Shown here piece by piece: positions 1 to 52,781 of a stretch of DNA of 52,781 bases; the stretch's first letter is position 1, and every line of letters begins with the position of its first letter. The notes under the pieces are model-generated. The model was not told the DNA's origin, did no database searches, and worked only from the letters and a program-made list of their open reading frames with translations. The stretch is from Candidatus Iainarchaeum sp. GTDB lineage: Archaea > Iainarchaeota > Iainarchaeia > Iainarchaeales > UBA10191. Location of the stretch: positions 1 through 52,781 of the forward strand of contig JAUSFL010000040.1 in the NCBI GenBank assembly GCA_030649735.1, given 5' to 3'. A program made the position numbers and the translations under genes.

Positions 1-18
1 AGTATTAAAATGTTGTCT

Positions 19-3000
19 TTATTTAATGCATTCTGATTCTGCGCTTTTTTCATTGCCTTCAATTGATTGGATTATTGGGGTTGGATTCCACCAGAACTTC
101 TGCTCAAGCCCTGTTCCAGAAACGCAAACAGTCCTGTTCCTAACCATGTTTAAAATTTGCCTGACTGATTGAATGCTTTCATTGGATGCATTTCCTGCGC
201 CAGTCAATGGCACGTTTGCAGTGCTTTGAGTGGAGTTTGTTATGAGGCTTGCGCTGTCGTTCGCGACGTCAATGCTCATTGAGCTTGTCCTGCCTTGAGG
301 CGTGTAAAAAATGCTCTTCAAGTAAGTGCTTCCAAAATTCTGCTGAGTGTCAGGCCATTCAAGCCCATAGGCCAGCAAAGAGCTTCTTGCGCAGGCAGTG
401 TCAAACTTGTTGCCTACAGTGCTTTTGTCCGCAAACCCGTCCTTGAATGCCTCTAAAGTGTATCTTCCATAAAAGTCCTTGCAGTTCACTCCAACGCCCC
501 ACCAAGGATTGCTTTCCGGGCCTACGTAAGTGTCTGTTCCGCTGATTGCAAAATTGTAGGTTACGCAGGCTTCTCCAGTATTGTTTGTCATTTTCAAAAT
601 GACTGGAGTTGCATTGCTTGGCGAAAACACGAGCTTGCTCTTGCTGATTGACATTATCATTCCGCGAGTGTCACTGAAATTCAATTTCTTGAAGCTTTGC
701 TCTATTGAAGTCTCCAAGACTCCGCCGTTTTCAGTGAAAGGGCTCCATGAGGCTCCGCCAATTGCCTTGATTGAAGAGCCAACGTCGCTGGTGATTGAAA
801 CAGGATCGCTTGCTGTTGACTTGTAATTCAAGCCGTACATTGTCCTTCCATTCTCCGAATCCACGGTTCCAACAAGCCCGTCAAACGGCAGGTAATAGAA
901 TGGCGAGAGTGCAGGCTGGTTTGGAGTCTTGTTCAACAAAACATGCACTTTTGCGTCAGGCACTCCGTTAATGAACATTTGCCAGTCTTTGTTGTTGAAT
1001 TCAATGTCAATTGTTGTTTCATACAGTCCAGGGCCTGGCAGCATGTAGCCAATGTCTGGAGCTTCGCTGAACTTTGGCCCGAACTTGAATTTGCCGAAGT
1101 CCTTGAAAATTGTTCCTAATCCAGGCTCAGTGCCTGATTTGCCAGTGTACCAGTCCGCAGTGTCCACGAAAGCCACATTGGTGTAATAATCGTCAAAGTC
1201 TTTCTGCAAGTCTGGAGAATACCTGTCTTGAGTCAAGTAAGCGTTGAATTTGATGTTTTGCAAAAAGCTTTCCTTGTTCATTCCATCGCGGTAAATTACT
1301 CCACGGCCTGATTTTTCAGTTGCTTCAATGAATTCCTTCAGTCTTGAAGTCTTGTAAGGAGGGCAGTTAGTCAATAATTGAGACGGCCTTACATCAATTG
1401 CAGTGCTTACTGAATCGTCAGCGGCCATTGAATTGCAGTTTGATATTGTGCAAGACGCGAAAGTAGGCTCAATGACTGCATTGATTGCGAAAGTCGTGCT
1501 TGCCTGCAGGCTCTTGAACTCGCAGCCTATTGTTGTCTCGCTGCTCACGTCAAATGTTTTAATGCAAGGCGGCAGTGCTGCCTGCGTGCTGGAATTCACT
1601 ACAGTGACTGTCAATTTTATGTTAGCCAATGCCGGAGCGTTATTTTTTACAGTGACAATTATGTTTGCGTCAGCGCTTCCGTCGCTTTTGATTTGGTAGT
1701 CAGGGAACAGCCTTGAAATTCCAATGTTGTCTTCGCCAATAGTGTTTGTTTTTTCCTCAACATTTGCTGAAGGGCACACTAATGGATTGTCTGCAAGGAA
1801 GTCCTTGATTACCTTGATTTTCTTCAATGATTCAATGCTGAATTGCACTCCGTCGCAAAAGGCATAATTTGCTGTTCCTTCATCGCAGGCTGTCCTTCCA
1901 ACATCCTGCCAGCTCCAATCAAGCAATACTTTAGGAACTGCCTCTTCCCCGGTGTTTCCAAAAATTCCCGGAGGCATGAATGAAACGCAGGCCTTGTTAG
2001 GGTCGATTACTGTATCCTGCAATAATTGTTCAGGGCTTATTGCATTGAATTGCAGCATGAAGTATTGCGAAGCGTCTTTTGGATAGCCTGTCTTTTCATC
2101 CAATTCAATGTCTGTAGTGTCAATGTCAGCTTCTGTAGGCTGGTCAAAGAATGAAAGCAATCCGCCATCGCTTTCCTCCAATTCAATGTCATCAATGCTG
2201 TAAGTCTTGTCAGCATAATCATGCCTTTCCGCGTTCACTTTCAAAAGCTTGAAGTTTGTTCCAGTGAGCAATGGGTCTTGGTTTGTGAATTTCAATTCCA
2301 TGCTTTGGTCTTTTAGCTTGCTGTCAATCCTGTTGTCAGTCCTTGTCGAGCCAACTTGCTCTACTTTAATTGTAGCGTCAGTTGTGTCACTGCCAGTCAA
2401 TTTTTGAGGATACATTGCAAAACTGCTTATTTCCAAATCACTCATTGTGGTTGTGAATTCTATTGTGTCCTGGTTGTTAATGTTATACATTGTCCTTGCA
2501 ATGAAAACTCCCACTCCTTGGGATAATGGAGTGCTTCCAAGCAATCCGCCCAAAAATCCCGCACTTCCCGGAATCAGAACGCTTCCAAGCCCGCCAAGCA
2601 ATCCTCCAGAACTGCTGCTGCCGCTTCCACTTCCCAATAAGCTGCCGAGAACTCCTCCATTGCCTGCTGAACCGCTATTTTGTCCTCCACTGCCGCCTGT
2701 CTGCATTTGGGCAGCTGTGGCCGCCTTTGCCAATGTGAGCTTTGCGCTTGCGTTAGTAATGTTGTCTTTGGACGTTTCAATCAATCCAGTCACTGTCAGC
2801 GAATCCACTCCGGCAACGCTTGCGGTTGGATTGCTTGCGCCAAGCAGGCTTTTGCCCACGCCATAGCTTGTTGTTGCGGCAGTGAAGCCTGAATAAGTTC
2901 CAAGAGTTTTTTCCTTTGATTCAACAAGGGTTGTTTTTTCAGTTTCAAGAGTAGTTGCAACTTTTTTTAGATTGACGGCTGCTGTGGCATATGTTAATCC

Positions 3001-6000
3001 TGTTCCAACTGCCGCTGCGGTTGCCGCATCTGTTTGCTGCGTTTTTATTTTGCCTTGCTCAGTGCTTAATGATGTTTTGTAAGTTCCTGTTTGCGTGGGA
3101 ATTTTTTCTTCAATTGTCTTTGCTGCAGTGGTTCTGGCCCATGCTTCGCTTACGTTAGGGACTGCCAGTTTTGGACCGTAGGCAGTGACTCCGTCAAGCG
3201 CTGTTTTTTGGAAAACCAATGATGCTGTCTTTGCTGAAACTCCGGAAGTTGAGGCAGTGTCAATTGCGCCAATAGTTCCTGAAGTTGCAGTGAATCCAGT
3301 GTCAGTCAAGCTGAATTTTGTCTGAATTTCTGCTGCCTTTGCTTTAGCGACTGCAGCACAGGTGGCACCCATATATGCTTTTGATGCTGGATTATCGCAA
3401 TAGTTTGATAGAGTCGTGAAACAGTCTGATGTTTCATTAAGTTTTGCAATTGTCTGCTGAAGCAATGACTTGTCCAAAGCAGCCGCATCGCTTTTCGGGA
3501 AGCATGAGCCATTAATTGCAGAAACATTGGTTTTGTAAGTGTCTGTGGTATTTACTGCATCTGTCTGGGGAGTGATTGTTTCATTTCCTATTTTTGATGT
3601 TTTTCCGTCATCTGCAGCGACTATTTGGGTGGTTGTTGCCTTGTCATTGGCGACTGTGCTTCCAGTGCTTGAAGTTGTGACGTCAGTGCAGCCGCCGGTA
3701 AATCCTTCCCCGAATGTTTTTTCAGAATTTGCCAAAGTAAGGCAGGCTGCGGTCTTTTCGCCAGTAATTGCAGTGGAGATTGCAGTCATTGAAGTAATGC
3801 TTTGTTCCAATGCTGCATTGGTTTGCGCATTGCCCGCAATGTTTCCAACCCCGCTTCCGCTAAGCCCGTTTGTCAAAGCGCCCAAGAGCGCTGTCAAAAG
3901 CCCCCATTTCAGCCCGTCTGTTGCGGCATTGGCAAAGCTTGACATGTCTACCTTGAATGGAACGTCCTTGTCTTTGCAGTAATTTGTCAATTCGCTGTTG
4001 TCAAACCCGTCGTCAGGAACTTCAGGATCGTCAAAAACATTGAATTCGTACTTGTCCAATTGAATGCAAATGCTTGCATCCCAAACCCTGACCCTAATGG
4101 TTTTGTCTTGCTCAATCAATGAAGTGATTTCTGAAGGAGTTGGCTGTCCTTCAAGCTGTGCTTTCACTATGATTGCGTACTGTCCCGGGAAAGTGCTTTT
4201 GTTTGCTATCACTTGGATTGCCGGGCTTGTTCCGCCGTCAGCGATTATCAGCCCTGATGTTGGCGCTCCCACAAGGCTTAAAGTATTGTCCGGCAGGACT
4301 GAAAGGAACACTTTCACTTCCCCGCAGTCTTTCTTGTTTGATATTGTAAAGTCTGTCATTGATTCCGCAATTTTTTCGTCTTTTGTGATTGACAATAATT
4401 CTTTGCTGAATGAAATGCATTCTTTCAGGTTTGCAACATGCAGTTCTGTAGTGATTTCCTGGCTCATTGCCTGGTCTTTCTGGCCTTCAGTCTTGTTTTT
4501 TGCCTGAATTATTATTTTCGCGTTTGCGACTCCATCGACTCCGCCGCTTGGCGTGAAAGAAAGGATTGCGTCATAGCTTTTTTCTGCCTCAAACCTTGAA
4601 ACTAATTTCTTGAAATATCCTGCCCTTAATTCTGCTGCAGCGATTGCTCCAGAGCTTTTGCTTTCATAAATTCCCAAAAGGAATGTTCCAATTTCGTTTC
4701 CATTCCATTCGACTTTTGCCTGCAAATCGCTTATTGCAATCGGCTGGCCTTTGCTTGAGCAGTTGTTTTGTATTTTGAACTCAAAGCTTATTGCCTTTCC
4801 TTCAGTGCTGTCAGTCCAGTTTTTTGGCGTGACTTGCAGGCAGTCTTCTGCGTCAAGCTCTGCTCCGAAGCCGATTGTTGCATTGACTGGAACCTTGAAA
4901 ACCCAGGATTGCCCGTAATTGCCAGCGGTTATTGTTAAAGTTCCCTTGACTTGCTGCCTGTCAGTCAATGCCAGCGCTTCTTGGGTCAAGAATCCAGTGA
5001 AAGTGATGTTTGCCGAGCCATTAGGGTTTAGTTCTGCGCCTTGCTGTTCTGCAAGCGCGTTGTTCATTGCAGTATCGTCCAAAAAATTGCCTGAAGTTCC
5101 TTCATTGGAGTACTCTAGTTTTTCAATCTTTAAAGGGAATGATGCGATGTTTTTCACTTGGACTGTAGTGCTTTTTTGGCTTTCAGTGCTTGCGTTGATT
5201 GCAAGAGCGATTGTTGCCGGGCTTATTTCCAAAAGCTGGTCGTTTGCCTTGAGCTTTAATTCTTTATTGTTATAATCCGGCTTTGATATGGTGACTGTGA
5301 TTTCTTCGCCAGGCAGTAGTGATGGAATCCTTACTGTGGCTTTTCCAAGCCTTGTTGTCTTTCCAAGCACTAGAGTGTTTTTGAAGCGGTCTTTGACTGT
5401 AATGATTGCGCCTTCCACTTCCAAATTGGTTTTAGCGTCAGTAACTGAAACTTCAATGTTGCTTTCAATTCCTGCAGGAAGCATTGTTGGCTGAATGTCT
5501 ACCTTGAACTCGTTTTGTGCTGAAACAACAATTGTCAAATCCTTTTGGAATACAATATTGTACAGTCCTGGAGGATTGCTGCTTGACGCTATTTTGAAGC
5601 TGATTATTCCATTGCTGCTTGTTTGCGGCGTAAAGTCTATTTCTCCAGAAATTACAGCGCCTTTTTCAAAGCGGTTTTGGTTTTGCGAATTAGTGATGTC
5701 CTGGTCTGGAAGCTGGCTTTTTCCTGCAGTGCCTGTGATTTCCCTGCCTGAAGGCAATATTATGCTGTAGCTCTTGAACAGCAGTGACTCGTCCTCGTTT
5801 TTAATGCGCAATTGCGCGTCATTGTGCACTGTTGTTTTGGAATTGTTTGAAATATTGAAAATCAACTTGTAATTGTTAAGGATTTTTGCGTTATAGCTTT
5901 CATCAACCGCTTCTCCCAGTCCTCTTCTTCCATTCAAGTCTTCAATGATGTTTGCTGAAAAGCAGAATTCCGAATCGCACAAGGTAGTTATTCCAACCTG

Positions 6001-8394
6001 GTATAATTGCTTTGCTGGAGGCTCGAAGTAAAAGTCTTCTGAAGGCACTTGCTCCATTCTTGGATAATAGATTGTTTCGCCGTCATTTGAAACTCCAGTA
6101 AGCCAGTAGTAGACTCCGGCCTGCTCTCCGACTGCCGCAGTGCTTTTGACAGCGAATGAGACTTCGGCTTCATAAACTCCTTCGCTTAATGAAGCTACTG
6201 GAATGTTTGCCCATTTTGCGTCTCCTTCAGTCACTGTTGCGGCATCGTTTCCAAACCCGTTGGCTTTGTTGATTGAAGTTGCCTTGAGAATGTTATTGCT
6301 TAAAGGCATGTTGACTCTTTTCAAGACCATTGAGTCTTTTTCCATTATTCCATACCCGAACTCGCCTTTTCCAGTGTGAACGTGCATTATGCTTTGAGAG
6401 TAAGTTTTTCCTGCGGGAACCAAAATCCTGAATTTTCCAACATACTCTTGCCCGGGGCTTACTGCAGGAGTTGCCTTGTCTGAATCAGTGAGTCCTGAAA
6501 GCGACTTGTCTTTCTTGAAAAGACCCAAGAATTCCATTTTGAAATCGTTTGCAAGAATTTTCGGCTCTAAAGTGACATTGAATGCTGTGACTTTGTTTGC
6601 GATTATCGGCTTTGAAATTGTAGTGTATGCCGAGTAGTCTTTCTCGCCAGGGTTTAACTGCTGCCTTGAGATTTTCACGAAAACTTCCTTGTCTGCCTTT
6701 GCAAACCTGCTTGTTGCAGGAAGAACCCAGTTTCCGTCACTGTCTGTCAGACTGCTTCCAATTTCAGAATTGTCAAACGCGTCAATTAATGTCACGCGCG
6801 CGTTCGCGACTGCAAAGCCTTCAGTGTCTTTCACGTTCACTTTCACTGAGCCATTAGGCACAATGAGCGAAACATTAAGGTAGAATGCTGAAGCATCCCT
6901 CAGCTCAAACCTTTGGCTTTCGCTTTTTCCAGAAGCGCCTTGCTTTACTGCAACCGCATAATAGTAAGTTGCGGGCTTAACGTTTGGAAAGTGCGCTATT
7001 CCATTAATGTCGCTTAATTGCTCGGCGTATGGAGTGAGGAATCCTTCCTTATCTTCGCCTGTTCCATAATAAAGCGCGACTCTGGCAGCTTTAACCCCTT
7101 TTGCTGTTTCTGCATCAAGCACCTTGACTTTTAATTCTCCAGAATTGCTTGCCGAAAACTTTTCCAAAACCAGGGATTCTGTCCTGTCGCCTTGCTGTTG
7201 AATGTCAATTTCCCTTTCAGAAACCAAGTAGTCCGGATGGTCTGCGCTTATAGTGTATTTTCCAGTCGCGTTAAGATTGAATGAAACCATTCCGTTAGCG
7301 TCTGTTGTTTCATCGTCAATTCTTGCGTTTCCTTTCTTTACTGTGACTTTCGCGTTCGCGATTTTCTTGCCTGTGTTGTCTTTTTCAACAACCTGCACTT
7401 TGAGCCTTACGCTGATGTCTTTTTCCAGAGTGATTGTTTTCTGCACTGTGTCTCCAGGCAGTGTTGCGAACTCGTCAGTTGCCTTAGAGCCGTACTCGTC
7501 TGTAGGGCTTGTCCTTAAAGTGTATTTTGAGGCAGGCTGTTTGAATTCTGCAATTCCTGAAGCATTGGTCACTTGCTCTGCAATCGGACCTAATTCAAAC
7601 TCAAAAAGCTTTACGCTGATTCCTGCAAGTGGCTTGTCGTCAAAGACAACCCTTGCCCTGATTGTTGAAAGCTCTGATTCAAGCTCTTCAAGCTGTACAG
7701 TTTGGGAGTCTGAAGTAAATGCAATGCTTTGCTTTGGGGCAAATCCTTCGACTTCAATGCTTGCGACAAGGCTTCCGCAATTGCTTGGGGCCTTTACTGA
7801 AGCACTTCCATTGCTTGTCGTTATTTGCGCTGGTTCTGGAATTGCTCCAGGGTTAGTGCATGAGAAAGAATAATTCGCGCTTTTCAAAATTGCCCTGTTG
7901 AATGAGTCTTTAATGTAAATTGTTTTTTGCAGGCTGCCTCTTGCAAGCTCAACAAGCACTATTGAAAGCTTTTTTGGCTCATTGGCAGTGAACTTGTCTG
8001 TTTTAGTCTCAAACCCGTTTTTTGTCACAGTATAATTAATTACTGAGTCTTTTTCGAAATCCTGCCTTTCAGTGATTCCCTGGCTGTTTGTTACAATAGT
8101 CAGGTTTGCGGGCATTAGCTTGATGCTTGCGTTTGCAATTGGGTCTCCGTCTACGGTTTCAACCTGCAGCACAACGCCCACAGTGGGCTTTGCGAGCAAT
8201 GGAGTGAGCAAAAACCATCCGCCCAAAATCAATGCCAGGATTATTACTGCCAGGACAATTGCAAAAGTAGGAACGATTTTGTCGATTGGGTCGACAATTT
8301 TATAGATTGGGATTACTTTGTCAACATGGTCAAGGAATGCATAGTATTTTTCTTCCATTCCGAAGTAAAGGTCTTTTAGAAAGTCGCCAGCCAT
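19..8394 (-). CDS. Giant membrane-anchored surface protein A (2791 aa): carboxypeptidase-regulatory/prealbumin-like beta repeats, Cys-stapled modules, Gly-rich hydrophobic insert
   Basis: 8.4 kb ORF; N-terminal TM (TFAIVLAVIILALILGGWFLL); repeated 'V.V.D..G..I.NA.V.l....TD.NG...F' units; motifs shared with the ORFs at 8902-16620 and 18293-26635. Confidence 0.85.
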   Translation of the reverse strand: MAGDFLKDLYFGMEEKYYAFLDHVDKVIPIYKIVDPIDKIVPTFAIVLAVIILALILGGWFLLTPLLAKPTVGVVLQVETVDGDPIANASIKLMPANLTIVTNSQGITERQDFEKDSVINYTVTKNGFETKTDKFTANEPKKLSIVLVELARGSLQKTIYIKDSFNRAILKSANYSFSCTNPGAIPEPAQITTSNGSASVKAPSNCGSLVASIEVEGFAPKQSIAFTSDSQTVQLEELESELSTIRARVVFDDKPLAGISVKLFEFELGPIAEQVTNASGIAEFKQPASKYTLRTSPTDEYGSKATDEFATLPGDTVQKTITLEKDISVRLKVQVVEKDNTGKKIANAKVTVKKGNARIDDETTDANGMVSFNLNATGKYTISADHPDYLVSEREIDIQQQGDRTESLVLEKFSASNSGELKVKVLDAETAKGVKAARVALYYGTGEDKEGFLTPYAEQLSDINGIAHFPNVKPATYYYAVAVKQGASGKSESQRFELRDASAFYLNVSLIVPNGSVKVNVKDTEGFAVANARVTLIDAFDNSEIGSSLTDSDGNWVLPATSRFAKADKEVFVKISRQQLNPGEKDYSAYTTISKPIIANKVTAFNVTLEPKILANDFKMEFLGLFKKDKSLSGLTDSDKATPAVSPGQEYVGKFRILVPAGKTYSQSIMHVHTGKGEFGYGIMEKDSMVLKRVNMPLSNNILKATSINKANGFGNDAATVTEGDAKWANIPVASLSEGVYEAEVSFAVKSTAAVGEQAGVYYWLTGVSNDGETIYYPRMEQVPSEDFYFEPPAKQLYQVGITTLCDSEFCFSANIIEDLNGRRGLGEAVDESYNAKILNNYKLIFNISNNSKTTVHNDAQLRIKNEDESLLFKSYSIILPSGREITGTAGKSQLPDQDITNSQNQNRFEKGAVISGEIDFTPQTSSNGIISFKIASSSNPPGLYNIVFQKDLTIVVSAQNEFKVDIQPTMLPAGIESNIEVSVTDAKTNLEVEGAIITVKDRFKNTLVLGKTTRLGKATVRIPSLLPGEEITVTISKPDYNNKELKLKANDQLLEISPATIALAINASTESQKSTTVQVKNIASFPLKIEKLEYSNEGTSGNFLDDTAMNNALAEQQGAELNPNGSANITFTGFLTQEALALTDRQQVKGTLTITAGNYGQSWVFKVPVNATIGFGAELDAEDCLQVTPKNWTDSTEGKAISFEFKIQNNCSSKGQPIAISDLQAKVEWNGNEIGTFLLGIYESKSSGAIAAAELRAGYFKKLVSRFEAEKSYDAILSFTPSGGVDGVANAKIIIQAKNKTEGQKDQAMSQEITTELHVANLKECISFSKELLSITKDEKIAESMTDFTISNKKDCGEVKVFLSVLPDNTLSLVGAPTSGLIIADGGTSPAIQVIANKSTFPGQYAIIVKAQLEGQPTPSEITSLIEQDKTIRVRVWDASICIQLDKYEFNVFDDPEVPDDGFDNSELTNYCKDKDVPFKVDMSSFANAATDGLKWGLLTALLGALTNGLSGSGVGNIAGNAQTNAALEQSITSMTAISTAITGEKTAACLTLANSEKTFGEGFTGGCTDVTTSSTGSTVANDKATTTQIVAADDGKTSKIGNETITPQTDAVNTTDTYKTNVSAINGSCFPKSDAAALDKSLLQQTIAKLNETSDCFTTLSNYCDNPASKAYMGATCAAVAKAKAAEIQTKFSLTDTGFTATSGTIGAIDTASTSGVSAKTASLVFQKTALDGVTAYGPKLAVPNVSEAWARTTAAKTIEEKIPTQTGTYKTSLSTEQGKIKTQQTDAATAAAVGTGLTYATAAVNLKKVATTLETEKTTLVESKEKTLGTYSGFTAATTSYGVGKSLLGASNPTASVAGVDSLTVTGLIETSKDNITNASAKLTLAKAATAAQMQTGGSGGQNSGSAGNGGVLGSLLGSGSGSSSSGGLLGGLGSVLIPGSAGFLGGLLGSTPLSQGVGVFIARTMYNINNQDTIEFTTTMSDLEISSFAMYPQKLTGSDTTDATIKVEQVGSTRTDNRIDSKLKDQSMELKFTNQDPLLTGTNFKLLKVNAERHDYADKTYSIDDIELEESDGGLLSFFDQPTEADIDTTDIELDEKTGYPKDASQYFMLQFNAISPEQLLQDTVIDPNKACVSFMPPGIFGNTGEEAVPKVLLDWSWQDVGRTACDEGTANYAFCDGVQFSIESLKKIKVIKDFLADNPLVCPSANVEEKTNTIGEDNIGISRLFPDYQIKSDGSADANIIVTVKNNAPALANIKLTVTVVNSSTQAALPPCIKTFDVSSETTIGCEFKSLQASTTFAINAVIEPTFASCTISNCNSMAADDSVSTAIDVRPSQLLTNCPPYKTSRLKEFIEATEKSGRGVIYRDGMNKESFLQNIKFNAYLTQDRYSPDLQKDFDDYYTNVAFVDTADWYTGKSGTEPGLGTIFKDFGKFKFGPKFSEAPDIGYMLPGPGLYETTIDIEFNNKDWQMFINGVPDAKVHVLLNKTPNQPALSPFYYLPFDGLVGTVDSENGRTMYGLNYKSTASDPVSITSDVGSSIKAIGGASWSPFTENGGVLETSIEQSFKKLNFSDTRGMIMSISKSKLVFSPSNATPVILKMTNNTGEACVTYNFAISGTDTYVGPESNPWWGVGVNCKDFYGRYTLEAFKDGFADKSTVGNKFDTACARSSLLAYGLEWPDTQQNFGSTYLKSIFYTPQGRTSSMSIDVANDSASLITNSTQSTANVPLTGAGNASNESIQSVRQILNMVRNRTVCVSGTGLEQKFWWNPTPIIQSIEGNEKSAESECIK

Positions 8395-8406
8395 GCAATA
8401 ACCCCA

Positions 8407-8877
8407 TTACCCCATCAACAATCCCGGAATTTCCTTCACTCCAATCACTGGAATGCTTTGCTGGAATAATGCCGGAATGAACGCTAAAAATAATGCTATT
8501 GTCAAATATAAACCCAATTGTTTTAAGTGTTCCTTGGAATAAAAATTGTCGCTTCCATGAAAGTCATCAAACAGCTTGAATCCTGAAAGCGTTCCCCCAA
8601 ATCCAGCAAGCAGGAAAGCAAAAAGGCTTATAATTCCTAACGGAATGTTTTGCATGAAAACCTGGCCTGAAATAAGGCCTGAAAAAAACATTGAGAACGC
8701 GGAAAACCTTCCAAAAAAAAGCAGGCATAAAGTGAAAACAAAAAAGACTGAAGCGAGAATTTCTGCCGGCGTTGAGAATCCCAAGAATTGTATTCCCAAA
8801 AATGCCGAAGTGACTGCGCCGCAAAACCAAGATGCAAAAGCAACTATCAAAAACCCGTTAATTCTGGAGTCTCTCAA
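8407..8877 (-). CDS. Small multi-pass membrane protein (156 aa), unknown function
   Basis: TTG start; about 4-5 hydrophobic segments; tightly packed between giant genes B and A (24 and 12 bp gaps). Confidence 0.75.
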   Translation of the reverse strand: MRDSRINGFLIVAFASWFCGAVTSAFLGIQFLGFSTPAEILASVFFVFTLCLLFFGRFSAFSMFFSGLISGQVFMQNIPLGIISLFAFLLAGFGGTLSGFKLFDDFHGSDNFYSKEHLKQLGLYLTIALFLAFIPALFQQSIPVIGVKEIPGLLMG

Positions 8878-8901
8878 TAAAATCCCTCTTTTGAGTAAAT
8901 G

Positions 8902-11900
8902 TCATGGCCTTGTTGGCTGTGCCGGCGGCTTTGGTTCTGGCGGCTGGCTTGGAGGCTGTGCTGGCTGGCTAGGCGCTGCCGGAGCCTGTGGAACGCTGCT
9001 TGCAGCCGGCGCGTCCACTTTCCAGTAAATTTCAGACTTGCTTCCATCATCTGATTCTTTAATGCAGTATTTTCCCTTGTTTTTTACTTCCTCAAGCAAT
9101 TTTTGGATTGTCAAAGGATTTGCCTTTGTTGAAAGATTCACGATTCCGCCGCCATTGCTTGTTTGAATGCCTGCGGCGCTTACTGACTGCTTGTCAGGCA
9201 CAGTGATTATTGCGCTGTCTGATCCGCAAACCAGCTGGAACTCGTAAGTTCTAGTGACTGGCAGGAACAAGTTTGCCTTGAAAGTTCCTGCTGCTCCAGT
9301 GATTAAGCTTCTGACATAAGGGGGTATTTGCCCCGGCCTTAAGTAATTGCATAATGCCTGCTGGCTTTCGTTTTTTGAAGAATTCCAGTAAACCAATGTT
9401 GTTGCAGGAACTTCAGTGCTGTCTTCCTTCAGCCTGTATTCTATTCCTTTATTGGTTGCAGCGTTTGTTCCAGTAATTGCTGCGGTGATTTCTCCCTTTT
9501 GTGTTGGATAATAAGTCAAAGAGCCGCTAGTGAGCTCGAAAACCTTTCCAATCTTTTTGTATTCTTCAGTGAATCCTGTTGAATTGTAAAGCAGGCTTGT
9601 TGGATTGAATTCATTGACTGCCGCGACTTGCGCAATGTTTGCCTTTGCTTCTTTTCCAGTCCCTTCATTGTCATTAAGTATTATAGTTTGCGCAATTCCA
9701 GTGTCGTTTGATTTTACTCTTCCATCAAATCCCACGGCATACCATGCGCTTTTCTGCCTTGTTTTGTCAAATTCTTTTGCTTTCGCGAATTTAATGTCGA
9801 CTTTGTCCTTGTTTTCTGTGGTGCTTTCGCTCCAGTCATAATCCAATACTGCATTGTAGTCTCCGGCTTCTGCAATTTCTTCCGTGCTATCAGAATTAAA
9901 AGTCCAGTTTTCGCTGACTTTTGGAATGTCAGAGTAATTGCTTGAGTAAACTTTGTCAAAGCCCGCCTTTACTGTTGAATAATTGTCTTTCACAAGCAAT
10001 GCGTGGAACTTTATGTTCTCATAATAGAATTTTTTGTTCAATGCATTTGCTCCTTCCCCGTCAACTCTTGCTCCATTGTCCAATACTGTGGCAATGTCTT
10101 CCTCGCTCATTACTGCCTGGTTCCTGACTCCAATCCTGACTGTAATGTTTGCGGTCATGTACTTCAAGAATGCAATGTTGATTTCAGTCATTTTGTCAAT
10201 TTTATCATGGTCAGTATCATTTGGGTCTATTGGTTTAATCCAGCATTTTGTGGCTTTTTCCTTGACGTCATTGCATCTTTCAAGCGTGGGAGCGTCTGTG
10301 GTTGGCTTAGTTGTTGTTGATTCAATGGCTTTTTTCAAGGAATCATGCATTATTTTGAACTCTCCCAAAGTCATTAGATAATAGGAATCCTTTCCCGAAA
10401 CTCCGATTTCAGCGCGAGTTCCTGAATATGTTTCAAGTTCTGTAGTGTTTGACTGGTTGAATTGCAGTAATACATTGTCCCCTAAAGTCTTGGTGTCTGC
10501 CATTGCTTTGAGCAATGTTTGCATTGTGCCAAGTGAAGTGAAAAATGCATTGAATTTATCTGCTTCTTTGGGTTCTTTTAGCGCGCTTGCAATGCTTGCC
10601 TCTGCTGCTTTCAAAGAATCGTCCAATTTTGTTATTTCATCATTAGTCAAGCTTCTGGTTAGGATTGTTTTTGAAGAGTCATTGTCAAGGAAGAAAACTA
10701 AGGCAGAGAACTTGTCTTTGCTTGCGGCATCTGGCTTGCTTCCATCGCTGATTTTGACCTGCTTTGTCAAGAACCTGTAAATTTCAGAGGCTTTCCTGAA
10801 ATTATTGTTTGCTTTGAAGGCTTCATCAGTGATTGTATAGTCTTTCTTGTCTATTGTGAACTCTGTGCTGTTCTTTGCCGCGTCAACCAGTGGCTTTACT
10901 TCTTTTGCCTTAAGCAATGATTCAATAGTGAATTGCGCTGCATCACAGTATGTCGCATCGCAAGTGCTTTTGCTAATGCTCTCAAACTTCCAGTCAAGGA
11001 GTATTTTTGGGACTGCTTCTGGGCCTTGCTTGCAGCCTTGCACTGCATAGTTTACTGTCCCAGTGTCCGGAGGCAAAGGCTGGCCTATTCCTTTAGAGAC
11101 ATTAAAATTGTAAGGAATGTTCACTTTTTTCTTTGCAGTAAATTCCAAAGTGCTAGTGCCTGACGGCTTTTTTCCGACAAAGCTTGTGAGCGTTGCAGTA
11201 ATGTTACCTTTTATTTGGACTGACTGGCCAGTGGCCAAATTTGCCCTGTTCACTGTTACTGTGACATTATGGCCATCGCCCGATACTTGCGCGCTGATTA
11301 TCACTCCGTTTCCAAAGTCTGTTTTGTCAAGCTGCAGTTCTGAAAGCTTGTCTAATGTAGAGCATGTTTGGTCGCTGATGCTTAAGACTTTCTGGATTTT
11401 TTCCGTAATTGGGTCGTAAGTTTTTATGTCAGTGCCGCCAAACCACTTGTCATCCAGATTTCCGTTCAAAACATCATTAATGCATTTTTGCAAGTCGTCA
11501 AGCTTCGGGTTTCCGCTGGTCAAAGCGTCAGCCATTTCTCCAATGCGCCACAAGTCTTCCAAGGTCACTTCAAAAGGCTTCATTTGCTGCATTCCAGTGG
11601 TGTCAATGAACCTGACGCTTAGCGTGGCTCTTGTTTGAACCCTGTATTGCCCCATGTTTGACCAATACCTTAATGCGCCGATTTGCTGGAATGTTTTTCC
11701 AGTCTTGTCTATTTCTGGCGCTTGCCTGTACCTGAAGTCTCGTTCCATTTCAAAGTCCAAGACCTGCCTTGTTCCGCCATTCAGTCCAGAGCCTGCCTGT
11801 GTAGTAATGCCCAGAATTCTTGCAGTGCCTGCCATTCCGACTTGAGGGCTTCCGCCGATTCTTTCTTCCAGGCGGTCTGACATTTCGCTTAATGAAATTG

Positions 11901-14900
11901 TGTCTGCGCTTTCATTCAATTTTACTCCAATGTCCCAGCAGTTGTTGTAAATTTTTCCTTTAACAGGCTTTCCTATAAAGTCATTGAATTCAAACTTTGT
12001 CCTGTCAATTCCAATGCAGTCCCTGACCACATCAGCCGCTGATTGTATTGTGAACAAAAAGCTTGACAGTTCTTGCATGCTTTCTTGGCTGCCTTGAATT
12101 CTTCCGCTAAAGGTTGCTGTGTATCTTCCAACCCTATATCCTGCCTGAACTGTTATGTTCTTTTTTTCTCCAGACTTTAATGAAAAGCTTGATTGGTCAA
12201 CCTGCAGTGCTGAATCGGCTTCTGCCTCAAGCTCTATTGATTGCGCGCAAGTGTTTGTTATGCGGACTGTTGCGCTGCTTTGGCCCCATGCCATTTGATT
12301 GTAAGGCGATTGGCCGTAATTGTTCTGGTACTGATTATAGTATGGAGTGCTTGTGCTTCCATAATTCTGCGTATAAGGGTCTAGGTAAGGGCTTCTGTAC
12401 TGCGTGTCTGGATTGTACTGTGAATAGTAAGGGTTTGTGACTGCAGTTCCAGTAGTGTAAGGGCTGTTATTGTTGTATTGGTTGTATCCAGTTCCATAAA
12501 GGTTTGAGCTATTGTTGTATCCTGTTCCATAAGGGTTTGTTGAATCAACCAAGCCCACATTTCCAGTGTTTGGCACAATGTAGCTTGGAGTTGCTGTGCT
12601 GCTTTGGCTTGAAAAGTTTCCAGTGTTTGGCACAATGTATGATGGCTGGTTTCCCATTCCCCAGCTGTTGAATGGAGAATAGCTTGAGTTATAATTTCCA
12701 AGGCCTGTTCCGTAAGGGGTTGTTTGCAGGCTTGTGGTTGAAGCCGCGAATTTCACGCATTTTGTCAAGTCATTGACTGAAGCCGAGATTTTGATTTCTT
12801 GCTGTAATTCCTGGTCGCCATTCTTTGTCTTGTTCACTGCCTTGATTATGATTTTTGGAGTGCTTGCGCCTGCATCAATCTCTAATGGGTTGAATGTCAA
12901 AGTCATTTGGGTTTCTGACTTTTTTGGAATCAATGGCGCGACATCCCTGAACTGGTTTGACAGTTCAGGATCCTTGCTTTCAGGCAGTCCAGTGCTAAGC
13001 TTGAATTTTCCGATTTCTGACTGGTTTGCAAGCACGATTTTTGCCTGCAAATTGCTTAATTCAATGTCTTGCTCGTTGATTTTGCAAGTGTTCTTTAAAG
13101 TCAATTCAATGCTTTTTGCGTCATTGCTCGTGAAAATCTTCCATTCCGCGGGGTCAACTGTCAGGCAGTCTGTTGAATCAACTTCTTCCCCAAAACCCAC
13201 TGTAATAAACACTGGAACTCTTGCAACCCACATGCTGTAGTTCGGGTTTTCCACGGTAATGTCAATTGTTCCCTTGAATGTTGTCGGCTGCTGGATTGTC
13301 TTTCCCTTGTCTGTAATTTTCATTTTCACTAAAAATCCCGCGTTTCCGTCCCTTTCAAGCGTTATTCCTTCCTTTCCAGTCTCTGTCTCAAAACCGTCTG
13401 TTTGCGTGCTGTCAAGCGCAAAGGCAACATGCCCGTCCATTTTCGGGAACTCTATTTTTTTCACCATTAATGCAATTGGCGAAGAATTGATTATTTCCAA
13501 AGTCCTTTGCTTTTCTGAAGCCTCATTAATCACCAAGGTTTCCCTCAATTCTGAAGGATTGAACAATAGAATGTTTTCGCTGATTGTGACTTCTTTTGTG
13601 AAAGCCGCAAAGCCCTGCTTTTTCACTTCAATCAAAAGCTTTGCGTTGTTTGGCGGATTGTTCAGGCTGTACTGCGCAATGCCCTTGCTGTCTGTTATTG
13701 TGCTGTAAATCAAGTTTCCATTAAGCACAAAGTTCACTACTGCCCCTGGAATCGGGTTTGCCGAATTATTGTCCGAAGAAATTTCAGTCGCTTTCACAAG
13801 CAAGTTGTTTATAATGTAAGGAACGACTGTTTTTGGAATCAATTCAGCATTCAATTGCCTTGCAGGCTGAATGTCAAGCACTATTTCCTTTGCCTGAAGT
13901 TTTTCGCTTCCACTAGAAAGCTCTAAAATCAATTTTGTGGCGCCTTCGCCTTGCGTTTGGAATTCAACCCACCCTGAAACAACAGTTCCGCCGCTCAAGT
14001 TTCCCAAATTCACCTGCAGTTCGTTCCCTGAAGCAGTGCCGAAAGTCTTAATGCTGTAGTTTTGCAACGCGATTGCAGAGTCAGGATTTGAAATTTTCAG
14101 CATTGCGTTTGGCTTGTCAGAACTGCCCCTGTATGTTGTGCTGAAGTAAAGCCTGTAAGTTGTCGAAATTTTTGCGGAAAACTCGTCAAACAATGCCGTC
14201 TCTTCGCCTGTCGTCAAGTCTGTTATTTTGAAAATATTGCAGAAATTGTCAGAGCATAAAGTGCTTGGCCCGATGCTGAATTGGATGTTTTTTGTTTCAG
14301 CATACAATGACTGCTTGCCTGAAGAGCTTTCAGCGCTTCCTAAAACATCGTCTTTTGGAGAGCGCAAGTAGCCAGTGCTTTTTCCCCAAGCCCTGTGGCG
14401 CAATTCAACAGTCTTTCCCTTCTCTGAAGTTTCTCGAGTGTAAACTTCTGCCTCAATTTCATAAACTCCTTCCTTTCCGTTAGGTATGATAATGTTTGCC
14501 CATTTTGATTCTGACTGCGTCAAATTCTGCACGTCAGTCGCATAACCGTTTGGCGGATTGTAAGTCTTTCCTTTTACGATTGTTGCCTTTCCGCCCGCCT
14601 TGACTCCTTTAATGTAAATTGGGTCTGCTTCCACTTGCGTTGTTTCAGAACTGTCTGCAATTTCAGGCAGTCCAGTCCTTAAATGCGCTCCGATTTCAGA
14701 ATACTCCGAGCCTTGCGGCACTTTAAGCAAAAACTTTGCAGTGTATTTTTGTCCAGGGTTCAAAGAGTCTTGCAATTTTTCATCGCCCAAAAACAACGCG
14801 CTTCCCCCAACTGGCTCGAGCCTGAATGTTGGAATGTCCTTTGCCAATTGCACTTGCTTTTCAAAAGTAATGTCTTTTGCCATTTGGATTGGAATAGTAT

Positions 14901-16620
14901 AGTATGGCAAAAAATCCTGTCCTGAAGCCTGCAAGTATACTGTCTTGTCAGCTCGGACTTGAATGCTTGCCTTTCCATCAGTTCCCGCAGTCAATTCCTG
15001 GATTTTCTGGCCTGTTGAATTGTCAACAACAGCAATTGCCGCATTAGGCACTGGATTGCTGTCTTCATCAATTGCCGTGAAGTCTATTGTTCCAGAGCCT
15101 ATTGGAATTGTCAAAGTGAGCTGGTTTTCCTGCCTTGCAATGACGCTCACGTTAGGCTGGACTTTCTCGCCAAAGCCAGTCTTTAATGCCTTTATTATAT
15201 AAGTGCCTTCAGTAAGCCTGTCAAAAACAACAATGCCGTTGTTTCCAGTTGTTTTTTCATCAATTGTCGAGGCATCGCTTGACTTCAAAAGCTTTACTTT
15301 CGCTTGCTCTATAGCAAAGCCTTTCTCGTCAATTACTTTTACTGCCAGCGTGTTTGAGTTTTGCGCTGTTGCAGGAGTAAGGCTGACGCGCGTGTCTGCA
15401 GTGCTGATTGAAACCGCAACTCCAGTCATTTTCAAGAATGCCGGGTGGTCAATGCTTGCGGTGAATTGAACGTTTTCCGCAACCTTGAATTCTGCTTTTC
15501 CCTGCGCGTCAGAAAATTTTGAGCTTCCAAAAGCAGTTGTTCCCTTGAACAAGTCAATTTTTGCGTTTTCCACTGGAACTCCAGTGCTTGCGTCAAGAAT
15601 CAAGAAATTAATGCTTCCAATGCTGGTTTTTTGCATTATAATGTTGAAAGTTGTTGTTTCATTCTCTTTCACTTGCTGCGCCGCTGTTGCTTCGGCATAG
15701 TATTCTCCAGAATCGTCAGTCGCCTGCGCCTTGTAGTTTCCGATTGGAATGTTTTCAATCAATACGCTTCCAGTAGTGCCTGTAAAGCTTAAAGCGCTGT
15801 TGAAAGTGTCGCTTGCAGAAGCCGCCAATAACTGCACTTTCTTTCCAGCCAATGCCTTTCCATCAGAGTCTTTGACTGAAACCAATGCCTTTCCAACTCT
15901 TGCATTTGCCGCGCTCAAGTTAATCTGCAGGCTTTCAGTTGCGGGATCCAGTGAAATTTTGTCTCCGGTGATTCCTTGAGGGAATTGCACGTTCAAGTAG
16001 CCGCAGTCTTTTGGGATTGCGTCCAATAAAATTTGGCCATTGCTTGAAGGCTTTGTAACATTGTATTCTGCGCTGGAGCAGGAAAAGCTTAAAGTCAAAG
16101 TCCTGGTCTGGTCATAAAGCTTTCCTTCAGAATCAAAAAGCTTTATTGTACGAGCGTATACTTTGCTTATTTCAGAAAGGGCAAAATCCAGGCTTTCGCT
16201 GGAATTTTTTGGAGTGAATTTTTTTTCTATTGCAGTGTAATTGTCGCTTCTTCCAAGCCGCAATGTTATTTCAATTCCGGTCGGAACATTAATTGTGGTT
16301 CCGCCGCTTGCAGAAGTTTTCACCATGGGCTCGCTCAAGCTTTCATAAGTAATTGTAAAGCTTTCGCCGGAAATCCTTTGCTCGTTTGACGTCAAATAAA
16401 TTGTAACTGCAGACATTGGCTGCAGCAATGGCGCAAGCGCAAAAAACCACAATAATCCAATCGCAACAAGGCACAAGAGCAAGAACAATGGAAAGCTCGG
16501 AATGTTGTTTGCCTCAACAGCGTCAACTACCTTGTATACTGGAATTCCGTGCTTGTCAAGCCAGTCAAGCATTGCGTAGTATTTGTCTTCAATCCCTGTG
16601 TAAAATCCCACCAAAATCAC
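8902..16620 (-). CDS. Giant membrane-anchored surface protein B (2572 aa) with a Tyr/Asn/Gln-rich insert and Pro-rich C-terminal tail
   Basis: 7.7 kb ORF paralogous to A (KWANI, LCSDNFC, EAVPKILLDW, NIKFHALL motifs). The true start may be TTG 16614 or GTG 16611, after a GAAGTGAT SD-like site. Confidence 0.85.
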   Translation of the reverse strand: MILVGFYTGIEDKYYAMLDWLDKHGIPVYKVVDAVEANNIPSFPLFLLLCLVAIGLLWFFALAPLLQPMSAVTIYLTSNEQRISGESFTITYESLSEPMVKTSASGGTTINVPTGIEITLRLGRSDNYTAIEKKFTPKNSSESLDFALSEISKVYARTIKLFDSEGKLYDQTRTLTLSFSCSSAEYNVTKPSSNGQILLDAIPKDCGYLNVQFPQGITGDKISLDPATESLQINLSAANARVGKALVSVKDSDGKALAGKKVQLLAASASDTFNSALSFTGTTGSVLIENIPIGNYKAQATDDSGEYYAEATAAQQVKENETTTFNIIMQKTSIGSINFLILDASTGVPVENAKIDLFKGTTAFGSSKFSDAQGKAEFKVAENVQFTASIDHPAFLKMTGVAVSISTADTRVSLTPATAQNSNTLAVKVIDEKGFAIEQAKVKLLKSSDASTIDEKTTGNNGIVVFDRLTEGTYIIKALKTGFGEKVQPNVSVIARQENQLTLTIPIGSGTIDFTAIDEDSNPVPNAAIAVVDNSTGQKIQELTAGTDGKASIQVRADKTVYLQASGQDFLPYYTIPIQMAKDITFEKQVQLAKDIPTFRLEPVGGSALFLGDEKLQDSLNPGQKYTAKFLLKVPQGSEYSEIGAHLRTGLPEIADSSETTQVEADPIYIKGVKAGGKATIVKGKTYNPPNGYATDVQNLTQSESKWANIIIPNGKEGVYEIEAEVYTRETSEKGKTVELRHRAWGKSTGYLRSPKDDVLGSAESSSGKQSLYAETKNIQFSIGPSTLCSDNFCNIFKITDLTTGEETALFDEFSAKISTTYRLYFSTTYRGSSDKPNAMLKISNPDSAIALQNYSIKTFGTASGNELQVNLGNLSGGTVVSGWVEFQTQGEGATKLILELSSGSEKLQAKEIVLDIQPARQLNAELIPKTVVPYIINNLLVKATEISSDNNSANPIPGAVVNFVLNGNLIYSTITDSKGIAQYSLNNPPNNAKLLIEVKKQGFAAFTKEVTISENILLFNPSELRETLVINEASEKQRTLEIINSSPIALMVKKIEFPKMDGHVAFALDSTQTDGFETETGKEGITLERDGNAGFLVKMKITDKGKTIQQPTTFKGTIDITVENPNYSMWVARVPVFITVGFGEEVDSTDCLTVDPAEWKIFTSNDAKSIELTLKNTCKINEQDIELSNLQAKIVLANQSEIGKFKLSTGLPESKDPELSNQFRDVAPLIPKKSETQMTLTFNPLEIDAGASTPKIIIKAVNKTKNGDQELQQEIKISASVNDLTKCVKFAASTTSLQTTPYGTGLGNYNSSYSPFNSWGMGNQPSYIVPNTGNFSSQSSTATPSYIVPNTGNVGLVDSTNPYGTGYNNSSNLYGTGYNQYNNNSPYTTGTAVTNPYYSQYNPDTQYRSPYLDPYTQNYGSTSTPYYNQYQNNYGQSPYNQMAWGQSSATVRITNTCAQSIELEAEADSALQVDQSSFSLKSGEKKNITVQAGYRVGRYTATFSGRIQGSQESMQELSSFLFTIQSAADVVRDCIGIDRTKFEFNDFIGKPVKGKIYNNCWDIGVKLNESADTISLSEMSDRLEERIGGSPQVGMAGTARILGITTQAGSGLNGGTRQVLDFEMERDFRYRQAPEIDKTGKTFQQIGALRYWSNMGQYRVQTRATLSVRFIDTTGMQQMKPFEVTLEDLWRIGEMADALTSGNPKLDDLQKCINDVLNGNLDDKWFGGTDIKTYDPITEKIQKVLSISDQTCSTLDKLSELQLDKTDFGNGVIISAQVSGDGHNVTVTVNRANLATGQSVQIKGNITATLTSFVGKKPSGTSTLEFTAKKKVNIPYNFNVSKGIGQPLPPDTGTVNYAVQGCKQGPEAVPKILLDWKFESISKSTCDATYCDAAQFTIESLLKAKEVKPLVDAAKNSTEFTIDKKDYTITDEAFKANNNFRKASEIYRFLTKQVKISDGSKPDAASKDKFSALVFFLDNDSSKTILTRSLTNDEITKLDDSLKAAEASIASALKEPKEADKFNAFFTSLGTMQTLLKAMADTKTLGDNVLLQFNQSNTTELETYSGTRAEIGVSGKDSYYLMTLGEFKIMHDSLKKAIESTTTKPTTDAPTLERCNDVKEKATKCWIKPIDPNDTDHDKIDKMTEINIAFLKYMTANITVRIGVRNQAVMSEEDIATVLDNGARVDGEGANALNKKFYYENIKFHALLVKDNYSTVKAGFDKVYSSNYSDIPKVSENWTFNSDSTEEIAEAGDYNAVLDYDWSESTTENKDKVDIKFAKAKEFDKTRQKSAWYAVGFDGRVKSNDTGIAQTIILNDNEGTGKEAKANIAQVAAVNEFNPTSLLYNSTGFTEEYKKIGKVFELTSGSLTYYPTQKGEITAAITGTNAATNKGIEYRLKEDSTEVPATTLVYWNSSKNESQQALCNYLRPGQIPPYVRSLITGAAGTFKANLFLPVTRTYEFQLVCGSDSAIITVPDKQSVSAAGIQTSNGGGIVNLSTKANPLTIQKLLEEVKNKGKYCIKESDDGSKSEIYWKVDAPAASSVPQAPAAPSQPAQPPSQPPEPKPPAQPTRP
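12560..12639. repeat. 23-bp exact direct repeat (tttccagtgtttggcacaatgta at 12560-12582 and 12617-12639) encoding a PSYIVPNTGN duplication
   Basis: Read directly; 57-bp (19-codon) spacing inside giant gene B. Confidence 0.9.
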
Positions 16621-16776
16621 TTCTTAATCTAACTCAATTAACACTTACTTTTTTGTTGCATTCAGTATAAAAAACAATTTTTCCCATTTAAAAAACCAGA
16701 TGCCGGCTTTCTTGCTAATAGAAACTATTCCATTCTTTAAAAATGTTAGCATCTTTTATAAAAATTCATGAAGACT

Positions 16777-18252
16777 TCAGCCGTTCTCGCAAGAGTAAGT
16801 TTCATCACCGGGCATTGGGAGAACGCCTCCAGAGGAAGCGATAACTGAATTGCATTTTGCAAGCGTTGCCTGGCTTGCTGTCGAGTAACTGTCGCTGATT
16901 TTTATTTTGTAAACTTTGTCGCTTCCCCTTGCCTGGTTTACCTTGAATTGCGACAAGGTTTCGTTAAATATTAAAATCACTTCAATTCCTGAAGACCGGA
17001 CGCAAATTCCCTTGCCAGTGTCCTGGCTGTTTGCGATGAAAATTTCCTTTGTTTCAATTGTTTTGGTTCCGCCTTTGACAATGCTTCCTGCGGGAATTCC
17101 ATCAGGCCATAACTTCAGGCCGTCGGTTGGGGTTGGATCTATTGAATCGCTGTTTTCAACATGGAATGTTGTTGCCCCAGTCGCTGTTATGTACTGCCTT
17201 AACGCGTTTGCCATTTCATTAGAGCTTCCAGTATTGTATGTTGCAGGGCACGCGCTTGCCGGACTGCAATTTAATGCCACTTCTTCAAGCGAGTGGCTTG
17301 CTGCTGCCGCTCCTTTGGTGTTGGGGCATAAGTATCCTTTTCCATCAGGGCCTGGAAAATTGCTTTGGTTGATTGCAATTCCTTGGCTGTTTGGGCTTTG
17401 CCTGATTGAGCAGTCTGAATCGCACATTCCAAGCCCGATTTCGTTGAATTGGTTTGAGCTTGCAAAAACGTTTTCGTTCGCGATTTTTTTCGCTTTCCAA
17501 AGCGCCTTGAAAATCCTTAAAGGCGCGTAAATCCTGAGGTTTCCTTTTGGAAGGATTGGCTGTTTTATCACGCGGCCTGTTGCCTGGCTTTTCACGACAA
17601 TTTGCGGAAGCTGATTGTATTGCTGTGGAGTAAGGCTAGTCAAATTCAAGTTTATGTAGAACGTTCCTATGTCGCAGCTTGAATCACTGCATTTGATTGG
17701 CTCAAGCAAAGTGTTGTTTGCAATTCCAGCATCAGCCATTACTTTTATTGCTGTCTTGAATTTTGAAGTGTCGTTTGGATTGTCTTCATTAATGACCAAT
17801 TGAACGTCATATCCCTTGAAAGCGTAAGTTCCAGAGCCCCTGGAGATTATTCCAACCAAGTAATCAGACATTGCATTGGCAAACTGTTCTGTGGAAGTTG
17901 TTGTCGCGCCATCAGCGCTTTGAATTTCCTTGCCCCCAAGCTCTGCTTTTGCAAAGTCCGAGACCATTTGGTTCCAGTTTGATGCGGAAGTCCTGTCCAT
18001 TACGTAAAATTCGTTGGTTGGGTCTGTAATCCATTTTTCAAACTGGTACCTGACTCCAATATTGAATAACTGCAATGCGTCAGCGCGCGCCAAGTCCGCA
18101 ATGTTTTGCATTTCAGTCTGCTCGTCAATTGTTTCAATTGTCTGTGAGGAATTCCTTTCAGACTCAATCATGCTTTGAACAAGCACGAAAGCCAAAGTAA
18201 TAAGCACAAAGCTGACTAAAGCAGTGAATAAAGTGAAGCCTTTGGAATCCAT
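16777..18252 (-). CDS. Large pilin-like protein with class III signal peptide (about 491 aa)
   Basis: N-terminus MDSKG|FTLFTALVSFVLITLAFVLV followed by a soluble Cys-containing domain; ATG 18252 preferred over TTG 18261. Confidence 0.7.
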   Translation of the reverse strand: MDSKGFTLFTALVSFVLITLAFVLVQSMIESERNSSQTIETIDEQTEMQNIADLARADALQLFNIGVRYQFEKWITDPTNEFYVMDRTSASNWNQMVSDFAKAELGGKEIQSADGATTTSTEQFANAMSDYLVGIISRGSGTYAFKGYDVQLVINEDNPNDTSKFKTAIKVMADAGIANNTLLEPIKCSDSSCDIGTFYINLNLTSLTPQQYNQLPQIVVKSQATGRVIKQPILPKGNLRIYAPLRIFKALWKAKKIANENVFASSNQFNEIGLGMCDSDCSIRQSPNSQGIAINQSNFPGPDGKGYLCPNTKGAAAASHSLEEVALNCSPASACPATYNTGSSNEMANALRQYITATGATTFHVENSDSIDPTPTDGLKLWPDGIPAGSIVKGGTKTIETKEIFIANSQDTGKGICVRSSGIEVILIFNETLSQFKVNQARGSDKVYKIKISDSYSTASQATLAKCNSVIASSGGVLPMPGDETYSCENG

Positions 18253-18292
18253 TAAACTCAAGAATTAGTGAAGGCAAAACAACTATTTAATC

Positions 18293-21200
18293 TTACGCCG
18301 CCCTGATTTCGCTGACAAAGCCCTTAATGTCTGAAGCATATTTGGAATTGTCTTTGTCAACATAGTTTGTCGCAATTTTTTCCACAGTGTCATTTCCGCC
18401 AGCAACGTAATTCGAGCTGTTTTTTATGAGCTTAAACCAGTCTTCAATTCCTTGCTCCCAAGAATTATATTTGCAAAACTTTGCATTATCGCTTGCCCTG
18501 GTTTCAAACTTTCCAGTAGGGCAAGCGCTTGAAAACTTGATGTTCCCAATTGCTTTTGTTTTGACAGCCATTCCATCAAGCCCGTACTGGGATTCTGCCT
18601 TGAAAAACGCAAGCGCAATTGCTGGGTCTATTCCATTCCTTAATCCTGCCGCGTAAAATGTTTTTCCAGTCCCTTTTGCCGGAGAATTCGCCCGCGCCAG
18701 GATTTTGTCAATTTTTTCTGCAGTTATTGAAGGCTGGCCTGTCACTTTGAGTTCTGTTCCCGGCGTTACTGCGGCAGGGCTTGCTGCTGTTCCAGTCGGA
18801 GAATACAATTTCAATTCAGTCTCATTATAGCTTCCATCACAGTTCTGCAGCCATTCTGCATTCGCAGGAGCTTTTGAAGGCTCGATTATTGAAAAGTCCC
18901 AAGCTTCGCTCTTTCCCTTGCTTTTTGAAACAACTACTTTGTACGCTTGGTTTTTGACAAGCTGGAAATCCCAGCTTTTGTTTCCCTTTTCGTCAACAGT
19001 CACTAAATTTTTTAGTTGCATGTTTTGGACTGTTTTAGTGTATACCAAATACCCTGCAGCGTTAGCTAACACGCCATTCAAGATGCTTCCGCCAAACCTG
19101 AGCGTTTTTCCAGTCTTGCTTGCTTTCCAAAATGAAGCCCATTGCCCAAACTTTGACTGGCTTACTGTTTTAATTGTTGCAGCGCCTACTTTTGTATTGC
19201 TGCTTTCAGTGATTAGCTTTGAAAGATTTGTTCTTGAAGAAGCTCCCGCAACCCCTTTTCCTTCAATCTTGGTTATTGTCCCAAGCCGTGATTTTAGCGT
19301 CTTTTTCTCTGCTTCCAATGCAGTCCTTGCAGAACCTGCAGGCATTGTAGCGAGCTTTGAATCAATTTCAGCAATTCTTGAGCTTATTGTTCCAGAATCC
19401 AATAATTTTAATTGCTGCAACATTTCTTCTCTTGCAGTCTCTAAAGCTGTTGTTTCCTTTGCTGAAAGCCCGCCTTTCTTCAGCAATTCATCAATTTTTT
19501 TGATTTCCTCGCCCGCGCTATTGGCAAAAGCATCAACATTGCCGCTTGCTTTTCTTGCGGCTTCTTGAAGTTTGGTTTCGGCTTCTGCTATTTTTGGCGC
19601 GAACTGGTCGCTTTCAGTTATTGCATTATTTAATTGGTCAATGTATGTTCTGTCCCAGTTAAGTGTCGGATCGTTTGAGATTCTCGAAAGCTCTGTTTTT
19701 AATTCTGAAACTGACTTAAATGACCTTGTAGGCCTTGTGCCAACTCCTTGGATGGTCAATGGCGCTGCTTTTTTCAGTTTTGCAAGGCTTGCTTCTGCAG
19801 CCTGGTATTCTTTAAGGCCTGAAATTGCATTATCCGGAGCAACCGGATTTATAGGCGGGTTTTCCACTGTCTCTCCAATCCAGCTTTTTATTAATGGAAT
19901 AATGCCTCTCATTGTTTGCTCGCCGACAGTCGCGCTGACTCCTGCCCCGAACAATCCTGCTTTTTGCTGGTCGCCTTCTTTTGCAATTCCTAAAGCCTTC
20001 AGTCCTGAATAGCTCAAGTTCTTGAATCCTTGCAGTATAGAATCCAGTGCTGAAAGAATTGGGTTTTTAGTGTCAGAAAATCTTTTCATTCCCAAATCAA
20101 TCATTCCAAAAACAAGAGGCACTCCGCAGTCAATTCCTGTTGAAACCCCACTGGCAACAATGCTTCCGCCCAAGGTCACTAAAGCGCCAAGCAAGTCAAG
20201 CGAAACGTGAGTTGCAATGCAGGCTACAGTATAGCCTGCAAGGCCTGTTCCTTCAATTCGTCCAATTTCCTTATTGCCTGCAGTAGAGTCTTCAGAGTTT
20301 ATTCCAGTAGCAGGGTCATAAAAGTGCTTTCCATTAAGGAATGGCCTTAATTTTTCATCAATTTCCATTCCTTGGATAATGTCTCCAACTTTGGCTCCTT
20401 CCGGAGGGTTCGGAGGGTTTTTCCAGGATGGAACAAAGTAGAATTCTTTCTTTTCCCCGTCTTTTAGATTTAGCGCAGTGAGTTTGGCAAACAATCCGTC
20501 CTGTGTTTGAGGATGAATTGCGCAAGCGCTGAGCTTTACTTCGCTTGTTGTGGAAAATTGCTTGACTCCTAGATTGGTTGTGTCAAATGCCTTTATGGTT
20601 ATTGAATTGTTTCCTGCATTTGCAAACGACTTTGTTCCTTTAGTGCAGAGCATTAATTCTGTAATGTTTGCTTTTTCTTTTTTTCCAGCAATTGTTTTTG
20701 AAACAAGGAAAACTCTGTCTTCTGGCGCTAAAGGCTTTTTGTTGGTCTTATCTGCTGTGATGAAAGTTTGCTGCCAGTCAATATAGTCAGGCAAGTCTTG
20801 CGGTTTTTCAACGTTCACTCCAATTCTCTGGTTTGCCAAGTTTCCTGAAATCGTGAATGCACAGCATGACGGCGTGTTTGCGAAGATTTTCAGCAAATTG
20901 TCCGAAGCAACAACCTGCGGCTTTACTGCAGTTGAGTTTGTGGTTTGCTTTTCAAATTCTTGAATACAGGAGCTTATTTGCAGCTCGCCAAAGCTTTCAG
21001 AGGCTGAAGTGATCCTTAAGGTTTTTTCGTCTGCTGTAATGCAGCTTCCTTTTGCCGGAGCATTGCTTTTCAATCCATTGATTGCGCGAACCGCTTCTTT
21101 CAAGAATTCTTTCTTTTTCGCTTCCGAAGCCAATGCGTTTTCATTAATGAAAGCGTCCACTGTGACCGGCGCTGTTGGAATTCCGTTAAAGCCAAGGCTT

Positions 21201-24200
21201 ATTTCAACAATTCCTTGAGTGATGCTTTTCTTGCCAAGCAAGAGCTTGTTTGTCGAGCTGTTTTGCACAAAGCGGTCTGGCTTTCCAAACAATCCTTGCG
21301 CTATTTCTTTTGCCGAGTCTTCAAGGCCTGCTTCTGTTGAATCGACTGTTCCAAGCCAGCTTGACTTGTTGCTTGCGTAAGACAGTGTTGAATCTGCCGG
21401 CAAAAAATTCTGGAAATTCTGGATTTTTGCGTCGCATTCCGCAGTGTCTTTTTTCCCTAAAAGAATGACTCCGACTTTTTCTCTACCGCTTTGAATCTGG
21501 CCTGCAATGACATCGACTGCCCCGTCAATCCTGATGCTGTATTTTCCGCAGCTCCTGAATTGCGGTATTCTGATTTGCCCTGCAAATCCAGTTCCTGCTC
21601 CGACTGCCTCGATTATTGGCTCGCCTTCTTTAATGTCGCGGTAAATGACTTGCGAGATTTTTACTGAAGCGAAAGCGTCATTGCTTAATTTTGCCTGCAA
21701 TAATTCAGGGCTAAGCAAGTCGTTCTGGAAGTAAATCGTGTAAGTTTCCGGCTTTACTCCAAGCTCTGAAAAACTGCACGCCCGCGGGTTTGAAGTGCAG
21801 TATTGCGTGCTTTTTCCTTTCGCTAGAGTTGCCTGCTGGGCTTCAGAGACTTTTTTAGCGATTTTTTCAGCCAAAAAGTCTGCCAATTGGTCTGCGTCAC
21901 AGTAGCCGTTCGAGCAGTCTTTTCCAGAAGCTATTTTCGGGAACTTTACTGTTTTCTTTTTTGTCGCGTCTTCGCATGTTGGAATTTCAGCCTGCGCGCT
22001 TGTAACTCCTTCTGCAGAGTCTGCCGCTGTTTTTCCAAGCTTTACTGTCAAATTGATTGGCTCTGTCTGGATGCGCTTTCCGCTCCGGATTAAAGCGCCG
22101 TAAAATATTAGCGGCGAAGTAGTGTCGATTTCGTCCTTTTTCAAAAGCCTTAATTGTATTTTTGCTTTTCCATTCACTGGAATTGCCGCCGGGCCTGCAA
22201 TCAATGCAAGCTGGTTTGTTCCAATAGTTTTGGGCTCAATGTCTGTAATGCGCACTTCTTCAAGGCAAAAGTTTGAAATCGTGATTTCTGTTGTTTTCGC
22301 GCCTTGGCCTGTCATTTCCTCAATCATGTCCACTTCTTTTGGGGAAACCTGCAGGCAGCTTGGCGCGCTTGCGTGAATGAAAACATTCACTGTTTTCAGC
22401 GTGTATTCTTTGCCGTCAATTGTTCCCTTAATGTCAATTATTTGCCTTAGCACTTTGCTTTTGTCAACGTCTGCCTTTACAACAACCAATGCTGGGGGAT
22501 AAACTGACTGGCCTGGAGGCAGTGTAAGATAGCTTCTTTCAGGAACCAGCCTTAATTCAATTCCTTCGCCATACCCGCTTCCAATCTGGAAACTCAAATT
22601 TTGGATTGCCGTGTTTCCAATATTGCTCACGAACAATGGGGTTGAAGTTTCAATTCCGCTGGACGCGTAAATGTTCAAGGTGTCCGGCGCTTGGATTGCG
22701 AACTGGATGCTTTGCAAATTAACAGTCAATGGAATTGACTTTGACAATTGGTCCGCGTTGAATTCAATGTCAAACCCGCTGCTGCTCCTGCTGTAAAACG
22801 CCTGGCCTATTGTGTTTTCAATGTCAACAATTATTGTCTTTGACTCTCCTTTCTGCAAGTCAGTGTCAGGAACTGTAACCCTGATTCCAGAGTTTTCAAC
22901 CTGGCTTTTGACTTTGGCGATTAAGTTCAGCTCTTCTTCGCAATTGTTTGTCAATTGGACCTGGATTTGCCTTGCGCTTCCAGAAAAGCCCGAATTGTAA
23001 TTGTTTTGCTGTTGTGGGTAATAGCTTTGATTGTATCCTGAGTAATAGTTTGAATTGTACTGGCCGCTTGACTGCGGGTAATAGTTTGAATACCTTGAGC
23101 CAGTGCTTGTTGGAAGCGAGTAGCCTTGATTGTAGTTTAAATTGGAATACTGTGAATTGGAGTAATTGTTTTGCGAAGAATCCATTGGATTGTAGTAAAG
23201 CGTTGCCTGCAAAGAAGCTGGGTTTATTGTAAGGCAGCTTGAGTCAAGTTTTTGATTGTAAGAAATATTAACTTTGGTTGTTGCAGTTACTGGAATGCTG
23301 TCTCCTTGAATGCCTGAAGCCTGCAGTTGAACTGTAGTGTGCGCTGTTGTTGCAGTTCCATTGTATGATGCAGTCAACTGCATTGTTTCTGTCGAGTTTG
23401 CCATCATTGAGCTTATTGCAGTATAGTCCAAAACGAAAGTTCCGTCAAATCCTTTGGGCTTTATTGCCTCAATGATCAAGTTGCTTATTTCTTTGCTTGA
23501 ATTGTTTTTTATCACAAGCTCTGCTGTCGCTGTTTTTGCAGCGCTTGGAATCCTGATTTCCAATTCTGCAGGCAATTCCAGGACTCCCGGGCTTGCAATA
23601 GTGTATGAAGCGCTTAAAGGCCTGAAGCCTGGCGCAGTGATTTCAGCAGTGTACAAGCCTGCCTTGAAGACTCCCTTCACCAGGTATTTTCCGTACTTTC
23701 CCTTGTTCAGCCAGGCGCTTCCCAAAATCCTGAAAACTTCATTGCCTGAAACTGAATCCTTGAAAATTATTGTCGCGTTCTCGACTGGCTCTCCGTCTGC
23801 AGAATTCAGGATTACGCTGAAATTCTTTCCTGCCTCGCCCTGCAGTGGATTGAATGAGGCTTTCATTATTTTTTCTTCAAAAATGTTGAATGCAAAATTT
23901 TCTGTCTTTGAGCTTTTGCCAGTGACTTGCAATGCAATTGAAGAGTTTCCAACCGCAAGGGCCTTGAAGTAAATCCTTGCCTTTGTTTCCTTTCCTTTCT
24001 CTACAGTAATGTCCTTTACCTGGATTCCAGTGTCTTGCGAGTTAGTGTCTGGAATTTCAGTGAAAACTTCAATGTCGCTTCCTTGAAAGCCTATTTTTGG
24101 GCTTTCCCTGTTTGTTGACGCGTTAAGCACTGCGTTCAAAGTGTCTTTTCCTGAAAGCGCTACTTCCAAGGCGTAAACATTCCCTTTCACTGCCTTGAAG

Positions 24201-26629
24201 TCTTTTGCTTCAAAGCTGTTGAATCCTGCATCCAAGAACTTGAAGCTTGCGCATAATTCCTTGCTGCAGCTTGACTGCTCTGCATTGAAGACTGTTATTT
24301 CTTCATTGCTTGTTTCAGCATACAATCCGAGCTTTTGATTGTTGAATTCGGCAAGCGCCAATGTGGAGTCTGTCGGAGTCCTGTAAAACTGGCTGCTTAT
24401 CAAAGACCATGCCCTAAAATGCACTTCTTGCTTGAGCGCTGCGGCGTCTGAAAGCCTTGCTTGAATTTTGATTATTTTTGTGCCTTTAGGCTTGTCAAAA
24501 TACAATTCCACAAACTTGTTTGCCTTTCCTTCGCTTCCTTTGTTCAAGAAGTCTATTGTTTCATTGCCCGGCTTTGGAGATGCATTGTAAGTTCTTCCAT
24601 AAAAGTGATTTTGCACTTCGGCGTTGAATCCAGTGATTGCAATCTCTTGGCTTTCGGCATTTTTTATTCCATCGCTTCCCACTCTGACATGAATTCCGCC
24701 CTTGTATTCCCCTTCAGGCCACACTGTCTCAAAAACCAAAAATCCTTCCTGCCCTTTGACAAGCCCTTCAACTGTCTCTCCGTTCAGGCTTTCCAGGCGC
24801 AAGAGCCTGATTTCCGGAGCAAGGCCGTTGTTTTCTTTCTGGCCAATGCGCAATTCTTGCATTGCGGCTCCAGTCAAGGCCAGTGATTCGTCAAAAGTCT
24901 TTCCATCAGGCAATTCAACATGCACTTTAACGCTCTTGTTTCCCAAAGAGTCAAAAACAACTTTTGCATTGCTGATGTTTCCGTCAAATAGCACTGTTCC
25001 AGAGTCAGTCGTGATTTTCACATTGCCTTCATTTATTGGATTGCCGTTCTCGTCAAGGATTGTCAATTCTATAATTTCTGAAGGCGCTGCAATTTGTATT
25101 TCAATCCTGTTCAATGAGCCGGCGTCCAAGATTGCGTTTCCATCGCCTGTTGCAGTGTCTTTAGAGGCTTTCACGTAAAGGTTTGTTCCGGCCTTGAAAG
25201 CAGACCCGTAATATCCTGCGACATCAGTGAACGAGTCAGGCATTCCGAAAGGCAATAGGTCGCTTGTTGTCTGCTCGAAAAAAGTCAAGGCAGCGTTTGC
25301 CACCGGGCTTTCTTTTGAGTCAATTGTGAAAACTGCAGCGTTTGCCGCATTGCCTGCAATGCTTCTTTCCATTTCAAGCCTGAATGTTGGCGAAGTTTTC
25401 GGGAAAATTTTTTGGCTGACAGGCAAGTACCCGTCCTTGAATGCACTAATATAATAGCCGCTTTCTGAATTCAAGTCCTTGAATTCCACAAAGCCTCCAA
25501 AGCCAGTCATGTTCGCGTCCACTTTTTCAGCGCGCGCATTGAACAAAGTGATTAATGCTTCGCTCAAAACATTTGATGATTCCTTGTCAATTGCAGTAAC
25601 GCTTATTGTTTTTCCGCCCGCTTCCAAGAAAACATTCACTGTCTCGGCATCATTCCTTAATGTCAGGAAATCAGCTTCTCCGGCAGTCGAGTCAAAAGTC
25701 GCATAGCCTTCCTTGCTTGCAACCCACTTGATGCTTTTTCCCTTTCCAATTTGCTCCAAAAGCTCGCCTTGCACTGCAATGTCAGAGCTTAATTCTGCAG
25801 TCGAGTCTTTCTCGAACACTTTAATCAAAACTCCGTCAATCAATTGCCTTGTTTCATTGTCAAAAACCCTGAAAGTTATTGAAGCCAGTCCATTCGCGCC
25901 AGTGCTTGAAGCAACAAGCTTTACAGTACTTGCGTTTTCTGAATCAAAATTAAGGCTTTGCGCAGAATCCAAATACCCGTCTGCCTTGACTGTAATCCTG
26001 ATTGGCTTTCCTTCAGGCACTCCAATGAAGCTCCAGCTTCCGTCATTGTTCAAAGTGCCGGCGATTTTCTTGTCTTCGACTTCAGCAAAGACAGCCGCAT
26101 TCTTGATTGTGTCGCCAGTGACAGAGTCAACAAGCCTGATTTTTGCGGTCAATAATCCCGCAATCCTGTTTAATGTAAAGCTTTTCTGCAACGCGCTTTC
26201 ATTGATTGTAAGGTCCAAAGGGGCATTTTCAAAGCCTTCCTTTTGCGCCATCAACGAAAGCTTTGTTCCAAAATCAACTCCCTTCAATTCGATTTTAGTG
26301 TCAGAGTTTGTGGGCTTGTAGTACAATTGCATTCCGCTTTTCGCGTTGGTTATCGAGAATGATACATCATTCAATGAATTCCTTGCGTCGTCCTGAAAAT
26401 TCACTGTCAAAAAAACGCTTGCAGGGCTTGAAAAAAACAATAGCCAGGCGCCCATTATCAGAAAGACCAGGGCGCCGACAGTGAATGGAAACGCCGGAAT
26501 TCCCTTGCCTTCCAAAAATTCAGTGTAATTGTAGACTGGAATTCCTTTTTTTTCGAAAAAATCCATTATTCCGAAAAAGCCGTCTTCAAGCTTGGTGTAA
26601 ATTCCAGAAAATAAGTTTCCGATTCCCAT
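18293..26629 (-). CDS. Giant membrane-anchored surface protein C (about 2778 aa) with C-terminal glucosaminidase (GH73/lysozyme-like) domain
   Basis: Paralog of A/B by N-terminal motif and beta repeats. C-terminal ~150 aa contain GIDPAIALAFFKAESQYG...GNIK...FCKYNSWEQGIEDWFKLI...Y. ATG 26629 follows a GGTG SD. Confidence 0.85.
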   Translation of the reverse strand: MGIGNLFSGIYTKLEDGFFGIMDFFEKKGIPVYNYTEFLEGKGIPAFPFTVGALVFLIMGAWLLFFSSPASVFLTVNFQDDARNSLNDVSFSITNAKSGMQLYYKPTNSDTKIELKGVDFGTKLSLMAQKEGFENAPLDLTINESALQKSFTLNRIAGLLTAKIRLVDSVTGDTIKNAAVFAEVEDKKIAGTLNNDGSWSFIGVPEGKPIRITVKADGYLDSAQSLNFDSENASTVKLVASSTGANGLASITFRVFDNETRQLIDGVLIKVFEKDSTAELSSDIAVQGELLEQIGKGKSIKWVASKEGYATFDSTAGEADFLTLRNDAETVNVFLEAGGKTISVTAIDKESSNVLSEALITLFNARAEKVDANMTGFGGFVEFKDLNSESGYYISAFKDGYLPVSQKIFPKTSPTFRLEMERSIAGNAANAAVFTIDSKESPVANAALTFFEQTTSDLLPFGMPDSFTDVAGYYGSAFKAGTNLYVKASKDTATGDGNAILDAGSLNRIEIQIAAPSEIIELTILDENGNPINEGNVKITTDSGTVLFDGNISNAKVVFDSLGNKSVKVHVELPDGKTFDESLALTGAAMQELRIGQKENNGLAPEIRLLRLESLNGETVEGLVKGQEGFLVFETVWPEGEYKGGIHVRVGSDGIKNAESQEIAITGFNAEVQNHFYGRTYNASPKPGNETIDFLNKGSEGKANKFVELYFDKPKGTKIIKIQARLSDAAALKQEVHFRAWSLISSQFYRTPTDSTLALAEFNNQKLGLYAETSNEEITVFNAEQSSCSKELCASFKFLDAGFNSFEAKDFKAVKGNVYALEVALSGKDTLNAVLNASTNRESPKIGFQGSDIEVFTEIPDTNSQDTGIQVKDITVEKGKETKARIYFKALAVGNSSIALQVTGKSSKTENFAFNIFEEKIMKASFNPLQGEAGKNFSVILNSADGEPVENATIIFKDSVSGNEVFRILGSAWLNKGKYGKYLVKGVFKAGLYTAEITAPGFRPLSASYTIASPGVLELPAELEIRIPSAAKTATAELVIKNNSSKEISNLIIEAIKPKGFDGTFVLDYTAISSMMANSTETMQLTASYNGTATTAHTTVQLQASGIQGDSIPVTATTKVNISYNQKLDSSCLTINPASLQATLYYNPMDSSQNNYSNSQYSNLNYNQGYSLPTSTGSRYSNYYPQSSGQYNSNYYSGYNQSYYPQQQNNYNSGFSGSARQIQVQLTNNCEEELNLIAKVKSQVENSGIRVTVPDTDLQKGESKTIIVDIENTIGQAFYSRSSSGFDIEFNADQLSKSIPLTVNLQSIQFAIQAPDTLNIYASSGIETSTPLFVSNIGNTAIQNLSFQIGSGYGEGIELRLVPERSYLTLPPGQSVYPPALVVVKADVDKSKVLRQIIDIKGTIDGKEYTLKTVNVFIHASAPSCLQVSPKEVDMIEEMTGQGAKTTEITISNFCLEEVRITDIEPKTIGTNQLALIAGPAAIPVNGKAKIQLRLLKKDEIDTTSPLIFYGALIRSGKRIQTEPINLTVKLGKTAADSAEGVTSAQAEIPTCEDATKKKTVKFPKIASGKDCSNGYCDADQLADFLAEKIAKKVSEAQQATLAKGKSTQYCTSNPRACSFSELGVKPETYTIYFQNDLLSPELLQAKLSNDAFASVKISQVIYRDIKEGEPIIEAVGAGTGFAGQIRIPQFRSCGKYSIRIDGAVDVIAGQIQSGREKVGVILLGKKDTAECDAKIQNFQNFLPADSTLSYASNKSSWLGTVDSTEAGLEDSAKEIAQGLFGKPDRFVQNSSTNKLLLGKKSITQGIVEISLGFNGIPTAPVTVDAFINENALASEAKKKEFLKEAVRAINGLKSNAPAKGSCITADEKTLRITSASESFGELQISSCIQEFEKQTTNSTAVKPQVVASDNLLKIFANTPSCCAFTISGNLANQRIGVNVEKPQDLPDYIDWQQTFITADKTNKKPLAPEDRVFLVSKTIAGKKEKANITELMLCTKGTKSFANAGNNSITIKAFDTTNLGVKQFSTTSEVKLSACAIHPQTQDGLFAKLTALNLKDGEKKEFYFVPSWKNPPNPPEGAKVGDIIQGMEIDEKLRPFLNGKHFYDPATGINSEDSTAGNKEIGRIEGTGLAGYTVACIATHVSLDLLGALVTLGGSIVASGVSTGIDCGVPLVFGMIDLGMKRFSDTKNPILSALDSILQGFKNLSYSGLKALGIAKEGDQQKAGLFGAGVSATVGEQTMRGIIPLIKSWIGETVENPPINPVAPDNAISGLKEYQAAEASLAKLKKAAPLTIQGVGTRPTRSFKSVSELKTELSRISNDPTLNWDRTYIDQLNNAITESDQFAPKIAEAETKLQEAARKASGNVDAFANSAGEEIKKIDELLKKGGLSAKETTALETAREEMLQQLKLLDSGTISSRIAEIDSKLATMPAGSARTALEAEKKTLKSRLGTITKIEGKGVAGASSRTNLSKLITESSNTKVGAATIKTVSQSKFGQWASFWKASKTGKTLRFGGSILNGVLANAAGYLVYTKTVQNMQLKNLVTVDEKGNKSWDFQLVKNQAYKVVVSKSKGKSEAWDFSIIEPSKAPANAEWLQNCDGSYNETELKLYSPTGTAASPAAVTPGTELKVTGQPSITAEKIDKILARANSPAKGTGKTFYAAGLRNGIDPAIALAFFKAESQYGLDGMAVKTKAIGNIKFSSACPTGKFETRASDNAKFCKYNSWEQGIEDWFKLIKNSSNYVAGGNDTVEKIATNYVDKDNSKYASDIKGFVSEIRAA

Positions 26630-26700
26630 TCGCAAGCACCAATCAACTATAAGCTAAGTATATAGTGTTCAATAAGTTAAAATAAAGCAGCCCGAGATAT

Positions 26701-27261
26701 TTAAAGCTTCTTTTCAATTCTGGCTTTGGTGGCTTTCCTGAACCACACGAAATAAAACCCGGCAATCACTATCAGCAGGCTCAGCCTGAAGAAAACATCA
26801 TGCGTCAATTCCGCGGTTTGGACATTGGTCCCGAACAATTGCATTATTGTAACAAAAATTCTCAATTGGTTGAATGCAAACCCAAAAATTAGCGCCCCGA
26901 TTGCCCCGTAAATTCTTTTCTTCCACGCAATTCCAAGGCTTGCGAGAATTGCGCTTGCAAGAAGCGCGGTTTCAAGCCAGCCAGTGCACAAGTCTGAAAT
27001 TTGGATTTGGATTCCATGCACTTTCAAAAACACGCCGTCAGTGTTTTCAAGGACTGTTACTTTTGCGCTGTCAAAGCTTTGCAAGACTTTCGCGCTCGAG
27101 CCCGCAGTGAAAAGCTCTATGTTCTGCCAGCCAATCGCAAAGACCGCACCGTAATATATCAGCAAGAACGCCAAAATCCATGCGATGAGGAATTTTCCGG
27201 TTTTTGCAATTTCTTTCCTGTCAAAACCCAGTCCCTTGCCTTTTTGCTTTCTTGATTTCAT
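26701..27261 (-). CDS. Archaeosortase/exosortase family intramembrane transpeptidase
   Basis: Multi-TM protein with the Cys-Arg-His triad in family context: IQISDLCTGW, FNQLRIF, THDVFF. Confidence 0.85.
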   Translation of the reverse strand: MKSRKQKGKGLGFDRKEIAKTGKFLIAWILAFLLIYYGAVFAIGWQNIELFTAGSSAKVLQSFDSAKVTVLENTDGVFLKVHGIQIQISDLCTGWLETALLASAILASLGIAWKKRIYGAIGALIFGFAFNQLRIFVTIMQLFGTNVQTAELTHDVFFRLSLLIVIAGFYFVWFRKATKARIEKKL

Positions 27262-27315
27262 TCTTTCAATTAAGGGATTGCATAATTTAATATATTTGCT
27301 TTGCTTAATTTCACC

Positions 27316-28245
27316 ATGAATCGCTCGCTTGAAGAATTGCTGAAGCAGACTTTCACAAGGCTTTTCTCAAAAAAATTCGTTTTGTCCGCGCTCGTGCTTT
27401 TCATAATAAGTTCCTTGATTACTTTTGTTTTCAGCGCATTGATTGCGGGAGTCTTTTCTTTCGCTTTCCTGCCTGACTCTTCGGCATTGCTTTTCCTTGC
27501 GGCTTTCTTGCTTGTTGTTGCCTGGTCGGCAATTGACACTTTAATTAAGGGAATCGGGCTTTTTCTTGCGAAAGACCACTGTGAAGGAAAGGCATTCTCG
27601 CTTTCCACAGCTTTCAAGGGCGCGAAAGCCCGCTTTAAGGACGCGTTCTTGCTTGAAATCCTGTTTGCCTTGATTGTGATTGCTTTTTTGGCATTGGTTT
27701 TTTCCCCAGTAATTCTTTCAGGCCTGCATTATTTCAGCGATCCAGTAAATGCCAGCGACTTTCAGTATGCCATTGAAAACATTGCGGCCCCTGAAGGCAT
27801 GGAAATGCTTGGGGCTTTAATGGCTGACTTGGTTTCAGCCAATGCATTGTTCATTGCAATTGCTGTCTTGATTTGCGCGATTGTGGCATTGGCTTTCATT
27901 CCTGCAATTCTGGTCTTGCAGCAGGCAGTGTTTTTTGAAAAGCTTTCAGCAATTGATGCCTTGAAGAAAGCAATCCATTACGGGTTCAGGAATTTTTTCA
28001 GGAATTACGCTTTTGCGCTGGCTTTTGGAATTCCAGTATTCATTGCATACTTCATTGTAACTGTAATCATTGAATACATTGCGCCTTCGCAAGACATTGG
28101 ATTTTCACTGCTTGCCATTGCGTTCATAATCCAGGCAATTGCCTCGCTGGCCTTGTACCTGCTGGTTTTGCTTTTTTCCGCGAACATTTACAGGCTTGAC
28201 TTTTTTTCGGCAAGGCCTTCTTCTAATGCAAAAAAAAGCAAGTGA
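27316..28245 (+). CDS. Multi-pass membrane protein (about 309 aa), internally duplicated, unknown function
   Basis: About 6 TM segments with two similar loops (SLSTAFKGAKARF / SAIDALKKAIHYGFRNF); ATG 27316 with a TTTAATATA box upstream. Confidence 0.7.
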   Translation: MNRSLEELLKQTFTRLFSKKFVLSALVLFIISSLITFVFSALIAGVFSFAFLPDSSALLFLAAFLLVVAWSAIDTLIKGIGLFLAKDHCEGKAFSLSTAFKGAKARFKDAFLLEILFALIVIAFLALVFSPVILSGLHYFSDPVNASDFQYAIENIAAPEGMEMLGALMADLVSANALFIAIAVLICAIVALAFIPAILVLQQAVFFEKLSAIDALKKAIHYGFRNFFRNYAFALAFGIPVFIAYFIVTVIIEYIAPSQDIGFSLLAIAFIIQAIASLALYLLVLLFSANIYRLDFFSARPSSNAKKSK

Positions 28246-28329
28246 TTTTTTTCACCCTCTTTTTCAGGGGTTTTTTCAGCAATTCTTTTAAAACCCAATT
28301 TCCTAAACTGTAAAGGCAGTTGATGTTTC

Positions 28330-30606
28330 TTGAAGATTAAGGGATTGCAGGTCGGAGAGTATGCGGTAAAGACTGTTTCCGGAAAGCGCGATTTGGTTTT
28401 TGACTGCAAGCACTGCCCTTACGGGGCCTCAATTTCTGACGATTACCGCTGCCGCTTTCACGTCTTTTCCGGATTGGGCGAACTTGATGCCGACTTGATT
28501 GTTTTTGCCGAAGTTTATGAAAGAGTCTATGAGGAAAAGCAGGTTGGAATGCTTACTGAAATTGCCCGGCTTGGAAAAAAATTCGAGAACGAGGCAATTT
28601 GGTCTTCTGGAAACTTGGGCTTGCCTGAGTTTGAAAAGAATTTTGGCGAAAGGCATGACGCTTTAGTGACTATCACTCACGAATTGATTTCTTACGATCC
28701 AATAAGCGCTTACCTGCAGTGCCTTCAGGAATTAAAGCGCGTTGCAGACTTGGCAAAGTCTTCCGATGAAAACGCGCGAAAGGACTGGCTGTTTTACCTT
28801 AAGACTCTGAATTATGTCAAGGAACAGTTTGAAAAGACTGTCTTGATTGACGAGGCAAAAAAAGTCCTGATTCGATTGAAGGAAATTCCTGACTCGCGGG
28901 ACTTTTACAGGATGTTTTTTGACGCGCAAATAAAGCCAGCTTTCATTGGCTCAAGGCTTGCCTTTGAGCAGAAGGAAGACTTTGAATTATTGGACGATTA
29001 CGTTGTCGCGAAAAGCTCTGTGCAAATTTTCAAGCACCCGAACAAGCCGCAGAAAATGTATTTCATAAACCCTCCGGAGTATTCCCTGCCTCCGGAAAAG
29101 TACGGGATTTGGTCAGAGGTTAAGGGAATTGTCCATTCGCTCAAGCCTGGGAAAATAAACATTTCAGCAATTTCAAAGTCCAGAAAGTACTTCGAGAGAA
29201 TTTACGAAGGCACTATAATGGACACTGCAAAAAAATACAATATCAAATTGACTGCAGAGGAAATCAGCGAGCTTGCGGAAATTGTCGCGCGCTACACTGT
29301 AGGCTATGGAATCCTGGAAATCTTGCTTTCAGACAGGCACATTACTGACATTTATTTGGACGCCCCGATTGGCGCAAAGCCAATTTATATAGTGCATTCT
29401 GAATTCGGCCAGTGCGTTACAAACATTTCCTACAGTGAAGAGGAAGCCAGCGCTTTGATTTCAAAATTGCGCGCAATGTCCGGAAGGCCTTTTGATGAAA
29501 GCCATCCAGTGCTGGATTTTGACTTGGAAGAATTGCAGACAAGGGTTGCTGTCATTGGCCCGCCTTTATCTCCTGATGGCGCTGCCTTTGCTTTCAGGTT
29601 GCACAAGACAACTCCTTGGACTTTATGCCAGTTTGTCGACAACAAGATGATTACTCCGTTAGGCGCCGGCCTGCTTTCTTTTTTCGTTGACAACCAGGCG
29701 ACAATGCTTGTGACTGGCTCGCGCGGTTCTGGAAAAACCAGTTTAATGCAGGCTTTAATGCTTGAAATTCCGCAAAACTCCAGAATTTTAGTTCAGGAAG
29801 ACACTTTGGAAATTCCAGTGCCTTACATGAAAGAGATTGGATTCAACATTCAGCGCTTGAAAACCCGCTCTCCGATTTCAGTCTCAAGGACTGAAACTGA
29901 AGTCGCGCCTGAAGAGTCCTTGAGGACTGCCTTGCGCTTGGGAGATTCCGCGCTTATTTTGGGAGAAGTCCGCTCTTTAGAGGCAAAAGTATTGTACGAG
30001 GCAATGCGTGTTGGCGCCGCAGGAAACATTGTAATGGGCACAATTCACGGCGATTCAGCATACAGTGTTTGGGACCGCGTTGTCAACGACCTTGGAGTGC
30101 CTAACACTTCCTTTAAGGCAACTGACCTTGTGGTTGTTGCAAGGCCCATAAGGTTTTCTGGTTCTTTGGAGAGAGTGCGTAGGGTTTCCCAAGTGACTGA
30201 AGTGAAAAAGCACTGGATTTCAGACCCGGAACGCGAGGGCGGATTATTGGATTTGATGCTTTATGACACCAAGAAAGACAATCTTGACTTGCTGGAAGAC
30301 AATTTGAAGGAAAGTGACTTGTTTTCCAAGCTTTCAAAAATTTCCGGCCTTACAATGCAGGAAATGTGGCAGAGCATTAGAATGAACGCGTCTTCCAAGG
30401 AATTCCTTGTGAAATTAAGGCAGGACTTGAATCTTCCGGAAATTCTGGAGGCCGAGAACACTGTGATTGCAAACAACAAGCTATTGCTCTTAAAGCAGGA
30501 CCAAATTGAAAAGTTTGGCAGCGTGGATTATGACGCTGTATTAGGCGAGTGGAAAAACTGGACGCGTGAAGTCTTCGCAAAACGCCTTTCAGTGAAGAAA
30601 AAATAG
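28330..30606 (+). CDS. Type II/IV secretion system ATPase (TadA/CpaF/VirB11/FlaI family), pilus assembly motor
   Basis: Walker A GSRGSGKTS, Asp box QEDTLEI, Walker B LILGEVR, His box GTIHG; N-terminal CKHC...C motif. Confidence 0.95.
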   Translation: MKIKGLQVGEYAVKTVSGKRDLVFDCKHCPYGASISDDYRCRFHVFSGLGELDADLIVFAEVYERVYEEKQVGMLTEIARLGKKFENEAIWSSGNLGLPEFEKNFGERHDALVTITHELISYDPISAYLQCLQELKRVADLAKSSDENARKDWLFYLKTLNYVKEQFEKTVLIDEAKKVLIRLKEIPDSRDFYRMFFDAQIKPAFIGSRLAFEQKEDFELLDDYVVAKSSVQIFKHPNKPQKMYFINPPEYSLPPEKYGIWSEVKGIVHSLKPGKINISAISKSRKYFERIYEGTIMDTAKKYNIKLTAEEISELAEIVARYTVGYGILEILLSDRHITDIYLDAPIGAKPIYIVHSEFGQCVTNISYSEEEASALISKLRAMSGRPFDESHPVLDFDLEELQTRVAVIGPPLSPDGAAFAFRLHKTTPWTLCQFVDNKMITPLGAGLLSFFVDNQATMLVTGSRGSGKTSLMQALMLEIPQNSRILVQEDTLEIPVPYMKEIGFNIQRLKTRSPISVSRTETEVAPEESLRTALRLGDSALILGEVRSLEAKVLYEAMRVGAAGNIVMGTIHGDSAYSVWDRVVNDLGVPNTSFKATDLVVVARPIRFSGSLERVRRVSQVTEVKKHWISDPEREGGLLDLMLYDTKKDNLDLLEDNLKESDLFSKLSKISGLTMQEMWQSIRMNASSKEFLVKLRQDLNLPEILEAENTVIANNKLLLLKQDQIEKFGSVDYDAVLGEWKNWTREVFAKRLSVKKK

Positions 30607-30662
30607 GGTTTTTTTCCAAAATTTTTTATTGGCAGTTTGCGCGATAAATGCAACTGCTTCCT

Positions 30663-33600
30663 TCATTGAGCACAAAGCTGGTTTGTTTTTCCATAATCTC
30701 CACTTTGGTTCACAAAGTTTTGCACTAGCGTAATGTCATTTTGTGTGAATATTCCGTCGCCGTCTGCGTCAATGCAGCAAATGTTTTCCGGCATTGGGGA
30801 ATTGCCAGCAAGTATTTGCTCCATTAATGTGACATCGCTCCAATCAATATAGCCACGCCACCCATTTGTTACAATCCAGTTTTCATCCCTGTACAGGCTG
30901 TAATATCCTTTAATGCTTCCAACTACTGAGCCTGGACCGCAATAATTTTGTTGAGATGTTTGAGGAATAGTCCATTTATTCTCTGAATTGTTCCAGCTTG
31001 CAGTTAAAGTCTTTGAAAAGCTTGGCTGGCTTCTAAAACTATTATCAAGATTCCACTCGAAGGCATAAACTCCGTCAATGCACTGTTCTAGCTCAGCATC
31101 TGAAAGCCACTGTGGATAACTACCCAAGCCGCAGCTTATCTGCCACCCCACATAATTTGCCAATAACCCATTTTGCTGTACCACTGTTCCATCAGGCTTT
31201 GTTATTTTCAAATAGCCTTTTGCGGAATCATACAATGAGATTTCAAAATAGTCTGAAGCGTCAAAGACCTCGCCGTAAATCACGCTTGAATAATAAGGGT
31301 TTTTAATTTCTGCCCTAAGTGGGTTGCTCCAGAATTGCAAAATTCTTGGCAATGCTCCAGTTCGCATGAAATTATTTGTTCCATCCCACGAAGTAATTGA
31401 ATAATGATTGTCGCTTGGAGTGCCGCTCCATCCTGGCGCATAATTCCAAGTCCAAGAGCCAGCCGCTGCCATTACTCCTTTTCCCTGCGATTCTTCAGAC
31501 AATAGCTGTATTGTCCTTGGCAAGTCTATTCTAGGCAACGTTGTGACCATGAAGCCCATGCCTGCCGGCGGGTTTACCCAGGCTTGGCCGTAAGTGTTGA
31601 CTCCAAAATTATTGTTGTTTACGTTTATTATTTCATTAGGGATTTGAATCGTTGACTGCCTTAATGAACTTTGAGGAACGCTGTTCAATTCTCCATTGAA
31701 CGGGAGCAAGTAAAAATAATTCAAAGTTGCAATCTTTCTGGTGAATTCGAAATTCCTGAATTTCTCCTTTGCGTTTATTTTTTTGTCAAAATAATAGTTT
31801 GTGAAATTTGGGCTTGCTGAATAATACCTGGTTTTAAAGTTATTCAGCATTTGAGAGCAAGCTCCAGAATCGCTGATTGACCACCCAAAGGTTATTGTGC
31901 TCAGGCTTGTGTCGTAGGCATCAAGACTGTTTGCTGAAATAATTTCCGAGCCGTTGTCTTTTGTTTCTATTGTGCTGGCTTCATCAAGCGAAATGCTTCC
32001 CGAAGTTCCAGCAATTGTCGTGCCGGCAACCATGTAATAATATGTCAGGCTTTTATCCAGCCAAATGCCATCATTGTTTTCTATTCCCTTAAAGCTCATG
32101 TTTGAAACAATCAAGTCAAATTTGTCCAAGTCTGAAAAAACTTGGAAATCAGTGCTTAATAAGGCGTGGTCTTGAAGGTTTTGGACTACAAAGCTTTGGA
32201 AAGGCGCAACGCCAACAAGATCTCCGTTAGAGTCGACGCCAACAACTTGAAGGTCAACAAATGCAAAATTTTGGTCTTGCGATTCTTGCCTTAATGACAA
32301 GTCAACATGCAGTCTTTTTCCCCGGGCGAAAGAGAAAGGCACTGAATACTGCTTTTCTCCAGTTGGGCTTGTGCAATTGTTTGAGGAGGAAATGCTAATG
32401 CTTCCGGCAAACATTCCTGCCTTTTGGCTTAAATTGTTAACGTCGCCGGCAATCGAAAAATTTACTGTTTTTTCTTCACCAGGTTGAATGCACAATTCTT
32501 TACTTGAGCTTCCATCAAAGGTAGTGAAAAAAGGTCCTTCCGGCCTGACAATTATTCTTTGCTCTACCGGGCTTATGTTTTTCATTTTAAAGTTTCCTGA
32601 AGGCCTTGCGCTGTTTATTTCATAAATTCCCAAGTCTATTGGCATTGGGGAAACAAAAATCCTCGCATTGATTGCTTCAAGAGGCTGTATTCTTCCGCCA
32701 CCAGCCTGCATTTCAGTGGAATATGGAATTAGATTCCAAGTTCCGGGAGTTGTTATTGCGCTTTTTCCGCTTAATATAAGCGAATTTTTTATCATCTCAG
32801 CATTCCAATCCGGATGCGCTTGCTTTATCAAAGCAACGCTGCCTGCAGTGACAGGAGTTGCCATTGAAGTTCCCGCAAGCAAAACATGCTTGTTGTCAAG
32901 GCAGGTCGTATAGATTGGGTTGTGTGTTGTGAAATCAACTGAGTCATATCTTGTGGCGCAAATCAATGCGCCTGGAGCGACAACATCTGGCTTTAGAATC
33001 ATTTTGTCTTTCCAAATCACTGGCCCTTTAGAGCTGAATGGGGTTATTTCATCAACTTGCGGGTTTGAATCACTCCATAATTCTTCACTATAATCTTTCT
33101 TGAATGTTGCTCCGACAGTAATGGCTTTCCTTGCTGTTCCAGGGCTTCCAATTGAAAGGAATCCTCCGTCATTTCCGGCTGCGATTACTGAAACAATGCC
33201 GGCGTTTGCTGCATTGTCTATTGCCTGGCTTATTGGATCGTCAGGATCTCCCGAGCCTCCAAGGCTCAAGTTTATCACATCCAAATGGTCTGAAGGGTTT
33301 CCGTCATTATTTGGGTCAATTGCCCAGTCAATGGCTAATATTATTCCAGAATAGCTTCCATACCCTGCTGAATTCAAAACTTTTAAAGCATACAATTTTG
33401 ACTCTGGCGCCACTCCCTTGAATGGCGTGCCATTGGCAATTCCATTAGCTCCGATTATTCCTGCAACGTGGGTTCCGTGGCCCATGTCATCCATTGGGTC
33501 ATTGTCATTGTTTACAAAATCATAGCCGCCGGCAATCCTGCAGCTTCCCCCAATGCTTGAGCAGCTTCCAAAGTCTGAGTGCGTGTAGTCTATTCCAGTA

Positions 33601-34694
33601 TCTATTATTCCAACCTTAATGTCTTTGCCCGTCAGGTTTCCGCCATTTGGCGCAGGCAATTGCCAAACAGTGTCAGCGCCAATTAATGGAACAGTGTAGT
33701 CCAAGAGCGCTTCTACTTTTTCATCAGTATAGACTGCTTTCACTCCAGGAATGTTTTTTATTCTTGCAATTGATTGCCCGTTTGGTAATTTTACTGCAAA
33801 TCCGTTAAAGCTCCATGAAAAATCTGAAATTTTTCTTGCGCCTGGAAAAATTGCGCTTATTTGCGAGAGCACGCTTTGCTTTTGTACAAGGATTAATTGT
33901 TTTTGGACACCCAGCTGGCTTGCCAATTCAGCAAAATTTTTGCCTGAAAATCCCTTGCTGTTAATGAATTTTTCCAAAGGATCCAAATCAAGCTCTATTA
34001 TGTAATTGCTTTGGGAAGCATCAATGACTCTTGCGTTCTTTGCTTTTTCTGCTAGGGTTTCAATTTTGCCGGTTTCCTGGCTGAAAATTACTGGCTGGGC
34101 ATTTTTTACTTTAATTGTTTGTTTTTCCACTCCAGAATTTGGAAGCAAAGTATTTGCACTGGTTCTTTTGAACACTGTTAAAACATTCTCGGCTTCCAAG
34201 CTGCTTGAGTTTGAGCCTGAATTGCTGCATGCGCTATAGCAGTCTCCAGAACAGCAGGATTGCGTGTCCCTTGCATTCAACCAGCTTCCATCGCATAATT
34301 CGCCATTATCGTAAGAATTGCAGTAATTTCCATTTTGGTCTCCGCAAATGCTTAATGAACTGCAGTCATTGTCATTGCCGCATTGGTTTTGCCCGCTGCC
34401 TTCTACTTGCACGCATTGCTGGCTTTGGCATTCTGAATGGTATTGTGTTGTTGGGCAGTCTTGCGGGCAGGATTCTGGCGTTTCGCCATTATTGCAGGTT
34501 CCGTCACCGCAGTATTTTGTTTGCTGGCAGTCTTGCGGGCAGTATGTTGGAAGGCTGGGGTTGTCTTCGATTCCTTGCTCGCAGACATTGTCTCCGCATT
34601 GTGGCGGTTGGATTATGCAGCCTGAGAATGCAATTAATGCCGCGATTAGCAATAGAAAGGCAGTGGCTGTTTTGCAGTTCATTGTTATGTTCAA
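30663..34694 (-). CDS. S8 subtilisin-like serine protease, putative lipoprotein, with Cys-rich repeats, I9-like propeptide and dockerin-like C-terminus (1343 aa)
   Basis: Catalytic motifs IIDTGID, GHGTHVAGII, AAGN, GTSMATP; lipobox-like IAFSGC; CGDxxC repeats; DADGDGIFTQND at the C-terminus. The start may be ATG 34682. Confidence 0.93.
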   Translation of the reverse strand: MNITMNCKTATAFLLLIAALIAFSGCIIQPPQCGDNVCEQGIEDNPSLPTYCPQDCQQTKYCGDGTCNNGETPESCPQDCPTTQYHSECQSQQCVQVEGSGQNQCGNDNDCSSLSICGDQNGNYCNSYDNGELCDGSWLNARDTQSCCSGDCYSACSNSGSNSSSLEAENVLTVFKRTSANTLLPNSGVEKQTIKVKNAQPVIFSQETGKIETLAEKAKNARVIDASQSNYIIELDLDPLEKFINSKGFSGKNFAELASQLGVQKQLILVQKQSVLSQISAIFPGARKISDFSWSFNGFAVKLPNGQSIARIKNIPGVKAVYTDEKVEALLDYTVPLIGADTVWQLPAPNGGNLTGKDIKVGIIDTGIDYTHSDFGSCSSIGGSCRIAGGYDFVNNDNDPMDDMGHGTHVAGIIGANGIANGTPFKGVAPESKLYALKVLNSAGYGSYSGIILAIDWAIDPNNDGNPSDHLDVINLSLGGSGDPDDPISQAIDNAANAGIVSVIAAGNDGGFLSIGSPGTARKAITVGATFKKDYSEELWSDSNPQVDEITPFSSKGPVIWKDKMILKPDVVAPGALICATRYDSVDFTTHNPIYTTCLDNKHVLLAGTSMATPVTAGSVALIKQAHPDWNAEMIKNSLILSGKSAITTPGTWNLIPYSTEMQAGGGRIQPLEAINARIFVSPMPIDLGIYEINSARPSGNFKMKNISPVEQRIIVRPEGPFFTTFDGSSSKELCIQPGEEKTVNFSIAGDVNNLSQKAGMFAGSISISSSNNCTSPTGEKQYSVPFSFARGKRLHVDLSLRQESQDQNFAFVDLQVVGVDSNGDLVGVAPFQSFVVQNLQDHALLSTDFQVFSDLDKFDLIVSNMSFKGIENNDGIWLDKSLTYYYMVAGTTIAGTSGSISLDEASTIETKDNGSEIISANSLDAYDTSLSTITFGWSISDSGACSQMLNNFKTRYYSASPNFTNYYFDKKINAKEKFRNFEFTRKIATLNYFYLLPFNGELNSVPQSSLRQSTIQIPNEIINVNNNNFGVNTYGQAWVNPPAGMGFMVTTLPRIDLPRTIQLLSEESQGKGVMAAAGSWTWNYAPGWSGTPSDNHYSITSWDGTNNFMRTGALPRILQFWSNPLRAEIKNPYYSSVIYGEVFDASDYFEISLYDSAKGYLKITKPDGTVVQQNGLLANYVGWQISCGLGSYPQWLSDAELEQCIDGVYAFEWNLDNSFRSQPSFSKTLTASWNNSENKWTIPQTSQQNYCGPGSVVGSIKGYYSLYRDENWIVTNGWRGYIDWSDVTLMEQILAGNSPMPENICCIDADGDGIFTQNDITLVQNFVNQSGDYGKTNQLCAQ

Positions 34695-34782
34695 ATCCTT
34701 TGAGTTATTTATGCCTTTCGTGCTTTAAATTCCAGCATTATTTTAAAACCCGGCTTCCTTTAATTTTAAGGTTTTTTCGAAA

Positions 34783-37155
34783 ATGCCAAGCAAGCAGAAT
34801 GCCAAGTCTCAAGAGCATAACATTGGACAGCTTTACAGCCAGATTACTGTAGACTCTGACTTGTTTTCAAACCCTGCTGAAAAAAAGCTTGAAAAGCGAA
34901 AGTTTCACCCATTTGTCGCGTTCTGCAAGAAAATTTACAAAATGTCCCCTGGCTTGGGGGGCAAGGGCGCAAAGTTTAATGAAGAGTTTGGGGAAGCAGT
35001 TGATTTTTTGGGCTGGCGCCTGCAGCCTGAAGACATGAATGCTGACTGGAATTTGAGGCCCGAGGAATTGAATGCCGCAGCGACTTTTTCAATGATTGTT
35101 GCGGGAATTGTTTTTGTAGGCCTTGGCTTTTTGACAATGTTTTTGATTGGCGATTATTTAAACAATGTTCTCGGGCCATTGTCTTACCTTTACATTTTTG
35201 CGCCCGCAATTTTGGCTGCCTTATTGATCACTTATTTCGTGCAGAATTTTCCTTTGGAAGAGGCAAAGACAGAGCAGGTAAAGGCATTGACTTTCGTGCC
35301 TGAAATAATGGGCTACTTGATAATGAGCATGAAGCTCGTTCCGAACCTGGAAAAGGCAGTCGAGTTTGCGGCAGAGCACGGGCATGGAAAAATTTGCGAC
35401 GACTTCAAGGTTCTTTTATGGGATTTGGAATTAGGGAATTTCAACACGCTTTCTGAAGGATTGGATGAACTGGCATTGCGTTGGGGAAAGTACAGCACTG
35501 AATTCAAGGAAAGCCTCATGATGGTTAGGGCTTCGGTTTTGGAAGACACCGAGGCAAAACGTTACGCAATGCTTGACAAGACAATGACAAATCTTTTGGA
35601 GTCAGTGAAAACAAAAATGGAGCAGTACGCGCGCGATCTCTCCCAGCCTTCAATCTCGCTTTTCTACTTGGGTGTTTTGCTGCCTTTGATTTTGATTATC
35701 ATTTTGCCTGTTGGCAGTGCTTTTTCAGGCCAGCCTTTGGCAAGGACAGAGCTTTTGATTTTTGTGTACAACATTGTGATTCCAATAATGGCATTGGTTT
35801 TTGCATTGAACGTCATTAAAAAAAGGCCTCCGACTTACGAGCCCCCAAAAATTCCTGACAATCATCCATTGCTTCCGCCAAAATGGCAAATGGAATTTGG
35901 CGGCTTGAAGGCAGACTTGAGGGCAGTCATTGCATTGGTTTTGATTGTTGGATTCGGGCTTTCATTATTCCTGCATTTTTTTGGCCTAGGAATTCCATCA
36001 ATTGACGGGACTGCAGCATCATTGTGCATTATGCCCGGGCTTGAAAAATCAGGGCCTTGCTTTTTGGCTGACAAGACTCCGGAATTTGCATTGAAAAAGT
36101 CTGGAAACAAGCCAGCTAATTATTTTTCAGTTGAAGAGCCGGCTGTTGAAGGCACGCTTTACGCAAAGTATCGGCAGACAAGCGAAGACACTGAACTTGC
36201 GCGCGCCTTGGTTTTGAAAGAGCAGTTCAAGTTTTTCTCGCAGCCAAGCAATGACACTTCCCCCCAAACCTTGGTTTTTGGAATTCTTTTAACGCTTTCA
36301 TTATGCCTGTTCATTTTCTTTTACTACAGCAACATTTACAAGAGAAAAATCCAGCTTGACGCAATCCGCATTGAGTCAGAATTCAAGGAAGCATTGTACA
36401 TTCTTGCCTCAAGAATGGGCGAGAACAAGCCGATTGAGGACGCAATGAAGCACGTAAGGGATTTTTTGCCAAAGTATAAGGTAAGCACTGAAGTTTTTGG
36501 CAGGACAGTCCACAACATTGAAGTGATGGGAATGCCCTTGAATGAGGCCTTTTTTGACCAGACTTACGGTTCCTTGAAAGACAATCCATCAAGCATGGTA
36601 AAGTCCGCAATCAGGCTGGTTGTAGACTCTGTCCAATTGGGGGTTGAAGTCGCTTCAAGAACAATTGCATCGCTCTCAATGCAGCTTGCAAACCAGGACA
36701 AGGTCAACCAAAACCTGAAGGTCTTGGTTTCTGATGTTTCGCAAATGATGCGCTTAATGTCCACAATGGTCGGCCCGGCAATTTTGGGAGTGACTGTTTC
36801 ATTGCAGAAAATCGTAATGAGCACTTTGGCGAACGTTGTCAGCGTCAATCCGACAACAAACACTCCGGACATTCTTAACAGCGATTTAGGCAGCCTGGCA
36901 AACATTAGCCAGTCTTTTGCAATAAGCCCTGACACAATGCAGGCGCTAGTCACTCCAACAATGTTTTTGCTGATTGTCGCAGTTTACGTGATTGAAATCG
37001 TGATTGTTTTAATGTACTTCACTTCAAAAATAGAGGAAGACAATGATGTTGCCGCGCAAATAATCATTGCAAAGTCCCTTCCAGTCGCAGTAGTGGTGTT
37101 TCTGATTTCAGCAATTGTTTCAAGCATGGTAGTTGGCAACATGAGCTTTGGGTGA
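34783..37155 (+). CDS. Type II secretion system F family (TadC/FlaJ-like) platform protein with two T2SSF halves
   Basis: Two repeats of the cytoplasmic helical domain plus TM pattern (VPEIMGYLIMSMKLVPNLEKAVEF; EFKEALYILASRMGENKPIEDAM); sits between the ATPase and the pilin cluster. Confidence 0.85.
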   Translation: MPSKQNAKSQEHNIGQLYSQITVDSDLFSNPAEKKLEKRKFHPFVAFCKKIYKMSPGLGGKGAKFNEEFGEAVDFLGWRLQPEDMNADWNLRPEELNAAATFSMIVAGIVFVGLGFLTMFLIGDYLNNVLGPLSYLYIFAPAILAALLITYFVQNFPLEEAKTEQVKALTFVPEIMGYLIMSMKLVPNLEKAVEFAAEHGHGKICDDFKVLLWDLELGNFNTLSEGLDELALRWGKYSTEFKESLMMVRASVLEDTEAKRYAMLDKTMTNLLESVKTKMEQYARDLSQPSISLFYLGVLLPLILIIILPVGSAFSGQPLARTELLIFVYNIVIPIMALVFALNVIKKRPPTYEPPKIPDNHPLLPPKWQMEFGGLKADLRAVIALVLIVGFGLSLFLHFFGLGIPSIDGTAASLCIMPGLEKSGPCFLADKTPEFALKKSGNKPANYFSVEEPAVEGTLYAKYRQTSEDTELARALVLKEQFKFFSQPSNDTSPQTLVFGILLTLSLCLFIFFYYSNIYKRKIQLDAIRIESEFKEALYILASRMGENKPIEDAMKHVRDFLPKYKVSTEVFGRTVHNIEVMGMPLNEAFFDQTYGSLKDNPSSMVKSAIRLVVDSVQLGVEVASRTIASLSMQLANQDKVNQNLKVLVSDVSQMMRLMSTMVGPAILGVTVSLQKIVMSTLANVVSVNPTTNTPDILNSDLGSLANISQSFAISPDTMQALVTPTMFLLIVAVYVIEIVIVLMYFTSKIEEDNDVAAQIIIAKSLPVAVVVFLISAIVSSMVVGNMSFG

Positions 37156-37161
37156 TTTTTC

Positions 37162-37617
37162 TTGAATGTTAAAGGCCAGGAATCAGCGACTTTCGAGCTT
37201 TTGGTTGTTGCAGTGATGGGCTTGGCAATACTGGTGATTGTTTTGGGAATCTCCAATTATTTTTCAAGCAGGACAATGGAGGCCAGTGAAAGAAACTTCA
37301 ATGACGCCTTGAAAAGCGCGGTGAATTCGCCGAACGGGGCTGTCATTGTCGCGGAAGACATTATTCTTTCAGGCGGAAGCAAGACTTCAAGCTCGCTTTC
37401 AAAGCAAGTGAGCATTCCAGAAAATTGCATTAGAATTCAAGGCAGTGCTTCAGACTCTTGGTCAGTGAATGCGGGCGGAACAGCGATTTCAATCTCCCGG
37501 GCAATCCAGACCAATGTTTACTTCAGCTGTGCTTTGGGAGACGGGCATATTTCAGGCAGCGGCGAGGCTTGCGAAATAAGCTGCCTTGCGAGCTTTGGAG
37601 AAGAAATCACTCCTTGA
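37162..37617 (+). CDS. Type IV pilin-like protein (class III signal peptide)
   Basis: MNVKG|QESATFELLVVAVMGLAILVIV; GGTGA SD overlapping the upstream stop. Confidence 0.8.
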   Translation: MNVKGQESATFELLVVAVMGLAILVIVLGISNYFSSRTMEASERNFNDALKSAVNSPNGAVIVAEDIILSGGSKTSSSLSKQVSIPENCIRIQGSASDSWSVNAGGTAISISRAIQTNVYFSCALGDGHISGSGEACEISCLASFGEEITP

Positions 37618-37621
37618 ATGC

Positions 37622-37661
37622 AAAGCTATTTAAATGTCGAAGAATTAATTTTATTGGTGAA
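37622..37661 (+). promoter_or_regulatory. BRE/TATA-like promoter (aaagctatttaaat) and GGTGA SD upstream of pilin 37667
   Basis: TTTAAAT at 37628-37634 after a purine run; ggtga 6 nt before the ATG. Confidence 0.55.
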
Positions 37662-37666
37662 TTATA

Positions 37667-38200
37667 ATGCGTTTTAATTCTAAAGGACAGGCTTTTGATG
37701 TTTTCAAACTATTGATTGCCGCAGTCATTGCGTTGGCAATGCTTGCGATTTTAATCCCAATACTGAAAATTAACATTACAGCGAACGATCCTGGAAAGGC
37801 GGCTTCAGACCTGGTGAAAAGCAATTACGACAAGTACTCTGAATACAGCACCAGTCAGGAAGTATTGTTCAATTCAAGCGCCAGTTCATTGAACTTGAAG
37901 TCCATTGCAACTCAGTCAAAGAACATTTCTGCGACGCAGCTTTGCATTGGAATGGGAGATTTTGAAGGCTCTGAAGAGTTTTCTCTTGATGGAACCAGCG
38001 GAAATGTTGTCTTGAAGTATACTGGAACTTCCCAAAAGAGGGCAACCATTGGAATAATTTGCGATGACGCAAAAAGCCTTGAAGGCGACTTGACAAACCA
38101 GAGCATTACTCCGGGAACAATGAAGTGCGGCAATGGAGACAGCGAGCCTCCTTCAGAAAGCAGTGAAACTTACTGCATTTTGATCATGAAAGCAGCTTAA
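37667..38200 (+). CDS. Type IV pilin-like protein, candidate major pilin
   Basis: MRFNSKG|QAFDVFKLLIAAVIALAMLAILIP; has its own promoter, SD and terminator. Confidence 0.82.
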   Translation: MRFNSKGQAFDVFKLLIAAVIALAMLAILIPILKINITANDPGKAASDLVKSNYDKYSEYSTSQEVLFNSSASSLNLKSIATQSKNISATQLCIGMGDFEGSEEFSLDGTSGNVVLKYTGTSQKRATIGIICDDAKSLEGDLTNQSITPGTMKCGNGDSEPPSESSETYCILIMKAA

Positions 38201-38213
38201 TTGATTACGCGCT

Positions 38214-38254
38214 TTTTTGGCATTTTGCCAAAAAGGCTTTTTTTTCCTTTTTTT
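38214..38254 (+). terminator. Hairpin plus oligo-T terminator after pilin 37667
   Basis: tttttggca-ttt-tgccaaaaa inverted repeat (38214-38234) followed by T-tracts at 38238-38254. Confidence 0.65.
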
Positions 38255-38296
38255 CAAAGATATTTTTTTATACTACTTTCTGCCTGTTTCTTGCTT

Positions 38297-38491
38297 ATGG
38301 GCTCTTTTGGAAAGTTCTTGAATGAGGAAAGCGCTGAAAGCGAGTGGAGTTCCTTGTACATGCTTTTGGTTTTCATTATTGCCGCCTTGCTTTTGATAGC
38401 TTTAATCAAGCCGATGTTTCGAAAATCGCAGGAAGTGGTTACAAAAACCCCGAATTCCCAGACAGCAACTGCGACTGCAGCGGTGAAGTGA
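38297..38491 (+). CDS. Small Flp-like/class III pilin-like protein (64 aa)
   Basis: MGSFGKFLNEESA|ESEWSSLYMLLVFIIAALLLIALI; ATG 38297 preferred because the ORF-track extension runs through the terminator. Confidence 0.65.
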   Translation: MGSFGKFLNEESAESEWSSLYMLLVFIIAALLLIALIKPMFRKSQEVVTKTPNSQTATATAAVK

Positions 38492-38495
38492 TTTA

Positions 38496-39083
38496 ATGCT
38501 GAATTCCAGGGGCCAAGAGTCAGGGCCTTTTGAGCTTTTGATTGCAGTCATAATGATGTCTTTCGTGCTCATTGTGGGCTATCAGGCAATTGAGATTGTG
38601 AAATTCAATGACTGCCAGCAGCAAAATGACAAAATGCTTGAAGACTTTCGGGCAAAGCTTGAAGACATCACTAAAGCAAGCATTCAGAATAAAATTCTCC
38701 TGAACCTTGAGGCCTGCGCCCCAAAAAAAGAGCAAAGGCTCACTTTGACAATGGAGCAGGATCCGGCGCGCTGTTCGCAATTTTGCTCCACTCCAAGGCC
38801 TTCCTGCATTTTATTAAGGCTTTACAACCCAAAATTTTCCAAAGTGAAGTGCGTTAACATCAAACCGCAGACAAACTTTTCCAAAGACAATTCAACTTGC
38901 GGGGCAATTGAAGGCTATACGCCAGTGGACTTGCGCGAAGAAAGCGACAATCCTCCGGCAGACAACAATCCGGGCGGAATTTCTGAAGGATTCTGGATTT
39001 TCAAGAACGTCACTCCCACAAACAATTTGAGCAGTCCGATAATCTGCGCTTTCAAGCAGTGCTTGGGATCCAATTGCGGCTGA
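38496..39083 (+). CDS. Type IV pilin-like protein, Cys-rich
   Basis: MLNSRG|QESGPFELLIAVIMMSFVLIVG. Confidence 0.8.
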   Translation: MLNSRGQESGPFELLIAVIMMSFVLIVGYQAIEIVKFNDCQQQNDKMLEDFRAKLEDITKASIQNKILLNLEACAPKKEQRLTLTMEQDPARCSQFCSTPRPSCILLRLYNPKFSKVKCVNIKPQTNFSKDNSTCGAIEGYTPVDLREESDNPPADNNPGGISEGFWIFKNVTPTNNLSSPIICAFKQCLGSNCG

Positions 39084-39133
39084 AAAAAAGCATTAATAAC
39101 CAGTACTGCATTATTTTGAAAAGGCGTTTTTGA

Positions 39134-39781
39134 ATGCTTGGCTTCACTTTAAGCAAGTTCAGCTTGCTGATTTTGGTTATTTCAATTTTTGGAATAGTGA
39201 GCTTTTTCACTTTGCACTTGACTGACAGCCTTAAAGTCAAGGCATTGAATGACCTTTTGTCGCACAATTCATCCATTGCCTCGGAAATGATGTCTTCCCC
39301 GTCATACTGCGACATTTTGCTTGTCAAAATTCCCGAAACAGTAACTCTTTCAGCGAGCGAAATGTATTATATAATGCGCATTTCCTCAATTTCAGCTCCG
39401 CCAATTGGCGAAAAGCCGGCAAAAAATTACCTGATTTTTTCAGCGGCCGACAGGAAAAACACTGACGCAGTCATTGCCTCAAGCAGTTCTCCCACAACTG
39501 CTGAAATCATTTTTTACAAGCGAAATTCCGAAGGCCCTTTGGAAGGGACTTACTCAAGAGTAACTGGCGATAATGCAGGAATACTGCTTGACCCTTCAGC
39601 GCGTTCCACAGAGCTTTCCGACGCATTTTATTTAGTGAAGGAAATCAACAATGATGGAAAAACCCAACTTTATGTTTTTCCATGCGCCATTTCTGGCGGG
39701 CTGCAAAGCATTTGCGATAACGTGAAAACCGCTGTTGGCGCCGCAGTTCACGGGCAGGGAAAAAAATTCAAGTGTGGTTGA
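39134..39781 (+). CDS. Pilin-cluster membrane-anchored protein (minor pilin-like)
   Basis: MLG|FTLSKFSLLILVISIFGIVSFF single N-terminal TM inside the pilin operon; in-frame TGA directly upstream of the ATG. Confidence 0.6.
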   Translation: MLGFTLSKFSLLILVISIFGIVSFFTLHLTDSLKVKALNDLLSHNSSIASEMMSSPSYCDILLVKIPETVTLSASEMYYIMRISSISAPPIGEKPAKNYLIFSAADRKNTDAVIASSSSPTTAEIIFYKRNSEGPLEGTYSRVTGDNAGILLDPSARSTELSDAFYLVKEINNDGKTQLYVFPCAISGGLQSICDNVKTAVGAAVHGQGKKFKCG

Positions 39782-40351
39782 ATGAGGAATAAAGCATTCA
39801 TTGGGCCAATTGGCGACGATCTTCCGTCATTGATTCCAATAGTTTTTGCATTGACGATTTTTTTCGCGTCATTCAATGCCGCGCTCTCAACTTTTGACAG
39901 CAAGAACAATTCTTTCGCTGACGACTTGGATGCCTTAAAGGTTGCCCGAATAATGCGCTCCAATGGCTACATTGTCAACAAGGAAAATTTTGACCAATTA
40001 TGCGGCCTGGTTGAGGTAAGGTCTTTGAAGTTTGTTGCAGGCCTTGCAGAATTCAACACCACTCCAGAAGACAGCCTTGACCCTTTAAAGCCTTACAATT
40101 TCACTTTCTTTGAGCCTTCAGGATTGATGAAGCCAATTGACCAATTGTTTTACGGCAATGCTTCAGGAAATTTTTACTGCACTAATCTGAAAGACCCTTC
40201 AACATTTGATTCCGGCGTGCTTCAATACAAGAACGCAATAGTCCGGACTTATCCGGTAATTTTGGAGAAAGACCGCGGCACTGACGCGCAAGGCGGCAAA
40301 TTAGGGATTATTGCTGCCCCGATGCAATTGGTGGTGGTTGCTTGGCGTTGA
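39782..40351 (+). CDS. Minor pilin-like protein
   Basis: MRNKA|FIGPIGDDLPSLIPIVFALTIFF; C-terminal LVVVAW beta strand; abuts the upstream gene. Confidence 0.7.
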   Translation: MRNKAFIGPIGDDLPSLIPIVFALTIFFASFNAALSTFDSKNNSFADDLDALKVARIMRSNGYIVNKENFDQLCGLVEVRSLKFVAGLAEFNTTPEDSLDPLKPYNFTFFEPSGLMKPIDQLFYGNASGNFYCTNLKDPSTFDSGVLQYKNAIVRTYPVILEKDRGTDAQGGKLGIIAAPMQLVVVAWR

Positions 40352-41154
40352 ATTCTAAAGCGCAGGCTGCCGTGACTGACGCCTTGCTTTTGCTCTTGGT
40401 TGTCGGGATTTTGAGCACTTCCCTGGTTTTGTTTTCAATAAATTATGGAAAGACAGTCCAAAAGTACATTACAGACCAGTATGCCGTTGATTTTGAGACA
40501 ACAGCCTTGAAGACAATGCTTTACAGCAGCATTCCGCGAGACATGCCTTCAGCATTAAGCCCAAACCCGACTGTTTACAATTCAGACCAGGTTGATTACT
40601 TGCTTGCCGTAGTCAAAGAAGACTACTTGGATGATGCTGCATTGAATGACAATACAAAGAATGTTTTGAAGAATGCGTCAAAGATTGCGTTCAAGCCATT
40701 GAACCGCTCTTACGATTACATGTTCTTGATTCAGACAATGGAAACTCCAACCAGGTTTGTTTTCCTTTACATCAACGCGTCAAATCCTGACGGGACAGGA
40801 AGGGAAGAGTATTACTGCAATGCAAAGTCTGTTGAAAACGTCCAGTCTTTCTTGGAAAGCGTTGGCGCCTTCAATCCGGTTGTTTCAGGAATAAAGCTTT
40901 CCAAAATAAACCCTTCAACAAAAGATGCTGACACAGTATCCGCGGTTGCAGAGCTTGCAATGTGGACTGGCGCTTCCTTCAAGAATAATTCTGGAAACTT
41001 GGTTCTTGAAAGCGTGAAAATTTTGCCGGCAAGCATTGACCTTAACACTGTGAAATTTGATGCTTCAAATATTTGGGGATGCGCGCCTGAAAACTTTCCA
41101 GCCGAAGCCGGCTGCCCCGGGGTTTTAGTCTGCAAGCAAATAACGACTAATTAG
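40342..41154 (+). CDS. Minor pilin-like protein
   Basis: (MAL)NSKA|QAAVTDALLLLLVVGILS; the start may be TTG 40348. Confidence 0.78.
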   Translation: MALNSKAQAAVTDALLLLLVVGILSTSLVLFSINYGKTVQKYITDQYAVDFETTALKTMLYSSIPRDMPSALSPNPTVYNSDQVDYLLAVVKEDYLDDAALNDNTKNVLKNASKIAFKPLNRSYDYMFLIQTMETPTRFVFLYINASNPDGTGREEYYCNAKSVENVQSFLESVGAFNPVVSGIKLSKINPSTKDADTVSAVAELAMWTGASFKNNSGNLVLESVKILPASIDLNTVKFDASNIWGCAPENFPAEAGCPGVLVCKQITTN

Positions 41155-41183
41155 AAAAAATTGCATTCAAGTTTTTTTTGAAT

Positions 41184-41900
41184 TCACGTTTTCTTGGCTT
41201 TAAATTCGGTGTTGCATTTTGGGCATGTGTAATTTATTTTGTCCCCTGCGTCTTTGGCCTGCTTTGCGCAGTGATTGCAGAATGCTGTTCCGCAATTGGG
41301 GCAGAAAATCAAATGGTCTGTTTTTGCCTTGCAGTTCGAGCAAGTGTTCTTGTCAGTTTCAACATCCTTGATGATGTTTTCTGAATTGTCGTTTTCAGGA
41401 AGACTGTCCAGCGAGTTTTTCAAGTCGTCTCCTTGAAGGTTCAAGTCTTCAAGCGAAAGCAGGCCATTTTTGTCATTCTCTTTTTCAAGGTCGAAGTCTT
41501 CAGTGTTCAATAATTCTGCAACGCTGGCTTTTTTCGCTTCTTCGCTTTTTTTCCCGGGCTCTGCAATTGCTGTTTTGCCTTGCTGCGGGCCTGTTTTTGA
41601 AGGCCTGAAGCGCCCGTGCTGCGGGCTTTCGGCAATTGTTTCCTTTTTGACTTGCGTGTAAATTTTTTCTGCAACTTCGTCAAATTCTTCATTTCTTGGA
41701 AAGCGCCTGAATTTTTCCCTGAATTTCTGCAATTCCTTGCTTGCAACTTCCTGGTTTTTTCTCTTCATCAATGCCTGCTCCCTATCAAGCATTCTGCCCT
41801 CGCTTTCAGGCTGGCCTTGATCTTGCGGAACGCCCTGCCCGTTCCTGTAAAACCTGCGCAGCCTTCGCGGAACTTCTTCAGGGCTTTCTTCATCACTCAA
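41184..41900 (-). CDS. Charged low-complexity protein with a C-terminal 8-Cys double zinc finger
   Basis: CSNC-x9-CPNC-x4-CNHC-x14-CPKC at the C-terminus. Confidence 0.75.
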   Translation of the reverse strand: MSDEESPEEVPRRLRRFYRNGQGVPQDQGQPESEGRMLDREQALMKRKNQEVASKELQKFREKFRRFPRNEEFDEVAEKIYTQVKKETIAESPQHGRFRPSKTGPQQGKTAIAEPGKKSEEAKKASVAELLNTEDFDLEKENDKNGLLSLEDLNLQGDDLKNSLDSLPENDNSENIIKDVETDKNTCSNCKAKTDHLIFCPNCGTAFCNHCAKQAKDAGDKINYTCPKCNTEFKAKKT

Positions 41901-42367
41901 GGATTTGCACTTCCTTTCTTCAGGAGAGTTTCGCGGATTCTTTCAACCTGCTCTGGAGTCAGGTTTTTGTTAAGTATGAATTGCTTGTCTGAAAGCAATT
42001 GCCGCATGCTTTTTTCAGCTACAATTTGCTCTGCGGCTTTTTCTTTAGGGATTGCCACAGTGCCTATTTTTGCGGAAAAGAAGTCTCTCCTTGCTGAAAG
42101 CATGATTAATGTTATGACCAGCGTTATTGTGAGAATTATCGGGAAAAGGCTTTGGAACCCGAAAATCACTGCAAGCACTGCCCAAAGCACTGAAAACACC
42201 CCGCCAAAAATAATGCTCCATCCAATGCGGTAGTTTTCGTCAAGAATCCTGATTTTTGGCCAGCCAGTGCGCAAAAGCAGATACCCAAGGCTGTAAGAGC
42301 CGATGATGAAGTAAAATACAACAAGCAGTTCCACGCCGCTAAAGCCTAAAAAATCGAAGCCTTGCAT
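41897..42367 (-). CDS. Membrane protein (156 aa, about 3 TM) with soluble C-terminal tail
   Basis: Hydrophobic N-terminal two-thirds; 4-bp overlap with the downstream zinc-finger gene. Confidence 0.72.
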   Translation of the reverse strand: MQGFDFLGFSGVELLVVFYFIIGSYSLGYLLLRTGWPKIRILDENYRIGWSIIFGGVFSVLWAVLAVIFGFQSLFPIILTITLVITLIMLSARRDFFSAKIGTVAIPKEKAAEQIVAEKSMRQLLSDKQFILNKNLTPEQVERIRETLLKKGSANP

Positions 42368-42415
42368 TACATCTAGTACTTAAATATTTATACCAGTTAA
42401 TAAATTATTCTCTAT

Positions 42416-42991
42416 ATGGTTGATTTTGCACAGACGCTTGTTGAATTTTTTGTTTTGCTGATAAATTTGCTTTTGCTCGCAATTCCCTTGGCTGCGATTG
42501 TTTTCGCTTTCGGCAGGCTTGAAGGCAGGCTTGAGAAAAAATTCAAGCTCTCTTGGATCAAGGCTTCAGCGCTTTCAGCTTTTGCTGCAGTATTCCTTGC
42601 AATCCTGATTGTTTACCTCTTGCCTTTTTCAGGGGCAATGCAGTTCTCATCCAATGACAATCTTCCGACAGGGATTACAACGCAAGTTGTTGAAGACGCT
42701 AGCGGGCAATTGGTTGAACAGCAAATTCCCGGCAGTTCATTGCTTGATTCTTTGGGAGTTATGCTCGTTACTTTCTTGAGGCTTGTTTTCATAAGCGCTG
42801 TATTGACAGTGCTTTTGCTTCCGTTGATTTTGCTGGCGTCAGGGGTTTTCTCAAAATTTGCGAAAAAAAAGTCGGCAAACATTCCGGCATTCTATCTTTC
42901 TTCTTTTGCGGGGCTTTTCATGATTGCGGTAATAATTCTTGCATTGCCTTGGATTCCTGCAGGAATCGCTTACTTCATTTTCTTTTCGTAA
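42416..42991 (+). CDS. Membrane protein (191 aa, about 4 TM)
   Basis: Four hydrophobic segments; TTTATA about 24 bp upstream of the ATG. Confidence 0.72.
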   Translation: MVDFAQTLVEFFVLLINLLLLAIPLAAIVFAFGRLEGRLEKKFKLSWIKASALSAFAAVFLAILIVYLLPFSGAMQFSSNDNLPTGITTQVVEDASGQLVEQQIPGSSLLDSLGVMLVTFLRLVFISAVLTVLLLPLILLASGVFSKFAKKKSANIPAFYLSSFAGLFMIAVIILALPWIPAGIAYFIFFS

Positions 42992-43075
42992 AAAGCCCTT
43001 GGCTTTAAATGCGCTTTTGGCTTTTTAAGGAAAGGATTAAAAAAGAACAAAGCATTATTCTTACTCTAATATTAG

Positions 43076-46000
43076 GTGTTTTTTTTGCTTGAAAAGCTCA
43101 ACGCAGTTCTCTTGATTTTAATCCTTTTTGCCCCGCAATTAAGCCTTGCGGCAACAGACGCTTCAGGCAATTCAGGCCCTAACGCAAATGCCGGAACTCC
43201 AGACATTACGCTTCCTTCAAATGCTGCCAATTACCAGCCGACAATTCCGGACAATTCACTGAATTCCAATCCCTCATCCTGCCGCTTGACTGCATTGACT
43301 GACTCTGAAGCCCAGAAATTATTGGACCTTAGAAAAAAAGTCAACACTTTTGACGAATTAAATTCCGGAACTCCTGCAAACACTCAAAGAAAAACATTGG
43401 AAAACAACAAGGCATTGATTCCAGACGCTCAAGGCGATTTGGCCTTAAAGCAGGAATTCCCGAACAAGGAAATAAAGCTTGACGAAATCGCTTTCATCCT
43501 TAACTTGAAAGGAAAAGGCGCTTTTGCCTTCGGCGTTGTCTTGAATGACACTTTAAGGGTTGGAACTTGCAAGGGAGACAAAACAAATCCTGGCGCCTGT
43601 CCTGTCCGCGACAAGGGCTTGACTTTCAAGAATGACGGCACTGGAATTGTCACGGACTTCAAAAGCGCGTTTGATTTCTCCAGCGCTTTTGGAGACACAA
43701 AGCAAAAGCCAATCAGCCAAAGCGCTTTGGACACAATGGCAATTGAGGCTGAATTGCAAAACCCAAATCCTGTTGAAGCAAAGGAAGGGGACTTGAGCGC
43801 TTTAAAGGATTCCAGCATTCAAGTCAAGACTGCAAGCAGGATTCCTGGAAATGTCTTGAACAACAGGGTTGAAGCCCAAAACTTCACTGCCTCAATGGGA
43901 ACAACCTGCCAGAATGGCGCTTGCGTAATCAACATTTACTCATTGTTTGACAAGTACTTTAACTCAATGTTTTCGGCAAACCTTGTGATTTCAAACCTTG
44001 CTCCGACCTTGATTGGAAAAACAGCTTACTTGTTCGGCACTGCAGAAAGCAGGGGCTGGCAGTTTCCATTCCAGCAAAAAATTTCAAGCTGGACAAAGGG
44101 AAATGTAAGCACTTATCTAAAGCCGACTGAAGTGAGAAAGGGAACAATGCAAAGGTTTGATTTCATCCAAAACAAGTATGATTTTGGCGGTTTAGGGACC
44201 ATTGACTTGTACATTGACCAGAAAAAAGGCACTTTGCTTTCTGACGGCGCTTTTGCTGGATGGAAGGAAAAGTTTTTCCAGGAAGGCGCGCAAAAAATCA
44301 CGACTTATGAAGCGCGGAGAAAATTTGTCGACCAAGCAATGGATGTTTACAAGTATTCCCAAGTCAACCAGCAAATGAAACAGTTTGTAATGGATGAGCT
44401 TGCTGCTGGAAGGCTGACTAAGATTGAAGCCGGCAGGAAAATGGCGGAAATTGCGGCAGACTGGGATAGTGCAACGCACTTGAACCTTAAGGACTGGTTC
44501 ATGCAGAATGACAGGCATGGGCTGGTTGACGCTTATGTGAAGCCAATGGTTGGCGGCGCAGCAGTTGACAATCCAATCAAAATAAGCGCTTTTAACACGC
44601 CAACGTATGTTTTTGACGACTTCATTACTAATGGAAGATTTGGGGCAAAAGTTGAAGCAGATGCAGCCGGAGCTTTAAAACTTTATAAAATAAATCCTGT
44701 CGGAAACCCAATTGCCACAGGAGTTCCTTTCGACACTTTGGAAGCAAGCGTTCGCGCAGGCCAGTACGCCAACCAATTGGCCGCAGTGCGCTTGAATAAC
44801 GGAAGCTTTGTTTCAGCCACGGCAGACAATCTGGAATACATCAGAACCAATACTGCAGGAACAGTTGACGTTTTTGCGGCAAAAATCACTGATGCAGGCA
44901 TTTTGACTCCTGATGAAATGGCCGGCAGAGTAATGGACTTGCTGCCTTCAAGGCTTGAGTCAGCAAACAGGAACATGGGAAAATTAAAGGACATTTTAAG
45001 AGAGCACGGATGGGCTTCAAGAAAGTATTTTTCATTATTGGACAAGCAAATGCTTGAAGAGCAGCAATTGCTGAAAAGCTATTTGGGCTCGATTAAGGGC
45101 GCTGCAAAATGGACTGCCTATCCTTTCATGTACTCTTGGGCGAAGAAGGGAGTGAACTTTCAGGATGTTTCAATCTACCGCTTGCCCCAAACATGGAGTG
45201 AAATCACTTTCACTCAAGGAACAGACAAGCTTTACAATGACGCTTTCATTGATTTCTTCTCAAATGCGGGAAGCGACCAAGGCGACATTTTCACACAAAT
45301 GCTTAACGTGCTTCCTTGGAAAAGCCTTGTGCTTGATCCCCTTGCTGAAAAAACCCCTTACGCTAATATTTGGAACACTATTTCAGGGAAAGGATTTCGG
45401 TCAAAGTCTGAAAATCTTGCGTTCTTTGTTTACGGCGCGCAGAAAAAATGCTCGACTTGCACTGCAGGAATCCAGTCCAAGGATGGAAAGGAAGGCTCTT
45501 TGACTTTTACAACAAACGAAAACTTGAATTCTTTCCTTTTTGAATATCCGTCTTCAACTGCCGCGAAAAAATCAGGCCAGACATTGATTGCTTATGCGCA
45601 TCACACAAACATGCAGGGAAAAGACTCTTCAGGAAAAGGGAATGAAATCAACCCTGTCAATGCAATTGCAGACAAGAAAACCTGCACTGACGCAGTGAAA
45701 GAATCAGGGCTTGGCTTTGGGTATGACATTGGCGCGCAAGGCGCTGCCGCAGTGCTTGGGGCCGGAGAATCACTTGGCTATTACTTGTTCGGGCCTGTTG
45801 GAATGATTGGTTCTGCAATACAGCAGGTTTACTTTGCCCCGCAATTCAACGGCTGCATTGACGACAGGGAAGGATATTTCATCCATTATTTTGTTCCTGC
45901 TGATTCTTCAAAAAAAGCGGCAAGCAGTTCTGCAATTGCCGGGGCTGAAAAGGCGTCAAGCATTATTGAGTCAGGCCAAAAGACAGTGACTGACTTGCTC

Positions 46001-47623
46001 ACTAATGTTGCGGGGCAATCGACTGCAAAAGCCGCTGATGCAAAAGCGCAAGGCCTTTCGCCTGAAGAATTGCAGCAAAAGCAAGGCGGCCAAGGCGTTG
46101 TAAAGAATGCCGCGGACCAAATTCAGGCAAGCACTGACAAAATAGTGAATCAAATCCAAGACAAGGATATTTTAGAGGCTTTGTTCACGACTCAAGGCAG
46201 TGCTTCAGGCCAGGCTTTCTTTAACGCGCTCTTTTGGTTCTGGATTGAAGGAACAGACTTGTCGCCTACAAAATACAGGACTGACGGCGTGACAAACTAT
46301 GTTGACTCTAAAGGAAACACTTTGAAATCCGACTATAAGGAAGGCAAGATTTCATTGAATGGAGAAGTCTTGGTGAACGAGGACGGCTCAAGGCCTGAAT
46401 TGCAAAGAATGGAAGGATTGAATTTGGCAATTCCTGCAAAGGAAGTTCCGCAAAGGCTTACTTCAATGAGAATGTCAGGCGACAGGACTTTAATGTTTGA
46501 AATGCTAGCAAATGGAGAAATGTACATTAGCGATCCGCAAGTTCGGGGCTGCATTGAAACTGCGGTCATGGAGCAGACTGGAGTAAGGCTTTACTCTGAC
46601 AATTTGGCCCAAACTTTCGGGTTTGTGACTTCAATAGAAACTGAAAACTCGACAGTAACCCCAAAAGCCACTGGCATTATTGTTGAAGGCCCATTAAGGT
46701 TTATTGCCGAAGGCGCTGGCTCTAAAGCGCAAATTTTTGGGAACAGGGACGTTAATGTAATTGACGAGCGTGGATTAATTGTCCGGGCCGGATTGCTCAG
46801 CAGCATTGTGTTCGAGAATGGAGTAATGGTTTACAATACTCAAACAAAAGAGCTTATCATTTGGCTAAAGCATCATAAAATGGCAACTCCGTCATTCAGT
46901 GACGTGAAAGGATTGAAGGCTACTTTGACAACAGACAAGAATCCATTAACTAATTGCGACGAGCCTGCAATCGACCTGTCTTTGATGGCTAATAAAGAGT
47001 CAGGCCTAAGCACTGAAAAAGTGGAGAACTTCAATGCTGGCACGAAATTGAACGGCCCTTTCAAGGTTTTTGAAACAGACAAGGCAATTTTCACGTTTTA
47101 TGCAGAGCCTCCTGACTGCCAGCCGCGCTTTAGAATGGTTGATAAGGCAACAGGCAATGTTACTGACGAGGCAATAGTGCCTGGAAGCTTGAAGCAAACT
47201 CCCACTGGAATACAATTCCAGACAATTGACAAGGCAGGGAACATAAAAAACCAGACAATGGATTTTTCAGCGCCTGACGGAAAGCCAATCCTAACATATA
47301 ATGGAGTTCCTCAAAACTTGCTTTCAGCGCAGGGAAAGAACGGCTCTTTCTACTTTAATCCAGACACTGGACAGTATTATTCAGAAAACGGCCAGTTCAT
47401 TCCATTAAACAACCAATTCAAGCAGGGAATTTCCCCACGCGTCAATCCTGACGGAACAGTCTCTGGAGTTCCGGGACAAAACATTTTCGCCCCGCAAATT
47501 GGCAGCGGAAGCAATAGTAACGGATTATTGAACCTGCCTTCAATGCCTCAAGAACTCTTGATTTTTTTGCTGTTTGTTTCAGCAATCACTGCCTCAATAG
47601 TCTTGATTAGAATTAGGAAATAA
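43076..47623 (+). CDS. Large secreted surface protein (about 1515 aa) with C-terminal motif-TM-basic sorting signal
   Basis: Sec-type signal peptide (..VLLILILFAPQLSLAA); C-terminus LLNLPSMPQE-LLIFLLFVSAITASIVLI-RIRK; the start may be TTG 43085 after AGGTG. Confidence 0.85.
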   Translation: MFFLLEKLNAVLLILILFAPQLSLAATDASGNSGPNANAGTPDITLPSNAANYQPTIPDNSLNSNPSSCRLTALTDSEAQKLLDLRKKVNTFDELNSGTPANTQRKTLENNKALIPDAQGDLALKQEFPNKEIKLDEIAFILNLKGKGAFAFGVVLNDTLRVGTCKGDKTNPGACPVRDKGLTFKNDGTGIVTDFKSAFDFSSAFGDTKQKPISQSALDTMAIEAELQNPNPVEAKEGDLSALKDSSIQVKTASRIPGNVLNNRVEAQNFTASMGTTCQNGACVINIYSLFDKYFNSMFSANLVISNLAPTLIGKTAYLFGTAESRGWQFPFQQKISSWTKGNVSTYLKPTEVRKGTMQRFDFIQNKYDFGGLGTIDLYIDQKKGTLLSDGAFAGWKEKFFQEGAQKITTYEARRKFVDQAMDVYKYSQVNQQMKQFVMDELAAGRLTKIEAGRKMAEIAADWDSATHLNLKDWFMQNDRHGLVDAYVKPMVGGAAVDNPIKISAFNTPTYVFDDFITNGRFGAKVEADAAGALKLYKINPVGNPIATGVPFDTLEASVRAGQYANQLAAVRLNNGSFVSATADNLEYIRTNTAGTVDVFAAKITDAGILTPDEMAGRVMDLLPSRLESANRNMGKLKDILREHGWASRKYFSLLDKQMLEEQQLLKSYLGSIKGAAKWTAYPFMYSWAKKGVNFQDVSIYRLPQTWSEITFTQGTDKLYNDAFIDFFSNAGSDQGDIFTQMLNVLPWKSLVLDPLAEKTPYANIWNTISGKGFRSKSENLAFFVYGAQKKCSTCTAGIQSKDGKEGSLTFTTNENLNSFLFEYPSSTAAKKSGQTLIAYAHHTNMQGKDSSGKGNEINPVNAIADKKTCTDAVKESGLGFGYDIGAQGAAAVLGAGESLGYYLFGPVGMIGSAIQQVYFAPQFNGCIDDREGYFIHYFVPADSSKKAASSSAIAGAEKASSIIESGQKTVTDLLTNVAGQSTAKAADAKAQGLSPEELQQKQGGQGVVKNAADQIQASTDKIVNQIQDKDILEALFTTQGSASGQAFFNALFWFWIEGTDLSPTKYRTDGVTNYVDSKGNTLKSDYKEGKISLNGEVLVNEDGSRPELQRMEGLNLAIPAKEVPQRLTSMRMSGDRTLMFEMLANGEMYISDPQVRGCIETAVMEQTGVRLYSDNLAQTFGFVTSIETENSTVTPKATGIIVEGPLRFIAEGAGSKAQIFGNRDVNVIDERGLIVRAGLLSSIVFENGVMVYNTQTKELIIWLKHHKMATPSFSDVKGLKATLTTDKNPLTNCDEPAIDLSLMANKESGLSTEKVENFNAGTKLNGPFKVFETDKAIFTFYAEPPDCQPRFRMVDKATGNVTDEAIVPGSLKQTPTGIQFQTIDKAGNIKNQTMDFSAPDGKPILTYNGVPQNLLSAQGKNGSFYFNPDTGQYYSENGQFIPLNNQFKQGISPRVNPDGTVSGVPGQNIFAPQIGSGSNSNGLLNLPSMPQELLIFLLFVSAITASIVLIRIRK

Positions 47624-47624
47624 T

Positions 47625-48398
47625 TCAAAGAGAATCTAGCAATTCTTCAAAACCATTTTTTTTGTTTTTTACTGCCTCAAGCTGTTCAATGATTTCTGCA
47701 GGTCTTTCCTGGAATTCATTGAAAAGCCTTGAAAGTTTTGCAACCCGGGATTCTGCCTTTTTAAGATCCTTTTCAAGCTCGCCTTTCTTGTAAATATAGG
47801 CTTCTTGGCGTTCATTCTTCCAGCTTCGTCTTGGAGGCGAAGGAGGGCCGTTAAGATATGCGTACTTTTTAAGATAAACTCCAGTCAATGGAGATATCAT
47901 AAAACCGGATTTTACCCAGTTTTTCAGAACCCTGAGCTTTCTCCAAATGTTCGCAAGCCTTACTCTTGTTTTCATAAAACGCTTTTTGCCTGCTTTTTCA
48001 AGGCTTTCCAAAGTTTTCGCGTCACGCACTTCTGGGTTCCTGTTTCCCATTACCCTAACTTGCCCTTCAGCATCTCTTAATGCAGCCTGAAGGCTTTTCA
48101 AATAGTCTCGCGCGATCACTCGCTGCCTTTCAGGATTCATTCCCTTAATGTTTTGCTCGCTGACCAATCTCTTGACAAAGCCAGAAAGGCTTTCTTCAGC
48201 AACAGCTTGCGCTGCTTGACTGTCGGCTTTTTCTTGCGCTTGCCTTGCGTGAATTGTTGCCTCGCTTTCCCTATTGCCGTTAAATTTTTCTCTAATTTTG
48301 GCTTCTGCCCCGTGAACTTGCAAATCCACTTCAAAAGGCCTTTCATGATAGTGGACTATTTGCTTTCTTTTAGGCCCATAAATGTGGGTTTGCTCCAC
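47625..48398 (-). CDS. Hypothetical basic coiled-coil protein (257 aa or longer)
   Basis: Open frame with helical charged composition; start uncertain (see finding on the ATT start). Confidence 0.6.
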   Translation of the reverse strand: MEQTHIYGPKRKQIVHYHERPFEVDLQVHGAEAKIREKFNGNRESEATIHARQAQEKADSQAAQAVAEESLSGFVKRLVSEQNIKGMNPERQRVIARDYLKSLQAALRDAEGQVRVMGNRNPEVRDAKTLESLEKAGKKRFMKTRVRLANIWRKLRVLKNWVKSGFMISPLTGVYLKKYAYLNGPPSPPRRSWKNERQEAYIYKKGELEKDLKKAESRVAKLSRLFNEFQERPAEIIEQLEAVKNKKNGFEELLDSL

Positions 48399-48463
48399 AA
48401 TTTTCGGAACGCGCTGCCTTTTCCTTGCGACTGGGGCTCTTGGCGGAATTCAATTCACCTTTT

Positions 48464-48682
48464 TTACCTTAATTTAATCTTTCTTTTGCCTAGCAGGTAA
48501 GTTCCGCTCACTTTTGTCGGAGCGCCTTTCACGCGAAAGTCCAAAATGTTTTTTCCTTCAACATAGTTCACTTTGTTGATTCTGTCAGGCCCCCTGAACT
48601 TTGTGTTTGTTGTTAGGGCAAATGGCTTTTTCTTTGCTGGCGCAGCCCTTGCTGCCGGTCTTCTTGCTGGTCTTGCTGGCAT
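48464..48682 (-). CDS. Small very basic protein (72 aa)
   Basis: MPARPARRPAARAAPAKKKP...; strong AGGAGG SD upstream. Confidence 0.65.
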   Translation of the reverse strand: MPARPARRPAARAAPAKKKPFALTTNTKFRGPDRINKVNYVEGKNILDFRVKGAPTKVSGTYLLGKRKIKLR

Positions 48683-48710
48683 ATTCTAAATCCCTCCTTA
48701 ATGGATTTTT

Positions 48711-49463
48711 TTAAGCGTACATTGGCGCTTGGTCCTCGAACTTTTGAACGTCATCATGGGTTTCTTTCAACTTGTCCAATTGCTTAATGAGCTCTTTTTC
48801 TGTTTCCTTGGCTTCTTTCATCAAAGGCTCGACGTTAATGTTCCAACTCATCACTTCATTAAGTTTTTTCAATAATTCAGCAGCTGCCTTGTAGTCTGCG
48901 CCGATTTTAATGCTGCCTAAAAGGCTAATTGCCTCAATGTTCTTGTCGTCCTTTAATTCAAGCATCATCAGTGCAGTGACTCCAGTCGTGATTCCTTCCT
49001 TAATCAATTGGATTTTATGGTCTTGCAATAGCTTTTTTGAGGCTTCATTGCTTGCAATGCCGTAAATCTTGAATTCCTTGCTGTCGGGTTCGCTTCCAAT
49101 CCCGCTTAAGGAAATTATTCTTTTGATTCTTCTATCTCTCACCCAGTCAACAATCTTTTCAGCAACCACTTGCGTGTGCTGTTTTTGGATTATTTGCTCG
49201 GAAATCAAGACAACGAGCTTTGCGCTTTCGTTAACGTAAATTCTTGAAGGCCTTACTGGCAGCCCGTCATGAATCCTGATTATTGGCATGAAAGAGTCCG
49301 CGTGAATGTAGCCGATTTCCTTAAAATCCATTTTTTCAACCAGGTATTTTGCGGCAATCGTGCCAACTAATCCCATTCCTGGAAATCCTTCAATCAAAGT
49401 GAAATCTTCCATTTTCACTGAAGGGCCTGTTTCAACAATGCTTACTTCAACTTTACTGCTCAT
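48711..49463 (-). CDS. PAC2 family proteasome assembly chaperone (PbaA/PbaB-like)
   Basis: LIEGFPGMGLVGTIAAKYLV signature; C-terminal hydrophobic-Tyr-X (MYA) proteasome-binding tail. Confidence 0.9.
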   Translation of the reverse strand: MSSKVEVSIVETGPSVKMEDFTLIEGFPGMGLVGTIAAKYLVEKMDFKEIGYIHADSFMPIIRIHDGLPVRPSRIYVNESAKLVVLISEQIIQKQHTQVVAEKIVDWVRDRRIKRIISLSGIGSEPDSKEFKIYGIASNEASKKLLQDHKIQLIKEGITTGVTALMMLELKDDKNIEAISLLGSIKIGADYKAAAELLKKLNEVMSWNINVEPLMKEAKETEKELIKQLDKLKETHDDVQKFEDQAPMYA

Positions 49464-49541
49464 TAGAAAAACCTCTCAACTGCTATCTCAAAAGCGCATT
49501 AAAAGAAACGCTTTCGAGATTTAAAAAGGAAACTGTGAGCT

Positions 49542-50459
49542 TTAAAGCGCTCCTGCAATATAGAATGCGGCAAGGCCTGCTGGAATCAAAAGCGCTGCGT
49601 AAATCACGCTTTTTTTCAGGTTGCTGTCAATGAATGCGGCAAAAATACTTGCAAGAATCGCAAACTCTATTATGTAGAGTTGGGATGTTGTCAGCGCTGT
49701 TTGAATCAATTCTTTCCTTTGCGCTTCCGCAAGCCCGATGCCTAGTTCTGAAACTTGCGCGAAATCAAATCCTTTAATCAATCCGGAAATCAAGCCCAAA
49801 ACCAAAGGCACTATTAATGCTCCGGCAAACAGCAAGGTCATTTTTTGCAGAGCAAGCGCAGCGCTTCTTTCCTTCAAAATCGTGCGCGTTTCAATAATGT
49901 CTTCCGCGGTTTCGCGAAACACTGAACTCAAGTCATTTCCTGACTCAAATCCTTGCTTCAAAAGCAATGCCATTCTCTCTACAATTGGGGAATTGCATCT
50001 TTTTGAAATATTGCCCAATGCTTCCTGCACTGCCGCGCCTTTTTCAACTTCCAATTTTGCTTTCTCGAATTCCTTGCTCAATGAGCCAAAATCCTGCCTT
50101 GAAAGGTATTCTGCAATGTTTGAAAAGCTCGAGTTTGAAGGCATTGAAGCAGCCTGCAAAAGCACGTCCGGAACTGCCTCTTCAATTTCGCGCTTGCGCT
50201 TTTCAAAAACAAGGCTTTGAAAAAAATAATTTGCAAATAATGGGACAATGAATGCAATTATTGGAAGCGCGAAAAGGAATTCTTCTCCCAATTGCAGTTC
50301 AAAAGCAAGCGCAAGCCCAAGCAAGAGAATCAGCGCGCCTTCAGCAAGCGAGCTTTCAAAAAACTTTTTCAGGCTATTGCGCGGATTGTTTTGCAAAAGC
50401 ATTGCCTCAAAGTCTTCTGCCTTTTCCTTTCCAAAAAATTTTTCAATCATTTTTCTCAC
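49542..50459 (-). CDS. Type II secretion system F family protein (TadB/TadC-like)
   Basis: EIEEAVPDVLLQAAS...FGSLSKEFEKAKLEVEKGAAVQEAL...GFESG followed by TM helices. Confidence 0.87.
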   Translation of the reverse strand: MRKMIEKFFGKEKAEDFEAMLLQNNPRNSLKKFFESSLAEGALILLLGLALAFELQLGEEFLFALPIIAFIVPLFANYFFQSLVFEKRKREIEEAVPDVLLQAASMPSNSSFSNIAEYLSRQDFGSLSKEFEKAKLEVEKGAAVQEALGNISKRCNSPIVERMALLLKQGFESGNDLSSVFRETAEDIIETRTILKERSAALALQKMTLLFAGALIVPLVLGLISGLIKGFDFAQVSELGIGLAEAQRKELIQTALTTSQLYIIEFAILASIFAAFIDSNLKKSVIYAALLIPAGLAAFYIAGAL

Positions 50460-51199
50460 TTTCCCTTCAAAAACTCCGGAGTTTTTTCAAGCACCAATAG
50501 TATCACAAAAGCGTCCAAGACTGGAAATGCAACTGCGCCAATGAGCAAGACTTGAAGCGGAGAGAACTCCAAGTCCAAAAAAGCGCTTCCAACAATCACG
50601 AAAGACTGGAAGAGCGCCGGAATTACAGCGCTTATTGTAATGAAAAGCAGCGAAAACAGCGCGAGCTTTGAGTTGAATTCCTTGCTTTCAATCCTTTGCC
50701 TTGCCAAAAGCTCCGAGGCAAGCTTTTTCAAGTTTTCAGCAGAGGCCTTCCTGCTTCCCTGCTCGAATGCTGCAATCAACTGGCTGATCGCGCGCTTTAA
50801 TTGCGTTGAACTGTAGCTTTCTGAAAAATGCAGCAATGCTTCCTGCACGCTTGCCCCGGACTGTTTCACTTCAGCCAATGCTTTTTTGAGGCCGTCAGAG
50901 AACAGCCCGTGATTTTGCCGTGCTGCATTCTCCAAGACTTTCTCAAAGTCTGAATTATAGCCAAGTTCAGAGCTTATTGAAAGCAATGCGAAAGGCAGGC
51001 TTTTTTCCAAAACTCTCGCTTTTTTTGCGGCCTTTCTTTTTCCTGAAGTCAAAAGCCAGAATGCAAAAGCCCCTGAAGCAAAGACTGCAAGCCCTGCCGC
51101 GAGCAAAAAATCATTCAGTACTGCGCTTGCAGCAAACCAAACTCCAAAAAAGCAAACCAGGATTTTTGGCAGTTCTTTCTGCTTGAGCAAGGAATTCAT
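50456..51199 (-). CDS. Type II secretion system F family protein (TadB/TadC-like)
   Basis: LEKSLPFALLSISSEL...HGLFSDGLKKALAEVKQSGASVQEAL...AFEQG plus TM helices; 4-bp overlap with the next gene. Confidence 0.87.
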   Translation of the reverse strand: MNSLLKQKELPKILVCFFGVWFAASAVLNDFLLAAGLAVFASGAFAFWLLTSGKRKAAKKARVLEKSLPFALLSISSELGYNSDFEKVLENAARQNHGLFSDGLKKALAEVKQSGASVQEALLHFSESYSSTQLKRAISQLIAAFEQGSRKASAENLKKLASELLARQRIESKEFNSKLALFSLLFITISAVIPALFQSFVIVGSAFLDLEFSPLQVLLIGAVAFPVLDAFVILLVLEKTPEFLKGK

Positions 51200-51202
51200 G
51201 GT

Positions 51203-51628
51203 TCACGCCTGCCTGTTGAGCGCTTTGAAAAACTCCTCAAAGCCCATTCCTTTCTTTGAAAGCCTTTCAATCAATTGCGTTCTTTCAGAAAGCGCTTTGG
51301 AAAAAAGTTCTTCTTCGTCAGGCCGTCCGGCTGTTTTCAAGAATTTGTCCAGAATCCTTTGGCTTTTGTTCTTTCTTTCAAGGCAGTCTTTTGAAAAATT
51401 GAATTCAAACAGAACATTCAGCACTGGCTTTCCTTCTTTTTCCAGGACTTCAGCAATTTCAGTGATTCTTCTTTTCTCAATTCGCGAGCTTTCAAGCATT
51501 GAAGTCCAGCGCCTTTGAACTATGATTAAATCCAATGCCAAAAGGTCGATTTCCAAAACCCCGAGCTTTTTCAAGCGAGTGATTGCATCGCGCGTGCTTT
51601 GCGCGTGAAAAGTGCAGTAGCTTCCCTT
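51203..51628 (-). pseudogene. C-terminal fragment of a second TadA/CpaF-type secretion ATPase, lacking Walker A and B and truncated by the adjacent integrative element
   Basis: KGSYCTFHAQS (His box), LLALDLIIVQRR and KRRITEIAEV align with GTIHGDS, FKATDLVVVARP and VRRVSQVTEV of the intact ATPase at 28330; lies directly upstream of two T2SSF genes. Confidence 0.78.
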
Positions 51629-51646
51629 ATCTTCCTTTTCAAGTCG

Positions 51647-51655
51647 TTTTATAAG
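51647..51655 (+). promoter_or_regulatory. TATA box (ttttataag) for a probably leaderless integrase transcript
   Basis: Located about 23-30 bp upstream of ATG 51678. Confidence 0.5.
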
Positions 51656-51677
51656 CATTTCTGTTATTCTTTCTCTT

Positions 51678-52781
51678 ATGCTTGAGGGAATGGATTATTA
51701 CGCGAAATCTAGCAAGCGTGCTGATGTTTTGCTAGCGAGATTATTGCATACTCCGCACCCTGCTTGGGCTAAGGAAAAATCTCGTTATTATTTGGACTTG
51801 CCGGAAGAAAACTGCAAGGCAGTTTTGGCTTTCAATAACGAGTACATTAGTCGCGGCGTTACTGCTGGCGCGAGAATTCATTACTTGCGTTTTTTTGAAG
51901 CGTTTTGTTCTTTCTGCAAGAAGCCTTTCAGTCAAGTTTCAAAGCAGGATATCTTGGATTTCGTGCGCTATGTTGTTGAAGAGGGAAAGTCAAAGAATTC
52001 CGGAAAGCCATTATCCAAGTCTACAATTAGGCATTACAAGACTGCAATGAAATACTTTTTTGTAAAATTTTATGAAAACAACAAGACTGTTGAGAGAGAT
52101 GCTAGGGGAATTCCATTAATGGTTTCTTGGATAAAGCGCGAGAAAAGAGACGAAGTCCTCAAAAGGCCCGAAGACATGCTGACTCAAGCTCAAGTAAAAT
52201 CACTAATTGAAGCTTGCGATAACCCTCGCGATAAAGCAATGATTTCAGTCCTTTATGAAGGCGCGTTAAGAGCCAGTGAATTACTGGACATGACTAATGA
52301 CTCAGTAAAACTAGACAAGTATGGCGCGATAATTTCAGTCAAAGGAAAAACAGGCCAGAGAACAATTCGCTTGATAAATTCAGTTCCAGACCTGACAATT
52401 TGGCTAAACTGTCACCCACTAAAGAATGAAGAAAGTTTTTACTTGTGGACTGCCATTAGGAAAAGAGTTCCCAGAGACTTTGAAAGCTCTAAAGTCAAAA
52501 CCCAATTTCACTATTATGGAGAAAGACTCCGCATTAAAGGCTTAGAAAACTTGGTTTGGAAATTAAAAAAAAGAGTTGGCTTGAAGAAAAGAGTTCACCC
52601 GCACTTGCTCAGGCACATTCGTTTGACTGAATTGGCTAAAAAGCTCACTGAACAAGAACTCAAAATGTTTGCTGGCTGGACTCCAGAAAGCAGAATGGCA
52701 AGTCAATACGTTCACTTGTCAGGTAGAGACATTGACAACTCAATACTCCGCATCAACGGCATTTCAGACATTGCCCAACAG
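51678..52781 (+). CDS. Tyrosine recombinase/integrase, archaeal type, partial (runs off the window)
   Basis: Translated by hand (absent from the ORF track because it has no stop): MLEGMDYY...RDKAMISVLYEGALRASELL...VKGKTGQR...VHPHLLRH...FAGWTPESRMASQYVHLSG; catalytic R, K, HxxR, W and Y present. Confidence 0.93.
   Translation, partial: MLEGMDYYAKSSKRADVLLARLLHTPHPAWAKEKSRYYLDLPEENCKAVLAFNNEYISRGVTAGARIHYLRFFEAFCSFCKKPFSQVSKQDILDFVRYVVEEGKSKNSGKPLSKSTIRHYKTAMKYFFVKFYENNKTVERDARGIPLMVSWIKREKRDEVLKRPEDMLTQAQVKSLIEACDNPRDKAMISVLYEGALRASELLDMTNDSVKLDKYGAIISVKGKTGQRTIRLINSVPDLTIWLNCHPLKNEESFYLWTAIRKRVPRDFESSKVKTQFHYYGERLRIKGLENLVWKLKKRVGLKKRVHPHLLRHIRLTELAKKLTEQELKMFAGWTPESRMASQYVHLSGRDIDNSILRINGISDIAQQ

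What the first reader, a model, noticed from the sequence alone, without database searches (positions are those of the whole stretch)
19..47623. Candidate undescribed host-attachment/penetration machine: three giant paralogs, type IV pilus module, sortase, protease and wall hydrolase in one archaeal locus
Seen: about 47 kb devoted almost entirely to envelope proteins. These are three co-oriented paralogous 2.6-2.8 kaa anchored proteins with a pilin-like gene between them, an archaeosortase, a TadA-like ATPase, a double T2SSF platform, seven clustered pilin-like genes, a subtilase and a 1.5 kaa sorted protein. Established: TadA/T2SSF/class III pilins build type IV filaments, and cultured DPANN archaea are generally host-dependent. 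Inference: the giants form a heteromeric stalk or conduit working with the pilus, each paralog carrying a different distal payload (hydrophobic hairpin, Tyr/Asn/Gln tract, glycosidase).
Basis: partly seen in the sequence, partly recalled or inferred. Interest (0 to 1): 0.9.

Follow-up and report, generated by a model that had tools for sequence, protein, structure and literature searches.

The report
Conserved giant-protein and pilus surface locus
An uncultured groundwater archaeon of the Iainarchaeum group devotes about 50 kb to giant membrane-anchored surface proteins, a pilus-building machine and a sorted envelope protein, an arrangement kept across its whole order, and some relatives carry enzymes there that cut bacterial cell walls.

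Summary
The described genes are real. The window is a whole contig of a 1.28 Mb archaeal genome whose closest named relatives are Candidatus Iainarchaeum (Diapherotrites). The three giants (2791, 2572 and 2780 aa) are true paralogs. The locus is conserved across the order, not a one-off. Matches to the giants occur in 39 of 41 related genomes and 140 of 151 genomes of the phylum.

Six fetched loci from six families keep the order: fourth giant, A, B, 494-aa pilin-like gene, C, small archaeosortase, ATPase, platform, six pilin-like genes, Zn-ribbon gene, 1.5-kaa protein.

- The pilin-like gene sits directly upstream of a giant in 32 of 32 assessable relatives.
- The ATPase lies within 28 kb of the giants in 20 of 22 genomes, counting this one.
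- The subtilase is not conserved (0 of 6 loci).
- The 1.5-kaa protein has a conserved LPSLPE-type C-terminal sorting tail.
- Peptidoglycan hydrolases recur on giant C or beside it in four lineages; this genome has no Mur ligase.

Best reading: a coupled surface apparatus for contacting other cells, bacteria in some lineages. A heteromeric stalk or conduit is untested. I found no description of it in the open literature searched.

The parts
19..8394 (-). Giant A, 2791 aa. Conserved N-terminal motif with anchor (aa 1-70), Ig-like stalk to about aa 1520, Gly/Ala/Thr-rich linker, conserved Cys-rich C-terminal region (aa 1940-2791).
8407..8877 (-). 156-aa membrane protein with four hydrophobic segments. 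Not pilin-like, and no hit in 6 relatives' loci.
8902..16620 (-). Giant B, 2572 aa. Tyr-rich low-complexity tract at aa 1293-1459 (window 12244-12744).
16777..18261 (-). 494-aa pilin-like protein (probable ATG start at 18252). It has a class III-like signal and a predicted N-terminal helix 3-75. No solved structure resembles its head.
18293..26635 (-). Giant C, 2780 aa. Tyr/Asn/Gln tract at aa 1132-1238 (window 22922-23242), hydrophobic segment from aa 2137 (about window 20066-20227), glucosaminidase domain at window 18317-18664.
26701..27261 (-). Small archaeosortase/exosortase-like protein, 186 aa, with Cys92, Arg134 and His155.
27301..28245 (+). 314-aa polytopic membrane protein. Weakly conserved: a hit in G004 only.
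28330..30606 (+). FlaI/TadA/GspE-type ATPase, 758 aa, with about 294 extra N-terminal residues. Orthologs are 55-81% identical across the order.
30663..34694 (-). S8 subtilase, 1343 aa, with a dockerin-like end. It is inserted between the ATPase and the platform and is not part of the conserved locus.
34783..37155 (+). Platform-like membrane protein, 790 aa, 8 hydrophobic segments. The N-terminal half is T2SSF-like.
37162..41154 (+). Six pilin-like genes (151, 177, 195, 215, 189 and 270 aa) and one 96-aa membrane ORF, tightly packed. Each has its own ortholog in relatives, in the same order.
41184..42991 (.). Zn-ribbon protein (238 aa, -), and membrane proteins of 156 aa (-) and 191 aa (+). 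The first two are conserved in relatives' loci.
43076..47623 (+). 1515-aa secreted protein with a C-terminal sorting-type tail (LPSMPQE, hydrophobic segment, basic end; window 47522-47620). Candidate substrate of the sortase.
48711..51658 (-). PAC2-family gene, two T2SSF genes (305 and 247 aa) and the last 151 codons of a second pilus-type ATPase. The gene order is conserved in G004 and G025.

Best explanation
This is the order-wide surface-apparatus locus of the Iainarchaeum lineage. It is built of two coupled modules.

Module 1 is one co-directional gene string: small archaeosortase, giant C, a 494-aa pilin-like protein, giant B, giant A, and a fourth giant on the neighbouring contig. Each giant starts with a conserved motif of about 44 residues (inferred cytoplasmic) and one membrane anchor. 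A long stalk rich in Ig-like domains follows, and then a distal region specific to each paralog.

Module 2 is a type IV pilus-like operon: a FlaI/TadA-type ATPase, a platform protein and six pilin-like genes. It is followed by a Zn-ribbon protein, small membrane proteins and a 1.5-kaa secreted protein with an LPSLPE-type sorting tail.

Shown here:
- the genes, their paralogy and the one-to-one orthology of each giant
- the conserved gene order and linkage
- the prepilin peptidase elsewhere in the genome
- the sorting tail
- the wall-hydrolase domains

Inferred mechanism:
- The ATPase and platform, with the genome's prepilin peptidase, assemble a filament from the small pilin-like proteins.
- The 494-aa pilin-like protein is processed the same way. 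It ties the giants to that filament or to its base.
- The giants project tens of nanometres from the cell and bind a partner cell or surface through their distal regions.
- In some lineages giant C, or a neighbouring gene, brings peptidoglycan hydrolases to a bacterial wall.
- The sortase anchors the 1.5-kaa protein as an envelope layer.
For: Conservation of the giants:
- Matches to B 1-1300 occur in 39 of 41 genomes of the order, counting the window's own, and in 140 of 151 genomes of the phylum at E<=1e-10. They mostly lie in tandem arrays with intact frames of 2.2-3.4 kaa.
- Six loci fetched from six families all keep the order D-A-B-pil494-C-sortase...ATPase-platform-six pilins-Zn ribbon. 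Each giant matches its own ortholog best.

Linkage:
- The 494-aa pilin-like gene is single-copy in most genomes and present in 38 of 41. It lies under 2.2 kb upstream of a giant, on the same strand, in 32 of the 32 relatives where a listed giant shares its contig.
- The ATPase ortholog and a listed giant share a contig in 22 genomes, counting the window's own. In 20 of them they are within 28 kb.
- In the two unlinked genomes (G005, G036) all parts are still present, but dispersed.

Other features:
- The N-terminal motif is conserved in 20 giants of 7 genomes, with Y10, E14, D22, P29 and P42 invariant. A profile of it hits 1139 representative proteins at E<=0.001, and in all 150 listed the match begins within the first 54 residues.
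- A prepilin peptidase (PF01478) is present at two places in the genome.
- The pil494 model has pLDDT 85.4 with a long N-terminal helix 3-75.
- The sorting tail [LI]P[SL]xP[EQT], a hydrophobic segment and a basic end are present in 10 of 11 orthologs of the 1.5-kaa protein. It is the only ORF with that tail in this genome.

Wall hydrolases in the locus:
- this genome: giant C carries Glucosaminidase
- G021: the giant C frame carries Glucosaminidase at 45.1 bits
- G018: giant C carries Amidase_2 (E 7.8e-29) plus a weak Glucosaminidase hit
- G019: a 1016-aa ORF between the sortase and C carries Amidase_3 (E 8e-34)
- No Mur_ligase_M was found in this genome.
Against: - No data show that any of these proteins is made or that they touch one another. 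No RNA run was available.
- Linkage is not obligatory: G005 and G036 have the modules 85 to 455 kb apart.
- The gap between the sortase and the ATPase varies from about 1 to 28 kb and takes up unrelated genes.
- The hydrolase domain is sporadic. It was found in 6 of 41 genomes, above the Pfam cut-off in only 2. The C-terminal 900 aa of giant C in five other genomes have no Pfam domain above its cut-off (one sub-threshold TPR_21 hit in G019).
- The giants have no class III signal, so they cannot be pilus subunits in the ordinary sense.
- The fourth giant has a strongly hydrophobic mid-protein hairpin in the own copy and in 5 of 5 orthologs. It would probably insert into the cell's own membrane, which fits an arch or cage better than a free fibril.
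- The conserved C-terminal region of A gave only generic beta-sandwich matches to solved structures, so no binding or enzymatic function is shown.
- A second archaeosortase-like gene exists on contig C49, so the pairing of sortase and substrate is not proven.
Confidence: 0.6

Rival explanations
1. The four giants are the structural cell envelope of these archaea: a canopy or cage that replaces or supports an S-layer. The pilus operon is merely a neighbour, because surface genes tend to cluster.
For: The set is fixed at four, each giant has its own single ortholog, and it is nearly universal in the order. That looks like housekeeping structure rather than fast-turnover adhesins. The fourth giant carries a conserved, Cys-flanked hydrophobic hairpin at about aa 1480-1610 that would anchor it twice in the membrane. 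The modules can be separated in G005 and G036.
Against: The pilin-like gene is embedded between C and B in 32 of 32 assessable relatives, which a pure wall function does not explain. The 1.5-kaa protein, with its signal peptide and sorting tail, has the classical features of an envelope protein. Wall hydrolases on giant C point outward to another organism. Archaeal S-layer subunits are, by recall, much smaller and usually number one or two.
Confidence: 0.2
2. Giant C is a contact-dependent antagonism protein of the polymorphic-toxin kind. It has a conserved delivery stalk and an exchangeable C-terminal effector, used against competing bacteria rather than for host attachment.
For: Orthologs of C align only to about aa 2170-2240 (q2173-2238). 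Beyond that point, near the hydrophobic segment, the sequence is not conserved. The variable ends carry Glucosaminidase, Amidase_2 or nothing recognisable.
Against: I did not look for an immunity gene. In an archaeon with no Mur ligase detected, a murein hydrolase would need no immunity gene, so this test is weak. Giants A, B and D do not show exchangeable ends: the C-terminal region of A is conserved at 27-53% identity in 18 homologs. Most C-terminal ends of giant C have no known toxin domain.
Confidence: 0.1
3. The locus is a chance or regulatory cluster of independent surface genes with no shared function.
For: The spacing between the modules is variable, and unrelated genes are inserted: the subtilase here, an extra 2523-aa ORF in G027, hydrolase ORFs in G018 and G019.
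Against: The gene order is kept across six families, although the giants are only 22-37% identical. Linkage holds in 20 of 22 genomes. For two genes in a genome of about 1 Mb, chance would put them within 28 kb about 6% of the time (my arithmetic; related genomes are not independent).
Confidence: 0.07

Closest known systems
Archaeal type IV pilus-like (Tad/FlaI-type) systems, as surveyed by Makarova, Koonin and Albers 2016 (PMC4858521, passages read) and noted for DPANN in Makarova et al. 2019 (PMC6393860, passages read)
   Same: A GspE/FlaI/CpaF-type ATPase, a polytopic platform, a string of small proteins with class III-like N-termini, and a prepilin peptidase elsewhere in the genome. Large accessory proteins in such loci have been proposed as adhesins.
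   Different: The ATPase has about 294 extra N-terminal residues that match no solved structure. The associated large proteins here are four N-terminally anchored paralogs of 2.2-3.4 kaa with their own conserved N-terminal motif. A 494-aa pilin-like protein is encoded among them rather than in the pilin operon.
Giant genes of Omnitrophota with a neighbouring type II/IV secretion-like cluster (West-Roberts et al. 2023, bioRxiv 10.1101/2023.11.21.568195, passages read)
   Same: Giant surface proteins sit next to a gspE/gspF-like cluster and many small genes with class III signal peptides, in ultrasmall cells. Wall-degrading domains are implicated.
   Different: Those are bacterial and single, mostly above 10 kaa and up to 30 kaa or more, with many enzymatic domains. 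Here there are four archaeal paralogs of about 2.5 kaa, mostly stalk, with hydrolases in only some lineages. No sequence relationship was tested.
Fibrillar adhesins of bacteria such as SiiE and LapA (recalled)
   Same: A membrane or wall anchor, a long stalk of Ig-like repeats and a distinct distal region.
   Different: The anchor here is an N-terminal transmembrane segment preceded by a conserved motif. The set is a fixed group of four orthologous proteins rather than a variable repertoire. Adhesion is not shown.
SPEARE proteins of Nanohaloarchaeota (Hamm et al. 2019, PMC6642349; seen in a search listing only, content recalled)
   Same: Very large surface proteins of a DPANN archaeon, proposed to act on the host.
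   Different: The protease and restriction-endonuclease domains that name SPEARE proteins were not found in A, B or C.
Archaeosortase systems: ArtA with PGF-CTERM, and relatives (recalled; NCBIfam models)
   Same: A membrane protein with the exo/archaeosortase signature and Cys, Arg and His residues. A neighbouring secreted protein has a tripartite C-terminal tail.
   Different: The protein is only 186 aa and falls below the cut-off of every named subfamily: ArtD 25.6 against 125, pacearchaeosortase 23.6 against 80, XrtX 27.6 against 170. The tail motif (LPSLPE-like) is not one of the named signals, and only one ORF per genome carries it.

Membership tests
Type IV pilus-like / Tad-like system | Secretion ATPase of the GspE/FlaI/TadA family | tested here: met
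   PF00437 68.5 bits against a cut-off of 24.9. Best solved relatives are A. fulgidus GspE 2OAP (E 2.6e-31), CpaF and FlaI.
Type IV pilus-like / Tad-like system | Polytopic platform protein (T2SSF/TadC/FlaJ) | tested here: inconclusive
   The 790-aa protein scores 17.8 bits for PF00482, below the 25.2 cut-off. Its C-terminal half has no hit. Its N-terminal half resembles the two T2SSF genes at 49542-51199, which do pass the cut-off. It has 8 hydrophobic segments.
Type IV pilus-like / Tad-like system | Substrates with class III signal peptides | tested here: inconclusive
   All six small proteins and pil494 have an N-terminal hydrophobic helix. By eye, [KR][GA] followed by Q or F precedes the helix in pil151, pil177, pil195, pil189, pil270 and pil494. 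pil215 has GFTL without the basic residue. No pilin model matched above its cut-off. No dedicated predictor was available.
Type IV pilus-like / Tad-like system | Prepilin peptidase (A24) | tested here: met
   PF01478 at 55.4 and 54.0 bits on contigs C50 and C9, outside the locus.
Exosortase/archaeosortase | Family signature domain and Cys/Arg/His residues | tested here: met
   TIGR04178 31.2 bits against a cut-off of 23. Cys92, Arg134 and His155 are present. Their catalytic role is recalled, not tested.
Exosortase/archaeosortase | Membership of a named subfamily (ArtA-F, pacearchaeosortase, XrtX) | tested here: not met
   All subfamily scores are far below their cut-offs.
Exosortase/archaeosortase | Cognate tripartite C-terminal signal on a nearby substrate | tested here: met
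   The tail of the 1515-aa protein is conserved in 10 of 11 orthologs. Cleavage is not testable here.
S-layer protein | Secreted, C-terminally anchored, lattice-forming major envelope protein | not testable with these tools
   The 1515-aa protein has the signal and the anchor but no Pfam, NCBIfam or PDB sequence match. The giants have the opposite, N-terminal anchor.
Peptidoglycan hydrolase (Glucosaminidase, PF01832) | Domain above the curated cut-off | tested here: met
   33.2 bits and 40.9 bits against a cut-off of 30.2. Catalytic residues and activity were not tested.
SPEARE proteins | Serine protease and restriction endonuclease domains in one giant protein | tested here: not met
   No such Pfam domains in A, B or C.

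The most novel reading that the evidence does not exclude
The four giants, the embedded pilin-like protein and the pilus-type motor form one previously undescribed archaeal surface organelle. It would be a heteromeric stalk-hairpin-head assembly, organised through the conserved N-terminal motif. With it, Iainarchaeota would attach to bacteria and breach their envelope, inserting the hydrophobic hairpins and delivering murein hydrolases. That would make this DPANN lineage a parasite or predator of bacteria rather than of archaea.
Probability: 0.2. Interest if true: 0.9.

Novelty: new variant of a known kind. Interest (0 to 1): 0.7.

Why it matters
Iainarchaeota are widespread in groundwater and sediments. 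By my recall none has been cultured, and whether they need a partner cell is an open question. This locus is the largest conserved block of surface genes in their small genomes, about 5% of this 1.28 Mb genome.

It provides concrete handles for that question:
- a profile for the giants' N-terminal motif
- a single-copy pilin-like marker gene
- a new sortase and tail pair
- murein hydrolases that name bacteria as a possible target

These make the lifestyle question testable by proteomics, imaging and enzyme assays. The arrangement also parallels the one reported in Omnitrophota, which suggests that ultrasmall cells of both domains have converged on giant proteins encoded beside pilus-type machines.

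Tried and rejected
- Complex prediction of the full ATPase with the first 44 residues of giant A, both given as alignments: no verdict. It counts neither for nor against binding.
- Sequencing runs: no RNA holder listed, so expression could not be examined.
- Fold search of the model of A's C-terminal region (pLDDT 78.1): only matches of about 120 columns to beta-sandwich accessory domains, TM about 0.1. No function follows.
- Fold search of the pil494 model: 0 matches at E<=0.001.
- ESM Atlas for the 1515-aa protein: no usable hit.
- PDB sequence search for the 1515-aa protein: 0 hits.
- Word-based search with A 1-110 found only 5 proteins. The profile search superseded it.
- Literature: searches found no description of this locus or of giant proteins in Iainarchaeota or Diapherotrites. 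The founding papers on Diapherotrites (Youssef et al. 2015) and on the AR10 genome (Castelle et al. 2015) are not held, so I could not check them. Supplements were closed. The S-layer survey 10.1101/2024.05.28.596244 labels Iainarchaeota on its archaeal tree figure, but its Table S1 of accessions was not visible to me and may bear on the envelope protein.
- Rejected: the subtilase as part of the machine (0 of 6 loci).
- Rejected: the giants as pilins (no class III signal).
- Rejected: own murein as the hydrolase target (no Mur ligase; the genome is 92.7% complete).

Full report
What is there.

The window is the whole of contig C47 of a 1.28 Mb, 51-contig genome that is 92.7% complete and carries an archaeal SSU rRNA gene. 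Public loci holding orthologs of its ATPase are titled Candidatus Iainarchaeum, Diapherotrites or archaeon GW2011_AR10. The organism therefore belongs to the Iainarchaeum lineage of DPANN archaea. A public run that may be the source sample is labelled groundwater metagenome.

- three co-oriented giants of 2791, 2572 and 2780 aa
- a 186-aa protein with the exo/archaeosortase signature
- a 758-aa GspE/FlaI/TadA-type ATPase
- a 1343-aa S8 subtilase
- a 790-aa platform-like membrane protein
- a packed row of small proteins with N-terminal hydrophobic helices
- a 1515-aa protein with a signal-like start and a C-terminal anchor

The giants are paralogs: A-B E 3e-81, B-C 1e-20, A-C 1e-9. The small corrections are listed under the observation check.

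The locus is conserved across the order.

A search with the first 1300 residues of B found matches in 39 of 41 genomes of the same order, counting the window's own. They represent 32 families, and most matches form tandem arrays of intact frames of 2.2-3.4 kaa. At phylum scale, 140 of 151 genomes match at E<=1e-10, including 55 of 55 high-quality ones. Matches are weaker in the other orders of the class, and absent in 2 of 2 genomes of one family.

I fetched 60-70 kb around the arrays in six genomes of six families, among them the complete AR10 genome, and compared all 27 window proteins with them. All six keep the same order: a fourth giant (A-like), A, B, the 494-aa pilin-like gene, C, and the sortase. 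After a variable gap come the ATPase, the platform, the pilin-like genes in the same order, and the Zn-ribbon gene. Where the fetched stretch reached far enough, the 1.5-kaa protein followed (G018, G025, G004), and then the PAC2 gene and two T2SSF genes (G025 and G004 only). Each giant matches its own ortholog best.

The fourth giant of this genome is on contig C35. Its start lies 170 bases from the contig end, so C35 very probably abuts the window's left edge.

No hit to the subtilase or to the 156-aa gene between A and B appeared in any of the six loci. They are local additions.

Linkage counts.

The ATPase ortholog (55-81% identical over its full length) and at least one listed giant share a contig in 22 genomes, counting the window's own. 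In 20 of them the distance is 0.8-28 kb. In the other two (G005 and G036, one genus) it is 455 and 363 kb. In G005 the giants with pil494, the platform with the 1.5-kaa protein, and the ATPase lie at three separate places, and all are retained.

The 494-aa pilin-like gene is present in 38 of 41 genomes, as a single match in all but G020 and G022, where one gene gives two partial matches. In the 32 relatives where a listed giant lies on its contig, it sits under 2.2 kb upstream of that giant's start, on the same strand. In five relatives it is on a contig that carries no listed giant, so adjacency cannot be judged. Related genomes are not independent samples. Even so, this order has survived divergence to 22-37% identity in the giants.

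Anatomy of the giants.

All begin with a shared motif, roughly GLKxxYxxLEDKYYxxLDxLDxxGIPVYKxxDPIDxxxPSF, followed by one hydrophobic anchor. In an alignment of 20 giants from 7 genomes, Y10, E14, D22, P29 and P42 are invariant. A profile of this alignment finds 1139 representative proteins among 1.84 billion at E<=0.001, and 858 at 1e-10. In all 150 listed, the match begins within the first 54 residues, and lengths reach 3251 aa. The short ones are probably fragments.

The rest of each giant holds Ig-like domains (CarboxypepD_reg, bMG3, SpaA, Big_1), many cysteines and, in C, a murein hydrolase. So the bulk must lie outside the cell and the motif inside. That topology is inferred.

Distal parts differ between the paralogs:
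- A and the fourth giant share a conserved, Cys- and Trp-rich region of about 850 aa (18 homologs, 27-53% identity). Its model (pLDDT 78.1) resembles no solved structure beyond single beta-sandwiches.
- B and C carry Tyr-rich low-complexity tracts at matching positions in orthologs: B in 5 of 6 relatives' loci, C in 2 of 6.
- The fourth giant has a very hydrophobic mid-protein hairpin of 40-70 aa, in the own copy and in 5 of 5 orthologs. Conserved cysteines flank it in the own copy and 4 of the 5; they are not evident in G004.
- C has a weaker hydrophobic segment near aa 2040-2350 in the own copy and in 4 of 6 orthologs. Near or soon after that point orthologs stop aligning.

Databases name these proteins only as carboxypeptidase regulatory-like domain proteins.

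The pilin-like protein among the giants.

Its orthologs share the start [KR][GA]-F-[TN]-L-F-T-A-L-V. The family has 51 members, counting the query. None has a Pfam domain, and every source name is 'hypothetical protein', under Diapherotrites, Iainarchaeum or plain 'archaeon' labels, plus one Micrarchaeota label. The model (33 sequences, pLDDT 85.4, pTM 0.75) shows one long N-terminal helix, residues 3-75, and a globular part with invariant cysteines. It matches no solved structure at E<=0.001.

A class III-type protein encoded inside the giants' gene string is the strongest argument that the two modules work together. Such proteins depend on a prepilin peptidase, and this genome has two. By established knowledge of type IV systems, they also depend on an assembly ATPase and platform.

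Sortase and sorted protein.

The 186-aa protein passes the family signature but no named subfamily. It has Cys92, Arg134 and His155 in the expected sequence contexts (their roles are recalled).

The tail of the 1515-aa protein reads (L/F)N(L/I)P(S/L)xP(E/Q/T), then about 20 hydrophobic residues and a basic end, in 10 of 11 orthologs. No other ORF in this genome has it. Three other ORFs carry VPExxP-type tails, and a second sortase-like gene lies on contig C49. Two sortase and tail pairs are therefore likely, but the assignment is inferred from co-location only.

With its signal peptide and sorted anchor, the 1515-aa protein is a better candidate for an envelope layer than the giants. It has no detectable relatives of known structure.

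Wall hydrolases.

PF01832 occurs in 6 of 41 genomes. Four of the seven matched places are in this locus, and a fifth (G037) is on a short contig that I did not place:
- inside giant C here, and in G021 and G018
- in a separate ORF between the sortase and the ATPase in G018

A fifth match in the locus is in G019, in an ORF between the sortase and C.

G018's giant C also ends in Amidase_2 (E 7.8e-29). The G019 ORF carries Amidase_3 (E 8e-34) and PKD domains. So three different murein-cleaving families have been recruited to the same locus. The genome shows no Mur ligase. The target is therefore most simply foreign, bacterial murein. The other five C-terminal ends of giant C that I examined have no Pfam domain above its cut-off.

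How it most likely works, and how sure I am.

I put 0.6 on a coupled surface apparatus for contact with other cells or surfaces, as set out under the best explanation. Shown: gene content, paralogy, orthology, order, linkage, motifs and domains. Inferred: topology, filament assembly, the role of pil494 as the link, the sortase and substrate pair, and the bacterial target.

The envelope-scaffold reading (0.2) is kept alive by the fixed set of four and by the double-anchored fourth giant.

Comparison with what is known.

Type IV pilus-like loci with unrecognisable pilins and 'specific surface proteins' have been noted in DPANN (PMC6393860, passages). Large proteins in archaeal pilus loci have been proposed as adhesins (PMC4858521, passages). 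The nearest parallel is in bacteria: Omnitrophota giant genes are preceded by a gspE/gspF-like cluster and many class III signal genes, and are tied to wall degradation (10.1101/2023.11.21.568195, passages).

I did not find the following described in the corpus searched:
- the four orthologous N-anchored giants with their own N-terminal motif
- the embedded new pilin-like family
- the small sortase with a new tail
- the conservation of all this across the order

The two founding genome papers and all supplements could not be read, so the claim of novelty is limited to that corpus.

I rate it a new variant of a known kind, interest 0.7.

Noticed in passing
window 51203-52781, and contig C3:8388-9491 of the same genome: The 151-aa 'ATPase fragment' is the C-terminal end of a second pilus-type ATPase. 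That ATPase is full length in relatives (a 502-aa frame in G004, 582 aa in G025). Its N-terminal 360 residues lie on contig C3. A tyrosine integrase gene starts 20 bases from the fragment and runs off the contig. The gene therefore looks split by an integrase-bearing insertion. About 18 codons appear to be present in both pieces.
   Followed up: partly
G011:C13:115348-119172; G028:C13; G038:C19; G037:C37; G034:C14: In five relatives the ATPase ortholog sits in a frame of about 1225-1360 aa. The match is broken at query residue 487-493, which suggests an intein-like insertion of about 500 aa soon after the Walker A region.
   Followed up: no
window 12244-12744 and 22922-23242: Tyr/Asn/Gln/Ser/Gly-rich low-complexity tracts sit in the middle of giants B and C. 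Tyr-rich tracts recur at the same relative position in orthologs (B in 5 of 6 relatives' loci, C in 2 of 6), although the sequence itself is not conserved.
   Followed up: partly
contig C35:10512-17639 (fourth giant) and its orthologs in L018, L019, L027-L028, L033-L034: A very hydrophobic hairpin of 40-70 residues lies between the stalk and the head of the fourth giant. Conserved Cys-containing motifs (CAWGE before it, DCxD after it) flank it in the own copy and 4 of 5 orthologs, possibly forming a disulfide-closed membrane hairpin.
   Followed up: partly
window 30663-34694: The S8 subtilase, with a Cys-rich N-terminal region and a dockerin-like end, is inserted on the opposite strand between the ATPase and the platform. 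It is absent from the six relatives' loci. A protein with a similar N-terminus lies at C46:11386-15447.
   Followed up: partly
contigs C16:35246-40063, C40:22945-27462, C27:36687-37577 and C49:88389-88640: Three ORFs end in VPExxP followed by a hydrophobic segment and a basic tail. A second archaeosortase-like gene lies on C49. Together they may form a second sorting system in the same genome.
   Followed up: no
L030:656-8224 (G027): An extra 2523-aa ORF with a Pro/Thr-rich tract lies between giant C and the sortase in G027. It lacks the giants' N-terminal motif.
   Followed up: no
contigs C41:6211-15600 and C18:1-7716: Two further ORFs of 3130 and at least 2572 aa are in the genome. They lack the N-terminal motif and are not related to the giants by the searches run.
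   Followed up: no
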